64,000 nucleotides of DNA. Origin: Thermoanaerobaculia bacterium (GTDB lineage Bacteria; Acidobacteriota; Thermoanaerobaculia; Gp7-AA8). Positions within the stretch are counted from its first letter, which is position 1, and each line of letters opens with the position of its first letter. Below the pieces are notes generated by a model. That model did not search any database, was not told where the DNA came from, and saw only the letters and a list, made by a program, of their open reading frames with translations. Shown here piece after piece: positions 1-64,000 of the stretch. The stretch spans positions 264,187 through 328,186 of the forward strand of contig DASQJY010000028.1 of the NCBI GenBank assembly GCA_035630815.1. Direction: 5' to 3'. The translations under genes were made by a program, and so were the position numbers.

Positions 1-2
1 CT

Positions 3-2096
3 CCGCTTCCGGACTTCGTCGGGCGTGATTTCGAGTTCAACGACATCGTCTCGTGGCTCAGCGGGAGTGAAGCATCGGCACCCACCTTCATCCTTCATGG
101 ACCGCCCGGCAGCGGCAAAACCGAATTGGCAATTCGCGCCGCACATGCGCTCTCCGAACAATTCTCGATTCGGCTGCTGATCGACGGCCGAGGTCTCGAT
201 CCGGTGCCGCCAAGCTCCGCGACGCTCCTACGAACGATCCTGCGCCGGTGCGGCCAGAATCCCAAAGACGACGGCGCGGCCGTTATGGACCTCGTCACCG
301 CGCTTGTACGTGCAATCGGCGAACGGCGCGCGCTGATCGTGCTCGACAACACGCACGACTCGAATCAAGTCGCAGAGCTTCGAATGCCCGCGGGCAGCGC
401 ACTCCTCATGACCGCGCGGGAACCGATCGCCTATCCCGGCGCGCGCATTCACGACATCGGCGCACTCGATCGCGAGAGCGCCCGCGGCTTCCTCATTGCC
501 GCTTCGGGCCAGGCATCGAGTCCGATTCCCGCCACATGGCGCCGGAGGCGCATCGACGGGATCGACCCTCGCGACATCGCCGTTCAATCAACTACCGTCG
601 CCGATCTCCTGGCGCAGCTCTGCGGCTTCGCGCCGATCGCACTTCGCGCTGCCGCCAACCTCCTGCGCCTCGGCGAATACGCGCCGCTCGCGCTCGCCGA
701 GCGAATGTTCGATGAACGGCACCGCCTCGATAGCATCGGCAGCGTCGGTATCCGCGCGCCGATCGCCGCGATCTTGAGCGTCGCTTACGGCCGACTGTCC
801 ACCCGCGGCGCACGCGCGGTTCGCGCGCTGGCAACGTTCCCCGCCAACTTCGATCGCGCCGTCGCGCGCGCGTTGGAAGTGGACACGGCAACTTTGGATG
901 AACTGCTTGATCGTGGATTCGTCCAACGCCGTGGCGACGATCGGCTTCTGCTACACGATCTCTACCGGCTGTACGCCCGTACGCGCGCTGAAGCGGACGA
1001 GCCCGCGGCGTTCGCGCTCGCGCGGATGATGCACGCGGCCTACGTCATCAACATGGCCGCCCACGTCGCCAAGTTGTGGCGCGAGGGTGATCCGACGGCA
1101 AACACCGCACTCTCAGCGATGGATGCGGAATGGCCGAACTTCGATGCCGCCCACGCATGGGCCATCACCTACGCTGAACGTACCGGGGACGCGGTTGCGC
1201 TGGAGGAACTCGTACTCAACCTCCGCTGGCTCCTCGTCCACCTGCGCGATGCGGAGACGCTGCTCGCGTGGTCGCAGAAAGCGCATGACATCGCGATCGC
1301 GCAGAGCCGATGGGTGGACGCGTCGCGCCACCTCGTTTCCATCGCTATCGCTCACTACCTGCGAGGCGACAGCGCCGCCGAACAAGAGGCACAGGAGCGA
1401 GGGCTTGCGCTCGCAGAGCGCGTGAACGACGAAGACCTTATCCGTGCGCATGCGGCCAACGTTGCGGTCTCCTTGGAGTACGCAGGTCGACTTTCGGAGG
1501 CGCTGGCGCTCCTCGAGCGCGTCGTAGCTCTCGACGCGAAGGCCGAAGCGTGGCGCGGCGAGCTGTCCGATCAGGTGAGCCTCGCACTCGTGGCACTCCG
1601 GCTTCGCGATTTTCGTAAAGCCGAAGCTGCGGCGCAGCGCGCCGCAGAATTCGCGCGTGAACACGGCCAGCAGCAGGAGCTGGGAAACGCGCTCGGCATT
1701 CTCGGCAACATCTACGCCGAGGAAGAGGAATGGCAGCACGCGCTGGACTACTACGACGCTGCGCTCGACGCTTTCGAGGCCAGCAGATACCACGCCGGCG
1801 AGATCGTCGTCCGCGCGTCGATCGGACGAGTCCACGTCATGCGCGGCGACAAGCGAGGCATCGACGAAATCGATGAAGCGATTCGCGCCGCGAAATCCAA
1901 ACACGACCACCGTGGTGAGTTGCACGGCCTAATAGCTCTCGGACGTACGTACGAACACTTGCGCGACTGGGCCTCGGCCGCGAAGGCGTACGACGCCGCA
2001 CTGCCGATTGCCGAGGCACTACAGGATCGCCCACGGGAAGAGCTGATCCGTGAGCGTCAGCAGCACTTGTTGCCTGGGCAGGTCACAAGCAGGTGA
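3..2096 (+). CDS. STAND-class P-loop NTPase (NB-ARC-like) with C-terminal TPR array; 5' end lies outside the window
   Basis: The frame is open from nt 3. Translation upstream of the listed TTG start reads ...FILHGPPGSGKTELAIRAAH (Walker A). RALIVLDNTHD follows (Walker-B-like), then about 350 aa of TPR-like helical repeats (e.g. LGNALGILGNIYAEEEEWQHALDYYDAAL). Confidence 0.8.
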   Translation, partial: PLPDFVGRDFEFNDIVSWLSGSEASAPTFILHGPPGSGKTELAIRAAHALSEQFSIRLLIDGRGLDPVPPSSATLLRTILRRCGQNPKDDGAAVMDLVTALVRAIGERRALIVLDNTHDSNQVAELRMPAGSALLMTAREPIAYPGARIHDIGALDRESARGFLIAASGQASSPIPATWRRRRIDGIDPRDIAVQSTTVADLLAQLCGFAPIALRAAANLLRLGEYAPLALAERMFDERHRLDSIGSVGIRAPIAAILSVAYGRLSTRGARAVRALATFPANFDRAVARALEVDTATLDELLDRGFVQRRGDDRLLLHDLYRLYARTRAEADEPAAFALARMMHAAYVINMAAHVAKLWREGDPTANTALSAMDAEWPNFDAAHAWAITYAERTGDAVALEELVLNLRWLLVHLRDAETLLAWSQKAHDIAIAQSRWVDASRHLVSIAIAHYLRGDSAAEQEAQERGLALAERVNDEDLIRAHAANVAVSLEYAGRLSEALALLERVVALDAKAEAWRGELSDQVSLALVALRLRDFRKAEAAAQRAAEFAREHGQQQELGNALGILGNIYAEEEEWQHALDYYDAALDAFEASRYHAGEIVVRASIGRVHVMRGDKRGIDEIDEAIRAAKSKHDHRGELHGLIALGRTYEHLRDWASAAKAYDAALPIAEALQDRPREELIRERQQHLLPGQVTSR

Positions 2097-2282
2097 ATCG
2101 GCAATTCGCTTCCGCGTTCGAGCACATAAATTGAATGAAGTTGCTGTGAAAGGTCCTACGGCGACTGGCCGAAGTCGCAAACCGGGCCATACCAAGCTTC
2201 CGCGGGAAGAAACGGACACTTACCTGCGCGTCTGTGCGGCGGCGCTTCTTGCTCGCATTGCGGAATAATTCGTCTTCGAGGC

Positions 2283-2495
2283 ATGTCGCTCTTGACGACA
2301 TTTGGAGGCATCATGTCAGACCACGAATCCGAAACGCCCACTCCGGCGCAGATCGGGGTTGGATATCTAGCTGGCAGTCTTCTGCCTGCTCTAACGGTCC
2401 TGGCGATAGGAGCAGTGCCTACGCTGATCTTGGCCGTTGCTGCGCAGGCTGCGATCTTCATCGCGGTAAACAGCGACGGTAAAGGCGAGAAGTAG
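2283..2495 (+). CDS. small hypothetical membrane protein
   Basis: 70-aa ORF with one long hydrophobic stretch (GYLAGSLLPALTVLAIGAVPTLILAVAAQAAIFIAV). No other support. Confidence 0.3.
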   Translation: MSLLTTFGGIMSDHESETPTPAQIGVGYLAGSLLPALTVLAIGAVPTLILAVAAQAAIFIAVNSDGKGEK

Positions 2496-2867
2496 CCCTG
2501 ACATTAGCTAGCGCTAGCGGCAGTCTCCACAAACTTTCCGGATCTGCAGGAAGAAAGCTACTGTTACGTGAGCTGAGTATTTCGCCTTCCAGCTAGCCGG
2601 CAGCGGCCTAATTTCGCGTTCAAGCCGACAGCGGGCCGGCCCGTGCACCAGCTCGGCGCTGAAGCGTTTCGGCTCATCCCACCGCGCATGGCGTCATGCC
2701 GCTTGCATCCGCGTCGACGTGTCAAATGCGGCTGAGCGGCACGCCGCTCTGCCGCAGCGAGGCACGGGGTCGCTGCGGCTTCACGTCGAATGTTCGACAA
2801 CACCAGGCAAAGATCCACGGTCGTTCTGCCCCCACGAGTCGCGGTACGCGACGCATCTTTGGTGAAT

Positions 2868-3845
2868 TCATCGAAATGTCTCGACTAGCTGCAAAACCTT
2901 CTGCGCACATCCCCATGAGAGCGACACGCCGCAGCCTCCGTGTCCATAATTGTGCACGACAAGCCGACCGTCGCCCAGTCGCTCCGCTTGAAGCCGGACT
3001 CCCGCTTTGCGTGCTGGCCGAATTCCTACAGGTTCTGCGAGGACGCTTGGTGAACGTTGAAGATTCAGCATCTTCGAACATCTAGCGACAATTTCCCTAG
3101 TCAGCTCGTGATTCGGCGCGATGTCCTCGCTCGTTTCGTTGACGCCGCCGAACACGCAGTCGTTCTCCCGCGGGATGACGTATGTAAGGGGCTTGTCGAG
3201 AGCGAAGGCTGGCACATGGGCGAGCTTCTCGACCACTGCGACCTGTCCCCTGTGCGCTATCATCTCATCGTCCACAACCAGCGCGCGGGCACCATAACCC
3301 GAGCAGTTGACAACCACCGGAAAGTCAGCCGGTATCTCCGTCAGCGCATTCAATGACACGCAGCGGAACAACTCATCGGTGAGTTTGGTACGCTTCTCAA
3401 GATACCGCAGGTAGCGTGTCGTATCCATGAGTGGCACCCGCACCTGAAAGGCGCTGAGATAGGGTGAGTCTTTTGAGGGCTGAAGACGCCGGTATCCGAT
3501 ACTCTCAGCCCACTCCGGCACATGGACATCGTCGTGCGCTGAACGATATTCGAAATCGATCATCGATACGCCGGTATCCGGAACGCGCGCGAGTTCCGCG
3601 AACCGGCCGTAGCTAAGTAATCCCCAGGCGGCAACGAGCGGTTCGGGTTCGGCATCGTACGGGAACCATACTGCGGCGCCGACGGAGGAGGTCGTGTTCG
3701 ATGTACGGTTGGAGGAGAAAATCACCGGTGCGTAACCACCATGCTCGATGAGTACCACCGCTGTCGTCAGGCCGACCACACCTGCTCCAACAATAGCCAC
3801 AGGCAGAGCTTCAGACATACGGCGATTGTCTCCCTGTAAGCGCAT
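2868..3845 (-). CDS. D-amino-acid oxidase-like FAD-dependent oxidoreductase
   Basis: N-terminal dinucleotide-binding motif VAIVGAGVVGLTTA. C-terminal HNYGHGGCGVSLSWGCA signature typical of the DAAO family. ATGA stop/start overlap with the upstream gene (alternative ATG at 3818). Confidence 0.85.
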   Translation of the reverse strand: MRLQGDNRRMSEALPVAIVGAGVVGLTTAVVLIEHGGYAPVIFSSNRTSNTTSSVGAAVWFPYDAEPEPLVAAWGLLSYGRFAELARVPDTGVSMIDFEYRSAHDDVHVPEWAESIGYRRLQPSKDSPYLSAFQVRVPLMDTTRYLRYLEKRTKLTDELFRCVSLNALTEIPADFPVVVNCSGYGARALVVDDEMIAHRGQVAVVEKLAHVPAFALDKPLTYVIPRENDCVFGGVNETSEDIAPNHELTREIVARCSKMLNLQRSPSVLAEPVGIRPARKAGVRLQAERLGDGRLVVHNYGHGGCGVSLSWGCAQKVLQLVETFR

Positions 3846-5464
3846 CAGCGCCTTGCCGACTCCGTGAGAGCATGTTCAAAAACATCCTGCAACTCCCCGA
3901 ACGGCTCGATCCCGACAGAAATGCGTAGCATCCGGTCGTACTGGGCAAAGCGATCGAACACGCGCCCGGCCGGAATGAACGTCGTTGACAGATCCCCAAG
4001 GGTGATCCGGCATTCAAAGCCACCCTCGGCCAACGCATCCATGAAACGGTCGAGATCCTGAGACTCAGCGAGCTCGATCGCGATCATCGATCCGAAACAC
4101 CTCTCATTCCGTTTGAACTGTTTCAGAGCGGTTTTGTGGTTCGCATGGCAGACCAACCCCGGATAAATGACCCGATTCATCTTACCGTGCAGGAACTCCG
4201 CGAGACGCAGCGCGTTCGCATTGGCGGCTGAGGCCCGGACGAGAAACGTGTCGGCTTGCTGAGCCAGCTCAAAAGCATCTCGCGGACTCAGAACGTTGCC
4301 AATCGTCTTCCGATGGTCTAGCACCGCTGCTCTATAGGTGGATTGCTCTGTGCCGCCGTCACGCATGCGCGGTGCGCCCTCTCCGCCGTCATTCCGCCCG
4401 CACACGATACCAGCAGTGATGTTTCCGTGCCCGCTGAGAGACTTAGTCACGCTGTGAACCACGAGATCTGCGCCGTACTCCAGCGGACTACAAAGCAGCG
4501 GAGTAGCGAAGGTGTTGTCGACGATCACCTTCGCGCCGACGCCGTGCGCCGCGCTTATGACTTCGTCCATGTCGAGGACGCATAGCGACGGGTTAGTGAT
4601 TGGCTCGAAGAACACAACTTCGGGCCTTTTGGACTTGATATCCTTTACGAAGTCATCGGTCACCCCCTCGTAGGGAAGGAGGGGGAGGGGGGACGGGTAA
4701 ACATTGAGTCCCCGGCGATACTTCAACACTTCGTCGAAATACTTCAGGGTGCCGCCGTATAGCTCGGACGTATACATCCAGACGCCGTTCGTTGGGGAAC
4801 CGCTCTTCTGCAGGATAGATAGCGCGCAGTCGATCGCGGCCATGCCGGACGACGTTAACGCGGCCCAGGCATTTTCGTACTCCAACCCCGCCAGCAACTC
4901 TTCCGTGACGGCCACGGTCGGATGCCAGTAACGGCTATAGACGAAGCATCCCGACGAACCGGCCAGTCGTTGTTCCGCGGCAAATATCGAGGCAACGCCG
5001 GCGCGTTGGTCGTGATCGAGGGCTCCGGTAGTGGATGGATCGAGCGTCCGTGAATTTTGTGCTTGGTGGCTTGTCATGCGATTCCTCACTTTGTAACGCG
5101 GCGGAGAAGCCGGATTGCGTACGACAATCCTCGACTCCTCCACGAGAACGGCCGGCTCCTCCCATGGATGGTTCGCTCGGGGCGAGATGCCCAGCGTCAT
5201 GACGCGGTCGAGAATCGCGACATCGCGAGGAATGACGAACTCCAACCGCACCGACGGTGCTTGTTTCACTTCGCCCGCCGCTCCGAGGCTCGGGTTGCTT
5301 CCGGGCAGGGGCTTGAACTGTTCGGTGCCGGTCGCCGACCACCACGCAACTTGCTCATACCGCCCATACCGGAGTGGCACGGTGCGGGCGATCGCTTCGA
5401 CGAGTCCCTTTAGCGCATCGGGTGGGACGAACGTCGTAACGTGGTAGACGTCTTCGTAGTGCAT
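3845..5464 (-). CDS. fusion protein: N-terminal PII-like/NIF3-insert (COG3323-like) domain + Cys/Met-metabolism PLP-dependent enzyme (gamma-lyase/gamma-synthase family)
   Basis: Residues ~1-125 (HYEDVYHVTTFVPPDAL...YGRYEQVAWWSATGTEQFKPLPGSNPSLGAAGEV...HPWEEPAV) match the pattern of stand-alone COG3323 proteins. The C-terminal ~370 aa carry SGMAAI, VDNTFATP and the PLP-lysine motif HSVTKSLSGHGN. Confidence 0.85.
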   Translation of the reverse strand: MHYEDVYHVTTFVPPDALKGLVEAIARTVPLRYGRYEQVAWWSATGTEQFKPLPGSNPSLGAAGEVKQAPSVRLEFVIPRDVAILDRVMTLGISPRANHPWEEPAVLVEESRIVVRNPASPPRYKVRNRMTSHQAQNSRTLDPSTTGALDHDQRAGVASIFAAEQRLAGSSGCFVYSRYWHPTVAVTEELLAGLEYENAWAALTSSGMAAIDCALSILQKSGSPTNGVWMYTSELYGGTLKYFDEVLKYRRGLNVYPSPLPLLPYEGVTDDFVKDIKSKRPEVVFFEPITNPSLCVLDMDEVISAAHGVGAKVIVDNTFATPLLCSPLEYGADLVVHSVTKSLSGHGNITAGIVCGRNDGGEGAPRMRDGGTEQSTYRAAVLDHRKTIGNVLSPRDAFELAQQADTFLVRASAANANALRLAEFLHGKMNRVIYPGLVCHANHKTALKQFKRNERCFGSMIAIELAESQDLDRFMDALAEGGFECRITLGDLSTTFIPAGRVFDRFAQYDRMLRISVGIEPFGELQDVFEHALTESARR

Positions 5465-5841
5465 TAGTTGTCCAGGCGCATGATTTCATGCGCGACAATC
5501 CAGACCTCTTCTTCCGGGTGGTCGGCGTATTTCTCATAGAGCTTGCGGATCGTGGTGCGCAGCTTTTCCGCGACGGTACTGGCGTCGTCCCTTACGCTTT
5601 CGTCGACCAGCCAATCGATCATACAGACAACGATATGGTCAGGCACCCAGCTTCTCGGTTTTTTCTGCGAATACCAACCACCGCCGAAAGCAGTCGGCCA
5701 GACGCTGCTGTGCGTGAAACCACCGCAATGGCGGTTTACTGCCTTTTTTCTGAGATAGCCGAAGACCTTGTGGACGACAAACGCCTGCCGAGCGTTGTTG
5801 TTCGGCAGGTGACAGATGATGCGAATCCGGGTCTCAGCCAC
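5464..5841 (-). CDS. hypothetical protein (start assigned to the in-frame GTG at 5841)
   Basis: Its stop and the downstream PLP gene start share one base (5464). The GTG start lies 4 nt after the TAG of the upstream small ORF. No motif recognised. Confidence 0.45.
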   Translation of the reverse strand: MAETRIRIICHLPNNNARQAFVVHKVFGYLRKKAVNRHCGGFTHSSVWPTAFGGGWYSQKKPRSWVPDHIVVCMIDWLVDESVRDDASTVAEKLRTTIRKLYEKYADHPEEEVWIVAHEIMRLDN

Positions 5842-5845
5842 AGCT

Positions 5846-6133
5846 CTAATCCCCGACCGATGCAGGCCTCCGCCGCCGGGCGACAGGAGATTCCGCCTGC
5901 GCAATCACACTACCCTTTCGGCATCGGATTCCTTTCAGATGAGGCACCGCTTCGGCCGGCAGGATCATCGTCCGCTCCGCCGCGATGTCACGCGGTACTC
6001 CGAACAGAGGGTGACGCCGGTCCCACATCCGCTCGAGTGCCTGCATCAATTCCGCGTCGGACGGAAATGTGATGGCTCGGAGCTGGTCGTCGGGGTACTG
6101 ATAAAGAGTCATGTGCCACAAAAGTTCATTCAT
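5846..6133 (-). CDS. hypothetical small protein
   Basis: 95-aa ORF co-directional with and tightly spaced from its neighbours. Protein-like composition (MTLYQYPDDQLRAITFPSDAELMQALERMW...). No motif. Confidence 0.35.
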   Translation of the reverse strand: MNELLWHMTLYQYPDDQLRAITFPSDAELMQALERMWDRRHPLFGVPRDIAAERTMILPAEAVPHLKGIRCRKGSVIAQAESPVARRRRPASVGD

Positions 6134-6153
6134 ACGAATGCCCCCGCAAGCCT

Positions 6154-7269
6154 CTATAAACCCTCATCGCGGACATTTCTGCCCATCCTATCGAGGATAA
6201 TAGCGCCGATTTGATCCACATATACAGCGTCAAAGAACCATGATTCGCAATAGTCGTAGTCGTAATACCTGTCGGAGGGGTTGGACAGCCGATCAGCCTT
6301 AAGCTGGCTCTTCGTGCCGTTCTTCTGATGCTTGAAGTCTTCGTCCGAACCGGACTCGTCCCATAATTTTTTGAAATCACTTCTGAATTTCGCTATGCCT
6401 AGCCGCTGTTGAGCCGTATTGCCGATAAAGACTCTCTCTTCTGCTATGCTCCGCTTTTCGTCCTTGAACGGAATTGGGGTGTATACGATATCCACTCCTT
6501 CAATTTGGTAAAGGCCGAAGTCGTAGTATGCGCTCGCTGGCACGCTTGCTTTTGCTATATATCGGCACTCGATAACACCTTGGATCCGTGTATGGATTTT
6601 TGCGACGTCATATGCGTACTGCACGACACGGCGAGCGCTTTCAGTGGATGGTGGTATCGCCGACAGTTCTTTGAACTCGGCACCGTTGAGCTGGGCGTCG
6701 TCGAAGATTCTCTTCGTATCGAATAGGAAAAGCAGCAGCAGGGTCCTGTCGAAAAATACTATCCGGCGTTTGTCACTGGCTGTCGCGGCCCTGTCGTTGA
6801 TGTTCGTCAGATAAGTATTCCATGGTTTGCTGAAAGTCAGGCGTTGCTCGCGACCGTGTCCAGCATCGAGCGGCGGAATCAGGAAGCCCGCGAATTCTTT
6901 GAGCTCGACGTCCTCCCGGATGAAGAAATGATATGTGGGCGTTTCGCCATCCTCCTGTGCGCTCGCATTGTTGCTCTGCGTGCTGGGCACTCGCTTCTCC
7001 TTGGGTGGTTTTGGATGTGGTCGCCTGTAATAAGCTCGTTTGCCGTTGGCAGGAAACTTGACGTAAGGTGGATCAGCTACCTGTAATGCCGCTTCAAATT
7101 CCTTGACGCGCTTAGTCCTGCTGAATCGCTTGAAAGCCCAGTCGTAAAGCCTTCCAAAAAGCCGAGAGTGGTGAGCGCGATTGGCGATGACGGAAGCTAT
7201 GACACCGAGAATAAATGTGATCAGGGTGTTGAGTACATAGAAGGTCGTTGGATCTGTGTAGTCACTCAC
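6154..7269 (-). CDS. hypothetical membrane-anchored protein (AT-richer orphan)
   Basis: The 371-aa ORF is the only long ORF here. N-terminal TM helix (FYVLNTLITFILGVIASVIAN). The GTG start overlaps the metG stop by 8 nt. By eye the DNA is clearly AT-richer than its flanks. Confidence 0.6.
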   Translation of the reverse strand: MSDYTDPTTFYVLNTLITFILGVIASVIANRAHHSRLFGRLYDWAFKRFSRTKRVKEFEAALQVADPPYVKFPANGKRAYYRRPHPKPPKEKRVPSTQSNNASAQEDGETPTYHFFIREDVELKEFAGFLIPPLDAGHGREQRLTFSKPWNTYLTNINDRAATASDKRRIVFFDRTLLLLFLFDTKRIFDDAQLNGAEFKELSAIPPSTESARRVVQYAYDVAKIHTRIQGVIECRYIAKASVPASAYYDFGLYQIEGVDIVYTPIPFKDEKRSIAEERVFIGNTAQQRLGIAKFRSDFKKLWDESGSDEDFKHQKNGTKSQLKADRLSNPSDRYYDYDYCESWFFDAVYVDQIGAIILDRMGRNVRDEGL

Positions 7270-9241
7270 GGCCCGATATCTCTCGTTTTTCCATCTGTTC
7301 AGTTATTGCTGGAACAACGATGCCCATCCTCGCGTCAACGGCAGCCAGCAGCATCCCTTCAGAGAGATCTCCCGCCAGTTGCTTCGGCTTGAGATTCGCC
7401 AACACCAAGACCACCTGTCCGACCAAATGCTGAAACTCGTCGGGAGTTCCGAGGTGGGCAATAACGACCCGATCACCCTCCAGCCGCAGTCGCAGATAGC
7501 CAGGTTTGCCAGACGTCGGCGTCTCTACCGAAATGACTCGAAGAGCCCTGAATTCGCAGGCCCCAACGGAATCCATGGTCAATTCGATCGGGTCGGCCGT
7601 CCCCTTGAGTGTTTCCTTCGACGCCTCGACCAGCGCCTTTACTAGCTCGGGGTCGACGCGGTCGATCAGTCTCTCGTAAGGCTTGACCGGTCGCTCCTCG
7701 AGATCCTCGGCGATGCGATCCCAGCTGAGATTTGGGATGTCGAACATGCGCGCCACGGCGCGGCCCCACTCGGGAAGAATGGGCTGTAGGAGTGTCGCCA
7801 GGATGCGAAATGCATTCAGCGCTGCTGTGCACACGGCGGCGGCGGAGTCGGTATCGGTTTTCGCGAGCTGCCACGGCGCGCGGTCCTGCAGGTATGCGTT
7901 CACCTCGTCGGCGGACTCCGCGAGATGGCGTACGACCTGATTGAATTCGCGTTTTTCATACAGTCCGCTGACGGAGGTGCAGCGTTGGCGCACGCTCGTC
8001 ACCAGCGCCCGTCCATCAGCGTCGAGACGGCCTAGCCTTCCGCCGCAACTCTTGTGCAGAACGGCCAGCGTCCGGCTGGGGATGTTGGCCAGCTTTCCGA
8101 CCAAGTCGCTGTTGACCCGCTGGATGAAATCGTCGAAGTTCAGGTCGAGGTCTTCGACCTTTGCGTTCAGCTTGGTTGCGTAGTAGTAGCGCAGATACTG
8201 AGGATCGAGATGCTCAAGGTATGCGGACGCATTGATGAAGGTCCCGCGCGTCTTGGACATCTTCTCGCCGTCCACCGTGAGAAACCCATGCACTGCGAGT
8301 TCCGTCGGTGTACGGAAGCCCGAACCCATGAGTGTGGCTGGCCAGAAGAGAGCGTGAAAATAGGTGATGTCTTTCCCGATGATATGCACGACTTCCGCTT
8401 CATCGCTGCGCCGCCAGTACGACCCGAAGTCCACGTCGCGCGCCCGGCACCAGGCCAGCGTCGTGGCCATGTATCCGATGGGCGCATCGAGCCAGACATA
8501 GAAATACTTACCGGGATAATCCGGAATCTCGAACCCGAAGTAAGGGGCGTCACGGGAGATATCCCAGTCCTGAAGCCCGGATTCGAACCACTCCTGGAGC
8601 TTGTTCGCCACCTCCTCCTGCACATGGCCGGAAGTCAGCCAGGCGCGAAGCCGGTCGGTAAAGTCGCTGAGCCGAAAGAAGAGGTGCGTCGACTTGCGCC
8701 ACTCCGGGTTCGCATGACAGCGCGCGCAATAAGGGGCGATCAGGTCGCGAGGCGTGTACGTCTTCGAGCAGACTTCGCACGAATCGCCATATTGATCACC
8801 GGCGCCGCAGTTCGGGCATTTGCCGCGAATGTAGCGGTCGGGAAGGAACATCGCGTCGTTTGGGCAGTAGGCCTGCTCGATCTCGCCGGTGACGATGTGC
8901 CCATTCGCTTTTAGCGACCGGTACATCTCCTCCGACAACTCGCGGTTCTCGGGAGAGTGGGTGCTGTGATAGAGGTCGAATTCGACTCCGAAGCCGGCAA
9001 AATCACGCCGGTGCTCGTGCCAGACGCGGGCGATGAGCTCCTCCGGCGTGGTCGATTCCGTCCATGCCCGCAGCATGATCGGCGTTCCGTGCGTGTCGTC
9101 GGCGCAGAAGTAGACGACATCGCGGCCGCGCAATCTCCAGTAGCGGACCCAAATGTCGGCCTGGATATATTCGACGAGATGGCCGATATGAATCGGGCCG
9201 TTCGCATATGGGAGTGCGCAGGTTACCAGCAGCTTCTTCAT
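7262..9241 (-). CDS. metG: methionyl-tRNA synthetase with C-terminal tRNA-binding (EMAPII/Trbp111-like) domain
   Basis: ALPYANGPIHIGHL (HIGH motif), KMSKT, zinc knuckle CPNCG...CEVC. C-terminal LVLANLKPKQLAGDLSEGMLLAA OB-fold motif. Confidence 0.97.
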   Translation of the reverse strand: MKKLLVTCALPYANGPIHIGHLVEYIQADIWVRYWRLRGRDVVYFCADDTHGTPIMLRAWTESTTPEELIARVWHEHRRDFAGFGVEFDLYHSTHSPENRELSEEMYRSLKANGHIVTGEIEQAYCPNDAMFLPDRYIRGKCPNCGAGDQYGDSCEVCSKTYTPRDLIAPYCARCHANPEWRKSTHLFFRLSDFTDRLRAWLTSGHVQEEVANKLQEWFESGLQDWDISRDAPYFGFEIPDYPGKYFYVWLDAPIGYMATTLAWCRARDVDFGSYWRRSDEAEVVHIIGKDITYFHALFWPATLMGSGFRTPTELAVHGFLTVDGEKMSKTRGTFINASAYLEHLDPQYLRYYYATKLNAKVEDLDLNFDDFIQRVNSDLVGKLANIPSRTLAVLHKSCGGRLGRLDADGRALVTSVRQRCTSVSGLYEKREFNQVVRHLAESADEVNAYLQDRAPWQLAKTDTDSAAAVCTAALNAFRILATLLQPILPEWGRAVARMFDIPNLSWDRIAEDLEERPVKPYERLIDRVDPELVKALVEASKETLKGTADPIELTMDSVGACEFRALRVISVETPTSGKPGYLRLRLEGDRVVIAHLGTPDEFQHLVGQVVLVLANLKPKQLAGDLSEGMLLAAVDARMGIVVPAITEQMEKREISGRE

Positions 9242-9531
9242 GACACGCGGCTCCCATCGGCAAGACCGACATCCTCGGACAGCGCCGCGATGACGAACCC
9301 CGTGTGTTTCGCACCACTAACGGCTAGAGGATGCAGTCCGACCGCAACCACCACGCGAGAGCCCGCCGCGAGCCGCGCGGCAGTGCTCGCGGGCAGCAGT
9401 GCCGCAACCCGTTCGCCCGCTTCAATGTTAGCCGCCACGAGATCCATGGAATCGAGGCGCTGGACCTCGACAACGGTTCCGATTCGAAGATCGAGATGCT
9501 GGAAATCGCCGAGCTCGATGAGAGGCTTCAT
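9238..9531 (-). CDS. stand-alone tRNA-binding OB-fold domain protein (CsaA/Trbp111-like)
   Basis: 97 aa. IELGDFQHLDLRIGTVVEV... resembles the N-terminal signature of the EMAPII/CsaA tRNA-binding domain. 4-nt overlaps with both neighbours. Confidence 0.7.
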   Translation of the reverse strand: MKPLIELGDFQHLDLRIGTVVEVQRLDSMDLVAANIEAGERVAALLPASTAARLAAGSRVVVAVGLHPLAVSGAKHTGFVIAALSEDVGLADGSRVS

Positions 9532-10211
9532 GCGGCCTTCCCCTCTGTCGCTTCCTGAAACGAGACCAGCTCCGCCGACCCGCCCAGGAAGCGCTCGATG
9601 AGCTCTACGAGCAGCCAGGCACCGGCGAGAAGATCCGCTGAGCCGATCGCGCGGTTACCCTGAATGAAAAAGATGACGTCGCGTGTGTCGGAAACAACCT
9701 TTGTGAAGTCACATTGAAGGACTTCCATCCGGCAGACGATGCGGTGATCGGGATCGACGTATCCGTATTCACCTGCGCACGTGCGCGACTCGGCGCCTTC
9801 CAATGGCTGAAAGACATCAGCTTCACTCAGGTGACGGAGTGTAATGGGCGTTCTGATCTTCGCCATGTCATGAGCGCCGATCGATAGCAACGTTTTCGCA
9901 GAAACGATGTTATAGCAGTCGACGACGGGCCCCGCCACCGTCAGGTCTTCGTGCCGCTTCACGTACTGTAAGAGCTTGTGAGGAGCGGAAAGCTCATCCC
10001 GGACGCCGAACAGTTGGTGGACGCGTTCGTACTCTGCCAGAACGGGATGAGAAGACAGTGACACCTTTTTCCACTGCTCGGCGAGCTGTTGCCCGGTTTT
10101 GCGGCGATAGTCAATCAACGCGGACGGAGTCCCGTCCTGGCTCACACCGCGGCCTACGACCACGGCGGTTGACAAGCCAAGACGTAGGAGATCCGGCGAA
10201 ATGTCGAGCAT
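9528..10211 (-). CDS. B3/B4 tRNA-binding domain protein (PheT B3/4-like, stand-alone)
   Basis: PVVDCYNIVSAKTLLSIGAHD...ITLRHLSEADVFQPLEG...GEYGYVD pattern of the B3_4 domain. The internal ATG at 10211 abuts the metK stop. Confidence 0.7.
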   Translation of the reverse strand: MLDISPDLLRLGLSTAVVVGRGVSQDGTPSALIDYRRKTGQQLAEQWKKVSLSSHPVLAEYERVHQLFGVRDELSAPHKLLQYVKRHEDLTVAGPVVDCYNIVSAKTLLSIGAHDMAKIRTPITLRHLSEADVFQPLEGAESRTCAGEYGYVDPDHRIVCRMEVLQCDFTKVVSDTRDVIFFIQGNRAIGSADLLAGAWLLVELIERFLGGSAELVSFQEATEGKAA

Positions 10212-11443
10212 CAGATCTGGAACGGTTTTTCCCACGGAAAGATATCGCGTCCGTAATGCCCATAAGACGCTGTCTGGTAGTAACTCCAACCGTCCGGCTT
10301 CAGCAGTCCGAGCCGCTCAATGATCGCTTTGGGAGACAGTGGCGAGTGATCCTTGGTGTCGTTAAGCTTCAGGGCGTCTCTGACTTTCTGCGCGATATCG
10401 ACGCCTTCTTCATTCACCACCGTAAACATCTCCGGCTTGTGTTGGCCGATTCCGTACGCGAGGCTCACCGTGCACTGGCGCGCGCCTTCGATCTTGTGCT
10501 GAATCACTGCCTTGGCTATGTGGCGGCACATGTACGCGGCGCTGCGATCGACCTTTGACGGGTCTTTCCCAGAATAGGCTCCGCCGCCCACGGGAACGCG
10601 AGGACCATAGGCATCAATGACGATCTTGCGCCCGACCACGCCCGCATCGCCTGTCGGTCCGCCGACGACAAACCGTCCCGTTCCGTTGACGCGGACATCG
10701 CTCACCTCTCCGACGACGGGAACAACAACATGCTGCCGCAACTGCCTGTCCATCTCCTCGGAAGTAATGTCGGGAGAGTGCTGCGCGGCGATAATCACAC
10801 TCTGCACGGCTCCGTCGGCATCGATCGTGACTTGCGTTTTGCAGTCGGAGCGCAGCCACGCAAGCGTGCCGTCTTTGCGCAGGTCGTGCAGCTTCCGGCA
10901 GAGGTCCCGCGCGAGGACCCACTCCTTCGGCATGAGCTCGGGCGTCTCATCGGTGGCATACCCGACCATGATCCCCTGATCGCCCGCGCCACCTTCATTG
11001 ACGCCGGTGCCCTGATCTTCGGTCCGTTTCTCGCCGCCCTTTCCGATGTCCTTCGACTGCGCGCGGATGTGATTGATGACGGTCAGCTCGCCGTTGATCT
11101 GATCCGCGTCGTCGGCGCCGAATCCTCCACTCCACACGTCGCCGTAGCCGACGTCCTTCCAGACCTGGCGAGCGAGAGTGATAATGTCGAGCCCCGCGCG
11201 GATCGACGGCGTCAGCTTCACCTCGCCGGAGACGACCAGAAGGTTGTCTTTGACCAGACACTCGATCGCCGTGCGGATGTGCCTCACTGCTGACTGCTGA
11301 AGGTTCCCCGGTGGGTTGTCCTTGTCTTGCTTAGTAGCGCCGGCGAGGACTTCATCGAGAATCCGATCCGCAACCTGATCGCAGAATTTGTCAGGATGCC
11401 CTTCCGAGACATGCTCCGCAGTTCTCGCAGTTCGTTGAATCAT
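10211..11443 (-). CDS. metK: S-adenosylmethionine synthetase
   Basis: GHPDKFCDQVADRILD, GAGDQGIMVGYA, GGGAYSGKDPSKVDRSAAYM. An SD-like AAGGAGAG lies upstream of the ATG. Confidence 0.97.
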   Translation of the reverse strand: MIQRTARTAEHVSEGHPDKFCDQVADRILDEVLAGATKQDKDNPPGNLQQSAVRHIRTAIECLVKDNLLVVSGEVKLTPSIRAGLDIITLARQVWKDVGYGDVWSGGFGADDADQINGELTVINHIRAQSKDIGKGGEKRTEDQGTGVNEGGAGDQGIMVGYATDETPELMPKEWVLARDLCRKLHDLRKDGTLAWLRSDCKTQVTIDADGAVQSVIIAAQHSPDITSEEMDRQLRQHVVVPVVGEVSDVRVNGTGRFVVGGPTGDAGVVGRKIVIDAYGPRVPVGGGAYSGKDPSKVDRSAAYMCRHIAKAVIQHKIEGARQCTVSLAYGIGQHKPEMFTVVNEEGVDIAQKVRDALKLNDTKDHSPLSPKAIIERLGLLKPDGWSYYQTASYGHYGRDIFPWEKPFQI

Positions 11444-11671
11444 TCAATCTCTCCTTAGAGGCGTTCGCCTCCGCTCCGCTTGCTGGCGCGTTTCTATCTT
11501 GGCGTGTTGTCGAACCGATGGACAGCACTACTCCTAATCGTCGTGGCGACGAATCGCTGACCTCTCTAGTATGGAGTGACGCAGCGGCAGAATTCCCTAC
11601 CCGTCGCGATGAAGATTTACATCGGGCCGTCCATTTTTCGCGCGCCTAAAGTGTGATAATCCTTCCCCACG

Positions 11672-12703
11672 ATGAACCCTCGCGGGACACTCTCCCCCGG
11701 CCAGAGCGCCACGGCGCAATTTCCGATCGTCGGCGAAAGGGAAGCGGCGCCATGGACAGGTGGCGAGTGGTCTCTGCGGGTCGATGGGTTAGTGGTGCGT
11801 CTACTGACTCTCGCGCTACCGGAGTTGCTGCGCCTGCCGCGGTCGGAACGGACATGGGACACGATCTGTGTCACCGGCTGGACTCATTTTGGTCATCACT
11901 GGGGCGGTGTGATGCTGTCCGACGTCCTTGCAGTCGCACAGCCGCTTCCGGACGCGCGCTTCGTGCGGTTCGTCGCTCACTCGCCTAGGAATCACGACAC
12001 GTCGCTGACACTCGAGTACGCGAGTGAGCACGTGATGCTTGCGTATGACCTCGATGGGCAGCCACTCCCAGTGGACCACGGCGGACCTCTCCGCTCCGTC
12101 TGCGAAGGGAAGTACTTCTACAAGAGCGTGAAGTGGCTGACGCGTATCGAGCTGCTGGCAGAGGATGAGCCGGGGTATTGGGAACGAGACTCGGCCTACC
12201 ACAACGAGGCGGATCCCTGGAAGGAGCAGCGGTACGATCCGAAGCCGCTTCCGGAGGCGGAATTCGCGCGTCGTGTTCGCGAGCGAGACTTCAGCGGCGC
12301 ATTCGCAATCGTGGACGAGAAGTTCAAGACGCTGACCGGCACCGACCTCTCGGATTGCAACTTCGAAGGAGCGCGCATCAAGGCATGCAGGTTCCTGCGT
12401 GTGACCTTGCGCCGAGCCCGAGCCACGGGCGGAAACTTCACCCGCTGCATCTTCATCGATTCAGATCTTCGAGACGCGGATCTCTCGCGATGTGATCTTG
12501 AGGGAGCTGATTTTCGAGGAGCGGATCTGCGCGGCGCCGATTTGCGAGAAACGTTTCTGACTGCCACGCAATTCGCGGACAGACATCGCGAGACCAAGAT
12601 TGAAGGCGCTCGCCTCCTCAGGTCAGATATCGACAAAGCAGGACTCGGAGATGACGATCGAGCGTTTCTGCTGAACGCAGCGAACGGCGCGATCTTCGAC
12701 TGA
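11672..12703 (+). CDS. molybdopterin-binding oxidoreductase domain (sulfite-oxidase/MsrP-like) fused to pentapeptide repeats
   Basis: ICVTGWTHFGHHWGGVMLSDVL and YDLDGQPLPVDHGGPLRSVCEGKYFYKSVKWLTRIELL (Oxidored_molyb pattern). C-terminal DLSRCDLEGADFRGADLRGADLRE pentapeptide repeats. Confidence 0.85.
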   Translation: MNPRGTLSPGQSATAQFPIVGEREAAPWTGGEWSLRVDGLVVRLLTLALPELLRLPRSERTWDTICVTGWTHFGHHWGGVMLSDVLAVAQPLPDARFVRFVAHSPRNHDTSLTLEYASEHVMLAYDLDGQPLPVDHGGPLRSVCEGKYFYKSVKWLTRIELLAEDEPGYWERDSAYHNEADPWKEQRYDPKPLPEAEFARRVRERDFSGAFAIVDEKFKTLTGTDLSDCNFEGARIKACRFLRVTLRRARATGGNFTRCIFIDSDLRDADLSRCDLEGADFRGADLRGADLRETFLTATQFADRHRETKIEGARLLRSDIDKAGLGDDDRAFLLNAANGAIFD

Positions 12704-12871
12704 TCACGAAGCGCGATTACTCATCGGGCGGAAGCTTCGTCAGCGTGGTGCCAGCACGCAGCCTGTTTGCTGCTGGATGACGAGAAGCTTCGCGACAAAC
12801 ATCGGATTTCGTTGCGTCCGCCCGTCGCCTAGGTATTGACGTTTTCCCGGAAAAGCGTGCGTTCGCCGCGC

Positions 12872-13597
12872 TTACTGTTGCCCATCGGTGCGCGCGATTT
12901 CGCGTGAGCGCAGCGTCGCGCGGTAGCGGGCTTCGCGGCGCTTGTTCGTGATACGGAAGTAGATGAGCGTCGAGGAGATGTCGCGGTGGCCGAGCCAGTC
13001 CTGTACGTCCGCGACGTCCCATCCGGCATTCGCGAGATGGACTCCGATCGAGTGGCGGAGAACGTGGACATGACAACGATCAGGCGGCAATCCCGCGGTG
13101 ACTGCGTAGCCGTGAAAGAGTCGATTGATCTCTCCGCCTGACAGCGGTGCAGCCGTTCGTCGACGACCGCGAAAGAGGTACGTACTTTTGTCGCCGCATC
13201 GAAGTGCCAAATAGCGGCGCAGCAGCCGTGCACTTCGCGGGTGGAGCGGGTACGCGTTGGAAGCGCCATGTTTGATCCGGGCGATCCAGACCTTCCCGCC
13301 GCGCACGTCGTCGAGCGTGAGGAGAGCTGCCTCAGTTCGCCGTAAGCCGTGCCGGTAGATGAGGTCGAAGAGCAGAACGTCGCGGATGTTGCTCTCCGGG
13401 ATCGCGCGGAAGAACCGTTCGACCTCCTGCTTCGTGAGGTACTTGATCGCCTCCTGCTCGCGCCGCCGAACGGCCATTCCGTGACGTCTCGCACGGCCGG
13501 CGATTCTGACGCTTTTCCGGGAAGGCATGCGTTCGGGGGGAAGGCTGCGGAGGGAGGCACTTTCCAGTTTGCGGCTCCTCCAGAGACCTGTAAACAC
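12872..13597 (-). CDS. short tyrosine recombinase (phage-integrase catalytic domain, little or no N-terminal core-binding domain)
   Basis: GLRRTEAALL (Arg), KHGASN, HVLRHSIGVHLANAG (HxxR), WLGHRDISSTLIYFR (His/Tyr). Alternative start at the MAVRRRE methionine. Confidence 0.85.
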   Translation of the reverse strand: MFTGLWRSRKLESASLRSLPPERMPSRKSVRIAGRARRHGMAVRRREQEAIKYLTKQEVERFFRAIPESNIRDVLLFDLIYRHGLRRTEAALLTLDDVRGGKVWIARIKHGASNAYPLHPRSARLLRRYLALRCGDKSTYLFRGRRRTAAPLSGGEINRLFHGYAVTAGLPPDRCHVHVLRHSIGVHLANAGWDVADVQDWLGHRDISSTLIYFRITNKRREARYRATLRSREIARTDGQQ

Positions 13598-13635
13598 CGC
13601 CGCCGCGAACGCGAGCGTCAGCAGGTAGCCGAATC

Positions 13636-14325
13636 ATGCGACGACGAGGACGAGATTCGGTGCGGCGCGAAAAGACTCCTAAACGAGGCGTCACCGATCG
13701 CGCGCTCATCCGCGAGCTGTTCATTCAACGCGTGCCGCTCTACTCGTTCGCCGATGCGCTCCGGCTCACGCGAATGACGCAGGCGGAGATCGACGGAGCG
13801 CTCGCCGTCGGTGGCATCGCGACGGAGCGATACGGCGAGCGCGTGGTCATTCCGTGGGAGGACGTCGCGCGGCTCGCGCTCGACCATTGGACACCGCGCA
13901 TGATCAATGGCGCGCTCGGCTCCACCGACCGTCTCCCCGTCATTCCGCTCCTGAATCGCGTCCAGCAGATCGAGGTGTTCCTGCCGGTCTATCAGGTCCG
14001 GCTGCTCCACTACCTCGCCGAAGCCGAGCGGGGACAATTCCGCGCACGCCTGAACGCGAGCGATGTCCTCGAACGGCACCTCCTCGATCTCGCAAGCGCC
14101 GTCAACGCGGACGAGATCGAGATCGCCATACCGGGCTTCCGCATGGCGCTCCACTACCCCTACTTCATCTCGCGCGAGGACGACTGGTTTACCGCCTTCT
14201 GCTGGTACTGCGGCCGCGTGAGCGACGTGCCGGGCCGGCAGGTCTGCACGGATTGCCACGGCCGCCACGAGCCCCGGCCGCACCTCGGCGAAGACGGCAT
14301 CCCCGAACTGGATGAGGAGGAGTAA
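13636..14325 (+). CDS. hypothetical protein with excisionase/MerR-like HTH and C-terminal zinc ribbon
   Basis: LYSFADALRLTRMTQAEIDGALAVGGIATERYGERVVIPWEDVARL resembles HTH_17-type excisionase motifs. C-terminal CWYCG...CTDCHGRH. Divergent from the integrase. Preferred over the R/G-rich antisense ORF 13618-14904. Confidence 0.5.
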   Translation: MRRRGRDSVRREKTPKRGVTDRALIRELFIQRVPLYSFADALRLTRMTQAEIDGALAVGGIATERYGERVVIPWEDVARLALDHWTPRMINGALGSTDRLPVIPLLNRVQQIEVFLPVYQVRLLHYLAEAERGQFRARLNASDVLERHLLDLASAVNADEIEIAIPGFRMALHYPYFISREDDWFTAFCWYCGRVSDVPGRQVCTDCHGRHEPRPHLGEDGIPELDEEE

Positions 14326-14654
14326 TGCCGCGCGATCGGGACAAGCTCTACACAACAGGGCGCGGCGGGGTGACACCTCCCGAGTGGGATCAGGCGATGG
14401 ATCTCGTCTCGACGGGCGCGGTCCGCGACTTCCTCGAAGACCTGCTCGCGTATCTCGACGTGGGTCTGCCCGTCTCGCCGCTCGCGAACGACTGGATGCG
14501 CGAGCAAGCGGATCGCGCCGCGCAACTCGCAGAGCGGGGCATCGAGGAGATCGCACGCACGGCTGCTGCCCTCGAACGGATCGCCCGGCTCCTCGAACGC
14601 GCCGAGCAAGCCGCCCAAGAACGATCAACAGCAAAGGAGTCGCTGCATGAGTGA
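14325..14654 (+). CDS. hypothetical protein (helical/coiled-coil C-terminus)
   Basis: 109-aa ORF. Its ATG abuts the upstream stop and it overlaps the next gene by 8 nt. Confidence 0.4.
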   Translation: MPRDRDKLYTTGRGGVTPPEWDQAMDLVSTGAVRDFLEDLLAYLDVGLPVSPLANDWMREQADRAAQLAERGIEEIARTAAALERIARLLERAEQAAQERSTAKESLHE

Positions 14655-15090
14655 CGACCTTCAACTGACCCGCCGCGGGCTCTTCCACTTCATCACCACG
14701 TTCATCGCTACGGCCACGTTCGCGGCGCGTCGGCCACTGTTCACGGTGCCCCGCGAGAACGCTGTCGACGTCGAGATTATCGAGGACGAACCGCCTCCAC
14801 CGCGTCTCGGACGCTCGAAACTGACGAAGCTCGAAGTGTTCCTCAAGAGCCGCGGCATCAAGCCCGCGCACCTCGCGCGCGAGTCGGGCTACAGCCGGCA
14901 GCACCTCCTCCGTATCCGCACGGGGCGCATGGAGCCGACGCGTCGCTGCATGGTCGAAGTCGCGGCGGCGTGCGCGCGGCTCTCGCGTGAGCGCGTGACC
15001 GTCTCCGATCTTTTCGACCTCGTGCCAGTGTTGCGGCTCCTTCCGTCGCCACGAAGCAGTCGAGCGTTCATGGACGGAGGTGCGCGATGA
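14647..15090 (+). CDS. XRE-like HTH protein with Tat-signal-like/hydrophobic N-terminus
   Basis: KPAHLARESGYSRQHLLRIRTGRMEPTRRCMVEVAAA (HTH pattern). The N-terminus LTRRGLFHFITTFIATATFAA looks like a twin-arginine signal or membrane anchor. Confidence 0.55.
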   Translation: MSDDLQLTRRGLFHFITTFIATATFAARRPLFTVPRENAVDVEIIEDEPPPPRLGRSKLTKLEVFLKSRGIKPAHLARESGYSRQHLLRIRTGRMEPTRRCMVEVAAACARLSRERVTVSDLFDLVPVLRLLPSPRSSRAFMDGGAR

Positions 15091-15166
15091 CCCGCCGTCC
15101 GTCGCTCGGACTGCCGGAGCGGTTCAAGCGCGGCTGCGATCTCGCGGTTCCCCGGAGCGGGTGACA

Positions 15167-15583
15167 ATGCGAGATCCCGGTGACCTCCCGCTGGCGACCG
15201 TCGCGCTCACAGGTGTGCTCTCGCAGGGCGCCCCGATCGACGAGTCGAGCCTGCCGGAAGCGGCAGAAGTGCCCGCGGACCAGATCGACGCCCACGAGTA
15301 CGTCCTGCGCGTGAAGGGCACGAGCCTCCGTGCGTTCGGGATCGAGCCGGCCGACCTCCTCATCATCGAGCCGCGGCCGGAAGGCCGTGCGGCGACGGGC
15401 GAATTGGTGCTGGCGGAGCTCGGCGAGCGCGTCTTCCTCGGCCGCTGGTGGATGAAGCAGGGACGGCGCGTCCTCATGGACGCCGTCATCCAACCCATCA
15501 CCGAGAACGCCGATCTGCGCGTCATCGGCACCGTCACGGTGATCGTCCGGCATGAGACGCCGGGCGGGAGGAGACGGCAGTAG
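15167..15583 (+). CDS. S24 (LexA/UmuD/CI C-terminal)-like peptidase domain protein lacking a DNA-binding domain
   Basis: YVLRVKGTSLRAFGIEPADLLIIEPR...GELVLAEL...FLGRWWMKQG...RVIGTVTVIVR follows the S24 layout, with Ser in GTSL and Lys in MKQG. ATG at 15167 preceded by GGAGCGGG. Confidence 0.55.
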   Translation: MRDPGDLPLATVALTGVLSQGAPIDESSLPEAAEVPADQIDAHEYVLRVKGTSLRAFGIEPADLLIIEPRPEGRAATGELVLAELGERVFLGRWWMKQGRRVLMDAVIQPITENADLRVIGTVTVIVRHETPGGRRRQ

Positions 15584-15662
15584 ATCAAACCAAGGACCGC
15601 GCACGGCAGCGCCGCGCGCACGAAAGGCGCCTATGCGCGTCTGCAACCAGGAGGGAGATCAC

Positions 15663-16610
15663 ATGCTTGCGAGGAAGCCACGAAATCTCGATGACGGAGC
15701 ACGCTACGCCGTCCGATCCACACACAGCCGCATCGTGCCGCCGACATCGCGCACGTGGACGCTTGCGGTGCACGAAGCAGGGCACTGCATGATGGCGTAC
15801 CTCCTCGACCTCGGCATCAGCCGTGCCGTCATCCGGCCGGCGAACAGCACCGGGAACGTCTGGTGGCGTCACGCGGGACGACGCTATGAGCGCTTCCGCG
15901 ACGAGCCGTACAGCCGCGCGGTGATCGAAGCGGATGCGCTCGTGGCGCTCGCCGGCGCCGCGGCGCAGTGGCTCTACCGCGATGGTAGCGTGCGCGCCGT
16001 CGATCTCGGGCATGACGATCGCGTCGCAGCGTCCATCCTGCGCCAGCTCGAATCAGCGGATGTGGTGATCTCAAACTGGCGCGAGTACCTGCGCCAGCGT
16101 GCACTCCGCATGCTCTCGGAGCAGCGGCACCAAGCGCTCACGGCACGCCTTGCCGGTCTCTTCGTCGAGCGCGAGCGCCTGCGTGGAGAGGACATCTACA
16201 CCTTCCTCGAACACGAAGAGGCGCGCGTCGCTGAGTTCGTGCTGGACGGCACCGCCACGATCGAGGACTACGTGGGCCTCGTCGGCACCGACGCGTTTGC
16301 GCGACCGGTCGAGAGCCTGGGCCTTCCGAGTCGCGCGACGACGTGCCTGCGCGGTGCACGCATTACGACCATCGGCCAGCTCCTGCAGCACAGTTCCTAC
16401 GATCTCGCACCGGTCAAGGGACTCGGGAAGGACACGCTGCACAAGATCGAAGAAGCCGTCACCGCAGCAGGACTGGAACTCGCGAACTATCCGCGGAGCA
16501 ACTGCCGAGAGGTGTACTTCTCGGCCGCGAGTATCTACGCACGCGACGCCGAGTTCGCGCGAAGGAAACAGCGAAGCGTCGCCTCGGCACAGCAGGACGC
16601 GCTTGGGTGA
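15663..16610 (+). CDS. FtsH-type (M41-like) zinc-metalloprotease domain fused to an RNA-polymerase alpha C-terminal-domain-like HhH domain
   Basis: LAVHEAGHCMMAYLLDLGISRAVIRP...ALVALAGAAAQWLY aligns by eye to FtsH VAYHEAGHA...VTIIPRG...LYGGRLAEE. C-terminal PVESLGLPSRATTCLRGARITTIGQLLQ...VKGLGKDTLHKIEEAVTAAGLEL aligns to E. coli RpoA [28 protein letters not shown]...[21 protein letters not shown]. ATG preceded by GGAGGGAG. Confidence 0.7.
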   Translation: MLARKPRNLDDGARYAVRSTHSRIVPPTSRTWTLAVHEAGHCMMAYLLDLGISRAVIRPANSTGNVWWRHAGRRYERFRDEPYSRAVIEADALVALAGAAAQWLYRDGSVRAVDLGHDDRVAASILRQLESADVVISNWREYLRQRALRMLSEQRHQALTARLAGLFVERERLRGEDIYTFLEHEEARVAEFVLDGTATIEDYVGLVGTDAFARPVESLGLPSRATTCLRGARITTIGQLLQHSSYDLAPVKGLGKDTLHKIEEAVTAAGLELANYPRSNCREVYFSAASIYARDAEFARRKQRSVASAQQDALG

Positions 16611-16697
16611 CGGCGAGGCCAGCACGCGCCTTCGATCCCGACGATCCTCACTCGATGAGCGAGAGAGAACATAGAACCGAACGAAAGCCGAGGACCC

Positions 16698-16988
16698 ATG
16701 GCCAACCAGAACGCGATCATTACTGACACATGGTCGAATCCCGACTCGGAAGCGCTCTACCGGAATGAATGGCCGGACGAGCCGGCGATCCGAGCGCAGA
16801 AACTCGAAGGAGACCAGTGCGGCGGCTGCTCGTACTTCGCGCCCTTCAATCTCGATTTCGGATTATGCTGCCACCCAGCGTCGCGCCACTTCAGCGAAAC
16901 AGTGTTTGAGCACTTCACCTGCCCCGTCCTCCTCGCCGAAGGATGGGGTGCGCATAGCTTCGGCGCCATCGAGCTGGACGAGAAGTGA
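16698..16988 (+). CDS. Cys-rich small protein, DUF3027-like
   Basis: GDQCGGCSYFAPFNLDFGLCCHPASRHFSETVFEHFTCP matches my recollection of the DUF3027 pattern (CxxC...GxC...S...VFEHxxC). GAGGA lies upstream of the ATG. Confidence 0.55.
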   Translation: MANQNAIITDTWSNPDSEALYRNEWPDEPAIRAQKLEGDQCGGCSYFAPFNLDFGLCCHPASRHFSETVFEHFTCPVLLAEGWGAHSFGAIELDEK

Positions 16989-16998
16989 GGGCACCGGT

Positions 16999-17034
16999 TC
17001 GTGTTGAGACGACCGTCAACACGACTTGACGGTC
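16999..17034 (+). promoter_or_regulatory. two overlapping, mutually exclusive hairpins just downstream of the 16698-16988 gene
   Basis: tcgtgttga(16999-17007)/tcaacacga(17016-17024) and gaccgtcaa(17011-17019)/ttgacggtc(17026-17034), read directly from the sequence. No T-tract follows. Confidence 0.4.
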
Positions 17035-17580
17035 AGGGAGGCGTAACCCGCTCTACCACCGTGCGTTAGCTACCGCCGGATGGGGGGTATTAGGGACGAA
17101 AGTTCGGCCGAATGGACGAACTTCGTCCGAATGATTGCCGCCGCGTGAGAGGTGACGCTGACCGGGAAGCCGGCGAAGACTTCTCCAATCCACCCCGGAG
17201 GGCTCTCGATGGGTGCTCCTCCGGATGTGAAATGGAAGTACCTCGGCCACGGGCGTCCCTTCCCATCCCGCCTCTCCTCCGCGTCTCTGGCGTCCCTTGA
17301 CGACGCTCTCACGCGGTCGGTCACGACCTACTGAGACAGGCACCGTCGCGATCCGTCGGCACCTTGCGGCACCTCCTGGTGCCCGTGCCTCCCTCGGATC
17401 GCACCCGTGCGGACCTCTCCCGGATCTCCGTGCGCCGATCGCCTGAGGGCGTCGTCGAACGCCCTCCAGACGAAAGGAGGAGAACCTTGCGATTCACACC
17501 ACCACCCCGCTACCGCCGCTTGCCCCGCTGCCAGCTCACCCGCCACCGCACCCGCCGCGTGCGGAGAAAGGACACCCGCC

Positions 17581-17814
17581 ATGCGCCAGCTCGCACGTGA
17601 CCCGTTTGGCCGCACCACGCTCATGCGCGAAGTAGTCCGACCGCTCGCGCCGGGGCAGATTTGCTCGTGGTGCGGCAACGTGCGGATGTCGCGTCGATCC
17701 CGCACGCCCTTCCTGTATCGCTACGGCACAGAGCCGGACCCGGTACGCCCCCGGATGCAGTGGCACGACGGAGCGTTCTGCTCGAAATCCTGCCACGACA
17801 CCTACCACCACTAA
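17581..17814 (+). CDS. small Cys/His-rich hypothetical protein
   Basis: ATG at 17581 preceded by GGAGAAAGG. ICSWCGN...FCSKSCHDTYHH suggests a zinc-binding fold. Confidence 0.4.
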   Translation: MRQLARDPFGRTTLMREVVRPLAPGQICSWCGNVRMSRRSRTPFLYRYGTEPDPVRPRMQWHDGAFCSKSCHDTYHH

Positions 17815-17846
17815 CCCCACAACCGACAACCGAAAAGGAGATCGTC

Positions 17847-19496
17847 ATGGCCCAACCCGAGGCCGCACGCTGTCAGTCCGTCTCGCTCGCGCAGCTCCGC
17901 GAGTCGCCCTTCAACCCGCGCAAGCACTACGACGAAGGAGGGCTCAACGAGCTCGCGGCGAGCATCGCCGATCGCGGCATCTTGCAGCCGCTCCTCGTCC
18001 GTCGCATCGAGGACGAGAAAACGCCCTACGAGATCGTCGCCGGGCATCGCCGCTCCCGCGCCGCGAAGATCGCGAAGCTCACCACCATCCCCGTGATCGT
18101 TCACGAGTTCACCGATCGCGAAGTCCGGCAGGTGCAGCTCATCGAGAACGCGCAGCGCATCGATCTCTCTCCGCTTGAGGAGGCGGAGGCGTACGCCGCG
18201 CTGCGCGAGCTGGGGCTCTCCACCCGCGACGTCGCCGAGCAGGTGAAGAAGAAGCCCTCGCACGTCGCCGCGCGCCTGACCCTCACGACCCTCCCCGAGA
18301 AGGTGAAGAAGGAGCTGGCGGCCGGCGTCATCACCGCGGAGCACGCGGAGCTGATCGGGCTCATCCCGAACGCCGAGCTGCAAGAGCAGGCCCTCAAACG
18401 CATCATCGTGGAGCACCCGCTCGAACCGCATTTCTCGTCCAGGGTCGCGAGAGGGGCCGTCCCGATCGCGAAGGCGCGCCGCATCGTGGAAGCGGAGTTC
18501 ATGACCGTTCTCGAGAACGCGCCCTTCGACATCGCGGACCCGACGCTCTCGCCCCTCGGCGCGTGCGCCACGTGTCCCTTCCGCTCCGGCAACGATCGTG
18601 ACCTGTTCGGGAGCGTTTCGGGCAAGAACGTCTGCACGAACCTCGCGGATTACCGGCTCAAGATCGAGAACCACCTCAAGCGGCTCCGCGAGCAGGGCGC
18701 AACCGTCCTGCTCACACCGCGCGAGGTGAAAGAGGTCTTTCCGTTCGGCAACCCGCAGGTCGCGGACGGCTACGTGGATTTGGAGGCGAAGTGCGCCGAC
18801 GATCCGAAGAGCCGCACCTACGACCAGCTCCTCGCCGCGGAGCCGAAGCGCTCGACGGTGTTCGCGTTCGTGAACGGCCGCCTGCGCCGGGTCTTCCCGA
18901 AAGCGCAACTCGCGGCCGCCCTCGACACGTCCGGCCACGAGTTCCTGCGGCGCAAGGCCGAACGCCCGGCGGGTAACGACGCCGAGCGGGAAGCGCGTCA
19001 GCAGCAGAAGATCGACCGCGCCGTGCGGCAAGCGACCCTCGCCGCCTTCGCTGCGGCCATTCCGAAGGCGAAGCTCGGCCTCTCGGAGTGGATTGATCTT
19101 CTCGCCTCCATCGTCATCGAGGAGAAGGGCTGGCAGCTCGAAGACGTGCTCCCGCGGCACGGCTTCGGCGGCAAGCGTGACGCTCTCAAAGGCAAGTGCG
19201 AGGAGACGGGCAAGAAGCTCGTTGCGAAGATGAACGACGCGCAAAAGCGCGCCTTCGTCATCGACGCGCTCATGCACACCTGGGCCGGTCCGAACGCCGA
19301 CGCCGGCAAGCGGGCCGTCTTCGCCAAGGTGGTCGCGCAACTCGGCATCGACGCCAAGGCAATCGAGCGGAAGGTGCGCGCGAGCTTCGCTGCCAAGGCT
19401 GCGGGGAAACCCAAGGCGAAGGAAGCGAACGCCGCGCGTCCCGTGCGGAAGAAAGTCGTGCGTCCCGCGGCGAAAGTCGTACGGGCGCGCGCCTGA
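17847..19496 (+). CDS. ParB/Srx-like N-terminal nuclease/CTPase-fold domain protein with long C-terminal extension and Lys/Ala/Pro-rich tail
   Basis: LRESPFNPRK...LAASIADRGILQPLLVRR...YEIVAGHRRSRAAKIA...VQLIENAQRIDLSPLEEAEAY (ParBc motifs). ATG at 17847 preceded by AAAGGAG. Tail KAAGKPKAKEANAARPVRKKVVRPAAKVVRARA. Confidence 0.85.
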   Translation: MAQPEAARCQSVSLAQLRESPFNPRKHYDEGGLNELAASIADRGILQPLLVRRIEDEKTPYEIVAGHRRSRAAKIAKLTTIPVIVHEFTDREVRQVQLIENAQRIDLSPLEEAEAYAALRELGLSTRDVAEQVKKKPSHVAARLTLTTLPEKVKKELAAGVITAEHAELIGLIPNAELQEQALKRIIVEHPLEPHFSSRVARGAVPIAKARRIVEAEFMTVLENAPFDIADPTLSPLGACATCPFRSGNDRDLFGSVSGKNVCTNLADYRLKIENHLKRLREQGATVLLTPREVKEVFPFGNPQVADGYVDLEAKCADDPKSRTYDQLLAAEPKRSTVFAFVNGRLRRVFPKAQLAAALDTSGHEFLRRKAERPAGNDAEREARQQQKIDRAVRQATLAAFAAAIPKAKLGLSEWIDLLASIVIEEKGWQLEDVLPRHGFGGKRDALKGKCEETGKKLVAKMNDAQKRAFVIDALMHTWAGPNADAGKRAVFAKVVAQLGIDAKAIERKVRASFAAKAAGKPKAKEANAARPVRKKVVRPAAKVVRARA

Positions 19497-19512
19497 CCGG
19501 AGGGCTGATGCG

Positions 19513-19731
19513 ATGGCACGGTTCTACGGCGAAGTCGAAGGCACGCGCGGTCGCGCGTCGCGCCTCGGCGCTTCGGGCATGCGGTCCCACACCCGCGGCT
19601 GGAACGTGGGGGTGGAGGTCGTCTGCACGATCCGCGACGGCGCGGACGTGATCGAGGTCTATGAGACCGGCGGCAGCCACGCGCCCAGCGCGAAACGGCT
19701 GCTCGCGACGGTCACGGAACGCAAGGAGTAG
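19513..19731 (+). CDS. hypothetical small protein
   Basis: 72-aa ORF. GGAGGG lies ~9 nt upstream of the ATG. A strong terminator follows directly. Confidence 0.4.
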   Translation: MARFYGEVEGTRGRASRLGASGMRSHTRGWNVGVEVVCTIRDGADVIEVYETGGSHAPSAKRLLATVTERKE

Positions 19732-19738
19732 TTGTCTT

Positions 19739-19772
19739 GGGGGCGGCCGGTTTCGGCCGCCCCTCTTTGTTT
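19739..19772 (+). terminator. rho-independent terminator
   Basis: ggggcggccg-gttt-cggccgcccc, a perfect 10-bp GC stem, followed by tctttgttt. Confidence 0.75.
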
Positions 19773-19842
19773 GGAAGGTAGGGATTTTCGCCTCCGTGTC
19801 ACTCCCACCTCTAGAGAGGTTCAACGCTTCATGGAGGAGAAA

Positions 19843-20571
19843 ATGCGCAAATCGTTCTACGTCGGCTCACTCGCGGCTTTTTTCATGGCATGTGCGTCAG
19901 TCACCGTGACACCCCTGGCGCCGGATGGAACTGCGCTGACGGGGAAAGCAGAAGGAGTTCGGTACTACTTGCCGAAACCCTATCTACTGGTCACGGAACT
20001 TCCTTCCGAGACGGCGTCTAGCACGCCAGCGACCAATGCGCCCAAGTCGTCGAACCAAGTGCCGGCACCCCAAAATCCGGCCGTACCGTCACCCTTCACA
20101 CCGCCGCCGGGCGGTGACGGCGGCGAAAAGAAGGAAGATGCCTCTGCAGCGGGAGCGCCTTCAACGAACACGAGCTTCGCGGCGTCCAATTCGCGGTACG
20201 TCCTGAAACTTATCTACTTGCCGGACCTGGAACATCCCATGAGCATCAGAATCCGGGCCGGCTTGGGAACCGCGCAGATGAAACCGACGCTTCAGGATGG
20301 ATGGATGCTGACCGGACTTGACGCCAGCGCGGACGCAAAGACGGCCGAGATTCTCACCTCCATCGCAGGAATCATCGGTGCGATCAAGGGCGGCGGAGGC
20401 GACGCAGGCGGCGGCGCACCTGGCGGTGGTCCCGGCCAGGAGCGTGATTGTGAACTATGCTACTCCCCAACCGTACTTCGTCCAGGCCTGTATAAATTCG
20501 TCTACGACGACAAGGGCATGCTTACCGATCTAGTGCCCGTAAGGTTGTTCGACAGCAAGACGATGAAGTAG
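19843..20571 (+). CDS. lipoprotein, function unknown (Pro/Gly-rich low-complexity segments)
   Basis: MRKSFYVGSLAAFFMACAS has a lipobox-like FMAC. GGAGGAG lies 4 nt upstream of the ATG at 19843. The terminator at 19739-19772 excludes the longer listed ORF start. Confidence 0.65.
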   Translation: MRKSFYVGSLAAFFMACASVTVTPLAPDGTALTGKAEGVRYYLPKPYLLVTELPSETASSTPATNAPKSSNQVPAPQNPAVPSPFTPPPGGDGGEKKEDASAAGAPSTNTSFAASNSRYVLKLIYLPDLEHPMSIRIRAGLGTAQMKPTLQDGWMLTGLDASADAKTAEILTSIAGIIGAIKGGGGDAGGGAPGGGPGQERDCELCYSPTVLRPGLYKFVYDDKGMLTDLVPVRLFDSKTMK

Positions 20572-20623
20572 TGGTTACTAGCACGAGTAATACCCAATAA
20601 GCCCCAACGCCGGAGGACCTACG

Positions 20624-21163
20624 GTGGCTCTTCGAACAAGCTCGCCCGTTCCAATCGCGTCTGTCGCTCCGCCGCCCGGCGGTGGAGCGGACACGCCCCT
20701 CGCTGTCCCGTATCGATCGCAGAAACCATTCTTAAACCTTTGCTGGGCAGCGTGTTGCCAGATGGTGTTTGAATACTACGGGCGCGTAGTACAGCTCTGC
20801 CAAGTGGCCGCAACCGTCTACGGCGCTCATTGCTGCGATAATCTCGCGACGTGCGATCGGGCGACATGGCCCGAAACGGTGTACTCGCAGCCGATATGGC
20901 ATTTCAAATGGCAGCGCATCGACCGTCCGTTCACGTTTGGGAACATTGAGTTCGAGATCAACGCGGGTCGGCCGATTCACGCTTATTATCAGTGGGCCGG
21001 TGGTGGCTCGCATGTCGCCGTCGTGAGCGGCTACTACTCGAATGGCGATGTTGAGGTGCTTGATCCCTTATTTGGACAAGGCCGCCTCAGTTACCGGTAT
21101 GTTTTTGGCGCCTACGGCCACGGCGCGTGGAGCAAGTCCTACTTCCAGCTGGAGCCTCAATAA
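20624..21163 (+). CDS. papain-like cysteine peptidase (C39/C70 AvrRpt2-like pattern)
   Basis: YRSQKPFLNLCWAACCQMVF (Gln + Cys-Trp catalytic context), GGGSHVAVVSGYYSNGDVEVLDP (His, Asp). GTG start preceded by GGAGGA. Confidence 0.6.
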   Translation: MALRTSSPVPIASVAPPPGGGADTPLAVPYRSQKPFLNLCWAACCQMVFEYYGRVVQLCQVAATVYGAHCCDNLATCDRATWPETVYSQPIWHFKWQRIDRPFTFGNIEFEINAGRPIHAYYQWAGGGSHVAVVSGYYSNGDVEVLDPLFGQGRLSYRYVFGAYGHGAWSKSYFQLEPQ

Positions 21164-21759
21164 TGGTCAGGCACTACACGCTTCCGGAAAATACGCGCGC
21201 GACCATTGCGCGACAGCTCGCTGAGCGGCTCACACCAGCCGCGCAGATTCTCGCAATGGACGGCGGCAGGATGGCGCTAGCAGAGGACTTCCCGATATCC
21301 ACCCTGCAGCTTGAGAGCGTCCGGAGCAGCCAGGATAACCTCGCGCATATGCTGCACCGAACAGAGTATTGGCATCACCAAGTTCGGCACGGTGAGGTGG
21401 CGAGGGAATTCGCCACATCCACGCCAATTGGGCCCCTGGAATCGGACTGGCGAGTAGAAGGTGTATTCACGTCTGACATCGCTTCGCAATTAGATAGCGT
21501 GATCCTGTGGGTTGACGAGGCGGTGAAGGACGACGGCCTAGCCGAACTGTTGTATGCGCCGGCATACGGTCTCGTGGCGCTCTGGTGGCGTCCGGAGGCA
21601 GGAAACGACGTCGCGGTAGTTGTCGTCGATATGCCCGAAGTTTTTACGCATCTAGCCTATCGGCACGTCTATTCCGGAAGGGAGTTCTTGGAGAGGCTTC
21701 GGCAGGAACCATTCATTCAAGGCACGCCCGAAGAGTCTCCCATCGGAAGTAGCGACTGA
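21163..21759 (+). CDS. hypothetical protein translationally coupled to the peptidase
   Basis: The ATG overlaps the upstream TAA (TAATG). ~198 aa, no recognisable motif. Confidence 0.5.
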   Translation: MVRHYTLPENTRATIARQLAERLTPAAQILAMDGGRMALAEDFPISTLQLESVRSSQDNLAHMLHRTEYWHHQVRHGEVAREFATSTPIGPLESDWRVEGVFTSDIASQLDSVILWVDEAVKDDGLAELLYAPAYGLVALWWRPEAGNDVAVVVVDMPEVFTHLAYRHVYSGREFLERLRQEPFIQGTPEESPIGSSD

Positions 21760-21890
21760 TGAAGGACGGACCCGACAGCATGCACGCTTGGCGTGAATCT
21801 CTCGCGGCTTCTTTGCGGAACGCCGGAGAACGATTCGAACGATTCGGCGTGTTGCCACAGCACCTCAAGGATGAATAGTTTGCCAATGGC

Positions 21891-23465
21891 CTACCATGCC
21901 GTGCTATCCCCGAGCGGCGGCTCGGTGAGCTTGACGTCCCCTAGAAAGAATTTCGCAACATCAGTCCATAAACTCCACCACTCGTGAGACTGGCCACGAT
22001 CGGCAACGATCGCGGCCGGTTTCAGCACATCTACTTGCGGTTCCTGGCCCGCGGCTTCGATTTGGAACCCAAGTGCGCGGAGGAAGAAGCGCTTCTCCGC
22101 GACCGGCAGCGTCTCGAACAACGAATCCGCATCCACAAGCGACGCGAGGAACGTTCGCGCGTTTTGGAACTTTTCTGCGAGGTCGCCCTCCGCGTGCGCG
22201 GCGGTCAGCATCGCCTCGGCGCGGCGGCCGGCGAGCTCGCGGCGTTTGAAGTCGTAGTCATCCTGCGTGATCGTCGCGGCGAGGAGCAGATCGAGGAGCC
22301 GTGATTGCTGCGCGTCGAGCTGCTTAATCTCCGTCTCTGCGCGTGCCTTCTGTTGGGCAAGCTGCGTCTGCCCTCGTTGCTCGGCGTCCTGCAGGATGCG
22401 AAACGCCATCGCGTACTCTTCCTCCGTGATCGCGAGACGATGCAGCACCGCGGCAACATCGCGCAGGAGCGCCGTCTCGGAGAGCCGTGGCTGCGTACAG
22501 CGGCGGCGCATCTTGTTGCTGCACACGTAGTACGTGTACGGCTTGCCCGACTTCGACTTCGTGATCGTGCCGGTGAGCGTCCGCCCGCAACCACGACAGC
22601 GAACGAGCCCGCCGAGCGTGAACAGGTGCCGCTGCGGACGGTCCGTGCTCTTTCTGCGCTGGCCGAGCGCGCGCTGCACCCGCTCGAACAGTTCGTCGGA
22701 GACGAGCGGCTCGTGGGTGCCGGGATAGACCTCCCCCTTCACGACGAGGAGGCCACGGTAGAACGGGTTCGTGAGGATGTGGACGACGGTGGTGTGCGAA
22801 AGGCCGAGCTTCGTCGAGTTCACGCGGCGCTGCGGCTTCCGCACCTTCCACTCGTCGCGCGTGATGCGGGCGAGCGCGTCGATGCTGTACGCGCCCGTCG
22901 CGGCGAGGGCGAAGAGTTGCCGCACGTGAGGCGCCATCTCTTCATCAACAGCGATGACCGCGCGGTCGGCGCTCAGACGCACGTTCTTGTAGCCGAACGG
23001 CGCAGTCCACGCCCATTCGCCGCGCCGCAGCTTCTCCTCCATCCCGCGGCGGATGTTCTTCGAGAGATCCTTTGAATACTTGGCGGAGAAGCCAAGGAGG
23101 ATGCCGAGCATCAGCTCCGAATCGGCGTCGTCCGCGTACACGCCGTCCGAGGTGATGATCCGTTTGAGGCGCTTTGATTCGAGCGCGAAGAGAACGGCGC
23201 CGGCATCGGCGGCGTTTCGCGCGAGGCGGTCTGCTTTCCAGCAGATGATCGTGTCCACCTCCCCCTTCCCGACGGCCGCCATCATCCGCCCGAACTCCAC
23301 GCGTCCGGGCTTCTTCGCCGACTTCGCCTCCTTGAAGATCAGCGGCTCACGAATGCCGTTCTTCGCGCACGTCTCCACGGCCCAGTGAAGCTGGGCGTCG
23401 AGGCTCAGTGCTTGACGGTCGTCGGACTCGCTCGACTTGCGAGCGTAGATGGCGGTACGGGGCAT
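21891..23465 (-). CDS. large serine recombinase (resolvase domain + recombinase domain + zinc ribbon + coiled coil)
   Basis: N-terminus TAIYARKSSESDDRQALSLDAQ (catalytic Ser context), DTIICWKADRLARN. CRGCGRTLTG...YYVCSNK zinc-ribbon region. Long helical C-terminus. Confidence 0.92.
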   Translation of the reverse strand: MPRTAIYARKSSESDDRQALSLDAQLHWAVETCAKNGIREPLIFKEAKSAKKPGRVEFGRMMAAVGKGEVDTIICWKADRLARNAADAGAVLFALESKRLKRIITSDGVYADDADSELMLGILLGFSAKYSKDLSKNIRRGMEEKLRRGEWAWTAPFGYKNVRLSADRAVIAVDEEMAPHVRQLFALAATGAYSIDALARITRDEWKVRKPQRRVNSTKLGLSHTTVVHILTNPFYRGLLVVKGEVYPGTHEPLVSDELFERVQRALGQRRKSTDRPQRHLFTLGGLVRCRGCGRTLTGTITKSKSGKPYTYYVCSNKMRRRCTQPRLSETALLRDVAAVLHRLAITEEEYAMAFRILQDAEQRGQTQLAQQKARAETEIKQLDAQQSRLLDLLLAATITQDDYDFKRRELAGRRAEAMLTAAHAEGDLAEKFQNARTFLASLVDADSLFETLPVAEKRFFLRALGFQIEAAGQEPQVDVLKPAAIVADRGQSHEWWSLWTDVAKFFLGDVKLTEPPLGDSTAW

Positions 23466-23964
23466 GGATGGACGGGAGGATCAGGAGGTGCCGGATCAGC
23501 GACGCGGTCGAGCGCGCGGAGCGCAATGGCGAACGCCCAGAGGAGTTGCCGGTACTGGCGCAGTTCCTCGGCCGTTCCCTCCCTCCCCAATCGCTTCGCC
23601 AGGAGCGCCGGGAGCTCGCGCTCGATGTCGGGGGAGAAGGTATCCGGAGCCGCGATCGGCAGGGGTGCGTCAGGGAGCATGGGCTGCGCGGCAAGGACGG
23701 CGGCGCACCCGAGGCCGGATCATACGCTTCGAGCCGCGACACGCAAGAGTGATCCGTGCCTGCGGGGCACGTGTGCTACGCGAACGCACCGCGTCAGGAT
23801 GCGATCGCGGTGTGCCCCCGCGGCACATCCAGCGCAGGACGCATCGCACAGAGCGCGCACCCCATCGGATGATGCGGTCGAGCCATCTCCGATGAACACC
23901 GCACTGCACACACATCGACTGCACGTTCTCACGGTAGACGCTCGGGCGTCTGGTTCGGAGCGCC

Positions 23965-25287
23965 GTGCGGCATCTTGGAGAACTCCTGTCCGACTTCGCC
24001 CGCGCGTTCTGCCATCGAAGCGTCGGATCGCGCACGGACAAATCCTCTCCAATCGACGCACGTCGTCTCCGTCAGGCGGAGGGCCGCGCCGTAGGCTTTG
24101 CAGTGCAGCACGCCGGTCGAATCGCTTCCTTCCTCCCACCCATGTCTCCTGATCCTCGCGAACGTGATCTTGGGGTCTCGCCCCCTCCCCCTGTCTTCGC
24201 CGCGCTGCCAGTGTCGAGCGAAGCACCGGCAGACAGTAATAGTCACGCCGAAGCGACGGGCGAAAGCGATGGTGCCAAGCGGTGGAAGACACCCGCGGGG
24301 GTGTCTCGCCGGGAAGACAGGCGGAAAGACACCCCTCCCTCTGGTGTCTTCGCTACCCCTTCCTCCAATGGGCTGTCTGTCTTCGACGGTCCCGAGGTGC
24401 CCCGTGACCGCGAAGCCATCCTCCACCTCGTGCGCATGCGGGCGCTCTCCTACGACCAGCTTGCGCGGCTCACGTATCACGGCGTGCATAAGACGGTCGC
24501 GCAACGTCGGATGCGCAAGCTCCGCGCATCGGGTTGGGTTCACGTGTGGGATAAGCCGGTGGCCGCCGGAAGTGGCCCCCGCTATGCCTATCCGACACAG
24601 CAGGCGTTTCGATGGGGTCACGAGCGGCTGCACGGCGTCCTCGAGACGCCGATCGGCCGTCTGGTCGAGCACATGTTGCCGAAAAACCCGCGGCAGCCGT
24701 GGGACTTCAAAACCGGGGTGACGCCCACGTTCCTCGCGCATACCGAGGAGGTCAATGACCTCGCGATCGCCTGGCGCCGCGCGCTCCCGGCCGAAGTCGT
24801 GTGGATGTCCACGTGGGATGTGCCGTTCCCGGAGCACATCGCATGGCGGCAGATGCCGCAGCCGGACTACGTGCTCGTGTTCCGACGTGACGGGCGGCTC
24901 CACGTCGTCTTCGGGGAGCACGACCGATCGACCGAGCCGGTGCACGAGCTCGCGCGGAAGCTCGGAGTGTACCGCGCGTGGTTCGAGACACCGGACGTGC
25001 TCGCGGAGACGCTCGGGTTCTCCACGTTCACGCTGCTCCTCACCGTCACAGGGGACGCGCCGATGCGTCGGCTCATCCGGCTCTCGGAAACCGCACGAGA
25101 TAGCGGCGCCGCGGCCTTTACGCGGCTCTCCCTTTTCCCGTGGGCCGTCGCGCAGCCGCACGGTGCAGCGTGGTTCCACCCCGACGAACCGCCCACGTCC
25201 ACACATCCTGACCTGAGCGGACATCCCGCCGCGCGTCGGCTCGCCCTTCCCGCCATCACATCCCTTCCCCCGCAGAACCATGCTTGA
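23965..25287 (+). CDS. Replication-relaxation (PF13814-like) winged-helix protein, copy A; true start uncertain (candidates ATG 24142, GTG 24397)
   Basis: PRDREAILHLVRMRALSYDQLARLTYHGVHKTVAQRRMRKLRASGWVHVW...YAYPTQQA parallels copy B (31669-32370) and the family pattern. The antisense ORF 23929-25281 is R/G/P-rich. Confidence 0.65.
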   Translation: MRHLGELLSDFARAFCHRSVGSRTDKSSPIDARRLRQAEGRAVGFAVQHAGRIASFLPPMSPDPRERDLGVSPPPPVFAALPVSSEAPADSNSHAEATGESDGAKRWKTPAGVSRREDRRKDTPPSGVFATPSSNGLSVFDGPEVPRDREAILHLVRMRALSYDQLARLTYHGVHKTVAQRRMRKLRASGWVHVWDKPVAAGSGPRYAYPTQQAFRWGHERLHGVLETPIGRLVEHMLPKNPRQPWDFKTGVTPTFLAHTEEVNDLAIAWRRALPAEVVWMSTWDVPFPEHIAWRQMPQPDYVLVFRRDGRLHVVFGEHDRSTEPVHELARKLGVYRAWFETPDVLAETLGFSTFTLLLTVTGDAPMRRLIRLSETARDSGAAAFTRLSLFPWAVAQPHGAAWFHPDEPPTSTHPDLSGHPAARRLALPAITSLPPQNHA

Positions 25288-25492
25288 CGAACTCTATTGC
25301 GGCTTCTGCGACCGCCTCATGCCGCGCGGCCTCGACGCCTGTCCGTCGTGTGGCGCCCCGGTTTTCGAGCTTGCGATGGACCCGCTCGATGCGGAGCTCC
25401 CACCGCCGCGGTTCGACGTAGCCGCTGAACTCCTCGATCCTGACGCACCGCAGCCCACCACAGTAGATAGTGGTGTGTCCGCTCACCCTTGA
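25280..25492 (+). CDS. small zinc-ribbon protein
   Basis: YCGFCDRLMPRGLDACPSCGAPVF. Its ATG overlaps the end of the upstream gene. Confidence 0.45.
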   Translation: MLDELYCGFCDRLMPRGLDACPSCGAPVFELAMDPLDAELPPPRFDVAAELLDPDAPQPTTVDSGVSAHP

Positions 25493-25660
25493 CCACATGA
25501 CCCGAGGATGTCGTAAACATCGACGACACGAGAGCCGCGGTGTCTCGCTCCGCACCAGCCCCGCAGGGCTTGCGCAACGGTCGGAATGGCGTTCAATGGA
25601 GGGAGAACCTACATCCACCCTACACGCTCCGGCGCTTCAGTTGTCCCCTCTGGCCAGCCT

Positions 25661-26380
25661 ATGAACCGCCCCGCCCTCCTCATCCGCGAAGTCATGCGGC
25701 TCACGCAGGAGCGCAACTGGACGCCTACCGTCGTTGCGCAGCAGCTCGGCGTGGATGAGGAGACGTGGCGGCACATTCGCGCCGGGCGAAGTCCCGTCTC
25801 CATGAATCTCCTCCTCGCGATCGGGCGGGTCTTCGGCGGCGAACCCGCGATCCAGTCGGCGATCGTCCACTACACGGTGATCGATGGGCAGAAGGAACAT
25901 CCGCCGAAAGCGGCTGCATGCACGGCGACTGCGGAGCTGCCGCACGCGCAGCGCTGGCGAATCGATCGATGGCTCGCGACGCTCCGAACGACCGACCTGC
26001 CACCGCGAGGCCTCTTCCTCACCGGGCCGGCGCCGCTCCTCACGCGCGGCCTTCGCGCTGTCGTCGCGAGCTGCGCTGCGCGAGGAGTGCGAACGCACAC
26101 CATCCGCGGGAGCGACCAGCTTGCGGGCTCGCATGCGCGCGCCGCGGTCGAGGCCGAACTGCTCCTCGTGGAGCGCGTGGATTTCGCGTCGGATGCGGTG
26201 AAGAAGCTCCTCGACGAGCGGTCCGACACCCTGCGTCCGTTCGTCGTGACGAGCATCGTCGATCGTGAAGAGATCGCGGACGCGTATCTCCGCCGCCTCC
26301 TTCGCACGTGGACACGCCTCATTCGCCTCCGGCCGGACGCCGGAACCACCCACCCCACACGCCATGCTCGACGCGCCTGA
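25661..26380 (+). CDS. HTH (XRE-like) domain protein
   Basis: LIREVMRLTQERNWTPTVVAQQLGVDEETWRHIRAGRSPVSMNLLLAIGRVF from the ATG at 25661. Confidence 0.5.
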   Translation: MNRPALLIREVMRLTQERNWTPTVVAQQLGVDEETWRHIRAGRSPVSMNLLLAIGRVFGGEPAIQSAIVHYTVIDGQKEHPPKAAACTATAELPHAQRWRIDRWLATLRTTDLPPRGLFLTGPAPLLTRGLRAVVASCAARGVRTHTIRGSDQLAGSHARAAVEAELLLVERVDFASDAVKKLLDERSDTLRPFVVTSIVDREEIADAYLRRLLRTWTRLIRLRPDAGTTHPTRHARRA

Positions 26381-27098
26381 TCCAACACGGCTCTTCTTCC
26401 TCGGGCCACGGAACGCGCCGGTCGAAGAACTCTCGATCGTGCCGGTGGACTTCGCGCACCTCTTCTCGCTCATTCCGCACGTCGGACGCAATGCCGCGGT
26501 CCTGTACGTCGCGATCCGGGCCATGCGGCAGCGCGCAGGCGTCACTTCGTTTGCGATCAATGACCTCGCATGGATGCTCCGCGCGCGTCCGATCCGGATT
26601 CGCCTGTGGATGCAACGGCTGGCGCGGGAAGGGCTGCTCGTCTACCACATGACGAACGGCAGCTTCTCGGACGTGCTCCTGCTGGAAGTCGCGGCACGTC
26701 CGGACGCCGGCCGCACGCACGACCTCCCGACGCACTGGGTGCCGCACGTGCTGCCGCGCCTCAATCGGACGCGGTTCCTCGTCTACTTGTGGGTGCGGAG
26801 CCATGAGTGGGGCGGCCACACGGCCGAGGTTCGGGAGGAGCGGCTCGCGCGCGAGCTCGCCCTGCATCCGGTCCGCGCGCGCTTTCACCTGTGGCGCCTG
26901 CGGCACGCCGGGCTCGTCGTCTGGAGCCGGAAGCGGCGCGAGTTCACCGTTCGCGATCCGGCGCCGCTCTCGATCCCGCAGCAGGCCGCACTCCGACTGC
27001 GGGAACTGCGCGTTATCCCGTGGGTCGCGTTTCAGGTCGTACTCGCGATCGCAATGGGCGTCGCGCTCACGCTCTTCATCCTTCACCTTCGCCAGTAA
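26364..27098 (+). CDS. double winged-helix protein with C-terminal TM anchor
   Basis: FAINDLAWMLRARPIRIRLWMQRLAREGLLVYH and LARELALHPVRARFHLWRLRHAGLVVW. C-terminal WVAFQVVLAIAMGVALTLFILHL. Confidence 0.5.
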   Translation: MLDAPDPTRLFFLGPRNAPVEELSIVPVDFAHLFSLIPHVGRNAAVLYVAIRAMRQRAGVTSFAINDLAWMLRARPIRIRLWMQRLAREGLLVYHMTNGSFSDVLLLEVAARPDAGRTHDLPTHWVPHVLPRLNRTRFLVYLWVRSHEWGGHTAEVREERLARELALHPVRARFHLWRLRHAGLVVWSRKRREFTVRDPAPLSIPQQAALRLRELRVIPWVAFQVVLAIAMGVALTLFILHLRQ

Positions 27099-28495
27099 TG
27101 ACCACCACAAAACGCATCCTTCGCTTCCGCTATGAGACCGCCGCCGCGCACGCCGCGAAGGCGTGGGAGCAGTTCTACCTCGATAACGACGGCTTCTATC
27201 ACGAGCAGCGCGAGCGCGCCGGTGCGGCGCGCGGTGCCGTCTTCGCGACGTACCGCCTCGCCAACAACCGGCAGATGCCGGTCTGGCTGACGCCGGAGGA
27301 TCTCGACCGCCATGCCATCGTTCTCGGCGCGACCGGCACCGGCAAGTCGTCGCTCCTCGAACGCATGGCGCGCCTCTGCTTCGACACGAAGCGCGGCATC
27401 GCGCTCCTCGACCCGCACGGCGATCTCTACGCGCGTACGGCAGCGTGGGCGAAGCATGCCGGCGTCAGTGACCTCACGCTCCTCGACTTCACCGAGCCCG
27501 ACCAGCTCCCCGGCTGGAACCCCTTGAAGCCCATCCCCAGCGTCGATCCCGGCCGCCAGGTCGATCTCCTCATCGGCATCTTTAAACGCCTCTACAGCGA
27601 CGAAGACGCGAAGAGCTGGAGCTATGGCGTGAAGGCCGAGGAGATCCTTCGCTACAGCCTCCGCGCCTGCATCGAGAGCGAAACGCCGGCGACGATCGAC
27701 ACCATGCGATCGTTCCTCCTCATCCCGGCGCTCCGCTCATCGCTCTTGCAGACGACTTCCGCGGAAGTGCGGTACTACTTCCACGAGCGCTTCTCGAAAC
27801 GCGAGGAGATGCACGTCGCAGCAGTGCTCAACAAGCTGGAGCCCTTCCTCGGCTCGATGGCGGTGCAGCGCTTCCTCGGCAAGCCCACGAGCACGGTCGA
27901 TCCACTCGCGATTATGGATCGTGGCGGCACGCTCCTCGTGAATCTCGCGAAGGGCTACCTCGGACCGACCGCCGACATCCTCGGCCGCCTCCTCCTCAAC
28001 GGACTGGAACTCGGCGCGCTTCGCCGCGAAGCGGTCGCGCCGGAGGAGCGTCTACCATACACACTCATCATCGACGAGGCACACACGTTCGCCGGCAGTG
28101 ACGGCGCGCTCGACGTACTCCTCACGGCCGCGCGGAAGTACCGAGTGTCGCTCGTCCTCGCGGCGCAAGCGCTCGCCCTCTTTCCAAGTCGGTTCGAGAC
28201 GCTCGCCCTCGGTAACGCCGGCCATCACTTCTTCTTCCGGCTCGCGCAGCAGGAAGCGCAGAAGGTCGCGCCCGGTCTCTTCGAGCCGCAGGGCAACGTG
28301 CCGCGGGTCGCCGTCCGTGCCTACGACAAGATCGCGGACCCATACCTCACACCGGCCGAGGAGATGCGGGAGCGGGCGCGCGAACTCGCCGATCTGCCGA
28401 TCGGCGCGTGCTACTGGGCGATCAAAGGAAAGGCGTACCGCGGGCGGCACATCCAAGTGCACTCGCCCGAAACGCTCACAACGCCGCTGGCATGA
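27098..28495 (+). CDS. HerA/FtsK-superfamily ATPase, type-IV-coupling-protein (TraD/VirD4)-like, copy A
   Basis: The ATG at 27098 overlaps the upstream TAA. HAIVLGATGTGKSSLLERM (Walker A), ALLDPHGDLY, YTLIIDEAHTFAG (Walker B), VSLVLAAQ. Confidence 0.85.
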   Translation: MTTTKRILRFRYETAAAHAAKAWEQFYLDNDGFYHEQRERAGAARGAVFATYRLANNRQMPVWLTPEDLDRHAIVLGATGTGKSSLLERMARLCFDTKRGIALLDPHGDLYARTAAWAKHAGVSDLTLLDFTEPDQLPGWNPLKPIPSVDPGRQVDLLIGIFKRLYSDEDAKSWSYGVKAEEILRYSLRACIESETPATIDTMRSFLLIPALRSSLLQTTSAEVRYYFHERFSKREEMHVAAVLNKLEPFLGSMAVQRFLGKPTSTVDPLAIMDRGGTLLVNLAKGYLGPTADILGRLLLNGLELGALRREAVAPEERLPYTLIIDEAHTFAGSDGALDVLLTAARKYRVSLVLAAQALALFPSRFETLALGNAGHHFFFRLAQQEAQKVAPGLFEPQGNVPRVAVRAYDKIADPYLTPAEEMRERARELADLPIGACYWAIKGKAYRGRHIQVHSPETLTTPLA

Positions 28496-28557
28496 TCTGA
28501 CCAGTAAAACACCAGCGTCAATCACGCCCCAAGCGCAGATGAACCGTAAAACCGTCC

Positions 28558-29400
28558 TTAAACTACACTTACCCCAATCCAAACCGCAACAAAAACCACG
28601 CAAATTATTATCGCCGCAATATCCTCTGGACTCAGATCGGCCGGAAGATCATGCACACTTGCAACCTGCAAAAAACCGCGCTCTATAAGTATGGCATTCG
28701 TGTCACGCGCGAGCTCATCGAACATCATAAGTATGGAATCAACAAAGTGCAGGCCAAATACGCGCCCACCATCCTTGCGACCACGGGCCGTCCTCACAAG
28801 AGCCGCCTTGCCGCGAGCACGCCACCAAGCTTCGCCCACGCGACGATCGATTGTGCTTGACACAACGTAATATGTCACAGCGACCGTGACATACGCGTAT
28901 TGTAGGAACGCCCAACGCGACAAATACTTCCGAATCCACAAAACGTCTGACGGGCAGACACGCAACGTACCCCGCGCAGCAGCCAAAAATAGCAGCAACA
29001 CAAGTGCAACATACGCTGCCACGCCGCTTGTTAATGCACCACTCGCGCCGATCCTTTCCGCAAGCCAATCTTCGATTGAGAACATGCCTAGGCGATTCGC
29101 TGCCACGACGAATCCACTGACGGCCAACCCGATGACCCACCGCGCAGTCGGGCCTCGTCGGTCTGCCCGGAAGTCGAGGCTCTGACACGTCAAGATAATA
29201 AGCAACGAGAGTAAGAGAAAGTCCGCCGAGAACGTCGAATCATAAAATCGAAGCAGCGTTGCGACAGAAGCGACCCCGAGTGGAAGAAAAACAAACAAGA
29301 ACTTCACCAGCGGATGGGACAGGTGACCTCTTCCTTCATATTGGAAGTTGCCGCCGAGCAACTCGTTGACGAGCTGTTGGGTTAATGCGTTGTTCGGCAT
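28558..29400 (-). CDS. EcfT/CbiQ-like transmembrane (T) component candidate
   Basis: Multi-TM protein. Two Ala-Arg-Gly motifs (LAAARGT, RTARGRK) and C-terminal ELARDTNAILIERGF resemble EcfT coupling helices. The ATG at 29400 lies 11 nt after the upstream stop codon. Confidence 0.55.
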   Translation of the reverse strand: MPNNALTQQLVNELLGGNFQYEGRGHLSHPLVKFLFVFLPLGVASVATLLRFYDSTFSADFLLLSLLIILTCQSLDFRADRRGPTARWVIGLAVSGFVVAANRLGMFSIEDWLAERIGASGALTSGVAAYVALVLLLFLAAARGTLRVCPSDVLWIRKYLSRWAFLQYAYVTVAVTYYVVSSTIDRRVGEAWWRARGKAALVRTARGRKDGGRVFGLHFVDSILMMFDELARDTNAILIERGFLQVASVHDLPADLSPEDIAAIIICVVFVAVWIGVSVV

Positions 29401-29411
29401 TACTTCTTCCC

Positions 29412-30875
29412 TCACCCCAGTAGCGTAGCCAACGTATCGGCCGGACGGTTGCTTGTTAATACAACCGCGCTCCACGTCCTATTTTTGACGTACTCATTGA
29501 GCTTTGCAGCGATGCGTGCTCGCAGTTGCGGCCCGAGATTAGCGAACGGCTCGTCAAGAATTGCAAGAACGCATTGTGATGGCAGAAGAGCAAACGCCAC
29601 AATCTTGCGCTGTCCATATGACAGAGAATCTAAAGCAATGTCCAAGGGGACGTCGAGTTCACGAAGCCAAGCATACTTGCCATCTAGCTCCGCTGGATCA
29701 CACACCGAAGCTAGCTCGGACCGAGCTGACGATTGTCCGGACAACAGAAGCTCCGGCTCAGCCGGAAGGTAGGCCAACCGCTTACTTGCCGCAAGTCCCC
29801 GGATTGAAGTGCGAACGGAAAGCACACCCGATAACTCTGCGTTGGGCGCGCGTCCGTAGACGCAAAGGCCCGATCTGCCGAACCATGGATTGAATCGAAA
29901 ATGGCCGGCAAGCGTTCGTGCGAACAAAGTCTTGCCCGCACCGTTGTCGCCGTACACGACATTCACACCTTCCGCAATAGAGTCGACACGAGCCAGACTG
30001 ATCGATGTATCGCCTGCACGATACTCAAGTTCAATGTCAGAGAATATCTTTCGTCCACTACCTGATATGCAGCGGACGCTATGACTAGGAAGGTCCTGAA
30101 AGCTATCCGTGTCAGTGAGGGCTTTAACGTAACTATCTTTGTCCACCCCAAAAGCTGTGAGGTCATCAAGTCGGCCGCTAATATCGTCCACGGCCGCCCC
30201 GGTTGGTCGCGGGCGAACGTCGATTCGCTCCCGCGAACTGGACACCTCGTGATCGATTGCGCCGGACACAAAGACCGCGTCAGCGGGGTGCATGCTCGCG
30301 ACCACATACTTGCCCTTGCAGTGTCGCTCGATCAGCCTAACGGTGCGTTCGGCGTACTTCTTGCTCAGTCGAGCAAAGGGTTCATCCATCAGAATTAGAT
30401 CGGCCTCTGCTAACAGCGCGACGGCCACGCCAATCATTTGCTGCTGACCGGCGCTGAGCGACGCACCGGGGCGCGGAAGTGCGCTGGGAGCCCAATCTAG
30501 TTCATCCTGTAGGAGTGATCCAACCGAATCGGCAAAGTCCTGCTCGTCCAAACCCGAATCGGCGTACATCACCCGAAATTCTTCCGACAAGATACTACCG
30601 ACAAGATTTGCCTTGGGCGATTGGCGGACGTTGATAACGCGCTGAATGTCCGCCGCCTGTAGTACGCGTACTGACTCGCGGTCGAGGGACCGCAGTCCTG
30701 CAAACGATGGGTGGCGGTAAAACAAGGAAAGCGCCGAGAGGAGTGTCGTCTTGCCGCTCGCGTTCAGACCCCATAATACAGAATAACGATCGCAATGCAG
30801 TTCGCCCGTCAGGACTCGCGTGCTGCCTCCATGAAACTCCAGTCGCGCCTGATCAAACGCGAGATGGAGAGTCAT
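29412..30875 (-). CDS. duplicated ABC ATPase (two nucleotide-binding domains, ECF A-A' style)
   Basis: NBD1: GLNASGKTTLLSAL, LSAGQQQMIGVAVAL, LILMDEPFARL. NBD2: GDNGAGKTLFARTL, LSYGQRKIVAFAL, LAILDEPFANL. Confidence 0.85.
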   Translation of the reverse strand: MTLHLAFDQARLEFHGGSTRVLTGELHCDRYSVLWGLNASGKTTLLSALSLFYRHPSFAGLRSLDRESVRVLQAADIQRVINVRQSPKANLVGSILSEEFRVMYADSGLDEQDFADSVGSLLQDELDWAPSALPRPGASLSAGQQQMIGVAVALLAEADLILMDEPFARLSKKYAERTVRLIERHCKGKYVVASMHPADAVFVSGAIDHEVSSSRERIDVRPRPTGAAVDDISGRLDDLTAFGVDKDSYVKALTDTDSFQDLPSHSVRCISGSGRKIFSDIELEYRAGDTSISLARVDSIAEGVNVVYGDNGAGKTLFARTLAGHFRFNPWFGRSGLCVYGRAPNAELSGVLSVRTSIRGLAASKRLAYLPAEPELLLSGQSSARSELASVCDPAELDGKYAWLRELDVPLDIALDSLSYGQRKIVAFALLPSQCVLAILDEPFANLGPQLRARIAAKLNEYVKNRTWSAVVLTSNRPADTLATLLG

Positions 30876-31507
30876 GCCTCCTCCCGTAAGTATGACTGCA
30901 CGCGCCTTACAAACTTATTGTCCTCTGGCACAATTTTGAAGACGAAGGACGCGATTATCGCTGAGATTCCAAAATGGAACGGCGCTGCGACAGCGACTGC
31001 GGTCAGAATTACTTTAGCGCTGCCTGGAACCATTATTACAAATATGAGCCAAAAAATTGCGAAGCCAACAAGAGTTATCCAGAGATGGCCCAAGATGAGA
31101 CGTCCCTGCGTGATCTTCTTCCTAGTTGCAAGGTCGAATACAGCTCCTGCGATAATATAAAGAGGTTTTAAAATAGTGGGTGGTCCGAGATAGGTTGTGA
31201 AGATGGCGATCGTACCCGCGACTGCATACATGCTTGCAACCGACCACCTACGTCGAACAACAACTTTGTTGAGCGTTATGAGGAGTGCTACCCACGGGCT
31301 TGCGGCGGTGATGTTCATGAGCGGGATCGGAAACGGTTCCAACGCGCTGCCACCGAGAGCCAACGCCGTCCCGAAGATGACGCTCCAAATGATGTATTGG
31401 ATTCGCCCCGGAGGAACTGCAACCGCTGCCGGCCGCTGAAGCCGCGTACGAACTCGAGATTCGGGTGTTTCAGTGCCGTTCTGGCCATGCGACATCTTCG
31501 ACTCCAT
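30872..31507 (-). CDS. polytopic membrane protein, candidate ECF substrate-capture (S) component
   Basis: ~6 predicted hydrophobic helices. 4-nt overlap with the downstream ATPase gene. The assignment rests on context only. Confidence 0.5.
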   Translation of the reverse strand: MESKMSHGQNGTETPESRVRTRLQRPAAVAVPPGRIQYIIWSVIFGTALALGGSALEPFPIPLMNITAASPWVALLITLNKVVVRRRWSVASMYAVAGTIAIFTTYLGPPTILKPLYIIAGAVFDLATRKKITQGRLILGHLWITLVGFAIFWLIFVIMVPGSAKVILTAVAVAAPFHFGISAIIASFVFKIVPEDNKFVRRVQSYLREEA

Positions 31508-31533
31508 TCGTCTTGGAAAACGGTTACAGATCG

Positions 31534-31666
31534 CTGAGTACCGCTCCTCGGAATGCTACGCCTTCACGACACATTTACGCAACACGCACTCCACGGCAGC
31601 GGCGACGAACACTGGAGATCCACCCGCGTCTCACCGTCCATTAGATTTCTTTCCGAAGGTACTCAG
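31534..31666 (-). ncRNA. candidate structured 5' leader (riboswitch-like closing stem) upstream of the ECF cassette
   Basis: On the minus strand, cugaguacc (31666-31658) pairs perfectly with gguacucag (31542-31534). It is extended by cuucgg/ccgagg and encloses ~110 nt. No known riboswitch core was recognised. Confidence 0.25.
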
Positions 31667-31668
31667 AT

Positions 31669-32370
31669 TCAGAGCGCCGATAGCGTTTCGACCGCCAACG
31701 GGAAGTCACTCAACGCAGGTACAAGCGCGTCGCGCAGAGAGTCCCGACGTCGCGCCGTCGCGGTGAGGAGCAGGATCGCGGCGGGCGCAGGTCCTATCCA
31801 TTCAGTGAGGAAGCCGATGAGTTCCAGGGTCTTGGGCACGAGTACGGTCTTCACTGACTCGCCGCCCAAATCCACCTCGATTGCTAGCGCGGCACCCGGA
31901 TCATCGGCCTGCGGCTGCCAGAGGCAAAGGAGATCCGGCCAAACGGTGAGTTTCCCCGCGAACAATCGCTGAACCATCCATGCGGGTAGTAACTCGTCCG
32001 GTGCAGGCGTGCGGCGGCGCATCGCGAGCGCCGCGTTCACGATCTCCACCGTGTGCGCGAAGTCCTTCGCCGGAACGGGGCCGCCCGCCGGGAAGAGGTC
32101 GGACGCGGGTGCGAAGCTGCCATCCCCGAGGAAGTCGCGGCCTTTCTTCGTGAGCCAGCAGACCTGGATGCCGTTGCCGTGCAGCCGCTCGACGCCGAGA
32201 TAGCCGCGCTCCGTCGAGCGGTCGAAGAAGCGGGTGACGATCGTTTCCGATACGTCAGGGAAGAGCCAGCCTTTGAGCTGCTGGCGGGTCATCATGCGGA
32301 AGCGGCCGACGAGCGCGTACGCCTCCAGATCGCGCGGGAGGATACGATGTTTCTTTGTCGTCGTCGCCAT
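31669..32370 (-). CDS. Replication-relaxation (PF13814-like) winged-helix protein, copy B
   Basis: From the ATG at 32370: MATTTKKHRILPRDLEAYALVGRFRMMTRQQLKGWLFPDVSETIVTRFFDRSTERGYLGVERL...WLTKKGRDFL. Its start shares one base with the upstream TAA stop. Confidence 0.7.
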   Translation of the reverse strand: MATTTKKHRILPRDLEAYALVGRFRMMTRQQLKGWLFPDVSETIVTRFFDRSTERGYLGVERLHGNGIQVCWLTKKGRDFLGDGSFAPASDLFPAGGPVPAKDFAHTVEIVNAALAMRRRTPAPDELLPAWMVQRLFAGKLTVWPDLLCLWQPQADDPGAALAIEVDLGGESVKTVLVPKTLELIGFLTEWIGPAPAAILLLTATARRRDSLRDALVPALSDFPLAVETLSAL

Positions 32371-32663
32371 TACAGCACCTTGATTGTCACTGAGCAGTAG
32401 TCGCAGTCGAAGCTGCGCGACTGCTCGCCGCAGGATGTACAGCGGAGGCGGCTGCCGTACTCCGTCGCCCGGCATTTCGGGCACGTGGCGAGGAGGTCCA
32501 AGGCGTTCGTCGCTCCGCAATGCGGGCAGTCGATGTAGCCCTTCCGCATGAGCGCCGCCCCACGGGAGAGCTTCATGACTTTGCATGCGAAGACAATGAC
32601 GTACACCGGGCTTGCGAGCAGGTAGAGCAGAGCAAGGCCGATCCATCGAAGTGTCTTATCCAC
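32370..32663 (-). CDS. membrane-anchored multi-zinc-ribbon protein
   Basis: The GTG at 32663 overlaps the ATPase stop by 8 nt. TM LRWIGLALLYLLASPVYVIVFA, then CPHCG...CPKC...CTSCG...CDYC. Confidence 0.5.
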   Translation of the reverse strand: MDKTLRWIGLALLYLLASPVYVIVFACKVMKLSRGAALMRKGYIDCPHCGATNALDLLATCPKCRATEYGSRLRCTSCGEQSRSFDCDYCSVTIKVL

Positions 32664-34278
32664 GATCGCCCTCCTCGCCCTCAGATTTGCCCCGTGCACG
32701 ATCCAGCAGCGCGAAGAGGTCCGAAATACCGCGCGTCGCGGTCCCACCGCTTTGCGGCCTTTTTACGGCCCCAGGCACGATCGACGGCGAGATGCCGCTG
32801 TGGCTCGCGAAGAGATCGGATTCCCATGTCGCGATCAGCTTCTCCGCGTCCTTCACCCGGACCATCGAGCGGCGGGCGATGTGCTGCTCAAACGTTTCGG
32901 TCAACACCTCGCGCGGGTAGCGCGTCGTCGGATCATCGAGGTCGCGCGTACGGAAACGGACTGCGGGGAGTCCCTTCTTCACAAGCACGGCCTGCTGCGT
33001 TGGCAGCTTCGCCATGTCGCGCACGAACGTCTGCCGCTGCTCGGATTCGCTCTTCCCCGGCGTCCGGCTGACGTGCGGGAACAGCCACAGCGCCTCGTCC
33101 TTGCCGCACTCGAACGCAAGCAGCCATTTCGAGTTCAGTCTCAACGCTTCGCATGTCTCACGGGGAATCGCATTCGCCGGGTCTTGCGAGACGGTCACGA
33201 TGGAAAGCCCTTTCCAGCGGAGCGTGCGCGATGCTTCGAGCAGGAAGTCCGCGACCGCGGGCTGCTTCACGATGACGCTGACTTCCTCGACGAGCACCAT
33301 CTCGGGAGTGATCTCCTCGCGCACGTTGGCGTCGTTCAGCACGTCGATCATGCGGTTGATCGCCATTGCCTTCGCGAGTGCCGGGGAGCGCTGCGGCGTC
33401 GGGCCGAAGTTGCCGAGGAAATCGGTCGCGCGATCATCCAGCGGCGCGAGCGCCTGCACCATCGAAGGGGATAGCCCGAAGCTGATCCGCGCCGGCGCCG
33501 ACGACAGGAGGATGTCGAACTGCCGCACGATCGCCGTGCGCGTCTGCGTCGGCAGAGTCGTGTCGATGTGCTCGATCGAGTCGCGGAGCCGCGCATCGGT
33601 GATCCTTGGCAAGATCAGGCGCACGCGAAACTCGGCGTCGAGGAAGAAGGAGCGGACGAACTTGACCGTGATGCCGCACTGCATATTGATCGTGGCGGAG
33701 TACAGGAGGAAGACGCCGTACTCCATGAGGTCGGAGTAGTCGTGGCCGCTCATGTGGCGTGTCGCCGCTGCGCGCAGGCTCGCGAGAAGCGACGGCGACA
33801 TCCCCTTTGGGACCGCGAAGAGGTTGAACCGGGTCAGCGCGTCGGCCGTCACGTCGAAGACCCGGAAGCGCGCAGCGAACGCTTCGCGCTCGGGGTCAGG
33901 GAGATCAAGGAAGTCGGCGGCGATGTGAAGCGACTTGAGGAGGTAGGTTTCGCCCTTTGGGTCAATGAGCTGAAGCCTCCGGGTGCCACTCGCCGACCAG
34001 CCATTCGTAATGATGACGAGGCCGTAGCTCTTGCCCGCGCCGGAGGAGCCCCAGACCATACCGTGCCGCCCGACTTCACGCGCGGCGATGCGGATCTCTT
34101 CGCCACTCGTGATCGTGCCGAGGACGAAGCTCTCGTCACCATCCAGCGCGGCGAGGGTCGTGCGCGCGTCGTCTTCCGAGGAGCCGCGCATCTCGGCGGC
34201 CATCGCGGCGGTGTTCTTGCGCGCGCGGGCGTAGGACTCCTTGCGATTGCCGAAGAACCAATCCGAGCCGGGCGGCAT
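32656..34278 (-). CDS. HerA/FtsK-superfamily ATPase, T4CP/VirB4-like, copy B
   Basis: The ATG at 34278 forms an ATGA overlap. HGMVWGSSGAGKSYGLVI (Walker A), QLIDPKGETY, EMVLVEEVSVIV (Walker-B-like), LSIVTVSQ. Same motif order as copy A. Confidence 0.8.
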   Translation of the reverse strand: MPPGSDWFFGNRKESYARARKNTAAMAAEMRGSSEDDARTTLAALDGDESFVLGTITSGEEIRIAAREVGRHGMVWGSSGAGKSYGLVIITNGWSASGTRRLQLIDPKGETYLLKSLHIAADFLDLPDPEREAFAARFRVFDVTADALTRFNLFAVPKGMSPSLLASLRAAATRHMSGHDYSDLMEYGVFLLYSATINMQCGITVKFVRSFFLDAEFRVRLILPRITDARLRDSIEHIDTTLPTQTRTAIVRQFDILLSSAPARISFGLSPSMVQALAPLDDRATDFLGNFGPTPQRSPALAKAMAINRMIDVLNDANVREEITPEMVLVEEVSVIVKQPAVADFLLEASRTLRWKGLSIVTVSQDPANAIPRETCEALRLNSKWLLAFECGKDEALWLFPHVSRTPGKSESEQRQTFVRDMAKLPTQQAVLVKKGLPAVRFRTRDLDDPTTRYPREVLTETFEQHIARRSMVRVKDAEKLIATWESDLFASHSGISPSIVPGAVKRPQSGGTATRGISDLFALLDRARGKSEGEEGDRG

Positions 34279-34730
34279 CAGTCGTCGTCCTCGTCGTCGG
34301 AGTCGAACGGGAACCGCCCCCGACTGCGACGTGCGTTCGGATTCATGGTGAAGGGCCGCTTTCCGCCGCCCCGGTTGAAGAAGCTCTCCCACGGATCGCG
34401 CGGCTTCGCCTTCGACGCGAAGCGGCTCCGCAGTTTCAGGACGCCGTAGGCGATGAGCGCCGCGATGACGACGGCTGCGATGCAGCCGAGGCCGGACAGG
34501 AGGTCGTGCGCGGGCGACAGAGCGACAGGACCGGGAGGTGCTGCTCCGGCCTCGGTACTCGATATCCCATAGAACAGTCCAACAATGAGCGAGGGTAGGA
34601 ACGCGAGAATGAAGCAAACGCCCGCCCAGCGGCGGAGCATCGCACCAGCATCGGTTTTCGAGAGCGACAGGCTGAGAACGAAGAGCGCGCAGGCCGCCGC
34701 GATGAGAAAGCGAATGAGTTCTGCGAACAC
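34278..34730 (-). CDS. membrane protein with acidic C-terminal tail
   Basis: 3-4 hydrophobic helices. C-terminus ...RFPFDSDDEDDD. Confidence 0.5.
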   Translation of the reverse strand: MFAELIRFLIAAACALFVLSLSLSKTDAGAMLRRWAGVCFILAFLPSLIVGLFYGISSTEAGAAPPGPVALSPAHDLLSGLGCIAAVVIAALIAYGVLKLRSRFASKAKPRDPWESFFNRGGGKRPFTMNPNARRSRGRFPFDSDDEDDD

Positions 34731-34795
34731 GAAGGTCTCCTGACGAAACAGGCGGGCCTTGCGGCCCGCCCGATGGTGTGATGCGGTACGTCGGC

Positions 34796-35257
34796 TTACT
34801 CCGCGTTGTGCGGGCCGTCGTTGTTCTTGTTCAGGTACGGGAAGTGGCGGCGCAGAAGCTCCGCAACTTCGTTGTCGAACGGCCCGGCTTCGACGTACGT
34901 GTAGTGGGCGTTGTGCTTCCGCCAGTGATGCACGTACGGGATGAAGACCTGCTGGAGCTTCTTCAGGCGGCGGCGGACGAGGCGGTGGTTCGCTTCGAGC
35001 TGGTTCGACAGCGCGGAGCGCTTCGAGGCGAAGTAGCAGTACGTCTTGCTCGCGTGCGCGAGCCTGCCGCCGAACAGCACGAGCACGTGCGCCGCAAAGC
35101 TGATGATGGCGAGGATCACGAGCATGAGGAACGGCACCGAGTCGTCGGCGACGACCTGCACCGACACGGCGGTAACGACGGCGGTGAGCGGCATCACGAG
35201 CGCGACGAGCACGCCGAGCGCGATCCAGAGGTAGTAGGCGGTGCGATTACCAGCCAT
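34796..35257 (-). CDS. membrane protein, function unknown
   Basis: Two N-terminal TM helices (YYLWIALGVLVALVMPLTAVV, FLMLVILAIISFAAHVLVLF) plus a basic cytoplasmic tail. Confidence 0.5.
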   Translation of the reverse strand: MAGNRTAYYLWIALGVLVALVMPLTAVVTAVSVQVVADDSVPFLMLVILAIISFAAHVLVLFGGRLAHASKTYCYFASKRSALSNQLEANHRLVRRRLKKLQQVFIPYVHHWRKHNAHYTYVEAGPFDNEVAELLRRHFPYLNKNNDGPHNAE

Positions 35258-35699
35258 AGCTCGGAACCTCCTCCTGCTCGCGCGCGTCGCGCGCTTCGAC
35301 GATCTTCAGCGAGATCAGTACCTCGATCCCGAGGAAGAAGAGCGGAATCCCGTACTTCGCGATGAGCACGAGCATCCAGTTGTTCGTGAGGAGACTCGCG
35401 ACGTACTCGGCGGTCGCGCCGAAGAGCAGCACGTCGATGCCATAGACGCAGCCGAGGGCGAAGAGGAACACGGCGTACTTCATGACGTCGCTGCTATGGA
35501 CCTTGAGGAGATCCGGGTTGCGTTCTTCGAGCCGCTTGATGGCGTTCGCGGTCGCGACGACCTTCCCCTCGGCGTCGAGCACGTCGTGGCCTTTCCAGTT
35601 GATCTTCTTCGCGGTGGCGATGAGCCTCTGACGGCTCGCCTCCTCGTGGGCGGCGGAGCCGCCCGTCGTGATGTTGGGTGCAGCGGTGTTAGCGGGCAT
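35247..35699 (-). CDS. membrane protein, function unknown
   Basis: The ATG at 35699 overlaps the end of the VWA gene. Soluble N-terminal half, then TM helices (YAVFLFALGCVYGIDVLLF, MLVLIAKYGIPLFFLGIEVLISL). Confidence 0.45.
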   Translation of the reverse strand: MPANTAAPNITTGGSAAHEEASRQRLIATAKKINWKGHDVLDAEGKVVATANAIKRLEERNPDLLKVHSSDVMKYAVFLFALGCVYGIDVLLFGATAEYVASLLTNNWMLVLIAKYGIPLFFLGIEVLISLKIVEARDAREQEEVPSYGW

Positions 35700-36477
35700 T
35701 GGGTTCTCCGTTGATGGTGATGTAGCGGACGGCGGCGGCGGTGGACTCGAAGCGGAGCGGACGCGGGGTGAGCTTGTCGAGGATGCCGAGCGCGCCGATA
35801 CCATTGACGATCACGACCTGCCCATTTGACCGGAGCGCCGGCGTCGAGGCTGCGGTCGCGTTGTGATAGCCATCCGTAATGACGACGATCGCCGTCTGCG
35901 CCGGACCGCGGAAGGGCGAGGGCTCGGCCATCATGAGATCCCCGCGCGCGATCGCGCCGAGAATGTCGGTGCGCGGCGCGATTGGCGGCGCGGCGAGGAG
36001 CGGCGTGATCGCGGCGATGAACGCGTTGATGCGCGCGTTCGCGTCCGCCTCCCACGCGCGACGTTTCGCCTCGTACTTCTTGCGCTCCGCCTCCTCGCGC
36101 TTGCGCAAGTTCGCGTTGGCGAAGACGTTGCCAGTCGCCTCAGCTGGGAACGTCGGCGGCTCGGGCGGCTCAGGCACGTAGCAGCGGATGAGCGGCATGT
36201 CCGAGTCATCCGTGATGCGCCCGAAGCCGATCTCCCCACCGCTGACGCGCAGGCGGTCGAAGAGCGGCGTGAGGTCGTCGATCGACGCGCTGATGCGCGC
36301 CGCGTCGCGCGAGGCCGTGCCGTCGAGGAGCGCCGCCGCGCGGAGCGGCGCTGGCACCGCGATCGTCTGGACGACCGCGACGGCCTTCGGCGGCGGCCCC
36401 GCATGCTGCTGCGGCGACACCGACCCGATAGTGATGGCCGCGGCGAGCGCCGCGGCCGTGATTGCGATGAGTTTCAT
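35689..36477 (-). CDS. secreted von Willebrand factor A (VWA)-like protein
   Basis: Signal-like MKLIAITAAALAAAITIGS. MIDAS-like LLDGTASRD, TDILGAI, VVITDGYHN. A Lys/Glu-rich insert splits the domain. Confidence 0.6.
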   Translation of the reverse strand: MKLIAITAAALAAAITIGSVSPQQHAGPPPKAVAVVQTIAVPAPLRAAALLDGTASRDAARISASIDDLTPLFDRLRVSGGEIGFGRITDDSDMPLIRCYVPEPPEPPTFPAEATGNVFANANLRKREEAERKKYEAKRRAWEADANARINAFIAAITPLLAAPPIAPRTDILGAIARGDLMMAEPSPFRGPAQTAIVVITDGYHNATAASTPALRSNGQVVIVNGIGALGILDKLTPRPLRFESTAAAVRYITINGEPNAR

Positions 36478-36491
36478 TGAGCCTCCTTTGG

Positions 36492-37769
36492 TTATCGCTG
36501 GCCGCTACGCGCGTCAGCGAGTAATGGAGGAATCGTGAAGGTGGGATTCGTGTTGGCCGCTGAAGCCGTCGAAATGACCGGCAGAAGCGGATCAGAATCG
36601 AGCGCGCGGGTGATCTCGCGCATGGCTTCTGTCGACGGCCGCGCGTAGCGCTCGGCCATGCGCGTGGTCGTGTGTCCGAGAGCTTTCGCGATCTTCTGGA
36701 GGCTGATGTTCTGGTCGGCCAGGCGGCAGCCGAAGGTGTGCCGGAGATCGTGCGGCCGGAAGCGGCGCGTGATCCCGGCAAGCTCCTTCGCGAGACGGAA
36801 CGCGCGGCGCAGGCGCTCGGGCGTGTGCTGGCGTCCCTCCTCATCGACGAAGACGTAGACGCTCGCCACGGCGGGGCGCGTGCGGCAGATGCGAAGCGCC
36901 TCTCGGCAGGCGGACGAGATCGGGATCTCCGCCTCGTTCTGCGTCTTCTGCATGAGCACGCGAATGAATCCGGCGGACAAGTCGATCGATGACCATCGCA
37001 GGTTGCGGAGGTCCGACCACATGCGAAGGCCGGTCTCGGTGGCGACGATGAAGAACTCACGCAGCTCGCGGAAGCGCTCGAAGTACGCGAGCGCCGCGTC
37101 GCTGTCGCCGCGCATCCCGCCGCCGAAGCGGCGAGAGTGTGTGAAGTGTTGACTCGACTTAACGGGTCCGAGTTGACGGTTCACATCGAGGTAGCGGAGG
37201 AACGCCGCCTCGTCGGTGAAGGCGGCGAAGAACCGCGCGCGCTCGTCCGGCTTCAGCTCCAGCCGCAGCGGCACCTCCTTTTCGCGCGGGATGCGCTTTC
37301 GGATCGGATAGTCGGCGATGACATCCCGCTCGACCGCCTGCCGCAGCAGCATTTTCAGGACGCGTACAGCGTCGTTGATGTAATGCGCCGAGCAGTTGCG
37401 CGAGCGCATGTCGGCCATGAAGTCGATCACACGAATCGAGGTGATCGTCGTCAGCTCGTCATCGCCGAAGTAGCGCAGGAGGTGATTCTTGATGATCACC
37501 TCCTGCGACTGCTTCGTCGCGGGCGCGTGACTGGCGCAGATGAGATGGAGGTATCGCGCGACAAACTGCCGGAGCGTGAGCGGCCCTTCGACCGCACGGC
37601 CGCTTTCGAGATCGTCGCGAAACACCTTCCACGCTGCGAGCGCCTGCGCGCGCGTCACGTTCTCGACGGTCTTCCGGCGGCGAACCTTGCCGCCCGTTCC
37701 TGCCACGTAGCCGTCGAAGATGGCGCGCTTGCGCCGGCCGTCGTAGGTGAAGCCGGGGAGTTGCTTCAT
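36492..37769 (-). CDS. int: tyrosine integrase (phage-integrase family, full length)
   Basis: GLRMWSDLRNLRW (Arg), HDLRHTFGCRLADQ (HxxR), ALGHTTTRMAERYAR (His...Tyr). N-terminal SAM-like arm/core-binding region. Lies adjacent to the tRNA. Confidence 0.93.
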   Translation of the reverse strand: MKQLPGFTYDGRRKRAIFDGYVAGTGGKVRRRKTVENVTRAQALAAWKVFRDDLESGRAVEGPLTLRQFVARYLHLICASHAPATKQSQEVIIKNHLLRYFGDDELTTITSIRVIDFMADMRSRNCSAHYINDAVRVLKMLLRQAVERDVIADYPIRKRIPREKEVPLRLELKPDERARFFAAFTDEAAFLRYLDVNRQLGPVKSSQHFTHSRRFGGGMRGDSDAALAYFERFRELREFFIVATETGLRMWSDLRNLRWSSIDLSAGFIRVLMQKTQNEAEIPISSACREALRICRTRPAVASVYVFVDEEGRQHTPERLRRAFRLAKELAGITRRFRPHDLRHTFGCRLADQNISLQKIAKALGHTTTRMAERYARPSTEAMREITRALDSDPLLPVISTASAANTNPTFTIPPLLADARSGQR

Positions 37770-37785
37770 GGCCGCACCCCCGCGG

Positions 37786-37980
37786 TCACACGCGCGTCGG
37801 CGTCTTCGCGGCGCGCTCGGCGAGGAACTGCTCGACTTCGCTGAGGGGATACGTCACGTGCGTCGGCGAGACCTGAATCCAGCCTTTCGGACCTTTGCCC
37901 ATGCAGCGCCACTTCGCGAGCGTGGCCGTTTTGATCCCGATGAGACGTGCGACATGAGGGGCGGAAATGCGATCTTCCAT
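37786..37980 (-). CDS. AlpA/excisionase-type HTH protein
   Basis: 64 aa. ISAPHVARLIGIKTATLAKWRCMGKGP...YPLSEVEQFL is typical of HTH_17/AlpA. Immediately upstream of int. Confidence 0.7.
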   Translation of the reverse strand: MEDRISAPHVARLIGIKTATLAKWRCMGKGPKGWIQVSPTHVTYPLSEVEQFLAERAAKTPTRV

Positions 37981-38145
37981 GTTGGATCTCCTTTGCGGGA
38001 ACCACGGTGCAGGACGAACCGCGGGCGTCGGCTGAATGTGTCGAAACGACGCGGAGATCGGCGGGAAGTAGACACCCGATAGACACCACCATAGACACTC
38101 CTGGGTTTTGGAGTCGCCTGATCGCGTCTAAGTGCCTGATTCTAT

Positions 38146-38221
38146 TGGAGCGGGCGACGGGATTCGAACCCGCGACCAAGAGCTTGGGAAGCTCCTACTC
38201 TACCAACTGAGCTACGCCCGC
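38146..38221 (-). tRNA. tRNA-Gly (anticodon CCC), 76 nt with encoded CCA
   Basis: Minus-strand sequence GCGGGCG-TA-GCTC-AGTTGGTA-GAGT-A-GGAGC-TTCCCAA-GCTCT-TGGTC-GCGGG-TTCGAAT-CCCGT-CGCCCGC-T-CCA folds as a canonical cloverleaf. Anticodon loop TT-CCC-AA. Confidence 0.95.
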
Positions 38222-38733
38222 TTGCGGAAGGAAAGTCTCGTGTTTACCGAAGGATACGAGCGCCCGAAGGTTTCCCTCACGGCGCGGGGCACAGTTTATC
38301 ACGCAGCCTGCGTCCACGGGTGGAATGGGTGTCGCGTGCGGCAGGCCGCTGGGGCGAGCACGGCTGGCGTTGGCAGCCGCTTTCCACGGGCAGCGTGACC
38401 GCGCGGACAGCCCTATCGCCGCAGCCTCACCTTCTTCTCGACGGCACCGACCAGCATGTGGATGCGGTGGCCGTGCTGTTCGGCCAGCGCATCGTCGTAC
38501 TCGATGTGGACGACACCGGGAAAGGCGGCCGCGCGAATTGACCATCGCCATTCTCTGGCGATGCGGTGTGGGAGCGCGCGGGATCGAAGATTCGAAAGGG
38601 ATGGTCTACGTCGCTCCGGCCGGCATTCGAACGGCGAGTGCGTTGCGGAAGTGGGTCGAGCGCGGCATCCGCTTTTCCGAAACGCCCAGGAAAGCTACGT
38701 TTGCGGCACTCCTATCAGTATGGGAGGTCTCTC

Positions 38734-40326
38734 TTGAACGACCCGATCCTCTACTGGAATGCCGTAGCACTCGAAGCGAACCGCGTCAGTCACACCAATG
38801 GAAAGTCCGAGCAAACCGGCCCGACGCTCAGCTCGCGTGCGCTGGCAATCGTCCATCTGGCGATGCACGACGCGTTCATGGGGACTGAAGGAGGAACGCA
38901 GTATCTGCCCGACCTTCCGCCCGGCCCGTCCGGAGCGAGCGAAGCGGCCGTAGCCGGAGCGGCGCATGCCGCACTGTCAGCTCTCTTCCCGAGCCAGAGG
39001 GAGTTCTTCGCCGTTCGTCTCGCGGAAGCCGGCGGAGCGATCAACCCCGGCCACGACTACGGCGTCTGCGTCGCGCGGCGCATCCTGGCCGACCGCGCCT
39101 GCGATCCGGGCGCCGGTGACGCCGGATACGTTCCATCGAACGCGCGCTACCGTCACCGCGTCGATCCCGACAACCCTCAGCAGGGATTTGACGCGCCATT
39201 CTACGGCGCCCGATCGAAGGGGTTTGCCATCACGAACCGGTGGGAGCTCTGTTCGCCCGCCACGCTGTCGGAGGCCGAATACATTGCGGCCGTGCGCCAG
39301 GTTCGCGCGAAAGGCATCGCCCCGGAGCTTTCCGGGACGCTTCCGCTCGGCTTTGACGGGCGGACACCTGATGAAACTCTGGCCGGCATCTACTGGGGCT
39401 ACGACGGCGCCCTCGGACTCGGTACGCCGCCACGTCTCTACAACCAGATCATTCGTCTCGTCTCCATAAAGAAGAACAGCACCCCGATGGAGAATGCGCT
39501 GCTCTTCGCGCTGGTCAACGTCGCCATGGCGGACGCCGGCATTCTGGCGTGGGACCAGAAGTACATCCACGAGTTCTGGCGCCCCGTCCTCGGCGTGCGC
39601 GAGCACGATCCGTCGATGGGCCTCGCCGACGCCGCGCAGGACGGAATCTCCATGGTCACGGATCCGGGATGGCTGCCGCTCGGCGCGGCCGCCACGAACT
39701 CGATGAATCAGGCGTTCGCACAGCCGGTTGCGCAGAGCTTCCCTTACAACCAGGCCATCGTCGGACGCTTCAAGAACTTCACGCCGCCCTTCCCCGCCTA
39801 TCCGTCAGGCCACGCCACGTTCGGCGCGGCCGCGTTCCAGATCACGCGCCTCTTCTACAACGTGCCACGCGATCAGCAGTTCGACGATCTGTTCGACGGC
39901 CTCGCGTTCGTGTCCGACGAATTCAACGGCGTCAATCAGGACAACCGCGGGACCGTTCGGCCGCGTCACCTCCGCAGCTTCGCTCGCGGCCTCTGGGACA
40001 TGATCATCGAGAACGGCCGGAGCCGAGTCTGGCTGGGCGTGCACTGGGTTTTCGATGCGTTCGCGGTCGATGAAAACGACGACCCCGACCTGACGCGCAA
40101 CGTCGGCGGAGTCCCCCTCGGACTGTGCATCGCCGAGGATATCTTCGACCACGGCATGGTCCCGTCGCCGGTTGGCCCGCGCGACACGCCGGCGTGCTGC
40201 TGCGGGCCGGTGAAAGAGCACGAGAAAAAGGGAAAGAAGCACAAGGGCGAAGACCGCCCATGCCCTCCATCAGTACAGCCGGCCGGGGAGAAATGCGACG
40301 TCCCCTCATGCCGATCGCGTGTGTAG
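38734..40326 (+). CDS. vanadium-dependent haloperoxidase / PAP2-superfamily protein (ORF is open from 38566; TTG at 38734 preferred)
   Basis: YWNAVALEANR...ALAIVHLAMHDA, FPAYPSGHATFGAAAF, SRVWLGVHWVFDA (PAP2/haloperoxidase motifs). GGGAGG lies 8 nt upstream of the TTG at 38734. Confidence 0.85.
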   Translation: MNDPILYWNAVALEANRVSHTNGKSEQTGPTLSSRALAIVHLAMHDAFMGTEGGTQYLPDLPPGPSGASEAAVAGAAHAALSALFPSQREFFAVRLAEAGGAINPGHDYGVCVARRILADRACDPGAGDAGYVPSNARYRHRVDPDNPQQGFDAPFYGARSKGFAITNRWELCSPATLSEAEYIAAVRQVRAKGIAPELSGTLPLGFDGRTPDETLAGIYWGYDGALGLGTPPRLYNQIIRLVSIKKNSTPMENALLFALVNVAMADAGILAWDQKYIHEFWRPVLGVREHDPSMGLADAAQDGISMVTDPGWLPLGAAATNSMNQAFAQPVAQSFPYNQAIVGRFKNFTPPFPAYPSGHATFGAAAFQITRLFYNVPRDQQFDDLFDGLAFVSDEFNGVNQDNRGTVRPRHLRSFARGLWDMIIENGRSRVWLGVHWVFDAFAVDENDDPDLTRNVGGVPLGLCIAEDIFDHGMVPSPVGPRDTPACCCGPVKEHEKKGKKHKGEDRPCPPSVQPAGEKCDVPSCRSRV

Positions 40327-40338
40327 CCAGCGGGAGAG

Positions 40339-40369
40339 CCGTCCGGTCCGCCGCCGTCGGACCGGGCGG
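40339..40369. terminator. GC-rich hairpin between convergent genes (possible bidirectional terminator)
   Basis: ccgtccggtccg ... tcggaccgggcgg, near-perfect inverted repeat between the stops at 40326 and 40370. Confidence 0.45.
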
Positions 40370-41113
40370 TTACGAGGACCCTCTGGCCAGCGCGCGGTCC
40401 AGCGCTCGGCTGATGACGGGAATCCACGTGGCGTAGCCGCGGTCGTTGGGGTGAAACTCGTCGCTGCTGAACAGGGTTTTGTCGGTTTCGAACAGGGGCC
40501 CGGTTTGCTCCGCGATGGGCGCGAACGTGAGGCCGTAGCGCTCGGCCTGCTCGCGAAACACGCGATTGAGCGCGTTCGTGCGCCAGCCGGCCAGCCTGCG
40601 GAGCAGCCACGGAATCCGCGGCGGAGTGCTCATGTCGGGTGCACCGGTCATGACGATCCGGACGTCGCGATTGATCGAGACGAGCGCCTCGACGATCTGC
40701 CGCAGGTCGCGTTTCACGGAACCGGCGGTCGTGAGATGGGTGACGTCATTCGCGCCCGCGGCGAGCAGAACGACGTCGGGCACGAAGCCGTCGATGCGGG
40801 GCAGTTGTTCGCGCAGTACGTCGGTCACCTGCGCGCCGGACACGCCGAGGTTCTTCACGATCACTTGGCGGCCGGCGGCCAGATGGCGCGCCGTCATCAC
40901 GGCGATGCCGTTCGCGTATGCACCGCCTTCACCGACCGCAGTGCTGTCGCCGAGCACGAGGTAGTGGAGCGTCTCGCCGGAGCCGAATGTCTCGATCTCC
41001 GGAGATGCGCGGCGGGACTGTTCAGGGCTGCGCGTCGTGCCGCACGAGACGAGCAACAGCAGTGTGATGGCAAGTGAGAACCTCATCTTCTCCGACCTGA
41101 ACGATGTCGTCAC
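40370..41113 (-). CDS. SGNH/GDSL hydrolase lipoprotein
   Basis: Lipobox LLLLVSCG. YLVLGDSTAVGEG (block I), LLAAGANDV (block III), SSDEFHPNDRGY (block V). Confidence 0.85.
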   Translation of the reverse strand: MTTSFRSEKMRFSLAITLLLLVSCGTTRSPEQSRRASPEIETFGSGETLHYLVLGDSTAVGEGGAYANGIAVMTARHLAAGRQVIVKNLGVSGAQVTDVLREQLPRIDGFVPDVVLLAAGANDVTHLTTAGSVKRDLRQIVEALVSINRDVRIVMTGAPDMSTPPRIPWLLRRLAGWRTNALNRVFREQAERYGLTFAPIAEQTGPLFETDKTLFSSDEFHPNDRGYATWIPVISRALDRALARGSS

Positions 41114-41151
41114 GCCGATGCGGAACGCCGCTTACGCCGGTGCTCGCCGCG

Positions 41152-41286
41152 TCAGCGGCAGTCGGGATGGCCGCAGGCGCAGCGGCCGTTCTCGCTCTTT
41201 CCTTCACGGCACGAGGAGGAGCAGTACCCGTCCGACTGCACTTCGTTTCCCTGGCAATGACACTCGTCGTGAGCGCACTTGGTCAT
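41152..41286 (-). CDS. bacterial metallothionein-like Cys/His-rich mini-protein (44 aa from the internal ATG)
   Basis: MTKCAHDECHCQGNEVQSDGYCSSSCREGKSENGRCACGHPDCR has 9 Cys and 3 His. The spacing is reminiscent of SmtA/BmtA (KCxxxxCxC...YCSxxC...CxCGHxxC). Confidence 0.5.
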   Translation of the reverse strand: MTKCAHDECHCQGNEVQSDGYCSSSCREGKSENGRCACGHPDCR

Positions 41287-41756
41287 GGCGATCCCTCCGC
41301 CGCGTGAGGCTGCACGGCGGGTGCCCATCGTTTGCCCGGAACGCAAATCGCGACGTCAGGAAACGACGAGGTGCGGGATCGCGCGAACAACCTGCAGGCA
41401 AATGGCTTCCCGGGAGGGTGGACGGCCACGAGCGAGCACGCGTGGGTCCTGCTCCCGCCGAAGGGGCGAAAGCTGGTGAACTTCACGATCACGCCGAAGC
41501 CGTTGAACTTCCGCCAGCCATGGGGTCCGTACCGCCTGTACCTGATGTCGGGACTGGGCTGGTACCAGTGGAACGGCTCGGCGCAGGCCGGCCTGCAGGC
41601 GGGCGGCGGCGTGGAGTTTCCGCTGACCGGCAGCATCTACCTGATGTCCGGCGCCACGGTACACGCCGTCAATGGCGGCGTGCCGGCGGACCCGGTGTGG
41701 GTGGATGAAATCGATTGCGTCATCGTCGCAGTGATTCGCTCGAGCGACCCGATTGA

Positions 41757-41876
41757 CCGCGCCATCCTCGCGATGACTCGGGTCGGTGACCCACCTGGTT
41801 GCGCCATCGTCGCGATGACTCGGGTCGGTGACCCACCTGGTTGCACCATCATCGCGATGATTCGGGTCGGTGACGC
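41757..41876 (+). repeat. 42-bp tandem direct repeat, ~2.6-2.9 copies
   Basis: Units at 41770-41811 and 41812-41853 differ at 2 positions (gcgatgactcgggtcggtgacccacctggttgc[g/a]ccatc[g/a]tc). A partial third unit runs 41854-41876, and the unit tail is also present at 41757-41769. Confidence 0.9.
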
Positions 41877-41948
41877 TATTCATCGCGACGTTGAGGCAGC
41901 GAATCGCGACGGCGGCGAGGTGAACGGCGTCCCCCGATCCGCCATCCG

Positions 41949-42221
41949 TTACTTCGGCAGGATCGACGGCAGGTCCGTCTTGTCGAACACGCCGACCAGA
42001 TCCATGACCTTGCAGTCGAGGGCGACGGCCAGGCGGAGGATGGTGGTGAGGCTCGGCACCTTCAGGCCGTGCTCCATGTTCGAAGCGATTGCGGAGTCGA
42101 TGACGACCTGATGCTGCGGAATCCTGCAACGGGCGAGGCTTTCGCGGCTCGAGTCGACGAACTTGCACCTCCATCGGCGGTTGTGCAGACACGCGCGAAG
42201 ATCTTCGGTACCCGCTTGTTC
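41949..42221 (-). pseudogene. XRE-family HTH remnant lacking a canonical start codon
   Basis: Manual minus-strand translation: ...SRESLARCRIPQHQVVIDSAIASNMEHGLKVPSLTTILRLAVALDCKVMDLVGVFDKTDLPSILPK*. An in-frame TGA lies at 42222-42224. No ATG/GTG/TTG lies upstream of the HTH, so it is absent from the ORF track. Confidence 0.35.
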
Positions 42222-42473
42222 TCAGAGGCGCTGCTCGAGCTGAAAGATCGTGCGGAGGCAGCGATGAAGGTGAAGGGATATTGACGACCAGCGACGCTCT
42301 CCGCTTCTCTGTCGCCCGCTTCGCGGGCTGGAAATGGGGCGTACCGTGGTCCCGGTCTGAAGACCGGGGCTACGGATCTCTTGCTGCCTTCGGCAGCAAC
42401 CACTGGCGCGGTGACTGGCGTCACCGCATTCCGGATGTCGCGGCGCTAGAATCGCCGTTCCTGGTCAACGGAG

Positions 42474-43994
42474 GTGTCGATGCGGACCCTGGTCGCGGTG
42501 CTGCTTGTTTTCGTTCCCCTTTCCCTTGGCGCGGACGATCCGCATACTGATCATCAGCATGGGGCGCCGGATCTCGGCAAGATCGGGAGGGCGCACATCG
42601 GGACGTCGTGCAACGACGCTGCGCAGAAGGAGATCGATCGCGGGGTCGCGTTGATCCATTCGTTCTGGTACGGCGAGGCGGAGAAGGCGTTTCGGAGCGC
42701 GGCCGCGGCGGACGAGACGTGCGGGATGGCGTGGTGGGGCGTGGCCATGGCGAACCTGCATCCAATTTGGGCGCCGCCGACGCCGGATGAATTGAAGATC
42801 GGGAGCGAGGCGGCCGGGAAGGCGAAGGCGGTTGGGGCGAAGACGGATCGGGAGAAGGCGTTCATCGACGCCATCCACACCTTCTACTCCGGCGCGGACA
42901 AGCTGGATCACCGCACGCGCATGGTGGCTTACGAGAAGGCGATGGCGGAGTTGGAGAGCGCGTATCCGAAGGACCGCGAGGCGGCGGTCTTTCACGCGCT
43001 GTCGCTGCTCGGGATCGTCGATGCGAAGGACAAGACGTACGCGTACCAGAAGCGTGCCGCGGAGATCCTGAATCGCGTGCTGCCCGAGGAGCCGGAACAT
43101 CCCGGCGTCACGCATTACCTGATCCACAGCTTCGATTATCCGGAGTTGGCGGAGCTGGCGCTGCCGGCGGCGCGCGTGTACGCGAAGCTGGCGCCGGGCT
43201 CACCGCACGCGCTGCACATGCCGTCGCACATCTTCACGCGCCTCGGCCTGTGGGAGGAGTCGATCGCCTCGAACCTCGCCTCGCGGGACAAGGCGGCGAA
43301 TTACGTCGCGAAGGTGATGCCGGGCGCCGCGGCGTTCGACGAGCTGCACGCGATCGATTACCTCGTCTACGGGTACCTGCAGCTCGGAAAGCTCGACGAG
43401 GCGAAGAAGCTGGTCGACCGCGTGGCGGCGGTCAGGAAGATCGACAACCCGACCAGCTTCGCCGCGGCCTATGCCATCGGCGCGGTGCCGGGACGGTACG
43501 CGCTGGAGCGGCGGCAGTGGAAGGAAGCGGCGGCGCTGACGGTGCCGTCGGTCTTCGACTGGAGCAAGGTGCCGTACGCCGAGGCGAACATCCATTACGC
43601 GCGCGCCATCGGCGCGGCCCGCTCGGGAGACCTCGCCGTCGCGCGCGATGCCGTGGCACGTCTGGAAGCGATCCGCAAAATGCTGGACGGCTACTGGCAG
43701 GGTCAGGTCGAGATGCAGCGCCTCGCGGCGTCGGCGTGGCTGGCGCACGCGGAGAAGAACGATGACGAGGCGCTGAAGCTCGCCCGCGCGGCCGCGGAGG
43801 TGGAGGCGTCGACGGAGAAGCATCCCGTCACGCCGGGCGCGATCGTGCCGGCACGCGAGCTCCTTGCGGAGCTGCTGTTGGAGGTCGGGAAGCGCGAAGA
43901 GGCGCTGACCGAGGTGCGCCGCGTGCTGAAGGATGCGCCGGGGCGGAAGAACGCGATACTGCTGGCGGCGCGGGCGGAGAGCGGTACGCGATAA
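42474..43994 (+). CDS. secreted TPR-like helical-repeat protein
   Basis: Signal-like MSMRTLVAVLLVFVPLSLGA. Repeated helical pairs throughout (e.g. WYGEAEKAFRSAAAAD, LGKLDEAKKLVDRV, GKREEALTEVRRVL). Confidence 0.75.
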   Translation: MSMRTLVAVLLVFVPLSLGADDPHTDHQHGAPDLGKIGRAHIGTSCNDAAQKEIDRGVALIHSFWYGEAEKAFRSAAAADETCGMAWWGVAMANLHPIWAPPTPDELKIGSEAAGKAKAVGAKTDREKAFIDAIHTFYSGADKLDHRTRMVAYEKAMAELESAYPKDREAAVFHALSLLGIVDAKDKTYAYQKRAAEILNRVLPEEPEHPGVTHYLIHSFDYPELAELALPAARVYAKLAPGSPHALHMPSHIFTRLGLWEESIASNLASRDKAANYVAKVMPGAAAFDELHAIDYLVYGYLQLGKLDEAKKLVDRVAAVRKIDNPTSFAAAYAIGAVPGRYALERRQWKEAAALTVPSVFDWSKVPYAEANIHYARAIGAARSGDLAVARDAVARLEAIRKMLDGYWQGQVEMQRLAASAWLAHAEKNDDEALKLARAAAEVEASTEKHPVTPGAIVPARELLAELLLEVGKREEALTEVRRVLKDAPGRKNAILLAARAESGTR

Positions 43995-43997
43995 GGG

Positions 43998-44408
43998 TCA
44001 GATCACAAACGGGTTCAGGATCTCGACGCCGGCATTCTCGAAATCAGTGCGGTTGCGGGTCACCACGACCAGTTCGTGGACGAGTGCCGTCGCGGCGATG
44101 AGGCTGTCCTTGATCGGCATCGCGCGGCCGGCCTTGCGAAGGGACGCGAGCAGTTCCGCCCATCGCAGCCCGGTCTCCGCGTCCCATGGCAGACAATGCA
44201 GCCGTTGGACACCGGCGTCAAACCAGCGTTCGAGGCGTGCCCGCCGGCTTCCTCGCGGCAGAAGAAGGATGCCGAAACGGACTTCGCCGAGGATGATGGG
44301 ATCGACGGCGATGTCGCGCTCGTTCTTCCTCAGCCAGTCGAGGACGCTGGAGTGCGGAGCCGGTTTCGTTGGCTCGCTCAGCACGTTCGCGTCGACGAGA
44401 TATCTCAC
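43998..44408 (-). CDS. vapC: PIN-domain toxin VapC
   Basis: A GTGA overlap with the antitoxin stop gives VRYLVDANVLSE... (first acidic residue). ...DSLIAATALVHELVVVTRNRTDF is the typical C-terminal PIN motif. Confidence 0.85.
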   Translation of the reverse strand: MRYLVDANVLSEPTKPAPHSSVLDWLRKNERDIAVDPIILGEVRFGILLLPRGSRRARLERWFDAGVQRLHCLPWDAETGLRWAELLASLRKAGRAMPIKDSLIAATALVHELVVVTRNRTDFENAGVEILNPFVI

Positions 44409-44638
44409 AGGGCGTCGGTCGACTCGGATTCGATCGGAACGAAGAACCCTTTCTCGGGACACGCGAGCAGCCAGTCGACGACGCCTTCATTGGGCGGGGG
44501 CGTTCGTCTCACGAGCCGATACTCGCCACGATCGAGACGCTCGACGGTGAACTCCTCGCCGGCCTCGATCTGATCCTGCTCGCGGAGCTCGGCGGGAAGT
44601 ACGATCTGGCCTTTCGACGATACGGTCGTCTTCATCAA
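44405..44638 (-). CDS. vapB: AbrB/SpoVT-type antitoxin VapB
   Basis: MKTTVSSKGQIVLPAELREQDQIEAGEEFTVE is a swapped-hairpin AbrB motif. Located upstream of and overlapping vapC. Confidence 0.8.
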   Translation of the reverse strand: MMKTTVSSKGQIVLPAELREQDQIEAGEEFTVERLDRGEYRLVRRTPPPNEGVVDWLLACPEKGFFVPIESESTDAL

Positions 44639-44695
44639 GAAGTAAGATAACGTCTTACACCGAAACAGTCAAACGCCTGCGCTCGGATCTCACCA

Positions 44696-46230
44696 CTACC
44701 TGCGCAGGTCGTATGCGTGGAACGCGTATGCGAGCGCAAAGAACCCGAGCGTGAGCGCGGCGTAGGCTGCGGTCACCTGCGGAGTGGCCACGCCGTTCCA
44801 GCCTGCAAAGTCGAGGGATGGTGAGCCGCCTTTGTCGCTCATGGCGATGTAAAAGAACGTCAGGAAGGCGAGCAGGAAGGTTTTCGGGTTGGCGCTGGTG
44901 ATGCCGAGGGCGGTGGCGGCGGCGGCGAGAAACAATAACCCGACGATCGACGCGAGAGCCGACGACGGGCGGGCGGCGATCGTGCGCGCGAGGGGGATGG
45001 CGAGGAAGGCCAGGGCTACATAGAGGGTGGAGAGGAACTTCCAGAGGACGAAGCGTTCGCGCAGGCCGGGCATGGCGAAGACCAGCGACGTGGTGGCGGC
45101 GCGTTTTTCGCGCGAGGCGATGTCGGCGAGGGCGACGGCGCAGGCGGCGAAGGCGAATGGGAGGACGGCGGTGGGGCTCGCGGTCAGGGAGGCGATGGCC
45201 AGGGCGATGATGGCCACGGCGGCCAGGGGGAAGGCGGCGATGGTGGCCATGGCGTCGGTGAGGGCGGCGCGTGGGATGGATGCGCCGCCGGGGAGGCGGT
45301 CTGCATAGACGAAGAGGCGGGCGAACGGCTTCGAGAGCGCGTTGAGGCGGCCGAGCCAGGTGCGGCGGGTTTGTTCGTTCGGAAGCGCGCGCACGCGGGC
45401 GGGGTCGAAGCGGTGGAAGAAGAGCCGCGCGACGAAGAGCAGGGTCAGGGGGAGCAGGGTGGCGGCGATGCGCGGGAGGAGCCAGCCCTCCCCTACTCCG
45501 AGGCCATCGAAGACGGCGATGCCGCGCGCGGCGTCGAAGTCGGAGGCGCCGATGGTGACCGAGGTGGTGTGGAACGCGGCTTTCATCTGCTGCAGCACGA
45601 AGCCGAGGCCCGCGAAGTCGAGCGCGGTGCTGCTCGAAGCGCCCGCGGCCATCCCTCCCATCCAGAGGAAGAAGTAGAGGACGTCGCCCGCCTTGCCGCG
45701 CAGGAGCGGCGTGCATTCGAAGAGGATGGCCAGGGCGGAGACGGCGGCGATCGTCGGCGGGAGGAGCAGGAGGTACTGCTTCGCGAAGACGAGCGGCTCG
45801 AGCGGCGCTTCGCCTCGCACCACCACCATGGCCATGGCGGTGAGCATGTAGCCGAAGGTGAAGATGGAGAGGAAGACCACGTTGCCGGCGAACTTGCCGG
45901 CGATGTATTCGCTGCCGCGCATCGTGGTGGAGGCGATGACAAACCCGCAGCGCGTCAGCACGTCGCGGCGCAGGGCGTTGGAGACGACGTAGAAGCCGGC
46001 CAGGCCGATGAACATCGCGCCGAGGGCGGCGGTGGCGGTGCCGACGGCGGCGGAGTTGTAGAGCACGCGGCGGCCGTCGATGGTCATCAGCGCGCGGCCG
46101 GTGGCGGGGTCCGGGATCCAGAGGTACGGGATCGCGGAGAGGAGCACGAAGATGACCGCGGTCGACGGGCGGCGCAGGCGGATCTGCACGTCGGCGCGGA
46201 TGACCGCGAGCAGGCGATGAACTCGAGAGC

Positions 46231-46234
<4 letters not shown>
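44696..46234 (-). CDS. ABC-2-type transporter permease (large, ~10-12 TM)
   Basis: The ATG at 46234 (ATGA overlap with the ATPase stop) gives MSSRVHRLLAVIRADVQIRL..., followed by many hydrophobic helices. Confidence 0.8.
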
Positions 46235-46962
<728 letters not shown>

Positions 46963-46990
46963 GCGCGGTTAATACGGACGATTCGCGGAG

Positions 46991-48787
46991 TTGTTGCCGG
47001 AGGAACGGCGCAGGCCTCTGCATACAATGCGTCGCGTGAAGTTCCTCCCGGCGGCGGTGGCGTTCGCGATCGCCTTTTTCGCCTTCGCGTTTCTCTTCCT
47101 CGCCGCGCCGGTGATCCCGGACGCCGATTCGTACTACCACCTCGCGGTGGCGCGCGAGTATGCGAGCGGCGGCTATCTCGAGGCGCTGCCGTGGGCGCGG
47201 GCGAGCGTGCTGGGCGAGACGTTCGGGGACAAGGAGTACCTGTTTCACGTGCTGCTGGCGCCGTTCGCGTCGTGGACGGACGCGGCGAGCGGCGGACGGC
47301 TGGCGCTGGCGCTGCTGAACGCGGCCTTCGTCGCAGCGATCACCGCATACGCCACGCGCGCGTTCGGGTGGTGGAGCCTGGCCGTGCCGCTGTGGCTATA
47401 CGTCGCCGCGCCGATGATGACGTTCCGGCTGATCCGGCTGCGTCCGGAGCTCGTGGCGCTGCTACTGCTCCTGGCGCTGCTGCGGCTGGCGTCGGAACGG
47501 CGATTCGCGTTCGTGGCGGCGGTGGCCGCGGTGTTCGCGTTGAGCTATACCGCGTTCCACGTCGTGGTCGGGCTGTCGTTCCTCTGGTTCTGCACGGTGT
47601 GGCGCGAGCGCGAGTGGCAGCTCCCGGCGGCGGCCGTGGCCGGGGCGGCGGCGGGGCTGCTCGTGCATCCCGGGTTCCCCGACAACCTGCGCATCTGGTG
47701 GATCCAGAACGTCGTCTATTTCCTGGAGAAAGGAAGGCTCGACGTCGGCAACGAGATCGCGCCGCCGACGGTCTCTCTCCTCCTCCTCACAAACCTCGGC
47801 TGGTGGGTCGGGCTGGCGCTGCTCTGGATGGGCGCGCGCGGTCTTCGTCCCGACCGGCGGCGCTTTCTCTTTACGTGCATCGCCGCCGGCGTCTTCGCGC
47901 TGCTGACGGTGGCGATGCAGCGGATGGCGGTGTACTTCGTGCCGCTCGCGACGCTGGCGGCGATCGTGAGGCTGGAAGCGCGTCCGGTGCGGCCGCGCGC
48001 ACGCTTTGCGCTCGCGCTCCTCGCGACGGCGGCGTTGTCGCTGCCGGCGTCCGTGAAGATCTACCGCGACCTGCTCCCCGACCAAAGATACGACCAGGGA
48101 TACGAGGCGGATTACACGGCGTTCGGCAAGGCCGTCCCCGCCGGCGCGAAGGTGGCGGCGCATTGGGGGCCGGCGGAGTTCTACACGTTCTTCGCTCCAC
48201 AAGGTCGATACCTGAACGTGCTCGATCCGGTGTTCATGGCAGTCCGGGATCCCGAGCTGTACGAGGTGCAGCGGCGGGTGTTCGATGGGACGGCGCCTGA
48301 TGTGCCGGGTGCAGTGAAGCGCGTCCTCGACAGCGACTACCTCGCGTTCGACGTCACGACACCGCTCTTCGAGCGCGTCCAGTTCGATCCGCGCGTCGTC
48401 CCGCTCTACAACGGCTACACGTTCCTCGGGCGCATCGACGCGCGGGAGATGCACCGGTTCGTGCGCGACTGGCGCGGGTACGCGTTCGCGTCCCCGTTCG
48501 AGGCGTACGTCGATGCGGCGCGTCTGTCGCGGACGCGGTGTACGCGGCTCGTGCGGGAGGAAACGCTCGCGGAGCCGGTCACGCGCATCTACGAGCTCGC
48601 GCCATTTGGTCCTGCCGAGCTGCGCATCGGCGAAGCGATCCGCGTGCGCGCGCCCGGCGTTGGGGCGATGCTCGGGAAGGGGACGCGGTTCCGGGTGCGG
48701 CTCGGTGCAGGGACGCAGCGCTTCACGGTCACGACGTGCCCTGCAGCGGGAAAGAACGGGTTTTATCTGGTGCGGCGGGATGGGTGA
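46991..48787 (+). CDS. polytopic membrane protein with C-terminal soluble domain, possible GT-C-fold glycosyltransferase
   Basis: ~12 hydrophobic helices. The first-loop motif IPDADSYYHLAVAR is reminiscent of the DxD loop of PMT/STT3-type enzymes. The function call is weak. Confidence 0.65.
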   Translation: MLPEERRRPLHTMRRVKFLPAAVAFAIAFFAFAFLFLAAPVIPDADSYYHLAVAREYASGGYLEALPWARASVLGETFGDKEYLFHVLLAPFASWTDAASGGRLALALLNAAFVAAITAYATRAFGWWSLAVPLWLYVAAPMMTFRLIRLRPELVALLLLLALLRLASERRFAFVAAVAAVFALSYTAFHVVVGLSFLWFCTVWREREWQLPAAAVAGAAAGLLVHPGFPDNLRIWWIQNVVYFLEKGRLDVGNEIAPPTVSLLLLTNLGWWVGLALLWMGARGLRPDRRRFLFTCIAAGVFALLTVAMQRMAVYFVPLATLAAIVRLEARPVRPRARFALALLATAALSLPASVKIYRDLLPDQRYDQGYEADYTAFGKAVPAGAKVAAHWGPAEFYTFFAPQGRYLNVLDPVFMAVRDPELYEVQRRVFDGTAPDVPGAVKRVLDSDYLAFDVTTPLFERVQFDPRVVPLYNGYTFLGRIDAREMHRFVRDWRGYAFASPFEAYVDAARLSRTRCTRLVREETLAEPVTRIYELAPFGPAELRIGEAIRVRAPGVGAMLGKGTRFRVRLGAGTQRFTVTTCPAAGKNGFYLVRRDG

Positions 48788-48837
48788 TTGTCGCGAAGAG
48801 CGGTGGGCGAGACGCCCACCGCTCCACAGTCCGCGAG

Positions 48838-50763
48838 TCACTTGAGGTCGATGCATTGCAATCTACGGCAGAGGATGTCGCGATAGAACTTTCTCGCCGC
48901 CGAGTGTTCCTCAGCCTCGATATACCCCTGGAGGGCAGTGCTGATCGATGCGAAAGTCATTGTTGGCTTTTGTCCGCGGAGCTTCGCGAGCTCGACGTAC
49001 GTCTTCGCGGCTGCCGCCAGCGCCACGTCGGGTCGCGCCGAGATCGTATCGACGGCATAGTCGGCGTCCGCTCCCGCAGCGCCTCCTCCTATCCCGCCAA
49101 ACAGGGCGCCGCCGATCCCACGGCCCGTATGGCCGACACGCGAGCCATAACCGAAATGCGAGTACGTGTCCTGCAGCGCATGCAGGTACGTTCCAATGTC
49201 GGACGCCTGGCCGGTAGCGACGGCGGTCGCCCTGAGGGTTGCCAGCCTCTCCGTTGAGACGAAGTGAAAATCGCGCCGGGCTTGGAAATGCGTCGGAACC
49301 GTCGGGCTTCGTTCACCGTGGTCAGGTGCCTCGGTCGCAGCCGCGATCGCGGCCGCTTCCGCGGGCGTATACCCCGCGGCGATGGCCAGGAGGTTCGTGA
49401 GATCCCGATGAAAGTCGGTGCGGTACAAGCCGGTACTGTCGTAGAAGTTCACCGGCTGGTTCAGCACGTACGAGTAACGGTTCCACGTCTGTGGCCGGAA
49501 AGGGTTCGCAGCGGCGCGGTCGATCGAGAGGAAGCGCCCCCAGTTCGGGTTGTAGAAGCGGGCGTGCATGTAATCGAGGTAGGCGCTGTGCTCTCCGCCC
49601 CAGGTCTCGATGCCGTCCCGTTCGTGGCCCGTAAAATGTGCGGTCTGTTCGCGCTCGTAGCCGCGCGCGCGTTCCTGCTGGAGGCTCGTGATCTCCACGC
49701 CGAACGGAAAGTAGTCGTGCGTCGAGATCTGGCCGCCGCCGGCGTTGGTGACCAGGCGCGGCGTCCCGAGGTGGTCCAGGTGGTAGTGGCGCCGGCCGCC
49801 CTCGGCCGTTTCGCGCTGCGACGCGATCAGGCGCTGGCCGTCGTGATAGTCGTCCTCGCGCCAGAGGAAGTAATCCAACTCGACGCTTTCGTACTCGCGC
49901 ACTTTCCGGCCGCCGAGATCCCGCAGCGTCCAGCGCCAGAGACCGCCGTCGTACCCGCTCCCGGGGATGACGGCGAGCCGTTCGTCGCCTGGCGTGTAGA
50001 CGTACGTGGAATTGGACGCGTCATCGAAGTTCATCATGCCGAGCTGGTCGTAGGCGTAGCTGCTGACAGGAGAGTCGATGAGATTGCCCGCGTCGTCGTA
50101 CGCCACGCCGAGGGAGGGGGAAAGACGGTTCGTGGAGACCTCTACCGGGAGGTTGATGGTCACGCCGTCGTTGACGAGCTTCGTGAGATTTCCTACCGGA
50201 TCGTATTCATACGATTCCTGATGGGACGCGAGGCCGCTGTAGACCTTCGCGGTGGCCAGCCTGCCGATCCGGTCGTACGTGAACTGGTCCGTCTTCCCCA
50301 GCGTGTCGGGCCCGATGGACCAGACGTTGCCGGAGCCGTCGTAGGTGTAGGTGCCGCTCGTGAGGACGTCGACGCCGTTCGTGGTCAACAACGGCATCGT
50401 GGCCTCAGCGAGCGGAGCGCGGCCCCCGGCTTCACCGGCCGCGCGGCGGGCGGCGAGACCGACCACCATCCGCTGAACGCTGCGCACTTCCGCGCGCTGG
50501 CCGAGCGCGGCCGCCGCTTCGGCGGTCATCCGGACGACGAGACGCGCGCCGCTGCGCTGCTCGACCCGGGCCCCGTAGGCGGCGGGGTCGAACGCCGGCA
50601 CGCCTTTGCGGGCCGGCTGCAGCACGATGAGATAGACGTCCTGCTGGGCGGCAAAGGCGTCGGCGGCAGGCTGCTGCGCCACGAGCGTGGACTGCGCAGC
50701 AAGGACAACGACGACTGCAAGAATGCGTGACGCCGCGTGCATGATCGAATGACGCGTTTTCAT
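48838..50763 (-). CDS. secreted RHS-repeat-associated core protein with His-rich C-terminal (putative effector) domain
   Basis: The ATG at 50763 forms an ATGA overlap. Signal MKTRHSIMHAASRILAVVVVLAAQS. YD repeats (YTYDGSGNV, FTYDRIGRL, YEYDPVGNL). Core YHLDHLGTPRLVT...THDYFPFGVEI...ARFYNPNWGRFLSIDR...NRYSYVLNQPVNFYDSTGL. ~190-aa tail with HFVS...YLHALQDTYSHFGYGSRVGH. Confidence 0.9.
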   Translation of the reverse strand: MKTRHSIMHAASRILAVVVVLAAQSTLVAQQPAADAFAAQQDVYLIVLQPARKGVPAFDPAAYGARVEQRSGARLVVRMTAEAAAALGQRAEVRSVQRMVVGLAARRAAGEAGGRAPLAEATMPLLTTNGVDVLTSGTYTYDGSGNVWSIGPDTLGKTDQFTYDRIGRLATAKVYSGLASHQESYEYDPVGNLTKLVNDGVTINLPVEVSTNRLSPSLGVAYDDAGNLIDSPVSSYAYDQLGMMNFDDASNSTYVYTPGDERLAVIPGSGYDGGLWRWTLRDLGGRKVREYESVELDYFLWREDDYHDGQRLIASQRETAEGGRRHYHLDHLGTPRLVTNAGGGQISTHDYFPFGVEITSLQQERARGYEREQTAHFTGHERDGIETWGGEHSAYLDYMHARFYNPNWGRFLSIDRAAANPFRPQTWNRYSYVLNQPVNFYDSTGLYRTDFHRDLTNLLAIAAGYTPAEAAAIAAATEAPDHGERSPTVPTHFQARRDFHFVSTERLATLRATAVATGQASDIGTYLHALQDTYSHFGYGSRVGHTGRGIGGALFGGIGGGAAGADADYAVDTISARPDVALAAAAKTYVELAKLRGQKPTMTFASISTALQGYIEAEEHSAARKFYRDILCRRLQCIDLK

Positions 50764-53700
50764 TGAGTTCTCTCCCGAAGCTGCTCGATGGGCGTGAAGC
50801 GGAACCAGATCGGGACCGGGTCCGCGTACGCCGAAACCGCGAGCTCGTGTGCCTGCAGCGCGTTGTCCATCCAGGTGCGAAGGGCCGTGATGTGGGCGGC
50901 CCGGATGAAGCCGTCCGCGGCGGGTGGCGCCGTTCCGGCCGGGAGGATCGCCGCCCAGGTCAACTCGCCCAGGCCGGCGGCGGCGCGGATTGCGTTGACA
51001 GCGGAGAGGAGCTGGTCGAAGTGCCGGTAGTCGACTCGCGTGTCCGCTCCCGCCGAAAGGTATGCGATCAGCGTGGCGAGATCGTTGTTGCTGGGGGCGG
51101 ACTGGGCGCCGATGGCGGTCAGGGCGCGGACGCGATAGACGCACGCCGAGCCCGTACCGCAGGTGCTGTCGACGTACGAAAGCGACGACGTCGTGGCCAC
51201 GGCGCTGAACGTGCCGCCATTGCGGCGCTCGAGCCGGTAATTGGCGGCGCCGGGCGTCGCGGTCCATTGAACGAAGACGCTGGACGTGCCTTGACGCGTG
51301 GCTACGAGCGACGTCGGCGGGTCGAGCGGTTGCTCGGGGGTGAGGACCGCATGGGCCGATTCGACCTTGCCGCAGTTGGACGTCACGATCACCCAGAACG
51401 ACTGCTGCGCCGTGATCGGCGGGGTCGTGAAGGAGGACGAGGTGGCACCAGGGATCAGCGACTCCTCTTCGGACGACGTCGTGCCGTACCACTGGTACGA
51501 GAACGGGCCGGTGCCGGACGCGGTCACGGTGAGGTTTTTGGTGAGTCCGTGCGTCACCGGACCGGAGGACGGGCCGGAGGTAATCGTCGGCGCGGTACAG
51601 GTGCGCGAGAAACCGCTGTATGTGATCGCCTCGGGGCGTGCCAGTCCGTCGGGATCGGGAACGACCTGCTCGAGCACTCCGTTGGCGTGCGAGGTCCAGA
51701 GCCGCAGTCCGTTGGCGGCATGGTCGAGCGTGGCGAGGGACGCGCGTGCCGTGAAGGCACCGGTGGAGGAAAAGTCGCCGGCGGTCAGGCTCCTCGGTCC
51801 CCGGTCGTCATACGCGGTGCGTGTTCCGTCGTACGGAGCCTCTCCGCATGGGACGGTCGTGCAGACGGGATAGATGTGGTCGACCGGCCGGTCGAGCGCG
51901 TCGTACGCAAAGGCCTGCTCGAATTTCTGCAGATGGATTGCCGAATCGGGATCGTCGACGTACACCTGCCTGTCGACGGACGTCTCTTTGCGCGTAACCC
52001 GGCCGGCGCCGTCGCCGTAGGTCAGCGTTTCCGCGACCTTGATCAGACCGACGGTGGGAGACGGGTTGTAGCGGACGGCGGTGCGAAGCTTGCCGAGGCC
52101 GCGGTCAGACGCCGAGAGGTTGTCCTCGTAGAGCAGCTCTTTCATCGGCCGCCAGTGGTTCGCGGTGCAGGGATCGGCTACGAGCATGTTGCGAACGTCC
52201 ATCCGGCGGAGCCGCTCGGCGGCGTCGAACGTGAAATTGGTGTCGTAACGGCAGTCGGCGGTGCGCTTCTGCCTGGCGTGCCCGCGGGCATCGTAGAAGT
52301 AGGTGATGGTGCCGTTCTCGGGATTCGTTTCGGAGGTCAGGAGTCCGGCGCCGTCGTAGACGAACGAACGGGGCGCGGCGGACGACTTGTTTACGGAAGT
52401 GAGCCGGTTGCCGGCGTCGTACTCGTACGAAGTGGTGGCGACGTTCGCGCCCTCGAAATCTTCAATGACGGAGGTGAGCCGGCCGAGGAAATCGGACGTC
52501 TCCGCGGTCTTGACCCACCCCCACGTCGTCGCGGCCAGGGCGAGCATGGACGAACGGATGGTCCGGCGCGAGCTCGGATATGCGAAGGTGAACGACGTGT
52601 CGTCGGGCTGCTGTACCTCCAGCAGCCGTCCGGTCGTGTCGTAAATCCACTTCGTCTGCTTCGTGCCGGCGGGCATGGTCTCCCGCGCGCCTGTAGCCGC
52701 GGGAACGACGACCGACACGGCCGACTTGTGACCCTTCGCGTACTCGGTCCAGGTGGCGGCCCACTCGTCGGAATCGGCCGTAGAAAGGATGCGCTGCCGC
52801 TGCTGCATCACCCGGCCGAACAGGTCGTAGTGCGCGCGCGACTCGGCCATCGCGTTGACGCTGCAATTCGTCACGCCATTGGCGCAGTGCCGCGACGTGA
52901 CGCTCGGACCGGTGGTGCCGCTCGCTTCCGTGTATACGTGCTCCGTCCAGGCGCGTCCGGCGGGCCTCACGCCTGTCAAGCGGCCGAGCTGGTCGTACTT
53001 CAGCACCGTCTCCAGGCCCGCGGTGTCGCGCGTGCTGGACGGCAACCCCGAGGGAGGATCGATGGTCGCATCGAGAGCCTTGAAATTCATGCCCTCATAG
53101 CGCGTGGAGGCCAACGAGCCATATTGATAGGTGTGGTGAATGCGGTATTGCGGCGCGACGTTGCTCAGGTTTCCACTGCACGTGGCGAACCCCGCGCCGA
53201 GCGACTGCAGGTCACCGCCGTAGTACTCTTCCTGGGATACGTTTCCGTCGGTACTGCCGCCGCTCGCGTCCTGGTCCTTGAACACGGCGAGCAGGTCGAA
53301 TTCCGAGGCCGTTGCACCGCGAAGAGCACGTCTTCGCAGTAAACGGCCGTTCAGGGGATCGAAGCAGGCCTCCGTGCGGGACCGCGACAGGACCCCGGCG
53401 GTCGCGTGGACGTCCTTCGTCTCCACGAAGTCGTAGTTTTCCGTGAGCCACGACTCGCTCGGGTCGATGATGCGCACGCCATCGCTGGCCGTGGTGGGGT
53501 TGTAGTTCGTCGTGGTCACGCGTGTGACCGGGCTGTCCGATGAGCTGGTGGTGGTGGTCCGGTAATGACCGAGACCGTCGAAACCGGAGTAAACCTCGGT
53601 CGTCTCGTTTCCGTCCTCGAAGACCGTCAACCGCGATTTGAGGCGGCGGTTGTCGTCCAGGGCGGCGGCGGTCATGTCGTATTCGTACGTGACGTACGTG

Positions 53701-55289
53701 AGCCGCTTCTTGCCGTCGGGGAGCAGCGTGCGGGTGGAGATGTACATCCCCTTGTACGGGTTCGGGTCGTCCCCTGCCTGCGCCAACCGTTGCGTGAACG
53801 GCGCGCCATAATCGCGCTCGCGCGGGTAGCCGGAGGTCCAGGTCGAGAAAAAATGCGCGGTGGACGACCCGTCCGGCGCCAGGACTGTGTTGATGGACAC
53901 GGTCTTCATGTGCTCGTAGAGCGCCGAGCCGCTGTAGGTCCAGACTTCATCCGCGGCCTCGGTGGAGCCAGCGGTCTCCGTGACGTATTTCGTCCTGCGG
54001 CCTACACCCGCCGAAAAGGTCGGCGGCTGGAACTCCTCAGGCCTGACCGGATGGTGCTCGTAGTCGGGGGGAAAGCTATAGATCCGGTACTGCCATCCGT
54101 AGCGTCCCCGCGACGGCGTTCTCACTTCGATGAGACTGCCGGTGTAACTGCCGGGATTGTGGTGCGTGAGGATGTTGCTCAGTTGGTTCGGGACGGTGGT
54201 GCTGGTGACGGTGTCGCTGCGCACGCCGGCGGCGGGGGCACTCCCCTGCTGGGTCATGCCGATGTCGTAGGCCATGTCGTAGGACGAGCCGGAGGGAAGG
54301 CTCACTTTCGTGAGCAGCGGCACGAGGACCGTGGGAGACGGAAGATCCAGCGGGTCATACGGCTCCGGCCCGTCCGTCTTCTGGCGAGAGATGACCTGGT
54401 CGGAATAGGTGAAGAGGTAGTCGGCACGCTGCGAGGCGGAGCCGAAAGCAGCCAGGCTGGCCTGGCAGACTCGTTCTTTCATGAACGCGGCGTATTCGGG
54501 GCCAGTGGGGTGCAGATAGATGTAATGGGTGCGGTGTCCGTCCGCCACCTTCCAGGTCAGATAGGAGGTTCCGCACGCATCCTGATTGGCCGCCGGGATG
54601 CCGGCGGAGTTTGCGGGGTAAGGCGTGATGGTGACGGCGTTGTTGAAGCGGTCGTAGATCTTCCGGAGCGTGCCGTCGGCGGCGAATTCCCTGATCGTGC
54701 CGTCTCCCATCTCGAGCGTGTGGCTGACGATGGCTGTACCCGATTTGTTGATGGTGTGACGCATGTACGTGCCGGTGTGGCTGTAGTTGACGTCGGAGAC
54801 GTTCAGGTTGGCCGAATGGTGCAGTTGGGGATACAAATGATGATCGCTGCCGTCAGGAGCCTGATAGACCCAGTACGGCGTCCCCAGTCGCGACTCGGTC
54901 GGTGAGACCAGCCGGCCGAGCGAGAACAACCAGCCCATGCCGGCGTTCAGCTTCCGGATCGGGACGCTCCACGTCATCCATCCCCTCTGGTATTGCTGAA
55001 AAGGGCCGTCGGCGATGCGCACTTCCCTGCTCTCGTAGTCCCAGTTGTTTCCGCCGTACACGAGCTTGAACCCGTACGACAGGTTTCCTCCGGCCACATA
55101 GGTCGGCCCGACCGGGAGCGCGACGTTCAGGTTGCCGTTGAAGAGATTGATCACGTCGACGTCGCTGACGGCATACGCCTGTTGCGGCTTGACGCCTCTC
55201 TCGTTATTGGCGTGCTGTTGTGCCGCGGTGCGGTGGGCGAGCGACGCCAGGCCGCAGAAGAGGAATGCGATGAGCCTTGCGCGGCTCAT
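50760..55289 (-). CDS. 1509-aa secreted YD-repeat protein with C-terminal Ig-like and fibronectin-III domains
   Basis: Signal MSRARLIAFLFCGLASLAHRTAAQQ. YD repeats (YDQLGRLTGV, WIYDTTGRLLEV, YEYDAGNRLTSV, FVYDGAGLLTSE, YFYDARGH). GTGPFSYQWYG Ig-like domain. PPTSLVATRQGTSSVFVQWTATPGAANYRLERR...YRVRAL FN3 domain. Confidence 0.9.
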   Translation of the reverse strand: MSRARLIAFLFCGLASLAHRTAAQQHANNERGVKPQQAYAVSDVDVINLFNGNLNVALPVGPTYVAGGNLSYGFKLVYGGNNWDYESREVRIADGPFQQYQRGWMTWSVPIRKLNAGMGWLFSLGRLVSPTESRLGTPYWVYQAPDGSDHHLYPQLHHSANLNVSDVNYSHTGTYMRHTINKSGTAIVSHTLEMGDGTIREFAADGTLRKIYDRFNNAVTITPYPANSAGIPAANQDACGTSYLTWKVADGHRTHYIYLHPTGPEYAAFMKERVCQASLAAFGSASQRADYLFTYSDQVISRQKTDGPEPYDPLDLPSPTVLVPLLTKVSLPSGSSYDMAYDIGMTQQGSAPAAGVRSDTVTSTTVPNQLSNILTHHNPGSYTGSLIEVRTPSRGRYGWQYRIYSFPPDYEHHPVRPEEFQPPTFSAGVGRRTKYVTETAGSTEAADEVWTYSGSALYEHMKTVSINTVLAPDGSSTAHFFSTWTSGYPRERDYGAPFTQRLAQAGDDPNPYKGMYISTRTLLPDGKKRLTYVTYEYDMTAAALDDNRRLKSRLTVFEDGNETTEVYSGFDGLGHYRTTTTSSSDSPVTRVTTTNYNPTTASDGVRIIDPSESWLTENYDFVETKDVHATAGVLSRSRTEACFDPLNGRLLRRRALRGATASEFDLLAVFKDQDASGGSTDGNVSQEEYYGGDLQSLGAGFATCSGNLSNVAPQYRIHHTYQYGSLASTRYEGMNFKALDATIDPPSGLPSSTRDTAGLETVLKYDQLGRLTGVRPAGRAWTEHVYTEASGTTGPSVTSRHCANGVTNCSVNAMAESRAHYDLFGRVMQQRQRILSTADSDEWAATWTEYAKGHKSAVSVVVPAATGARETMPAGTKQTKWIYDTTGRLLEVQQPDDTSFTFAYPSSRRTIRSSMLALAATTWGWVKTAETSDFLGRLTSVIEDFEGANVATTSYEYDAGNRLTSVNKSSAAPRSFVYDGAGLLTSETNPENGTITYFYDARGHARQKRTADCRYDTNFTFDAAERLRRMDVRNMLVADPCTANHWRPMKELLYEDNLSASDRGLGKLRTAVRYNPSPTVGLIKVAETLTYGDGAGRVTRKETSVDRQVYVDDPDSAIHLQKFEQAFAYDALDRPVDHIYPVCTTVPCGEAPYDGTRTAYDDRGPRSLTAGDFSSTGAFTARASLATLDHAANGLRLWTSHANGVLEQVVPDPDGLARPEAITYSGFSRTCTAPTITSGPSSGPVTHGLTKNLTVTASGTGPFSYQWYGTTSSEEESLIPGATSSSFTTPPITAQQSFWVIVTSNCGKVESAHAVLTPEQPLDPPTSLVATRQGTSSVFVQWTATPGAANYRLERRNGGTFSAVATTSSLSYVDSTCGTGSACVYRVRALTAIGAQSAPSNNDLATLIAYLSAGADTRVDYRHFDQLLSAVNAIRAAAGLGELTWAAILPAGTAPPAADGFIRAAHITALRTWMDNALQAHELAVSAYADPVPIWFRFTPIEQLRERTQ

Positions 55290-55996
55290 TCGTGCACCGC
55301 CGTTGCAGCTACATCCATGAGGTAAGGATCGACGGCGATGAGGACGTCGTGCGGACGGAAGGCGACCGGCGGCGCCGATTCACCGGAAACGGGCCGCATG
55401 AGGGCGGCGCCCGGCTGCACCGTTCCGAAAGCAACGTTGCCATCCATGCCGGAGCCGTCCATGAGCGACACCTTCCATGCGCCCTGGTCGGGACGGACCC
55501 AGATCGCCTCGACCCATTGCGCGTCGAAGTCGAAGGCGTCGAATTCCTGCCCGGAATTCCGCTTCATCCGGAGCGCCTGCGCGGGACGCACGTGCAACGG
55601 AGTGCCGGGCGGTGACGCAACCACGAAGTCGCCGCTCGAATAATCGACAGCGGCATAGATCGAGGTCGCGGCGACGGGCCGCTGCAGGTCGAGACGGGCC
55701 TCGCCGCGCTCGTCGCTCTGCAGCGTCACTGAGACGTTCATTGTGCGCATGGTGTAATTGCGCGCCTCGCGCACAATGCCGAAGACGATTACCTGCGCAC
55801 CAGGTGTAATGCCGGTAATGACGACCGCCCCCTGCTCGAATGCAATCGCAGGTGGACCGATCTGCTCCGCGGCGCGCGCGGACTGCGCGCAGAGCGCCAC
55901 CGGGATGCCGGTCAACACTGCAGTCAACACGACGCGTCCTGCAAGCCGGCGGCGATGACGAAGCCGTTCCATGATGAATCCGATTCGACCGTTCAT
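55286..55996 (-). CDS. secreted hypothetical protein
   Basis: Signal-like RVVLTAVLTGIPVALCAQSARA. 4-nt overlap with the downstream giant gene. Beta-rich composition. Confidence 0.6.
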   Translation of the reverse strand: MNGRIGFIMERLRHRRRLAGRVVLTAVLTGIPVALCAQSARAAEQIGPPAIAFEQGAVVITGITPGAQVIVFGIVREARNYTMRTMNVSVTLQSDERGEARLDLQRPVAATSIYAAVDYSSGDFVVASPPGTPLHVRPAQALRMKRNSGQEFDAFDFDAQWVEAIWVRPDQGAWKVSLMDGSGMDGNVAFGTVQPGAALMRPVSGESAPPVAFRPHDVLIAVDPYLMDVAATAVHE

Positions 55997-56011
55997 ATGA
56001 CTCTCCGCCGC

Positions 56012-58015
56012 CTACTGCATCGACAGCAGGACCAGGATCTCGCCCACGCCGCCCTGTAATGGCTCGAGCGCCTTGCCGATGATCGTGCCGGGCTGATGGA
56101 ACTCGCGGCCGTTGATCTGCATCGGCTCGGAGCGCATGGCCGTGCCGGAAATGTCGCTGGTCACGAGCAGGTCGCCGACACGAACGGCATGGACGCGGGC
56201 GTCTACACGGACTTTGACGCGGCCGGTGGTGGCGATCTGCTCTTTTTCGGCGCCTTCGACGCCGAGGAGGATTCCGGGAGAGGCGGAAACGACGCCGGCG
56301 ACCGTCGTGTCGTACTGGCGGGACGACGGCATGACCTCGTTGTTCCGGTCGCGGTTCAGCACCACCACGGTTCCGGCGGCCATGTCGACCGTGGCCGGGA
56401 CCCATTCGGCGAGATCCTGGTAGACCGCACCGATCACCTTCGCGCCGGTGATGTTTCCGGTGGCGATGATGTTGCCGGTGGTGGTGAGGTTGCCGGTGGC
56501 GGTGATGTTCCCCGTGGTCAGGAGGTTCCCGACCACGTGCAGTTTCGCGGAGGGGGTGGCGGTGCCGATGCCGATGTCGCCCGTCTGCGTCACGCGAAGG
56601 CGCTCGTTGGCCGGACCGGTGCCGCCTGTGTACATCCGGACGTTGCCGGTGGTGACGTTGCCGGAGCTCAGCGAAAGGCCACCGGTCTCCAATGAGGTCA
56701 GGGCAACCGTTCCGGCGGCGTGCGCGGAATTCGGCTGGTTCGTATACGTGGCGCCGGTTGCGGTCAGCGAGCCGCCGGTCCCTACGGCGCCGGAGTTGAG
56801 GATGAAGGACGTGTACGACGCCGGATTGGTGTTCTGCATCGCGATGTTGCCGAGCACGTGCAGCTTCTGCTGCGGGGTGGTGGTGCCGATGCCGATGGTG
56901 CCCGAAAAGAAGTTCGTGTCGTCGGGGCCGTTCTGATAGATGCCGAAGTCATTGATTGCTTCGGCGTCGGCGATGTACACGCCATAGCCGGTATTGACGG
57001 TGCCGCCACCCGACTCGACCGCGGCGTGAACCGCGGTCGCCGTGGTCACGGTGCCGGGGAAGCCGTAGTAGTTGCCGGCGTGGAAGTACCCGCCGGTGGC
57101 CCAGGTCACTGTGCCCGGTCCGTAGTTCCACGCGTCCATCTGGCCGGCGATGAGGCCGCCGGTGTTCGTCACGCCGAGGGGAACGGTGTTGACGGCGTTG
57201 ACGAACAGCCCCGCATCGTCCTGCCTGATGGTCGCGTCCACCACAGCGTGCTGGTAGACGAACATCGCCCGTCCGTTGTCGGAGTAATTGTAGGTGGAGA
57301 GCTTGCCGTGATTGCTCGTCGCGCCGATGCTGACGTTTCCGTCGGCGAGAATGCGCATGCGCTCGGCGGAGCTCGTACCGAAGATCATCGGCCCGCTGGC
57401 GAAGTTCCAGAGCTGGAGCGCGTTCGCCCCGCCCGTCGCTCCGGTGGAGGCGGAACCGGTGCTGGAGAGCTTCGCCACCTGTGTTCCGCCCGCGAAGAAG
57501 CGCACCTGCCGCGACGCCTCGGCGGTGGCCGTCCCGGCGTTGGCGTTGTTGATCTCGATCCCGGTCGCGGCGTCCTGGTCGCGGCGCAGGATCGTGTAGC
57601 CGTCGCCACGGACCTTGAACAGCGCGGCGTCGCTCGCGCTCAGGACGGTGAAGCCGGACGCAGACGTCTGCGTGCCGAGCTTCAGGAAGACATCCGGAGT
57701 GGCGGTGGCGGCTCGCAGGAGCACACCCGAAGCGGGTGCGGTGGCATTGTCGAGCAGGAGGTCGCCGTGATTGCCGGTGACGTCGGCCTGCGCGCCCACT
57801 GCCGACGGCCGGTTGCGGCCGGACTGCAGCACTTTCAATGGACGATCGCCCTGCGGCACCTCCGGCGCCGCGGCTGGCTCCTCGGCCTCTTCGCGCCCTG
57901 GCATTTCGATCACCGGGATCGGCGGAGGCGCGGAGGGATCGACCACGGGATCCTGGGCCAGGAGTACGGGAGCGGCAAGGCAAAGTGCGACCAGTGCGAC
58001 ACGAAATGTCGGCAT
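56012..58015 (-). CDS. secreted tail-fibre-like repeat protein
   Basis: The ATG at 58015 (AAGGA upstream) gives signal MPTFRVALVALCLAAPVLLAQ. Repeated IGTTTPQQKLHVLGNI / IGTATPSAKLHVVGNL motifs. Pentameric TGN repeats (TTGNITATGNLTTTGNIIATGNITG). C-terminal DLAEWVP...GDLLVTS...IIGKALEPL domain. Confidence 0.75.
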   Translation of the reverse strand: MPTFRVALVALCLAAPVLLAQDPVVDPSAPPPIPVIEMPGREEAEEPAAAPEVPQGDRPLKVLQSGRNRPSAVGAQADVTGNHGDLLLDNATAPASGVLLRAATATPDVFLKLGTQTSASGFTVLSASDAALFKVRGDGYTILRRDQDAATGIEINNANAGTATAEASRQVRFFAGGTQVAKLSSTGSASTGATGGANALQLWNFASGPMIFGTSSAERMRILADGNVSIGATSNHGKLSTYNYSDNGRAMFVYQHAVVDATIRQDDAGLFVNAVNTVPLGVTNTGGLIAGQMDAWNYGPGTVTWATGGYFHAGNYYGFPGTVTTATAVHAAVESGGGTVNTGYGVYIADAEAINDFGIYQNGPDDTNFFSGTIGIGTTTPQQKLHVLGNIAMQNTNPASYTSFILNSGAVGTGGSLTATGATYTNQPNSAHAAGTVALTSLETGGLSLSSGNVTTGNVRMYTGGTGPANERLRVTQTGDIGIGTATPSAKLHVVGNLLTTGNITATGNLTTTGNIIATGNITGAKVIGAVYQDLAEWVPATVDMAAGTVVVLNRDRNNEVMPSSRQYDTTVAGVVSASPGILLGVEGAEKEQIATTGRVKVRVDARVHAVRVGDLLVTSDISGTAMRSEPMQINGREFHQPGTIIGKALEPLQGGVGEILVLLSMQ

Positions 58016-58113
58016 ATCGATTCCTTTTCTCGAACGGGTGCGCCGGCGGCGACGATGCGCCTGCGCGTTGCGGATCTTTTGTTGGTTGTTGGACTGACTC
58101 GTTTCGTAGAGAC

Positions 58114-59256
58114 TCAGAAACGAGCGGCGTATTGCCATGCGCTCTTTGCGAGCGCGGACGCGGAGGTGCCGGGATGCGCTTCGGCAAACGCGGCGAGCCG
58201 CCGCGCACCCTCGTCGAAGAGCCCTTCACGCATGCAGATCAGCCCCTGTTCGAGGTCGGAGCCGGAGCGGCGCGCTGCCTGGAGCTCCGCCAGCGCCTCC
58301 GCGGTCAACAACCGGAATCGCGCCGGCGGATCGGTCTCCGGCGGCAGCACTTTCTCGCCCGACCCGGAGCGGAGAACCACCTGCCACTGGTACGTCACGC
58401 CGCGTTTCAGGGCGGTGGGGCTGGTCCAGGCGGTCCCCTTCAACGCGGGGCTCTCCAGCACGCGGTTGTAGCGGCTGTCGAATACCTGCACCACGCCCAT
58501 CTGCGTGCTGTCGTCACGGGACCAGCGGAATGCCGGCCGGTCCGCCTCGAGCACGACACCCACGGGGCCGAGCAGCGCGGCGGTGCCCGGCGCGACCGCC
58601 CCCGCCGATCGCTGACCGCCCGCTGTCCCCTGGAGCGAAGCGACGAGATTCGCGCTGGCGAGCGTGCCGCGCTGGAGCGCCGTCGCCACCCGGCGCAGCG
58701 ACGGTGGGAGTTGCTCCAGGGGATTGCGATCGGACGCCGTGGCAGGAGCGGGTGCGAGTGCGGGTGGACTGTCTCGCGGAAGCGGCACAGTGGCCGGAGC
58801 ACGACGGACGGATTCGACGCCGCGATGCGGCTCCGGTTCAGGCGATGCGGTGTTCCAGACGAGTGCGGCACCTCCGGCGACAAAGGCCGCGATCGCGGCC
58901 GCGATGGCGAAGCCGCGGAAGCGGGCACGAACGGCGACGACACGCACGGCTTGCCCGAGATCCGCGGCCTCGGCACGGCACATCGCGCAGACTTCCAGAT
59001 GGTCGCCAGCCGCCGTTCGTTCGTCCGCGTCGCCGAGACCGTCCACGTATGCCGAGAGCTCTTCGAACGAAAGGTGGTCGCCGTCCAGCGTTTCCAGTGC
59101 CTGCCTCACCGCGACGCGGGCCATGGCGGAGTCGGCGACCGTGCGGCGGCACGAGTTGCAGCGGCCGAGGTGGTCGTCGGTCGCCAGCAGCTCCTGCCCT
59201 GAGAGCTTGCCGAGCCTGAAGCGCTCGAGGAGCCCGGCGTCGGGGTGATTCGTCAT
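58114..59256 (-). CDS. membrane-spanning anti-sigma factor with two zf-HC2-like motifs
   Basis: HLGRCNSCRR and HLEVCAMCRAEAADL. TM FAIAAAIAAFVAGGAALVW. ~220-aa extracytoplasmic domain. 4-nt overlap with the sigma gene. Confidence 0.7.
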   Translation of the reverse strand: MTNHPDAGLLERFRLGKLSGQELLATDDHLGRCNSCRRTVADSAMARVAVRQALETLDGDHLSFEELSAYVDGLGDADERTAAGDHLEVCAMCRAEAADLGQAVRVVAVRARFRGFAIAAAIAAFVAGGAALVWNTASPEPEPHRGVESVRRAPATVPLPRDSPPALAPAPATASDRNPLEQLPPSLRRVATALQRGTLASANLVASLQGTAGGQRSAGAVAPGTAALLGPVGVVLEADRPAFRWSRDDSTQMGVVQVFDSRYNRVLESPALKGTAWTSPTALKRGVTYQWQVVLRSGSGEKVLPPETDPPARFRLLTAEALAELQAARRSGSDLEQGLICMREGLFDEGARRLAAFAEAHPGTSASALAKSAWQYAARF

Positions 59257-60287
59257 TTCGACCTTCCGTAATCCGGCACGCGTGTCTTCCGCAGGAGCCG
59301 CGACCGGGCGGCCCGCCTGAGATTGATGACCTGTTGTCTCGTCACTCCAAGCCGCGCGGCGATGAAGAGGTCGTCCGCGGGAAGGCGGGGCCAGATGAAC
59401 GCGAATTCGTCGTCGCTCATCTCCAGCGCGCGCGCGATGTCGCGGACCGTCGCGACGGCGGCGACGGGGAGGAGGTGAGTGACCGACTCACCGGCGGAAT
59501 CGCGAGCCTGCAGCAGCAGCGCAACTCGCTGGCGAAGCGGCAGTTCCAGGATCTCGTTCCACAACCTGCGCAGGTCCTGGAGCTGGATCAGCTCCTCGGC
59601 CGGATGGGTGACGGCCGAGCTGAGCTCGACCGCCTCGTCGAGCGACTGCGGGGTCTCCTTGCGCGGAATCCCGGCCGCGGCCGCAAGCACCGTGACCACG
59701 TCTTCGACGGTTCGCGGCGCACCGGCGGCGGTCAGTAGGGAACGAAGGTCGGGACGGAGATCGCCGCGCCCTCCGCCGAAGGCGAGCGGCGGCATCGGTG
59801 AGTGCTCATCTTGAGGATTGTCCTTCCACGCCGCAAGTCCACAGACCATCACGCCGCGGTAGGTCCAGACGGCCAGGGCGGGATCGTGATTCAGGAAGTA
59901 GAGCGTCCGGTTCCTCAGCTTCGCGCGGAGCGGAAAGTGCTTGCGGACAAAATCCTCGAACGCGTTGAAGGTAACGGTCGCAACGTAGTCGGGGAAGCTC
60001 TCGATCGGCGGGTCGTCGATCCCGAGCAGGCGGCGGAAGCGGCTCACGAGCCGGACGATGACGTCGTGCCGCAGGTCGGCGACGTACTCGACATCCATGC
60101 GTGCCCTCCTGAAGCGCGCCGACAGGATCTTTTCGATCCGGTCGTATGCATGCTCGGCCAGGATCGCCGCGACCGCGGCCTCACGCTCGGTGTCGGACCG
60201 CGCAGTCAGGACGCGGTCGAGCATCGGATCATTCAGCCGCCTTTCCGCCCTCGGGTCCAACGACTGCTCCTTCTGCAGAGAGAACAC
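59253..60287 (-). CDS. ECF-like sigma-70-family factor, atypically long (up to 344 aa; the listed start is GTG and may be further downstream)
   Basis: Region-2-like ADLRHDVIVRLV...YVATVTFNAFEDFVRKHFP. Region-4-like ILELPLRQRVALLLQ ... IAARLGVTRQQVINLRRAARSRL. Long inserts lie between and within the regions. Confidence 0.65.
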   Translation of the reverse strand: MFSLQKEQSLDPRAERRLNDPMLDRVLTARSDTEREAAVAAILAEHAYDRIEKILSARFRRARMDVEYVADLRHDVIVRLVSRFRRLLGIDDPPIESFPDYVATVTFNAFEDFVRKHFPLRAKLRNRTLYFLNHDPALAVWTYRGVMVCGLAAWKDNPQDEHSPMPPLAFGGGRGDLRPDLRSLLTAAGAPRTVEDVVTVLAAAAGIPRKETPQSLDEAVELSSAVTHPAEELIQLQDLRRLWNEILELPLRQRVALLLQARDSAGESVTHLLPVAAVATVRDIARALEMSDDEFAFIWPRLPADDLFIAARLGVTRQQVINLRRAARSRLLRKTRVPDYGRSK

Positions 60288-60337
60288 TCATTCATGGAGA
60301 CGCAGACCGCGAGCCGATATTGCCATGCCAGGCCGGC

Positions 60338-63300
60338 TCACTGCGAAGTTGTGATCAGGACGAACGGCGACCAGTAGTAAGGATGGCTGAACCGGGGGTT
60401 CCGCAGCAGGGCGAGTTGCGCCTCGCGGAGGGCGAATGGGTAATCGGCGCCGCTCAGGCTCGCCTGCCGGTGAAACGCGATCATGAGTTGCGCGGTGCTC
60501 GCCGAGTCGACGGCCCATTGGCTGACGACCGTGTTCCTGCAGCCGGCCACCATCAGCGCCCACGACATTCCGACGACGCCTTCGCCGGGCGTCAGTCCTC
60601 CGTCGGCGGACTCGCACGCGGACAGGACGACGAGGTCGGCCCCGAGGTCGAGCTCCATCATCTCGCGCGCCTCGAGGAGACCGTCGTCCGTGTCGGAGGC
60701 GCCGAGGACGACGGCGGAGTACATCGGGGACGCGTCGTCGATGATCCCGTGCGTGGCGAAATGGAGCACGGGATACTCCGCGGCGAGCTTCTTCGCGGTC
60801 GTTTCGGTCGCCTGCGCACCGACGAGGGCGCGGCTCGCCGGGCCGTACATCTTCGCGATGGCGAACACCTCCGCGCGCGCGTCGGGAAGCGGGCCCAGAC
60901 TCGCGCCGCGACTCACCGCACGCGTCGACACATCAGACCCGGGCGGGAGGAGCGGATCGGCCAGGGCGAGCAAAGCCGGCGCTGTCGCGGTCACGCTCCT
61001 CGGCCGCTGCCGGCGTTCGTGCCGCAGCAACGCCAGTGAAGGGGCGTAGGCAATGGCGATCCGCTCGATCAGATGCTCGCCGCCGGCCGATTGCAGTGCC
61101 TGAAACGGCAGGCGCCAGAGCATCCCGTCCGGGACGATGAAGAGGCGGCGCTTCGAGCCGATGCGCGAGGCAAACGGCGCAACGAGCAGGTCGTACAACG
61201 AGCGGGCGGATTCGCGATAGTCGAGATTCCGCTCTTCGATCCGGCCGACGAAATGACGGATGCGCTCCTCGAGCTCCACCTTCGGCAGCGCGATCCGATG
61301 GACGGCCACGTCGACGTCGTCTCCCGAGCGTTCGACGTAGAACGCGAACGTCTCCTGGTCCTGGACGGAAAAGGTCAGGAGCGCTTCGGCGGGATCCGGG
61401 AGCAGGCGATGCACGTCGCCGACGATGACTTCGGGACTGATGGCAACGGCCCCCCGAGGCTCCGGGCCGCCGCTCTCCATGCGCGAAAGAAAGACCTGCT
61501 GCTCGATGCGCTGCTCGGCCAGGCGCTCGCGGAGCACGGCGGTCGCCGAGCCGTCGCCGGACGCGAGGAGGCTCCGGTTCAGATCGGCGATGGCGCGGTT
61601 CAGCGCTGCGTATCGTTCCCGGTCGGCGGCGCTCATCGAAGGAAGCCGGTCGACCTGGCCACGAGCCATCGCCGTGGCCAGCGCCCGTGCGCGAAACCGC
61701 TCCGCGACCACGAGCGCGTCGCGCGGACGCCCCTGTCCGACGAGCAGGGCAACCAGGTCGCGATACGGCTGCGCCTTGTTGCGCATGAACGCGGACAGGG
61801 TCAACTCGTCCGCCCCGACCCCCGCGCGCTTCGCCTCGATCAACCCGATCGACGATTCGAGTGCCAGGATCGCCTCCGGGAGCCGGCCAGCGGCACGGAG
61901 GGCATGTCCCAGCGTCGCCCGAACCACCCAGGAGGGGTCGTAGCGATACAGCTGCGCCTTGCCGAACGACTGGCGAAGGAGGACGTCCGCGCTGGTCGCC
62001 GTGGCGAGGGCCTCCTCGGTACGCCCCTGGAGCAGATGAATGCGCGCGTGCAGTTGCAGCATGTCCGCCTTGAAATACTGCTCGTCGCTCAGGCGCACGA
62101 GCTCGAGCGCGGCGAGGATCTCCACCTCGGCTTCGCCATAACGGTGCGCGTCCGCCAGCATCTCCGCGAGCTCGAAGCGAGTCGACGCCACCGCCACCTG
62201 GTCCGGTTCACCGGGACCTGCCCGCGCCAACAACTTCCGCATCAGCGCCGCGGCTGCATCGTGGTTCCCCAGGGCACGTTCGGCGACGGCAAGGTCGGAC
62301 GTCGCGACCGTGATGAATTCGCGGTCGCCCAGCCGCTCCGAGCACCGCAACGCCTCGGCGGCGTAATGCCGTGTCGCCTGCGCGTCCTGAAGGTCGCCGA
62401 ACACCGTGTAGAGCTGAAACGCGGTCGCGCAGCGCCCTTCACGCCAATCGAACCGCTCCGCCGCCGACGCCAGCGCGGACGCTGTCATCACGGCGTCGCG
62501 ATACGAGCCGCGGTAGACCAGCAGGTTCCCTCGCATGTAGAGGGCCTTCATGGCGGGGCGCGGATCATCGATCACGTTCAGCAGGGCGGCCGCAGCGTCG
62601 TACAGGGCCATTGCGGCTTCATGGCGGCCGTTCTGCCACTCGGCCGTTCCGGACATGAGCAACGCGGCGGCGCGCACGTCAGCAATGCCGGTTCCCTCCG
62701 CATATCTCCGTCCTTCCGCCGCCAGGGCGGCTCCGCGCTCCGGCTCTCCCGTGTGCAACAGATGCGCAACCCGCATCCGAAGGCTGAGGATCGCGGCGGC
62801 CGGCAGACCGGCGCTGCGCGCGACGGAGCTCACGACGTCCAGCGTGGGTGCAGTCGTCGCGACAAATATTGCGGTGTCCACCTCGTCAACCAGCGCCACG
62901 AGGAAGGTCTCGAGATCCACATACGGCGCACAGGCAGCGATTCCCTGCGGAGTGACATCGCCCGCGGCGACCAGCCGGCGGGCGAGCACGCGCTCCTCGA
63001 CCATGATGTTCCGCAGCCGCCAATCGCCGCCGGAACGCTGCGCCTCGAGGTGCCAGCGGTCAGGGAAACGGATCGGCGTGCGGGAGGTGCCTCGCGCGGC
63101 TGCCGTGGCGTGGACGGTCACGCGCAGCGTCATCGCGGTGTCGGTCGCTGATTCGACCGACACCTCATGGGCGCGGATCGAGATGCAGTCGTACGTCTCG
63201 AGGTCTTTCCGGAGGAATTGCCAGTCCCGCGAAACCGTCGCCTCGGCGGTGCTCAGGGAAGCGAGAGCATCGATGTCACCTGACCGCAGGGCGCGGACGA

Positions 63301-63397
63301 ACCGCTCCGCTGTCAGCTCTGGGGTCAGCTCCGCATCCGCCGGCGCAGCATTCGCCGTCAGCGCAAACACGCCGAATACCACGAGGAAGCGGAGCAT
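60338..63397 (-). CDS. secreted CHAT-domain (caspase-like) protease with NTF2-like N-domain and TPR array
   Basis: Signal MLRFLVVFGVFALTANAAPADA. Central TPR-like repeats. C-terminal LHFATHGIIDD (His) ... ADLVVLSACESADG (Cys) ... GMSWALMVAGCRNTVVSQW is typical of CHAT. Confidence 0.92.
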   Translation of the reverse strand: MLRFLVVFGVFALTANAAPADAELTPELTAERFVRALRSGDIDALASLSTAEATVSRDWQFLRKDLETYDCISIRAHEVSVESATDTAMTLRVTVHATAAARGTSRTPIRFPDRWHLEAQRSGGDWRLRNIMVEERVLARRLVAAGDVTPQGIAACAPYVDLETFLVALVDEVDTAIFVATTAPTLDVVSSVARSAGLPAAAILSLRMRVAHLLHTGEPERGAALAAEGRRYAEGTGIADVRAAALLMSGTAEWQNGRHEAAMALYDAAAALLNVIDDPRPAMKALYMRGNLLVYRGSYRDAVMTASALASAAERFDWREGRCATAFQLYTVFGDLQDAQATRHYAAEALRCSERLGDREFITVATSDLAVAERALGNHDAAAALMRKLLARAGPGEPDQVAVASTRFELAEMLADAHRYGEAEVEILAALELVRLSDEQYFKADMLQLHARIHLLQGRTEEALATATSADVLLRQSFGKAQLYRYDPSWVVRATLGHALRAAGRLPEAILALESSIGLIEAKRAGVGADELTLSAFMRNKAQPYRDLVALLVGQGRPRDALVVAERFRARALATAMARGQVDRLPSMSAADRERYAALNRAIADLNRSLLASGDGSATAVLRERLAEQRIEQQVFLSRMESGGPEPRGAVAISPEVIVGDVHRLLPDPAEALLTFSVQDQETFAFYVERSGDDVDVAVHRIALPKVELEERIRHFVGRIEERNLDYRESARSLYDLLVAPFASRIGSKRRLFIVPDGMLWRLPFQALQSAGGEHLIERIAIAYAPSLALLRHERRQRPRSVTATAPALLALADPLLPPGSDVSTRAVSRGASLGPLPDARAEVFAIAKMYGPASRALVGAQATETTAKKLAAEYPVLHFATHGIIDDASPMYSAVVLGASDTDDGLLEAREMMELDLGADLVVLSACESADGGLTPGEGVVGMSWALMVAGCRNTVVSQWAVDSASTAQLMIAFHRQASLSGADYPFALREAQLALLRNPRFSHPYYWSPFVLITTSQ

Positions 63398-64000
63398 GGG
63401 GCCAGTCTAGCGGCATTTGGTGCGCGGTGACCGCAGTCGCCGCTCGTTCCGCGCGTCCCCGCCCACCCAGGTCCCTCGCGGGCGGGGAGCGCAGGATGCG
63501 AGCCGCAGCGGCACACGCGTTAAACGGTGTGCAGTGCGGTGACTGCGGTGAGGGTGTCTTAAAACCATTTGCTTCACTCCTTGGATGAGGAGAGCGAGAG
63601 AGGATGTGTCGAGAGCTTCGAGCGGATTACACGACACAATATCTGTTACCGCCGGCGTTGGAGGATAAGTACAACTTGCGTGTTCGAAACGTATGAAGGC
63701 GCAGCACTTGCGCCCTGAGTACCGCTTCGCTCACTCACCAACCGGGAGAAAAACTACCGCATGAATTGGCCACCTTCCCATGCCACACAAACGGGGATCA
63801 GGAACTGTCGCAACTCGACGGCGCGTGCACTCTGCATGGCCGTCCTCGTCGTCCTCGGGCTGAATCTCAGCTCGGGAGAGGCGTAGCGCAGTCCTGGAGC
63901 CTCACCCTGGCCCAGCGTCAGGCGTACCTGAACTACTACGCGCCGTTGATCCTGAAACGCGGCGACGAAAACAACGCAAGCAGGGGCGTGACTGGCTCAC

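Follow-up and report, generated by a model that had tools for sequence, protein, structure and literature searches.

An M41-like metalloprotease domain joined to an alpha-CTD-like domain, encoded at the integrase end of a predicted mobile element in Thermoanaerobaculia

The M41 proteases are textbook cases of enzymes whose proteolysis is tied to an ATP-driven unfoldase. The protease domains of FtsH form rings, and FtsH-type protease domains normally receive their substrate via the unfoldase. The FtsHi pseudoproteases assemble with active paralogues. Another described group is that of the metalloproteases ImmA, IrrE and CapP, whose XRE repressor partners are ImmR, DdrO and CapH.

The gene studied here lies in a stretch of 64,000 nucleotides from an uncultured soil Thermoanaerobaculia bacterium (contig DASQJY010000028.1; hereafter, the window), and its product joins an M41-like domain to a domain resembling the C-terminal domain (CTD) of the RNA polymerase alpha subunit. 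This combination is real, and it is undescribed as far as we found: no such fusion was described in Pfam, NCBIfam, PHROGs, the PADLOC names, phage and plasmid records, IMG/VR or the searchable literature, in agreement with an earlier sequence-only reading, which knew of no described example. The literature search yielded neither the fusion nor ATPase-less M41 regulators. Mentions of "FtsH" in the literature were considered as precedent and set aside; they concern AAA+ FtsH systems or YccA. The combination is probably part of the on/off switch of the element that carries it.

The fusion gene and its two domains

The open reading frame extends over 15552–16610 on the forward strand. The start codon is placed at 15663 because an AGGAGG sequence precedes this ATG with an 8-nt spacer and because the homologues share the same start Met in the alignment; the coordinates 15663–16610 first assigned to the gene are thus correct. 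The product has 315 residues. The features of the gene are as follows.

15663–16610, forward strand: gene of the M41-like/alpha-CTD fusion, from the open reading frame and its translation, stop codon included (identical to cluster P0001)
15649–15654, forward strand: Shine-Dalgarno sequence AGGAGG, 8-nt spacer before the ATG at 15663
15744–16247, forward strand: M41-like (FtsH-type) metalloprotease domain, residues ~28–195 (Foldseek matches to FtsH, FtsHi and YME1; profile chain A2/A3; secondary structure of the model)
15771–15785, forward strand: HEAGH zinc-binding/catalytic motif, H37, E38 and H41 (aligned to the FtsH HEAGH; alignment A1)
16014–16019, forward strand: D118–D119, with D118 as the candidate third zinc ligand (invariance; pairing with the FtsH "ND" Asp)
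16296–16484, forward strand: alpha-CTD-like helix-hairpin-helix domain, residues 212–274 (Pfam PF03118, PDB alignments, Foldseek, residue mapping)
16524–16604, forward strand: conserved C-terminal helix, residues 288–314 (AlphaFold secondary structure, pLDDT 74–92; conserved in alignment A1)

Neither a Walker A motif nor an AAA Pfam match was found in the 315 residues scanned, and no membrane segment was seen (the maximum Kyte-Doolittle mean over 19 residues is 1.42), which upholds the initial statement that the AAA+ and transmembrane parts are missing. The protein is soluble and consists of a disordered N-terminus, the M41-like domain, the alpha-CTD-type domain and the terminal helix. Its AlphaFold2 model has a pLDDT of 87.2 and a pTM of 0.85; since the domains are, at this pTM, positioned with confidence relative to one another, the model suggests that they pack together and are not tethered flexibly. 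PADLOC gave no match for the protein, and PHROGs gave none that was significant.

The M41 alignment, which had been made by eye, needed independent support because the target has no Pfam M41 (PF01434) match at E ≤ 1; weak matches occur in 6 of 27 members of the fusion family (best E, 0.06). Three lines of support were obtained. One is structural: the top Foldseek matches of the model in the PDB are the protease domains of FtsHi, FtsH and YME1 (E 5e-5 to 3e-3, ~200 columns), and the top match in BFVD is a 214-aa "Peptidase M41 domain-containing protein" of an uncultured phage. The other two form a chain of profiles. A profile of the N-terminal domain alone (A2; cut-off E ≤ 1e-3) retrieved 516 cluster representatives at 50% identity, mostly standalone proteins of 165–200 aa with "YHEAGHAV" that match end to end, and 2 of 10 tested relatives passed the Pfam M41 gathering score of 29.9 (P0043, 39.1 bits; P0056, 36.8 bits). 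A joint profile of the N-terminal domain and 64 of these relatives (A3) then matched FtsH structures in the PDB with an E value of 2.7e-17, over a region spanning the HEAGH motif, the beta-hairpin, the LAG helix, the "ND" Asp and the C-terminal helices. By the model and this chain, residues ~28–195 are assigned to an FtsH-type (M41-like) metalloprotease domain, as had been proposed from the letters; in terms of sequence, the assignment of the target is transitive, via the A2 relatives and A3, the target by itself giving no PF01434 match. An M78- or M50-like N-terminal domain was also considered and rejected: weak M50 matches are confined to the HEXXH motif, and all the global evidence favors M41. 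No Peptidase_M78 (PF06114) match was found in the fusion protein, and the profile matches in the PDB are to FtsH only.

The HEAGH motif is intact in the target (H37-E38-A-G-H41), aligned to that of FtsH, and it is invariant within the clade of the window (P0001–P0024, 55–100% identity). D118 does not vary among the 27 family members, and its column is near-invariant among 65 superfamily members. In the alignment to FtsH structures, this column pairs with the "ND" Asp, downstream of the LAG helix, so that D118 is a candidate third zinc ligand. The activity had at first been called uncertain on the ground that AQW stands at the position of the FtsH AEE. That doubt was misplaced, because it followed an outdated ligand assignment: in the FtsH crystal structures, the third ligand is the "ND" Asp (E. 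coli D495), not E479, and this Asp aligns to the invariant D118. The most conserved motifs of the fusion family in alignment A1, EADALVALAG, WREYLRQRA and ARLAG, are non-catalytic.

The resemblance of the C-terminal region to the RpoA CTD was confirmed directly. Pfam PF03118 (RNA_pol_A_CTD) matches residues 212–266 with 43.1 bits (gathering score, 23.8; E 3.6e-11), and it matches 27 of 27 aligned family members. In a phmmer search of the PDB sequences, E. coli alpha-CTD chains were found over residues 212–274 (E 4e-6, identity ~33%), and Foldseek superposed alpha-CTD chains on the model with target-normalised TM scores of 0.8–0.9 and an rmsd of 1.0–1.3 Å. The rpoA models of NCBIfam match the target by their C-terminal 60–70 positions only, far under the cut-off, and the alpha-CTD-like stretch also matches BREX PglW. 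Because the identity to alpha-CTDs is only ~33%, the domain is not one that was acquired recently from the rpoA of a host.

The target residues R224 and G255 correspond to R265 and G296 of E. coli, and equivalents of C269 and K297 are also present. Within the 265 determinant, R224, C228, G255 and T258 are kept, N268 is replaced by Thr, and K298 is replaced by Asp, as it is throughout the clade of the window. Of 21 fused representatives, 17 retain R265, 16 retain G296, and 11 have Thr or Ser at the position of S299. The 261 determinant, which contacts sigma region 4, is not conserved (E261 is Gly in the target and G/S/P in the family; D259 is variable), and the 287 determinant, which contacts CAP (T285–E288), reads S-S-Y-D in the target and is variable in the family. 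Of the determinants, the DNA-binding R265 and G296 positions alone thus appear to be largely kept.

The mobile element and the partner genes

The genes around the fusion, from the integrase onward, are as follows.

12872–13597, reverse strand: short tyrosine recombinase (integrase; Pfam Phage_integrase, 2.6e-32)
13636–14325, forward strand: protein X, 229 aa (BLAST/HMM synteny, AlphaFold model, Foldseek)
14325–14654, forward strand: 109-aa protein, function not assigned, with a conserved counterpart in the closest element (L001) alone
14647–15090, forward strand: XRE-type HTH protein ("HTH147" family), 147 aa, a recurrent partner of the fusion (Pfam HTH_26, BLAST/HMM synteny)
15167–15583, forward strand: S24-fold protein, LexA/UmuD-like, 138 aa, in an open reading frame that opens at 15080 (Pfam S24, LexA-structure and family alignments)
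17847–19496, forward strand: ParB-like protein of the same element (Pfam ParB_N, HTH_ParB)
21891–23465, reverse strand: large serine recombinase (Pfam Resolvase, Recombinase, Zn_ribbon_recom)
23965–25287, forward strand: replication-relaxation family protein, relaxase-type (Pfam Replic_Relax, 1.7e-14)
26807–28495, forward strand: FtsK/HerA or type IV coupling-protein-like ATPase (Pfam DUF87, T4SS-DNA_transf)

These genes support the mobile-element regulatory setting that the sequence-only reading had proposed, and they place the fusion gene at the integrase end of a predicted integrative, mobilizable or conjugative-type element. The integrase is divergent, and the genes from X to the fusion, which is the last, form a conserved operon-like set read in one direction. 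The integrase is 73% identical to the 202-aa integrase of the L005 locus, and its true start is probably ~40 codons inside the open reading frame. The backbone of integrase, X and HTH gene is common to L001, L005, L012 and L013. As for the ends of the element, no repeat of 12 nt or more of any part of the tRNA-Gly gene (38146–38221) was found, and a search of the whole window for direct repeats gave no credible att pair; this tRNA was the sole Rfam match. In the region 13300–17900, a search for sigma-70-like promoters came up empty and terminator-like sites were no more frequent than expected from shuffled sequence, and the intergenic regions hold no operator-like repeats, the repeats there looking like chance. 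PADLOC gave no match among six neighbors.

Protein X is built of an N-terminal winged HTH domain of the Xis/MerR type, a helical middle and a Cys-rich C-terminus. Its Foldseek matches are Pukovnik Xis, RdfS, GlnR and BldC (probability 0.9–0.99, with E values that are not significant), and a sequence-profile search against the PDB returned none. In the LexA alignment, the S24-fold neighbor has the Ser, the catalytic Lys (equivalent of Lys156) is replaced by Gly, and "SQG" stands at the position of the LexA Ala-Gly (A84-G85) cleavage site; the Ser is lost from the S24-like partners in L003 and L007. The sequence-only reading had not foreseen the lack of the Lys in this neighbor. A membrane or Tat-type N-terminus of the HTH protein was ruled out by hydropathy.

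Synteny was examined by HMM scans of the retrieved loci and an all-against-all BLAST. Of the 14 fused loci with enough flank, 13 encode protein X upstream in the same orientation. An HTH147 gene adjoins the fusion or shares its operon in 8 of 16 fused loci, with L005 and L006 counted once (the window, L001, L003, L004, L005, L009, L014 and L015), and 7 loci have a member of the S24-like family. The order varies, being HTH-S24-fusion in the window, S24-fusion-HTH in L003 and HTH-fusion in L005; the survival of the association through such rearrangement argues for a functional link between the fusion and its partners. L013 carries X and the HTH gene with an integrase and has no M41-like gene, and the fusion is therefore an accessory, not a core, part of the module.

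Distribution and loss of the catalytic motif

The fusion recurs in ~16 divergent metagenomic lineages (50%-identity cluster representatives), and a scan of GTDB genomes gave at least one locus, in a Thermoanaerobaculia MAG. The fusion members come from uncultured Acidobacteriota-type metagenomes. Searches by tblastn of phage and plasmid collections returned rpoA alpha-CTD matches only, and IMG/VR returned no relative. Each half also occurs alone: uncultured Caudovirales carry the 214-aa M41 protein named above and several standalone 110–140-aa "RNA polymerase alpha subunit C-terminal" proteins, and L011 has a 169-aa M41-like gene flanked by a ParA-like and a RepA_C gene. Within PHROGs, the standalone M41-like relatives reach only phrog_30773, which is FtsH-sized and has no function assigned. 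The 516 representatives make up a large superfamily of M41-like domains on mobile elements that lack the ATPase and have escaped annotation; for one of its branches, the alpha-CTD fusion offers a clear experimental handle.

A contrast that the sequence-only reading had not foreseen is seen in the catalytic motif. HExxH is absent from 9 of 16 fused representatives, more than half, and from 6 of the 131 standalone relatives (p 6e-7 by the Fisher test, a value that ignores relatedness). Because 125 of the 131 standalone relatives keep it, the ancestral M41-like domain is judged to have been an enzyme. Conversely, its absence from 9 fused lineages indicates that the fused architecture, taken over all lineages, does not require catalysis and that proteolysis cannot be its universal function. 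Several of the lineages with motif loss keep both His residues (HQAGH, HAAGH, HFAGH). Tandem genes for a dead and an active M41-like paralogue were found in L004 (LYHLAGH, then HEAGH) and L012 (HVAAH, then HEAGH). Repeated motif loss in the fused branch, together with these tandems, provides a compact bacterial system for the study of pseudoprotease evolution.

Possible functions and comparison with known systems

The reading that we favor, though only tentatively, is that the fusion protein acts as a processing protease or anti-repressor of the regulatory module, a functional analogue and not a homologue of ImmA, IrrE and CapP. The alpha-CTD-like domain, which retains the equivalents of R265 and G296, would dock the protein on DNA or on a DNA-bound partner, and the M41-like site, working without an unfoldase, would be limited to cutting linkers or tails that are exposed. 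Three DNA-binding proteins encoded alongside it are candidate substrates: protein X, the XRE HTH protein and the S24-fold protein, the last of which keeps "SQG" at the LexA cleavage-site position but would no longer be able to cleave itself. Cleavage, or mere binding, would switch the element between an integrated, silent state and excision or transfer, and in lineages without the catalytic Glu or His, the protein would presumably work only through binding, or pair as the inactive member with an active paralogue. The ImmA/IrrE-like idea had already been raised from the sequence, and its circumstantial side has gained from the recurrent HTH147 and X genes, while cleavage itself stays putative. 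In a more specific form, which we regard as improbable, a DNA-docked, ATP-independent FtsH-type protease would cleave the LexA/UmuD-like partner in trans, replacing RecA-dependent self-cleavage as the induction switch of acidobacterial integrative elements, and the dead copies elsewhere would be decoys or hetero-oligomer partners.

Several points speak against this reading: FtsH-type domains normally need an unfoldase to obtain substrate, HExxH is lost from 9 of 16 fused representatives, the most conserved motifs are non-catalytic, the fusion is accessory to the module, K298 of the DNA-binding determinant is Asp in the clade of the window, and neither operator-like repeats nor promoters were seen in the intergenic regions. 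The protein may instead be a non-catalytic regulator, in which the M41-like domain is a scaffold for oligomerization or binding, the alpha-CTD-like domain binds DNA, and HEAGH is kept for zinc-dependent folding; it would then serve as a DNA-binding cofactor of transcription or excision, or as an anti-repressor by sequestration. The 9 fused lineages without HExxH fit this role, HQAGH, HAAGH and HFAGH being compatible with zinc binding in the absence of catalysis, as does the non-catalytic nature of the most conserved motifs; the dead/active tandems of L004 and L012 recall the FtsH/FtsHi hetero-assemblies, which are also among the top Foldseek matches. Nevertheless, HEAGH and D118 are invariant in the clade of the window across 55–100% identity, and nearly all the standalone relatives keep HExxH. 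We consider a non-catalytic role somewhat less likely for this protein.

Two further explanations give the alpha-CTD-like domain a different part. It could be a decoy that captures activators or sigma region 4, which the protease then destroys, rewiring host or element transcription; this would suit a domain whose sequence and fold both mark it as a true homologue of alpha-CTD, and the small standalone alpha-CTD-like proteins of uncultured phages show that mobile elements deploy the domain. A decoy is quite improbable, however, because the surfaces for contact with sigma and activators (positions 259, 261 and 285–288) are not conserved, a finding that also tells against the earlier suggestion that activators docking on alpha-CTD are targeted; moreover, the domain is not a recent rpoA capture, and its conserved partners are encoded by the element. 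The joining of a metalloprotease to a helix-hairpin-helix domain of the DNA-binding type, on an element with two recombinases and a relaxase-type protein, also brings to mind a DNA-dependent protease that clears DNA-bound proteins such as recombinase or relaxase adducts, an analogue of SprT, Wss1 and Spartan. Yet the conserved neighbors are small regulators, not the relaxase or the recombinases; in L004, L007 and L002 no integrase or relaxase is nearby, and sigma-like and TPR genes adjoin the fusion; and the catalytic motif is often lost. This last function seems very improbable.

If regulator processing is the true function, it would be a third independent way to de-repress a mobile element, beside LexA/CI self-cleavage and ImmA/IrrE (M78) proteolysis, and the alpha-CTD would have been reused as a docking module outside RNA polymerase.

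Among the known systems, FtsH, YME1 and AFG3L2 (MEROPS M41, PF01434) share with the fusion the alignable HEAGH, beta-hairpin, LAG helix, Asp and C-terminal helices. Unlike them, the fusion has no AAA+ part or membrane anchor, its protease part is only ~170 residues long and under the PF01434 score, its gene lies on a mobile element, and a domain of the DNA-binding type is attached to it. The FtsHi proteins of the chloroplast Ycf2-FtsHi motor resemble it in being M41 folds without catalytic residues, in heading the Foldseek matches and in the dead/active tandem genes of related loci; they keep AAA+, however, and are membrane-bound in a eukaryotic organelle, and a hetero-oligomer of the present proteins would be pure inference. 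The standalone M41-like and alpha-CTD-like proteins of phages and plasmids correspond to the two halves, although none joins both domains and none has an assigned function. With the CTD of RNA polymerase alpha (PF03118), the fusion shares the above-threshold Pfam match, a near-identical fold and the equivalents of R265, C269, G296 and K297; in contrast, it lacks the alpha N-terminal domain and is thus not an RNA polymerase subunit, it does not conserve the 261 and 287 determinants, it has Thr for N268 and Asp for K298, and the model suggests that the domain is packed on the protease. From ImmA, IrrE and CapP (M78, COG2856), it differs in the lack of an M78 match, the extra alpha-CTD-like domain, the extra S24-fold and Xis-like partners and the frequent loss of the catalytic residues, cleavage of the HTH protein being putative here; a true pair of HTH and M78 genes is carried as cargo on the sister element L013. 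The likeness to this group lies in the arrangement: in both cases, a small soluble HEXXH metalloprotease is encoded beside an XRE HTH gene in a mobile-element module with an integrase nearby.

The M41-like domain of the fusion protein

The open frame of the fusion gene was called at 15552–16610 on the forward strand. Because AGGAGG (15649–15654) precedes the ATG at 15663, and because the homologues share this start Met in the alignment, the start given in the sequence-only reading is right, and so is the 315-aa product. The absence of AAA+ and membrane parts, also stated there, is borne out: a sequence scan found no Walker A motif in the 315 residues, and a hydropathy scan found no segment sufficiently hydrophobic for a membrane helix. 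The AlphaFold2 model has a pLDDT of 87.2 and a pTM of 0.85.

The target alone has no Pfam M41 match, and members of the fusion family match that model only weakly; yet the structural model and two profiles agree with the FtsH-type assignment made earlier. Among PDB structures the model is closest to FtsHi, FtsH and YME1, in each case to the protease domain (E 5e-5 to 3e-3, about 200 columns); its top viral match, of 214 aa, is annotated "Peptidase M41 domain-containing protein". An exhaustive search of 1.84 billion cluster representatives with an N-domain-only profile yielded 516 proteins at E ≤ 1e-3, mostly standalone proteins of 165–200 aa with YHEAGHAV, aligned across the whole domain. The Pfam M41 gathering score was passed by two of the ten relatives tested, and the TIGR FtsH model matched several locally. 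Combining the target N-domain with 64 of these relatives gave a joint profile that matched crystal structures of FtsH at E 2.7e-17; HEAGH with the hairpin after it, the LAG helix, the "ND" Asp and the helices at the C-terminus all fall within the alignment. These three independent lines (structure, relatives and the FtsH link) establish that the N-domain is related to the FtsH M41 domain.

The earlier doubt about activity, raised since AEE reads AQW here, follows an older proposal that E479 is the third zinc ligand of FtsH. In our alignment, D118 of the target, which is the near-invariant Asp of the superfamily and is invariant in 27 of 27 members of the fusion family, pairs with the FtsH "ND" Asp, which we take to be the third ligand in FtsH structures, and the doubt loses its ground. 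The predicted zinc site of the window's protein is thus complete, and the protein has no unfoldase to feed it. Elsewhere, in locus L011 (3052–5402), ParA-like and RepA_C replication genes flank a standalone M41-like gene of 169 aa, a plasmid-type context that ties the ATPase-less M41-like superfamily broadly to mobile elements.

The alpha-CTD-like domain and the fused family

The alpha-CTD-like C-terminal domain noticed in the sequence was verified: residues 212–266 match Pfam RNA_pol_A_CTD at 43.1 bits (gathering score 23.8), residues 212–274 align with PDB alpha-CTD chains at about 33% identity, and this region of the model superposes on the E. coli alpha-CTD with an rmsd of about 1 Å. Only the last 60–70 positions of the NCBIfam rpoA models match the protein. 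In E. coli numbering (fusion-protein residue + 41), the target retains the equivalents of R265 (R224), C269, G296 and K297, with Ser299 as Thr, and differs at N268 (Thr) and K298 (Asp). Of 21 representatives drawn from every fused lineage, 17 have the R265 equivalent and 16 that of G296, while the sigma-contacting 261 and CAP-contacting 287 determinants vary across the family; judging from these residues, DNA binding is the sole known alpha-CTD function that leaves a trace. Many uncultured-Caudovirales proteins of 105–140 aa consist of little more than an alpha-CTD-like domain, as do proteins of the actinophages Finch and Mithril (BFVD matches), and such uncharacterised standalone proteins seem to be common in phages.

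A word-indexed search gave 31 close clusters, all metagenomic and unnamed except one, "RNA polymerase alpha subunit"; exact look-up of ten more distant members gave "hypothetical protein" throughout, bar one cluster member, again RNA polymerase alpha subunit. A Thermoanaerobaculia MAG was the only species-representative genome among the matches listed, and homologues of the neighbour genes are labelled Thermoanaerobaculia or Acidobacteriota. The fusion extends beyond the window's clade, in which HEAGH is invariant, to divergent M41-like proteins with canonical HEAGH and an alpha-CTD (clusters P0042, P0044, P0063, P0076 and P0144, and a second paralogue in locus L009). Other fused clusters have lost the motif:

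Fused clusters lacking HExxH
P0025, P0026: HQAGH, HHAGH
P0027–32: HLAGQ, HVAGQ (in L002 confirmed 5′ of the called start)
P0035–37: YAAGQ, HVAGN, RTAGQ
P0039, P0040: HAAGH, HFAGH
P0077, P0088: HMAAH, HDAAH

Among usable 50%-identity representatives, HExxH is absent from 9 of 16 fused versus 6 of 131 unfused proteins (Fisher p 6e-7, with no correction for shared ancestry); truncated copies of fused lineages account for two of the six. Tandem M41-like genes were also found: a dead-motif gene followed by an active-motif (HEAGH) one in L004 (LYHLAGH, 5387–6004, then a fused gene, 6001–6876) and L012 (HVAAH, 6195–6920, then 6920–7555), and two fused paralogues with intact HExxH in L009 (5001–5945 and 6010–6894). 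By analogy, such pairs suggest possible hetero-oligomers of the FtsH/FtsHi type.

Gene neighbourhood and partner proteins

A co-directional block, next to a divergent integrase gene, ends with the fusion gene:

12872–13597, divergent to the block: short tyrosine integrase
13636–14325, same strand as the fusion gene: X, a 229-aa Xis/MerR-like protein
between X and the HTH gene: 109-aa ORF
14647–15090: XRE HTH protein
15167–15583, +: S24-fold protein

On its 3′ side, genes for a ParB-like protein, a large serine recombinase, a Replic_Relax protein and an FtsK/coupling-protein-like ATPase mark an integrative, mobilisable or conjugative-type element, whose ends were not found by window-wide repeat searches. 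About 420 bp without a convincing ORF (16988–17407, between 96-aa and 135-aa ORFs on the 3′ side of the fusion gene) carry several short inverted repeats and have no Rfam match; an origin or a regulatory site may lie there. Just outside the integrase end, 11672–12703 (+) encodes an unusual combination, a molybdopterin-oxidoreductase domain fused to pentapeptide repeats, and far from the fusion gene a 42-nt unit occurs in three to four tandem copies (41715–41882, about 70–76% identity).

Synteny was examined by a five-family HMM scan of all 21 fetched loci and all-against-all BLAST. Of the 14 fused loci with enough flank, 13 have X upstream on the same strand, all but L018, and the HTH and S24-like families occur in eight and seven fused loci, respectively:

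Gene orders around the fusion gene
HTH–S24–fusion: window, L001, L014, L015
S24–fusion–HTH: L003
HTH–fusion: L005, L004, L009
fusion, then full-length S24 repressor: L010

The integrase–X–HTH backbone carries two unfused M41-like genes in L012, one dead-motif and one active-motif, and none in L013. In L013, a sister element, the cargo (4246–10690) is a CBASS-type operon (bacHORMA, AAA/Trip13-like, Cap17-like) with its own HTH/Peptidase_M78 pair, indicating that this backbone shuttles defence cargo. In L002, L004 and L007 the integrase is absent and sigma-like and TPR genes adjoin. Homologous sigma-70-like and approximately 450-aa TPR genes lie upstream of the X–fusion block in these loci and L009; the TPR gene of L002 is a CHAT-protease fusion, and part of the L007 sigma-like protein (locus 750–1004, near the N-terminus) resembles the 147-aa XRE HTH family.

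The N-domain of X, confidently modelled (pLDDT about 90), is structurally most like Xis of mycobacteriophage Pukovnik, the RdfS excisionase, GlnR and BldC (prob 0.9–0.99, TM 0.5–0.7 on target, E 0.1–0.8), and is tentatively an excisionase/MerR-type winged helix. The S24-fold protein aligns with LexA catalytic domains. Its short members are:

window, 15167–15583 (+)
L001, 7504–7920
L003, 9573–9965
L007, 3986–4423

The Ser119 equivalent is kept in the first two and gone in the last two, and all four have Gly in place of Lys156, so the protein should be unable to use the LexA Ser-Lys mechanism. A conserved "SQG" occupies the position of the LexA Ala84–Gly85 scissile bond. The protein thus looks like a self-cleavage domain that has lost the ability to cut itself, with the cleavage-site region retained.

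Proposed role and comparison with known systems

What the analysis shows is a two-domain protein with an intact predicted metal site and no unfoldase, encoded in a mobile-element regulatory context by a gene that persistently co-occurs with those of small DNA-binding proteins. We give somewhat less than an even chance to a role as processing protease or anti-repressor of the module, similar in logic to ImmA/IrrE/CapP, in which the alpha-CTD-like domain would dock the protein on DNA or a DNA-bound partner. As it has no unfoldase, it could cut only an exposed linker, and the HTH protein, the S24-fold protein and X would be candidate substrates. A non-catalytic scaffold or DNA-binding cofactor is a slightly less likely role. 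For the family as a whole, the HExxH losses and the tandem pairing of dead with active genes favour it, but for the window gene it is opposed by HEAGH and D118, both strictly conserved in its clade. An alpha-CTD decoy is improbable, the protein-docking determinants not being conserved, and an SprT-like DNA-dependent protease, which would leave the conserved neighbours unexplained, is slightly more so. Even for the processing protease or anti-repressor, function is wholly a matter of inference, and the hosts are uncultured.

That no example had been described, as the sequence-only reading supposed, agrees with our searches: the combination was found neither in annotated phages and plasmids, IMG/VR contigs and family libraries nor in the searchable literature, all of them incomplete resources whose silence is not proof. 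By homology, the protein is an M41-like domain joined to an alpha-CTD-like domain. It differs from canonical FtsH in having no AAA+ or membrane part and in falling below the Pfam threshold, and from RpoA in lacking the N-terminal domain; nor does it belong to M78. In phages and plasmids each half occurs singly, as an uncharacterised protein; the fused architecture is surprising and yields testable hypotheses.

Follow-up and report, generated by a model that had tools for sequence, protein, structure and literature searches.

The 64-kb stretch of DNA that was analysed (the window) carries two gene modules, at 23965-28495 on the plus strand (module A) and at 31669-34278 on the minus strand (module B), each of which encodes a Replic_Relax protein (PF13814), a small zinc-ribbon protein and a P-loop ATPase. 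The gene content and coordinates reported in the first-pass annotation were confirmed by open reading frames and Pfam, and its view that two related DNA-transfer modules flank cargo is supported; the modules had been called head-to-head and are in fact convergent, lying tail-to-tail around the cargo. The three genes listed for each module were all recovered. Module A additionally holds two unlisted genes, for an HTH_31 protein and a winged-helix membrane protein, and module B runs on past 34278: four genes for small membrane or secreted proteins come first, then those for a tyrosine integrase and a Xis-like protein, and last tRNA-Gly(CCC). Each module thus has its own recombinase: a serine recombinase on the A side, and on the B side the tyrosine integrase and Xis-like protein beside the tRNA gene.

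The Replic_Relax protein of module A (RelA; 23965-25287, plus strand) scored 54.8 bits against PF13814 (cut-off 25.3) and is a candidate MOBC-type relaxase. Its conserved core begins near a GTG at 24394. The core has a GC3 bias (0.77-0.89) that is missing from codons 23965-24393 (0.54-0.68), and the interval between the serine recombinase and the core (23466-24393) is probably a non-coding leader. This leader contains an imperfect palindrome (23772-23827), inverted AGACACC/GGTGTCT repeats (24280-24351) and 4 of the 9 AGACACC sites in the window, and related loci carry their own repeat clusters at the equivalent position; on sequence grounds, it is a candidate oriT or operator. The AlphaFold2 model of RelA (pLDDT 92.7) comprises a winged helix and a nuclease-like domain, with FokI, PaqCI and the site-specific nickase N.BspD6I as top structural matches. 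Residues H124, D166, E183, D185 and K197 are invariant, and E127 is almost invariant. RelA is followed by ZnA (25280-25492, plus strand), a 70-aa zinc ribbon with a CxxC...CPSCGAP motif. Ribbons of this type are fused to the relaxase C-terminus in many homologues, and in one related locus (L001) the ribbon lies within the relaxase gene call; ZnA corresponds to this C-terminal domain of the relaxase, which has an ORF of its own in the window.

The HTH_31 DNA-binding protein (25586-26380, plus strand; HTH_31 26.9 bits, just below the cut-off of 27) is conserved together with the ATPase in L001 and L003-L005; L013 and L015-L017 each have a gene at this point. It is a candidate relaxosome accessory protein or regulator. 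The winged-helix protein (26265-27098, plus strand; true start possibly the ATG at 26364) has one C-terminal membrane helix (residues 254-272) and is conserved in related loci. Its stop overlaps the start of ATPase A by one base, and it is a candidate membrane anchor for that enzyme.

ATPase A (27098-28495, plus strand; 465 aa) was assigned by Pfam and structure to the VirD4/TrwB-type coupling-protein ATPases and is without a membrane domain. Matches to DUF87/HerA (32.1 bits) and T4SS-DNA_transf (25.3 bits) were above cut-off, and the broad placement in the FtsK/HerA/VirD4 superfamily made earlier is supported. The narrower label 'FtsK-like' is not: FtsK_SpoIIIE reached 13.4 bits, under its cut-off of 24, and TrwB, Cag-beta and DotL outmatched HerA. 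In the AlphaFold2 model (pLDDT 86.7), an all-alpha helical insert spans residues 151-272. The best structural match was TrwB (TrwB-deltaN70; target-normalised TM-score 0.61-0.67), followed by Cag-beta and DotL; query-normalised TM-scores were 0.43-0.54 for HerA and 0.56-0.62 for TrwB. The predicted fold of ATPase A therefore matches the coupling protein TrwB best, rather than HerA or FtsK. HerA/FtsK-type translocases (HerA-NurA, TcpA and Streptomyces TraB) share the P-loop superfamily, the DUF87 and HerA_C matches and the matched HerA structures, but differ in the sub-threshold FtsK_SpoIIIE score, in HerA TM-scores below those of TrwB and in the coupling-protein-like helical insert seen here.

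In module B, all genes of which lie on the minus strand, RelB (31669-32373) is a minimal Replic_Relax protein of 234 aa (PF13814 30.7 bits), likewise a candidate MOBC-type relaxase. Its HTxEIVN, PD, ExD and K motifs line up with the RelA family in profile-profile comparison, and it is 74-86% identical across six loci. ZnB (32370-32747) is a membrane-anchored double zinc ribbon with a membrane helix at residues 36-54 and CxxC pairs; a gene of 96-98 aa stands at its position in all B-type loci with gene calls (L001, L095-L099). ATPase B (32656-34278; 540 aa) is a divergent coupling-protein-like ATPase, so assigned by homology to ATPase A and likewise without a membrane domain. It has the Walker A motif GSSGAGKS and the Walker B motif VLVEE, reaches no Pfam cut-off alone (DUF87 and HerA_C matches were under cut-off), and has one homologue named by NCBI as a type IV secretory system conjugative DNA transfer family protein. 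A protein with three hydrophobic membrane helices (34278-34730) shares a one-base stop/start overlap with ATPase B and is its candidate membrane partner; a gene of 119-149 aa lies ahead of the ATPase in B-type loci L001 and L095-L099. The next three small genes (34796-35257, 35247-35804 and 35689-36477) encode proteins taken as membrane-bound or secreted from their membrane helices and a signal-like N-terminus, and none had a match in the Pfam search. They are 59-95% identical in L001, L004-L006 and L008-L010, and other genes stand in their place in L095; they are specific to the B subfamily of the window.

The two modules were then compared pairwise. ATPases A and B are 23% identical over 415 aa (E=3e-8) and were matched in profile-profile comparison with 95% probability (E=3.4e-8, 357 columns), the homology running along the full length of ATPase B; the shared motif order described earlier (GxxGxGKS, LxDPxGxxY, Walker B, SxVxxQ) is visible in their alignment. 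RelA and RelB are 25% identical over 142 aa (E=5e-4), with conserved motifs in register in profile-profile comparison (E=1.2e-4). ZnA and ZnB were alike at the CxxC level only, and their homology was not supported by this comparison. The modules had been described as paralogous: homology holds for the ATPases and the Replic_Relax proteins, but the duplication that the word suggests does not, since identity of just 23-25% points to two old, separate lineages.

A large serine recombinase (21891-23465, minus strand) is transcribed divergently from module A; Resolvase, Recombinase and Zn_ribbon_recom were all above cut-off, and a homologue is found at the equivalent position in L001, L004 and L005. 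On the B side, the tyrosine integrase (36492-37769, minus strand; Phage_integrase 99.3 bits, Phage_int_SAM_3) is 94-95% identical in L006 and L008, in both of which it adjoins tRNA-Gly. The Xis/AlpA-like small HTH protein (37786-37980, minus strand) is conserved in L004, L006 and L008, and its counterparts in L095, L098 and L099 are annotated, weakly, as HTH_17 or MerR_1. Between xis and the tRNA gene, a repeat search found three direct TAGACACC repeats (38069-38099), conserved in L008, which are candidate arm sites for the integrase or Xis. tRNA-Gly(CCC) (38146-38221, minus strand; ARAGORN and Rfam) forms the right border of the island, and DNA similarity to L006 and L008 stops at 38221-38224. 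The B-type elements of the window, L006 and L008 adjoin tRNA-Gly, and those of L004 and L010 adjoin tRNA-Pro. A direct repeat of the tRNA 3' end that could serve as att was sought in the window and in related loci and not found; the left border is thus undefined, and excision of the island is putative.

The cargo lies between the two stop codons (28496-31668) and is variable and of lower GC (0.55-0.58 vs ~0.65 elsewhere). It encodes a membrane protein (28558-29475), a double ABC ATPase (29412-30875; Pfam ABC_tran and AAA_21) and a second membrane protein (30872-31507), all on the minus strand. DNA similarity to other composites breaks off where the ATPase A and RelB genes end, and the cargo is unlike in every related locus. 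A core of membrane protein, ATPase, zinc ribbon and Replic_Relax genes, overlapping one another, is kept down to 39% ATPase identity. B-type cores often have defence genes as neighbours (type I restriction-modification, an NB-ARC/SLFN protein and a ThiF/BilB-like set).

The modules might themselves defend against phage, with a PD-(D/E)XK nuclease and a HerA-like ATPase working together as they do in HerA-nuclease systems, and be carried on a defence island, but this is most unlikely. PADLOC mad8 was matched in both modules (E=5.9e-16 for A, 1.2e-9 for B; HerA matches were weak), HerA defence complexes were among the structural matches, and the cargo beside B-type cores is often defensive. However, no PADLOC model was matched by any Replic_Relax protein, MAD6 and MAD7 (mandatory for MADS) are absent, TrwB-type matches rank above HerA, and PF13814 is a relaxase family. 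The module is moreover the constant core by the integrase, and the defence-like genes are the variable cargo.

The first-pass annotation had found no MOB relaxase. PF13814 proteins of streptococci are, however, recognised by CONJscan as MobC, of the MOBC relaxase superfamily (PMC5357655), so a relaxase would be present in both modules, and the winged helix and nuclease-like domain of the RelA model point the same way. This superfamily is akin to the PD-(D/E)XK restriction endonucleases, and its prototype TraX has an N-terminal winged helix; MOBC relaxases are poorly understood, and a covalent DNA intermediate has never been observed (PMC12857230). The H..E, PD, ExD and K motifs are common to RelA, RelB and a Streptomyces Replic_Relax protein whose gene neighbours that of a coupling-type ATPase. 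CloDF13 MobC was not detected by the narrow family profiles built here, and RelA had no BLAST-level match among 72,556 plasmids. With their assignment resting on Pfam, fold and literature, RelA and RelB are candidate MOBC-type relaxases. A new relaxase-free transfer system is not indicated; each module pairs a relaxase-type nicking enzyme with a conjugation coupling ATPase.

The same nuclease and ATPase could instead replicate, resolve or partition the excised circle, with no transfer at all. The family name 'Replication-relaxation', the double role of some relaxases as replication initiators (e.g., MOBT in ICEBs1; PMC5357655) and the possible division of labour between two modules per island are consistent with such a maintenance function. 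It is nonetheless improbable, as no replication-initiator, primase or partition family was matched inside either module and the ATPase, with its all-alpha insert, is folded like a coupling protein and unlike ParA or a replicative helicase. No specific support was found for the segregation role raised earlier.

No T4SS families were found in the 64-kb window, in agreement with the earlier remark that a VirB/Tra apparatus is absent, and none were among the top families of 64 flanking proteins at 7 related loci. T4SS genes were also absent within 10 kb of every related locus examined. Together with the tight conservation of the overlapping four-gene core noted above, and the three additional small membrane or secreted proteins of module B, this absence would suit a minimal helper-free DNA export machine made of membrane partner, ATPase, zinc ribbon and nuclease, perhaps also including those small proteins. 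Acidobacteria have two membranes, and such a machine has no recognisable outer-membrane or periplasm-spanning component; the extra membrane proteins are limited to one subfamily and replaced in L095, and by its fold the ATPase is nearest to the coupling proteins, whose partner is a T4SS. CloDF13, with the same pair, needs a helper, and MPF_T conjugative T4SS occur in Acidobacteria (PMC3548315). Self-sufficient transfer is therefore very improbable, and by analogy a helper T4SS is probably located elsewhere. Coupling proteins without a membrane domain that are paired with a membrane protein form a recognised class, as do MOBC1 plasmids that encode a coupling protein themselves and depend on a helper for the T4SS (PMC7431656).

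Under helper-dependent mobilisation, the island would be excised by the tyrosine integrase with Xis and/or by the serine recombinase. Each relaxase would then bind its own oriT repeats and nick one strand, and the coupling ATPase of the same module, tethered to the membrane by its partner protein, would hand the DNA to a T4SS channel. A conjugative element located elsewhere in the same cell would provide that channel, as for CloDF13 with MobB and MobC.

The triad belongs to a known conjugation family, in which a MOBC relaxase is encoded together with a dedicated coupling protein; CloDF13 and the streptococcal IMEs of class 8 are examples. CloDF13 is mobilisable, has a MOBC-type relaxase and its own coupling ATPase, lacks a T4SS and needs a co-resident conjugative system (PMC7431656; PMC12857230). 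It differs in being a plasmid of Enterobacteria, whereas the element here is integrated; its MobB has an essential N-terminal membrane domain, whereas the ATPases here have no membrane helices and follow a separate membrane protein; and a zinc ribbon in or beside the relaxases and a second module are particular to the window. The profiles built here gave no direct sequence match to the CloDF13 genes. Streptococcal IMEs of class 8 (serine integrase, MobC/PF13814 and VirD4) have the same three signature proteins as module A, where these form a compact block (PMC5357655), but occur in Bacillota rather than Acidobacteriota. Module A adds two conserved HTH genes, a split coupling protein and a joined tyrosine-integrase module. 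In pIP501 TraJ/TraI, a soluble coupling ATPase likewise lies beside a separately encoded membrane protein (PMC7431656). In both modules here the two genes overlap by one base, and their products are putative partners; pIP501, unlike the island, is a plasmid that transfers itself, with a complete Gram-positive T4SS. On the Streptomyces linear plasmid NZ_CP074103 (L012), an 'ATP/GTP-binding protein' is followed by a 'replication-relaxation family protein', in module B order and with H..VN, D, ExD and K motifs that align with the families here. Its ATPase is larger (829 aa), identity is <30%, and the pair adjoins a second large ATP-binding protein and a peptidoglycan endopeptidase; this cluster is probably conjugation-like, with a full transfer apparatus.

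The status of the composite as a unit is a separate matter. A serine-recombinase element A might repeatedly have inserted next to or into a tRNA-targeting element B, the two having no joint function; this reading agrees with ours on each module and differs only on the composite. Solo A-type and solo B-type elements both exist, each side has a separate recombinase, and in L008 module A is decayed and module B intact. Relative order and orientation are nevertheless identical in six loci at different tRNA sites, divergence is congruent in modules A and B (the window being the outgroup to L001, L004 and L005 in both), and no conserved non-coding, att-like junction lies between A and B. Independent neighbours are thus possible but rather doubtful. 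The region is probably an integrative mobilisable island of composite make-up, lying in the chromosome of a Thermoanaerobaculia-like member of the Acidobacteriota, with two distantly related mobilisation modules that may move as one unit. Its modules are best read as two joined units of the kind found in CloDF13 (MobB/MobC) or in streptococcal IMEs of class 8. Beyond the known type, both coupling ATPases are without a membrane domain, each after a separate membrane protein, and at least two tRNA sites, Gly and Pro, are in use. The one unusual trait is that the same two-module layout is found again in several genomes: at least five further Thermoanaerobaculia/Acidobacteriota contigs also have the A–cargo–B composite, with differing cargo.

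The island joins two probable MOBC-relaxase and coupling-protein mobilisation modules, each with its own recombinase, beside a tRNA gene. Genes were called by third-position GC bias (GC content of the window ~65%), and long N-terminal ORF extensions were dropped as coding sequence on GC3 for RelA (23965-24393) and RelB (32374-32646), the Replic_Relax (PF13814) proteins of modules A and B, and for ATPase A (26807-27097) and ATPase B (34279-34617). A large serine recombinase (21891-23465, minus strand) lies to the left of module A, which runs on the plus strand through the RelA ORF (23965-25287), a zinc ribbon of 70 aa (25280-25492), an HTH_31 protein (25586-26380), a winged-helix protein with a single membrane helix at its C-terminus (26265-27098) and the 465-aa ATPase A (27098-28495). 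All remaining genes of the island are on the minus strand. Lower-GC cargo (28558-31507) separates module A from module B, which comprises RelB (31669-32373), a membrane-anchored double zinc ribbon (32370-32747), the 540-aa ATPase B (32656-34278), a three-helix membrane protein (34278-34730) and three further small membrane or secreted proteins (34796-36477). These are followed by a tyrosine integrase (36492-37769), an Xis-like HTH protein (37786-37980) and tRNA-Gly(CCC) (38146-38221), the tRNA being the sole match in an Rfam scan. The first-pass annotation had described the modules as head-to-head; A (plus) and B (minus) instead converge on the cargo. The C-terminal half of the HTH_31 protein carries a degenerate P-loop-like stretch (LFLTGPAPLLTRG) and a Walker-B-like LLLVERVD and may be an inactivated AAA+-type domain.

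The same annotation had found no relaxase. RelA and RelB both passed PF13814 (54.8 and 30.7 bits, respectively; cut-off 25.3 bits), and proteins of this family are assigned by CONJscan to the MobC relaxase superfamily in a survey of streptococcal mobilisable elements (PMC5357655). PF13814 was present in 64/64 full-length RelA homologues, a 65th match being a 175-aa fragment without it. The RelA AlphaFold2 model (pLDDT 92.7) consists of a winged helix (residues 11-75) followed by an alpha/beta nuclease-like domain, and its best PDB matches were FokI, PaqCI and the site-specific nickase N.BspD6I, with low TM-scores since these targets are multidomain. MOBC enzymes are relatives of the PD-(D/E)XK restriction endonucleases; their prototype, TraX, carries a winged helix at its N-terminus (PMC12857230). 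The winged-helix and nuclease architecture was taken from the model for RelA and from profile alignment for RelB. Across 38 sequences, RelA residues H124, D166, E183, D185 and K197 were invariant and E127 nearly so (numbered on the translation of 24370-25287); these positions align in RelB as HTVEIVN, PD, EVD and PK. The motifs also align in a Streptomyces 'replication-relaxation family protein', whose gene comes after a coupling-type ATPase with a second ATP-binding protein and a peptidoglycan endopeptidase nearby, a neighbourhood that we read as a conjugation-like cluster. Zinc-ribbon ORFs, annotated earlier as small separate proteins, are indeed present in both modules, but that of module A is a relaxase domain carried as a separate ORF, because the ribbon is fused to the relaxase C-terminus in many homologues and lies inside the relaxase gene call in L001 (L numbers denote related loci in other genomes). 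No NCBIfam match was obtained for RelA or RelB, and RelA gave no tblastn match in the plasmid collection and nothing in a PDB sequence search. Narrow family profiles matched nothing in CloDF13, the CloDF13 sequence used having fragmented ORFs.

ATPase A (Walker A GATGTGKS, Walker B LIIDEAH) passed T4SS-DNA_transf (25.3 bits; cut-off 20.1) and DUF87, the HerA central domain (32.1 bits; cut-off 23.2), the latter over the P-loop region alone (residues 54-119). TrwB_AAD_bind was slightly under its cut-off (18.2 vs 20.5 bits); HerA_C was also below its own, and FtsK_SpoIIIE far below. HerA and TrwB were not separable by PDB sequence search with ATPase A. In the AlphaFold2 model (pLDDT 86.7), a helical block (residues 151-272) is inserted in the nucleotide-binding domain; TrwB-deltaN70 was the top structural match (target-normalised TM-score 0.61-0.67), followed by Cag-beta and DotL. 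HerA structures, like those of DndH, score below TrwB, and the earlier 'possibly FtsK-like' reading is less well supported than a TrwB-like one. The TrwB-like fold with an all-alpha insert refers to the ATPase A model. ATPase B (Walker A GSSGAGKS, Walker B VLVEE) passed no Pfam cut-off and is tied to the A family by comparison of profiles built from relatives (95% probability, E=3.4e-8, 357 columns).

Neither ATPase contains a membrane or hydrophobic helix, and the canonical N-terminal transmembrane domain is absent from both. Each is directly preceded by the gene of a membrane protein, the stop of which overlaps the ATPase start by one base. The ATPases therefore fit the subclass of coupling proteins that lack the transmembrane domain, and not the canonical VirD4 type. 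That subclass, in which the partner is a membrane protein, is recognised and exemplified by TraJ/TraI of pIP501 (PMC7431656), which the split pairs described here resemble. NCBIfam returned only far-sub-threshold matches for the ATPase (VirD4, TraD, HerA and CedD), and a PDB sequence search with the ATPase B profile gave nothing useful. In the plasmid collection, ATPase A matched only at <34% identity, the best match being on a Sulfitobacter plasmid in an uninformative context.

The modules had been called paralogous, and their ATPases and relaxases are homologous by alignment: ATPase A and ATPase B share 23% identity over 415 residues (E=3e-8), and RelA and RelB 25% over 142 residues (E=5e-4). 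Both links are strengthened because profiles of relatives align too; for the Replic_Relax families, profile comparison (E=1.2e-4) brings the H..E, PD, ExD and K motifs into alignment. Identities this low do not fit a recent duplication, and CxxC spacing is the sole similarity between the zinc ribbons. As judged by alignment, the A and B triads are real and homologous, and are ancient relatives instead of recent copies.

Related loci were collected from other genomes. The ATPase A family has >1,400 database clusters or relatives, the source names given pointing to Acidobacteriota/Thermoanaerobaculia MAGs; the ATPase B family has about 100, nearly all labelled 'hypothetical'. Five loci (L001, L004, L005, L098 and L099) repeat one layout, in which a tRNA is followed by xis, integrase, small membrane proteins, ATPase B, zinc ribbon, RelB, variable cargo, ATPase A, two HTH genes, in some cases a zinc ribbon, and RelA; a serine recombinase comes after RelA in L001, L004 and L005. 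Cargo differs in every locus and is placed between the facing gene ends of the two modules because DNA similarity between loci ends near them. The window shares its integration site, beside tRNA-Gly(CCC), with L006 and L008; L004 and L010 lie beside tRNA-Pro(GGG) and have an integrase of only about 42% identity. Solo forms of both types were found. A-type elements carry a divergent relaxase, two HTH genes, the ATPase and then an ORF of ~350 aa (a tyrosine recombinase in L003), and B-type cores carry a membrane protein, the ATPase, a 97-aa gene at the zinc-ribbon position and Replic_Relax, with ATPase identity down to 39%. Two B-type elements, L006 and L009 (integrases 94% and 48% identical to that of the window), occur in MAG DASVRB01 (SMAG_U3224), so B-type elements can coexist in one genome. 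A phage association was considered and dropped on the basis of a single remote match in viral contigs (IMG/VR), from which the family is essentially absent.

The composite (modules A and B around cargo) could be one element or two. In both modules, L001, L004 and L005 group to the exclusion of the window, which suggests that A and B were inherited as a pair. RelB of the window is 83-85% identical to that of the three loci (90-95% among them) and RelA 54-56% (72-79% among them), which suggests that module A has been evolving faster. The modules can also exist apart, because solo forms exist and module A has decayed in L008, where module B is kept and ATPase A is reduced to a remnant. The integrase end of the composite is mosaic.

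The right end of the island coincides with tRNA-Gly. No convincing second copy of the tRNA-Gly 3' end (≤3 mismatches allowed) was found in the window, and no convincing att direct repeat was found as shared k-mers of 11-16 nt in the window, L004, L006, L008 or L010, so that att repeats and the left border were not located; a window-wide direct-repeat search returned only GC-rich chance families. GC3 bias is missing from codons 1-143 of the long RelA ORF, within which inverted AGACACC/GGTGTCT repeats lie at 24280-24351, upstream of the RelA core; an imperfect palindrome lies at 23772-23827. Related loci carry their own repeat clusters at the matching position. Three direct TAGACACC repeats (38069-38099) lie between xis and tRNA-Gly, and 7/9 of the AGACACC sites in the 64-kb window fall within the 24280-24351 and 38069-38099 clusters. 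These clusters are candidate oriT, operator or arm sites, and one DNA-binding protein may recognise the AGACACC core at both ends of the composite.

The cargo of the window (28558-31507) consists of two polytopic membrane proteins on either side of a double ABC ATPase, which matched PADLOC mad3 (E=1.9e-26) and AriA/AbiEii-type AAA_21 and could be a transporter or a defence-type ATPase. Cargo of solo B-type elements is often anti-phage-like (type I restriction-modification, an NB-ARC/SLFN protein, a ThiF/BilB-like set). Among related B-type elements, solo or in a composite, individual examples were M78/HTH with DUF4411, an SLFN/NB-ARC protein and type I restriction-modification in L095 (13026-21593), ThiF with a BilB-like protein in L097 (6031-8700), and NUDIX with an adenylosuccinate-synthetase-like protein, HD and AAA_18 in L099 (12768-17733); these look like anti-phage or nucleotide-metabolism sets. 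The modules might themselves be read as nuclease-ATPase defence pairs, but PADLOC gave only generic P-loop matches (mad8, HerA) on the ATPases and none on the relaxases, and the mandatory MADS set (MAD6, MAD7 and MAD8 together) is absent. Membership of MADS was rejected on only mad8-like (ATPases) and mad3-like (cargo ABC ATPase) matches, with MAD6/MAD7 in 0/10 scanned proteins; no methyltransferase family was seen in the region.

No T4SS genes (VirB4, channel genes) were found in the window or in the 10-kb flanks of related loci, as the first-pass annotation had stated for the modules. T4SS families were likewise missing from the 25 most frequent families of 64 flanking proteins from seven loci, among which there were 13 integrases. 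The island has the gene content of an integrative mobilisable element (IME): a serine recombinase, a tyrosine integrase with Xis, and relaxase and coupling-protein pairs, with no T4SS genes found. Mobilisation would depend on a helper T4SS, as for CloDF13. CloDF13 is a member of MOBC1, a family in which the coupling protein is self-encoded, yet it relies on a co-resident T4SS all the same (PMC7431656); it is to this pairing of an own coupling protein with a need for a helper that the modules are likened, the helper being one that we infer here. Acidobacteria carry MPF_T conjugative systems (PMC3548315), and streptococcal class 8 elements combine a serine integrase, MobC and VirD4 in a compact block (PMC5357655).

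A self-sufficient minimal exporter acting without a helper is unlikely, given that the cell has two membranes and that no channel genes were recognisable. We regard as very improbable the specific proposal that the four-gene core (small membrane protein, TrwB-like ATPase lacking a membrane domain, zinc-ribbon protein and MOBC-like nuclease) is a helper-free minimal DNA exporter and that the composite is a single element needing both modules. In such a single element labour could be divided, for example with each module processing and pumping one end, or with one serving transfer and the other maintenance, and, if true, this would be a new architecture for mobile islands ferrying defence and other cargo. 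Nothing specifically supports a maintenance module. Helper-dependent mobilisation by two MOBC-type modules is the preferred reading; the finding is real and is mostly explained by known types. Three features are not part of the textbook type: a split coupling protein, a zinc-ribbon appendage and a convergent two-module composite that recurs.

Several features lie outside the island. Another mobile-looking block (12872-21800), left of the serine recombinase, contains a short tyrosine recombinase of 241 aa (12872-13597, minus strand), a ParB-like protein of 611 aa (17661-19496), a C39-like peptidase (20624-21163), an HTH_26 protein, an S24/LexA-like peptidase and a protein with an RNA polymerase alpha C-terminal domain. 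In L001, a homologue of the short recombinase closely follows ATPase A, and in L009 and L010 homologues lie downstream of RelB; given these positions, the recombinase may mark the distal end of B-type elements. A region of lower GC (2868-12703; 0.55-0.60) encodes methionyl-tRNA synthetase, SAM synthetase, a Cys/Met PLP enzyme, an FAD oxidoreductase, a B3_4-domain protein and a molybdopterin oxidoreductase fused to pentapeptide repeats; such a set of genes could represent a methionine/SAM-related or self-resistance cluster gained by horizontal transfer. To the right are a PIN-domain gene (43998-44462) and, in the regions 48838-55289 and 60338-63397, RHS/YD-repeat proteins (long overlapping ORFs, 48838-51492 and 50760-55289) and a 1019-aa TPR-CHAT protein; CHAT and teneurin-like RHS proteins also flank L013 and L096. 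Two overlapping long ORFs (44696-47248, minus strand; 46991-48787, plus strand) have coding-like GC3 and no Pfam match, and their gene calls are uncertain.

Acidobacteriota are a dominant soil phylum in which, to our knowledge, conjugation and mobilisation are almost unstudied; we know of no description of such elements there. The loci define two abundant, mostly unannotated families of small integrative elements. Recognition of their relaxase and coupling-protein modules provides a route to annotating such islands and to predicting the helpers that move them. Both the split coupling protein and the composite that recurs vary the CloDF13/IME theme in ways that can be tested, and they leave current models in place.

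Follow-up and report, generated by a model that had tools for sequence, protein, structure and literature searches.

The region from 48838 to 63397 on the minus strand of the window, i.e. the whole 64-kb stretch of DNA that was analysed, consists of two independently conserved modules in tandem, a signalling module A (G1–G3) and a fibre/RHS module B (G4–G7), and is not one conserved seven-gene system. The seven minus-strand ORFs, G1 to G7, were also predicted by a gene caller on the source contig. The compact layout described in an earlier note on this DNA is confirmed: the G1-G2, G3-G4 and G4-G5 gaps are 50 nt (77 nt if G2 starts at a TTG codon), 98 nt and 15 nt, and 4-nt ATGA overlaps join G2 to G3 (59253–59256), G5 to G6 (55286–55289) and G6 to G7 (50760–50763). 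The same holds for the statement that every product except the sigma factor carries a Sec-type signal or a transmembrane (TM) segment. Hydrophobic signal-like N-termini can be read from the sequences of G1, G4, G5, G6 and G7, and a single TM segment is indicated in G3 by its sequence and its AF2 model. Profile searches also agree with the domain assignments made there, namely CHAT/TPR for G1, an atypical sigma factor for G2, zf-HC2 for G3, fibre for G4 and YD/RHS for G6 and G7. A search for terminator-like sites on the minus strand of the locus gave none, and a motif scan detected two internal promoter-like sites inside the seven-gene run.

The protease, sigma and anti-sigma trio

The G1 product (60338–63397, minus strand, 1019 aa) is an exported TPR-CHAT caspase-like cysteine protease. 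Its signal-like N-terminus is followed by a weak SnoaL/DUF4440-like N-terminal domain (DUF4440, 0.0028), TPRs (TPR_12, 1.1e-9) and a C-terminal CHAT domain, the latter with a Pfam match of 7.5e-67 and 226 bits for a cut-off of 24. The equivalents of its His883/Cys928 dyad are conserved in all 58 homologues covered. With a domain above threshold and the His-Cys dyad, G1 belongs to the CHAT proteases (PF12770, caspase fold), and no sequence-level match was found between its CHAT domain and PDB chains. Signal-like hydrophobic N-termini are also present in those homologues whose alignment extends to the N-terminus. An integrase gene and a SIR2-STAND pair are located just beyond G1, which suggests that the region is island-like.

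G2 (59253–60260, minus strand, 335 aa) encodes a divergent sigma-70/ECF-like factor. A GTG codon at 60287 is a possible start, but translation more probably begins at TTG 60260, which is preceded by AAGGAG. No curated sigma2 or sigma4 model of Pfam matches G2, and all sigma models remain below threshold, among them TIGR02937 (2.3e-8, 33.8 bits versus a cut-off of 42.9). The homologue search retrieved 210 relatives of G2. When 25 members of the family were examined, Sigma70_r2 matched in 12 and Sigma70_r4_2 in one. The AF2 model (pLDDT 87.5) predicts a sigma2-like N-terminal domain, an inserted middle part made of a beta-hairpin and helices (about residues 129–195), and a sigma4-like C-terminal domain that itself contains an insertion. 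Nearly all top Foldseek matches of this model in the PDB are sigma factors (sigma28, sigma32, SigA, SigH, SigE and AlgU), all with E-values of at least 0.04 and TM scores of about 0.2–0.3, the high E-values being explained by three domains that fail to superpose as a single rigid unit. Like ECF (group 4) sigma factors, G2 has a gene overlapping that of an anti-sigma factor and a CGT-type -10 motif upstream, with a presumed promoter function. Unlike them, it has a folded middle domain in the model instead of a short sigma2-sigma4 linker.

The G3 product (58114–59256, minus strand, 380 aa) is a single-pass anti-sigma factor of the ZAS type (class I), with HxxxCxxC in an N-terminal helical domain that precedes the TM segment. 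This HxxxCxxC unit is present in two tandem copies (H29/C33/C36 and H86/C90/C93). The zf-HC2 score of 22.2 bits is exactly the Pfam cut-off, and the NCBIfam anti-sigma matches are weak. When the G3 family profile was compared with PDB sequences, the best match was DdvA (8rot_B, 2.4e-4), and RsiW and ChrR were also found. Beyond the TM segment (about 113–136) are a disordered Pro-rich linker (about 134–175), a periplasmic FN3-like sandwich (227–316) and a four-helix TPR-like end (319–379). The AF2 model has a pLDDT of 78.7 and leads to FN3 domains in Foldseek (E about 1e-3).

This trio was found at 375 loci in species-representative genomes, and all 80 loci inspected are from Acidobacteriota, often with several copies per genome. 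In 74 of 76 loci, the gene immediately after that for the sigma factor is of the G3 type. A CHAT homologue is encoded nearby, on either strand and either side, in 38 of the 44 well-flanked loci and is absent in the remaining 6. The other neighbours differ widely and include subtilases, trypsin-like proteases, OmpA, cytochromes and transporters.

In regulated intramembrane proteolysis, as in DegS/RseP-RseA-sigmaE and PrsW/RasP-RsiW-sigmaW, the signal is sensed outside the cytoplasm by a site-1 protease. The trio shares with these systems a single-pass anti-sigma factor with a cytoplasmic sigma-binding domain. However, the proposed site-1 protease is here a caspase-fold CHAT protein with a TPR sensor, encoded beside the sigma pair, whereas theirs is a serine or metalloprotease whose gene lies elsewhere. 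The earlier note recognized no described system in the arrangement, and this must be qualified for the trio, which has a precedent in Myxococcus DdvA-DdvS (PMC11506125). The same parts are found there, i.e. a zinc-finger anti-sigma factor with a single TM segment, a periplasmic TPR-CHAT and an ECF-type sigma factor, with the TPR-CHAT fused to the anti-sigma factor. By analogy, the trio is functionally a two-polypeptide counterpart of DdvA-DdvS. The TPR-CHAT of DdvA, whose active site is described as incomplete, has been proposed to make the site-1 cut within the juxtamembrane linker before RseP acts (PMC11506125). In contrast, the TPR-CHAT of the trio is a separate exported protein, with an intact and invariant His-Cys dyad, G3 has an FN3 plus TPR-like periplasmic part of its own and carries the HxxxCxxC unit twice, and the 335-aa sigma factor G2 contains an inserted domain in its middle. 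The host phylum is also different (Acidobacteriota), and the outputs are secreted proteins instead of a CBASS/CRISPR defence island.

A dedicated protease proposed to cut a sigma-holding inhibitor, and thereby to turn on transcription, is also reminiscent of the type III CRISPR systems Csx29-Csx30-CASP-sigma and CalpL-CalpT-CalpS, in which cleavage by a TPR-CHAT or Lon-type protease frees an ECF-like sigma factor (PMC10028731; bioRxiv 10.1101/2023.06.23.546230). Those proteases are cytoplasmic and activated by RNA or cyclic oligoadenylate, whereas G1 is exported. The Csx29 model gives only 20.5 bits with G1 for a cut-off of 300, and no CRISPR or CBASS system was found at the locus by PADLOC, which returned no match for any of the seven proteins. 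Finally, the sigma factors of group ECF54, cited in PMC8999054, are described as having genes for CHAT, subtilase and carboxypeptidase proteins around them and as lacking an anti-sigma factor, and proteolytic regulation was proposed for them. The trio has in common with ECF54 an ECF-type sigma gene with a conserved CHAT neighbour, but a zf-HC2 anti-sigma factor is nearly always present, which argues against G2 being a member of ECF54.

A candidate promoter motif

A candidate cognate promoter of the sigma family, GGTAATAY-N14-CGTCTTC, was derived. Its position weight matrix was built from 17 sites, including the one in the G1-G2 gap of the window. At a threshold of 14 bits, 69 matches were found versus 10 in shuffled sequence, and about 42 of the 69 immediately precede a gene for a sigma factor (11), an anti-sigma factor (about 27) or a fibre-like protein (4). 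Roughly 20 of the matches preceding anti-sigma genes are outside the training set. Besides sigma and anti-sigma genes in about 40 loci, the motif precedes genes for varied secreted or envelope proteins near the trio. Its geometry (GGTAA, 17 nt, CGTC) is ECF-like. From these positions and this geometry, we infer that the motif is the promoter recognized by G2.

In the window, the candidate promoter in the G1-G2 gap (60296–60324, minus strand) reads GGCAATAT-N14-CGTCTCC and scores 24.1 bits. The closest relatives keep a site in the CHAT-sigma gap, with 16.1 bits in the L006 locus and 19.5 bits in L171, both with an AGTC variant of the -10 element, and in about 10 further loci the motif is found 60–90 nt upstream of the sigma gene. 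A weaker candidate promoter before G4 (58108–58136, minus strand; GGCAATAC-N14-AGTCTCT, 15.8 bits) overlaps the G3 stop codon and lies 92 nt before the ATG of G4. Since its score is weak and chance alone would yield about 0.45 matches of at least 14 bits over the whole 64-kb window, the weight of this site comes from its position. Estimated from the shuffle rate, the chance of such a match on the correct strand in the 150 nt before G4 is about 5e-4. Fibre-like genes at other loci are preceded by a site in the equivalent position (26.3 bits in L061, 19.8 in L039 and 17.4 in L003). No motif was found upstream of G1 in 603 nt of window sequence, and CHAT genes are generally devoid of a sigma-type motif upstream. 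The result for G1 fits a sensor component that is made independently of sigma activity. No motif was found at the RHS-linked loci L011, L012 and L015, and no enrichment was observed in module B loci lacking the trio. A 19.9-bit match located antisense inside G6 is not explained by the model proposed below.

The fibre, YD and RHS cassette

G4 (56012–58015, minus strand, 667 aa) encodes a secreted protein resembling phage tail fibres (PHROG 18345, 1.5e-6). It contains beta-helix repeats and TGNI(T/I)A hexapeptide repeats, the latter corresponding to a DNA tandem repeat at 56446–56531. It also resembles the mosaic adhesive trimer (MAT) fibres of Bdellovibrio (PMC10769870), which share the beta-helix repeat ERMRI..GNVGIGT..P..KLHV. 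G4 matches the Bd2133 and Bd1334 structures (Bd2133 fibre 8OND, 2.1e-9; 8OML, 4.3e-5; also 8OL4) and is likewise predicted to trimerize. In contrast to MAT fibres, G4 is shorter, is encoded with an RHS cassette and has a C-terminus that is neither an S74 chaperone, for which no match was found, nor a Bd2133-type tip. This C-terminal domain, 50–62% identical across many loci, weakly resembles the Peptidase_G2 intramolecular chaperone (3.7e-4, 20.4 bits versus a cut-off of 25).

The G5 gene (55286–55996, minus strand; ORF of 236 aa, protein of about 200 aa) encodes an exported protein without any match in Pfam, NCBIfam or PHROG, yet its family comprises 1166 representative clusters at E-values up to 1e-3. 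A G6-like gene begins at most 400 nt downstream of the G5-like gene in 47 of 51 loci, and the L093 locus has the same 4-nt overlap as the window. Judging from this overlap, G5 appears translationally coupled to G6. The secreted large YD-repeat protein G6 (50760–55289, minus strand, 1509 aa) matches RHS_repeat (9e-10), YD_repeat_2x (4.5e-8) and Ig_7, faintly TEN_YD-shell, and an Rhs-family protein in the PDB (8h8a, 7.2e-6). It ends with Ig_7 and FN3-like domains followed by a helical end, and domain searches detected neither an RHS core nor a toxin domain in G6. G7 (48838–50763, minus strand, 641 aa), a small secreted YD protein, has an RHS-associated core above the cut-off (TIGR03696, 6.3e-14, 52.2 bits versus 32.5). 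Its variable, toxin-like C-terminus, searched alone, matches DUF6765 above the cut-off (7.2e-7). It aligns with two paralogues from L006 up to the core and then diverges completely. With YD repeats, an RHS-associated core and a variable C-terminus, G7 fits the RHS/YD polymorphic toxins, whereas G6 has the repeats only.

As in RHS/YD polymorphic toxins and the two-part Tc toxin shells (TcB/TcC), YD repeats are present and a larger YD protein is encoded just upstream of a protein with RHS core and variable C-terminus. The G7 core gives weak matches with the TcC proteins YenC2 and TccC2. Unlike in these toxins, G6 and G7 each have their own signal-like N-terminus, and the Ig and FN3 end of G6 does not abut G7. 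Ahead of the large YD gene lies a conserved member of the G5 family, and no immunity gene follows G7, whose stop codon at 48838 faces a convergent gene (46991–48787, plus strand). Similarly, the two G7-like genes of L006 have no gene between them. Pfam searches of the locus revealed no TcA, PAAR, VgrG, SpvB or TcdB_mid domain. The G5/YD/RHS cassette was found at 73 soil-metagenome loci, and the sigma-pair trio is absent from all 15 of those whose upstream sequence extends over 8 kb or more.

How the two modules may be connected

On balance we favour a two-module signalling explanation in which the trio switches on the fibre/RHS cassette. The zf-HC2 anti-sigma factor G3 would hold G2 at the membrane. 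Upon activation by a signal, the exported protease G1 would act as site-1 protease and cleave the periplasmic part of G3, the probable target being either the disordered Pro-rich linker or the FN3/TPR-like domain. That G1 cleaves G3 is suggested by gene linkage and by analogy with the systems above. Intramembrane and then cytoplasmic proteolysis of G3 would release G2, and the free sigma factor would steer RNA polymerase to GGTAATAY-N14-CGTCTTC promoters. The site in the G1-G2 gap would provide autoregulation of G2-G3, and the weaker site at the end of G3 would drive G4. Because the latter site precedes G4, module B is proposed to be the local output, with G4 as a trimeric phage-fibre-like adhesin, G5 as an accessory protein, G6 as the large YD/Ig component and G7 as a small RHS polymorphic toxin. 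G4 to G7 may thus depend on G2. The authors of the DdvA study were unable to test CHAT-driven site-1 cleavage without knowing the signal (PMC11506125). Here protease and presumed substrate are separate, so that cleavage of this type becomes directly testable with two purified components.

Could all seven genes instead form one dedicated, self-contained operon for a co-evolved, protease-gated contact or antagonism system? The single strand, the short gaps, the three ATGA overlaps and the minus strand without terminator-like site would favour this. RHS genes adjoin the trio in L006, L011, L012, L015, L036, L038 and L075, and the L061 locus of a distant relative combines all six component types co-directionally, in the order sigma, anti-sigma, CHAT (after the anti-sigma gene, not before the sigma gene), motif, fibre, G5-like and RHS. 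Most trio loci, however, have unrelated neighbours, trio and RHS/fibre genes may be convergent, divergent or co-directional, none of the 15 cassette loci with sufficient upstream sequence has the sigma pair, and the nearest relatives (62–71% sigma identity; L006, L171, L008 and the P0007 contig) lack a co-directional fibre/RHS block. Such an operon is therefore improbable. The proposal of a protease-gated module stands as a reasonable gated sigma/anti-sigma switch but not as a self-contained conserved seven-gene system, since trio and cassette each occur largely on their own in the loci surveyed, and the neighbourhood check that went with it is positive for L061 and negative for the nearest relatives.

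The opposite view, in which a mobile fibre/RHS cassette lies beside an unrelated sigma/anti-sigma/CHAT locus with no regulatory meaning and the motif before G4 is due to chance, appears rather unlikely to us. It would account for the usual independence of module B, the lack of motif enrichment in its loci, the island-like surroundings beyond G1, and the modest G4 site with a similar-scoring antisense match within G6. Against it, about 7 of the 44 well-flanked loci (about 16%) have RHS or fibre genes adjoining the trio, in several independent arrangements. Higher-scoring sites precede the fibre-like genes of L061, L039 and L003, the probability of a match at this position is low, and the AGTC variant recurs at the sigma-upstream sites of the same subclade (L006 and L171). 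The coincidental gene order that the earlier note had allowed for is thus not what we find, as the link to fibre/RHS genes exceeds coincidence. There is also little likelihood that the CHAT protein is an output, either an effector or a maturation enzyme of the fibre/RHS cargo, with G3 being inactivated otherwise, e.g. by redox or a generic site-1 protease. In L011, L012 and L015 the CHAT gene is located downstream of RHS genes on the same strand. An oxidant response is established as possible for ZAS anti-sigma factors (PMC11506125), and G3 has two HxxxCxxC units. But the CHAT gene is linked to the sigma pair regardless of the neighbouring output genes and generally lacks the motif, DdvA carries the same domain within the anti-sigma polypeptide itself, and in L061 the CHAT gene shows translational coupling to the anti-sigma gene, with 4-nt overlaps joining the three genes of the trio.

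Acidobacteriota are abundant in soil and hard to culture. To our knowledge, there is next to no information on how they perceive their environment. A signalling trio is now defined in hundreds of their genomes, and the candidate motif would let its regulons be read from sequence alone. A widespread separate fibre/G5/YD/RHS cassette, including the unannotated G5 family, is defined as well. More tentatively, the trio may be a paralogously expanded Acidobacteriota-specific family with its own promoter code, which here would switch on an undescribed Sec-exported, fibre-targeted delivery of a two-part YD/RHS toxin. If this is true, a phage-fibre-like adhesin would aim a two-part toxin at other cells, in contact-dependent antagonism or predation.

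Layout and surroundings of the seven genes

The seven minus-strand genes G1 to G7 (window 48838-63397) were recovered where the earlier note had placed them, and its domain calls are correct. The products are a TPR-CHAT protease (G1), a sigma-70/ECF-like factor (G2), a zf-HC2 anti-sigma factor (G3), a tail-fibre-like protein (G4), an unannotated exported protein (G5), a large YD/Ig protein (G6) and a small RHS toxin (G7). Gene calling on the source contig agrees on all seven, with a G2 of 335 aa and a G4 of 667 aa. The GC content of this part is about 66%. Reading the junctions directly in the DNA upheld the gaps and overlaps that had been described. G1 stops at 60338, and G2 may start at a GTG at 60287 (gap of 50 nt) or, more probably, at a TTG at 60260, located 6 nt after AAGGAG (gap of 77 nt). 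G2 and G3 share an ATGA overlap at 59253-59256. The G3 stop at 58114 is 98 nt from the G4 ATG at 58015, and the G4 stop at 56012 is 15 nt from the G5 start at 55996. Two further ATGA overlaps join G5 to G6 (55286-55289) and G6 to G7 (50760-50763). The claimed export signals and transmembrane segment were also seen: the N-termini of G1, G4, G5, G6 and G7, as read from the sequence, present a short charged stretch, a hydrophobic run and an Ala-rich cleavage-like site, and the AF2 model of G3 has one transmembrane segment. A simple scan of 46-64 kb found no sigma-70 consensus promoter, and terminator-like sites on the plus strand only, none on the minus strand. No paralogues of any of the seven genes were found elsewhere in the window.

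PADLOC gave no defence-system match for the seven proteins, and because of this a defence-island reading of the genes was dropped. Just past the window end, contig L091 (274-5398) encodes a tyrosine integrase, a SIR2_2 protein and a 969-aa nSTAND1 NTPase, less than 5 kb upstream of G1. The last two form a defence-like pair. Given this pair and the integrase within 5 kb, the cluster may lie at the edge of an island. Further away, the minus-strand block at window 28558-32646 has a GC content of 56–58% versus about 66% elsewhere. It encodes a two-NBD ABC ATPase, a Replic_Relax family protein and two unannotated proteins, and may be a mobile-element remnant. A tRNA-Gly(CCC) is found at window 38146-38221.

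[quoted passage not shown]

G1 matches Pfam CHAT (7.5e-67) and TPRs, with a weak SnoaL/DUF4440-like match in its N-domain. Its His883 and Cys928 are kept in all 58 homologues covered. This type of protease is predicted to be exported, since every CHAT homologue whose alignment reaches the N-terminus begins with a signal-like hydrophobic segment. G2 matches no Pfam model and its TIGR02937 score is under the cut-off; Sigma70_r2 is matched by 12 of 25 of its relatives. In the confident AF2 model of G2 (pLDDT 87.5), a folded beta-hairpin/helical insert separates a helical sigma2-like domain from a sigma4-like domain. Sigma factors make up nearly all of the PDB matches that Foldseek gave for this model, with weak scores. 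G2 falls outside the strict ECF definition. The main text of the ECF classification paper (PMC7826278) makes no mention of CHAT. When the sigma-family profile was compared with the PDB, the insert (window 59676-59874, minus strand, residues ~129-195) was marginally similar (E 0.047-0.15) to HARE-HTH, the N-terminal domain of the RNA polymerase delta subunit. In G3, two tandem HxxxCxxC units are followed by the transmembrane segment, a disordered Pro-rich linker, an FN3-like sandwich and a four-helix TPR-like end. Both units (window 58966-59172, minus strand, residues 29-36 and 86-93) are kept in all eight full-length homologues aligned, and their conservation in tandem suggests a duplicated anti-sigma domain.

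The trio is conserved well beyond this genome. There are 210 word-indexed homologues of G2, and scanning one genome for each species with a degenerate pattern gave 375 loci, of which the best 80 were retained for comparison. All 80 retained loci are from Acidobacteriota (Thermoanaerobaculia, Pyrinomonadaceae, Blastocatellia, Vicinamibacteria and Bryobacterales), several genomes contributing two trio loci each. According to tblastn with the seven window proteins, a G3-type gene directly follows the sigma gene in 74 of the 76 retained loci with room for it, and 38 of the 44 loci flanked by at least 5-6 kb on both sides have a G1-type CHAT-TPR gene no more than a few kb away. The position of the CHAT gene varies among the 56 loci that have one: downstream and convergent (40), downstream and co-directional (9) or upstream (7). 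Independent metagenome contigs, analyzed through called genes and Pfam, contain the same trio.

Two relatives show other arrangements. L171 (67% identical) has one CHAT gene upstream, as in the window, and at 2699-5653 (minus strand) a second, convergent TPR and CHAT pair in two ORFs of 497 and 444 aa, representing either a split gene or a frameshift. L008/L002 (64% identical) have no nearby CHAT gene. There, a gene for a 657-aa protein with faint TPR matches follows the sigma gene (10717-12690, plus strand), and this protein resembles G3 in the zinc-finger region only. A promoter-like site at this locus faces divergently toward genes for a 292-aa protein and a 6023-aa surface protein.

A candidate promoter motif

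Counts of k-mers and dyads upstream of the sigma genes yielded GGTAATA[TC]-N14-CGTC. A PWM trained on 17 sites has 69 matches of at least 14 bits in 2.86 Mb, versus 10 in locally shuffled sequence. Each match was assigned to the first long ORF downstream. Eleven of the 69 precede sigma genes, in Thermoanaerobaculia-type loci; about 27 precede anti-sigma genes, in Pyrinomonadaceae and Blastocatellia, about 20 of them outside the training set; and four precede fibre-like G4 homologues. The remainder stand before neighbouring genes for secreted or envelope proteins, among them trypsin-like and S8 proteases, OmpA, a galactose-oxidase-like protein, multihaem cytochrome-TPR proteins, MacB/FtsX, HlyD, a DsbA/SurA-like protein, a beta-propeller lactonase and CARDB proteins. 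GGTAA and CGTC separated by 17 nt correspond to ECF promoter geometry. The motif is probably the promoter recognised by G2-type sigma factors, and the trio would be an envelope signalling device of general use whose outputs vary with the locus. CHAT genes generally have no motif upstream, and none was found in the 603 nt of the window upstream of G1, even at a lowered threshold. This agrees with a sensor that is made whether or not the sigma factor is active.

Two identical copies of the site, GGTAATACTGTCCCGCCCTTTTCATCTTC, occur in locus L023 (plus strand, 10183 and 11820), before a trypsin-like protease gene and then an OmpA-family gene. A different element, GTTGCGAGGAAACTTCATTCTGCTGTATATCTTCAAAC, is located 60-150 nt upstream of the sigma genes in seven Pyrinomonadaceae and Blastocatellia loci (L016, L021, L041, L056, L062, L063 and L080). 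It resembles a sigma-70 promoter, and downstream of it come a conserved hairpin (GAAACGA...TCGTTTC) and GGAGGTT. The sigma-type motif of these loci stands before the anti-sigma gene instead.

In the window, the strongest candidate site, GGCAATAT-N14-CGTCTCC (24.1 bits), is in the G1-G2 gap at 60324-60296 on the minus strand, about 32 nt before the G2 TTG start. The gene order CHAT-sigma-anti-sigma is retained in the closest relatives, L006 and L171, whose equivalent gap also contains a site (16.1 and 19.5 bits), with AGTC replacing CGTC. A weak candidate, GGCAATAC-N14-AGTCTCT (58136-58108, minus strand; 15.8 bits), overlaps the G3 stop, 92 nt ahead of the G4 ATG. From the shuffle rate, the chance of a match of at least 14 bits on the correct strand in the 150 nt before G4 is about 5e-4. 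In three other loci, L061 (26.3 bits, at a distance of 103 nt), L039 (19.8 bits) and L003 (17.4 bits), the element also stands ahead of a fibre-like gene. The earlier note held that independent promoters between the blocks would speak against a single system. Candidate promoters do exist there, but they are of the sigma factor's own type, so that they seem to link the blocks in regulation rather than to part them. On the plus strand, antisense within G6, a 19.9-bit match (GGTCATAC-N14-CGTCTTC, 54353-54381) could be due to chance or be an antisense promoter.

The fibre/G5/YD/RHS cassette and its probable coupling to the trio

G4 is matched by a tail-fibre PHROG and by Bdellovibrio MAT fibres over their beta-helix part (8OND, 2.1e-9; PMC10769870), and its C-terminus is weakly similar to the Peptidase_G2 intramolecular chaperone. 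An 18/36-nt tandem repeat in G4 (window 56446-56531) encodes TGNI(T/I)A hexapeptides just before the conserved C-terminal domain. G5 has no annotated relative in Pfam, NCBIfam or PHROG. G6 combines YD repeats with Ig_7 and FN3-like domains, without an RHS core. G7 has YD repeats, an RHS-associated core above cut-off and a DUF6765-like C-terminus, for which the PDB gave only low-complexity matches to designed proteins. G7 and its two L006 paralogues can be aligned up to the core and diverge completely beyond it, as is characteristic of polymorphic toxins. G7 agrees with the definition of RHS polymorphic toxins except for the missing immunity gene: no immunity ORF follows it, since the next gene is convergent. 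The cassette as a whole lies outside the definition of Tc toxins.

A full HMMER pass gave 1166 G5-related representative clusters, 526 of them at 1e-10 or below. For the locus scan a narrower alignment was used, the wide G5-family alignment being too divergent, and 77 metagenome loci were obtained. In 47 of the 51 loci with room, the start of a G6-like gene is no more than 400 nt beyond the G5-like gene, and a G7-like gene comes next in 9 of the 11 with at least 6.5 kb downstream. The ATGA overlap of G5 and G6 recurs in L093. About 16 of 73 also have an upstream fibre gene, most often as the immediate neighbour, whose product shares the highly conserved C-terminus. Among the 15 G5 loci whose upstream sequence extends over 8 kb or more, none has a G2- or G3-like gene, and the motif is not enriched in G5 loci (6 matches in 1.07 Mb). 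G4-G7 is a second, independent module, a widespread and previously uncharacterised cassette.

RHS genes directly beside the trio were found in L006/L007, L011, L012, L015, L036, L038, L061 and L075. This adjacency concerns 7 of 44 well-flanked genome loci, in co-directional, convergent or divergent orientation. At the lowered threshold, the RHS upstream regions of L036 and L038 have 11-bit matches only, and those of L011, L012, L015 and L075 none. In L061, whose sigma factor is only 35% identical, the sigma, anti-sigma and CHAT genes overlap by 4 nt and are followed by a strong site, a fibre gene, a G5-like gene and an RHS gene. The co-directional block is missing in the nearest relatives (L006, L171, L008 and the P0007 contig; 62–71% sigma identity), and a seven-gene system evolved as a unit is rejected. 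The interpretation of the earlier note is supported in part, for a probable coupling of G1-G3 to G4-G7 here, and not for a single co-evolved system. The best reading is that the cassette was recurrently recruited as one of many outputs of the trio.

The closest described system to the trio is DdvA-DdvS of Myxococcus xanthus, where DdvA is a ZAS anti-sigma factor with a TPR-CHAT periplasmic domain and DdvS its partner (PMC11506125). Of the PDB sequences, DdvA is also the one that the G3 family profile matches best. Neither full-length G1 nor its CHAT domain alone matched PDB sequences, and an eight-homologue G1 profile was swamped by generic TPR proteins. What G1 was found to share with the periplasmic domain of DdvA is membership of a Pfam family. 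The parts are the same, split here over separate proteins: the trio has its TPR-CHAT in a protein of its own, exported and with an invariant dyad, whereas that of DdvA is fused to the anti-sigma factor. The trio probably works like DdvA-DdvS or RseA-type regulated proteolysis, but the fusion that defines DdvA is absent from it. For DdvA, it was proposed that CHAT cuts the juxtamembrane linker as the site-1 step before RseP, a signal for testing this being lacking (PMC11506125). The disordered linker, FN3 and TPR-like domains of G3 could form a docking and cleavage region. In Csx29-Csx30-CASP-sigma and CalpL-CalpT-CalpS, a dedicated cytoplasmic protease frees an ECF-like sigma factor (PMC10028731; bioRxiv 10.1101/2023.06.23.546230), and ECF54, a possible lead for the group of G2, is reported to have CHAT genes in its context and no anti-sigma factor (PMC8999054).

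The trio appears to be a CHAT/anti-sigma/sigma switch of the DdvA kind, in split form and with a divergent sigma factor, coupled here to the fibre/G5/YD/RHS cassette; beyond gene linkage and motif position, we infer the mechanistic steps. The trio is common in Acidobacteriota, an important and poorly understood phylum. It brings a testable promoter code, and gives a two-component test of the published, still unproven CHAT mechanism.
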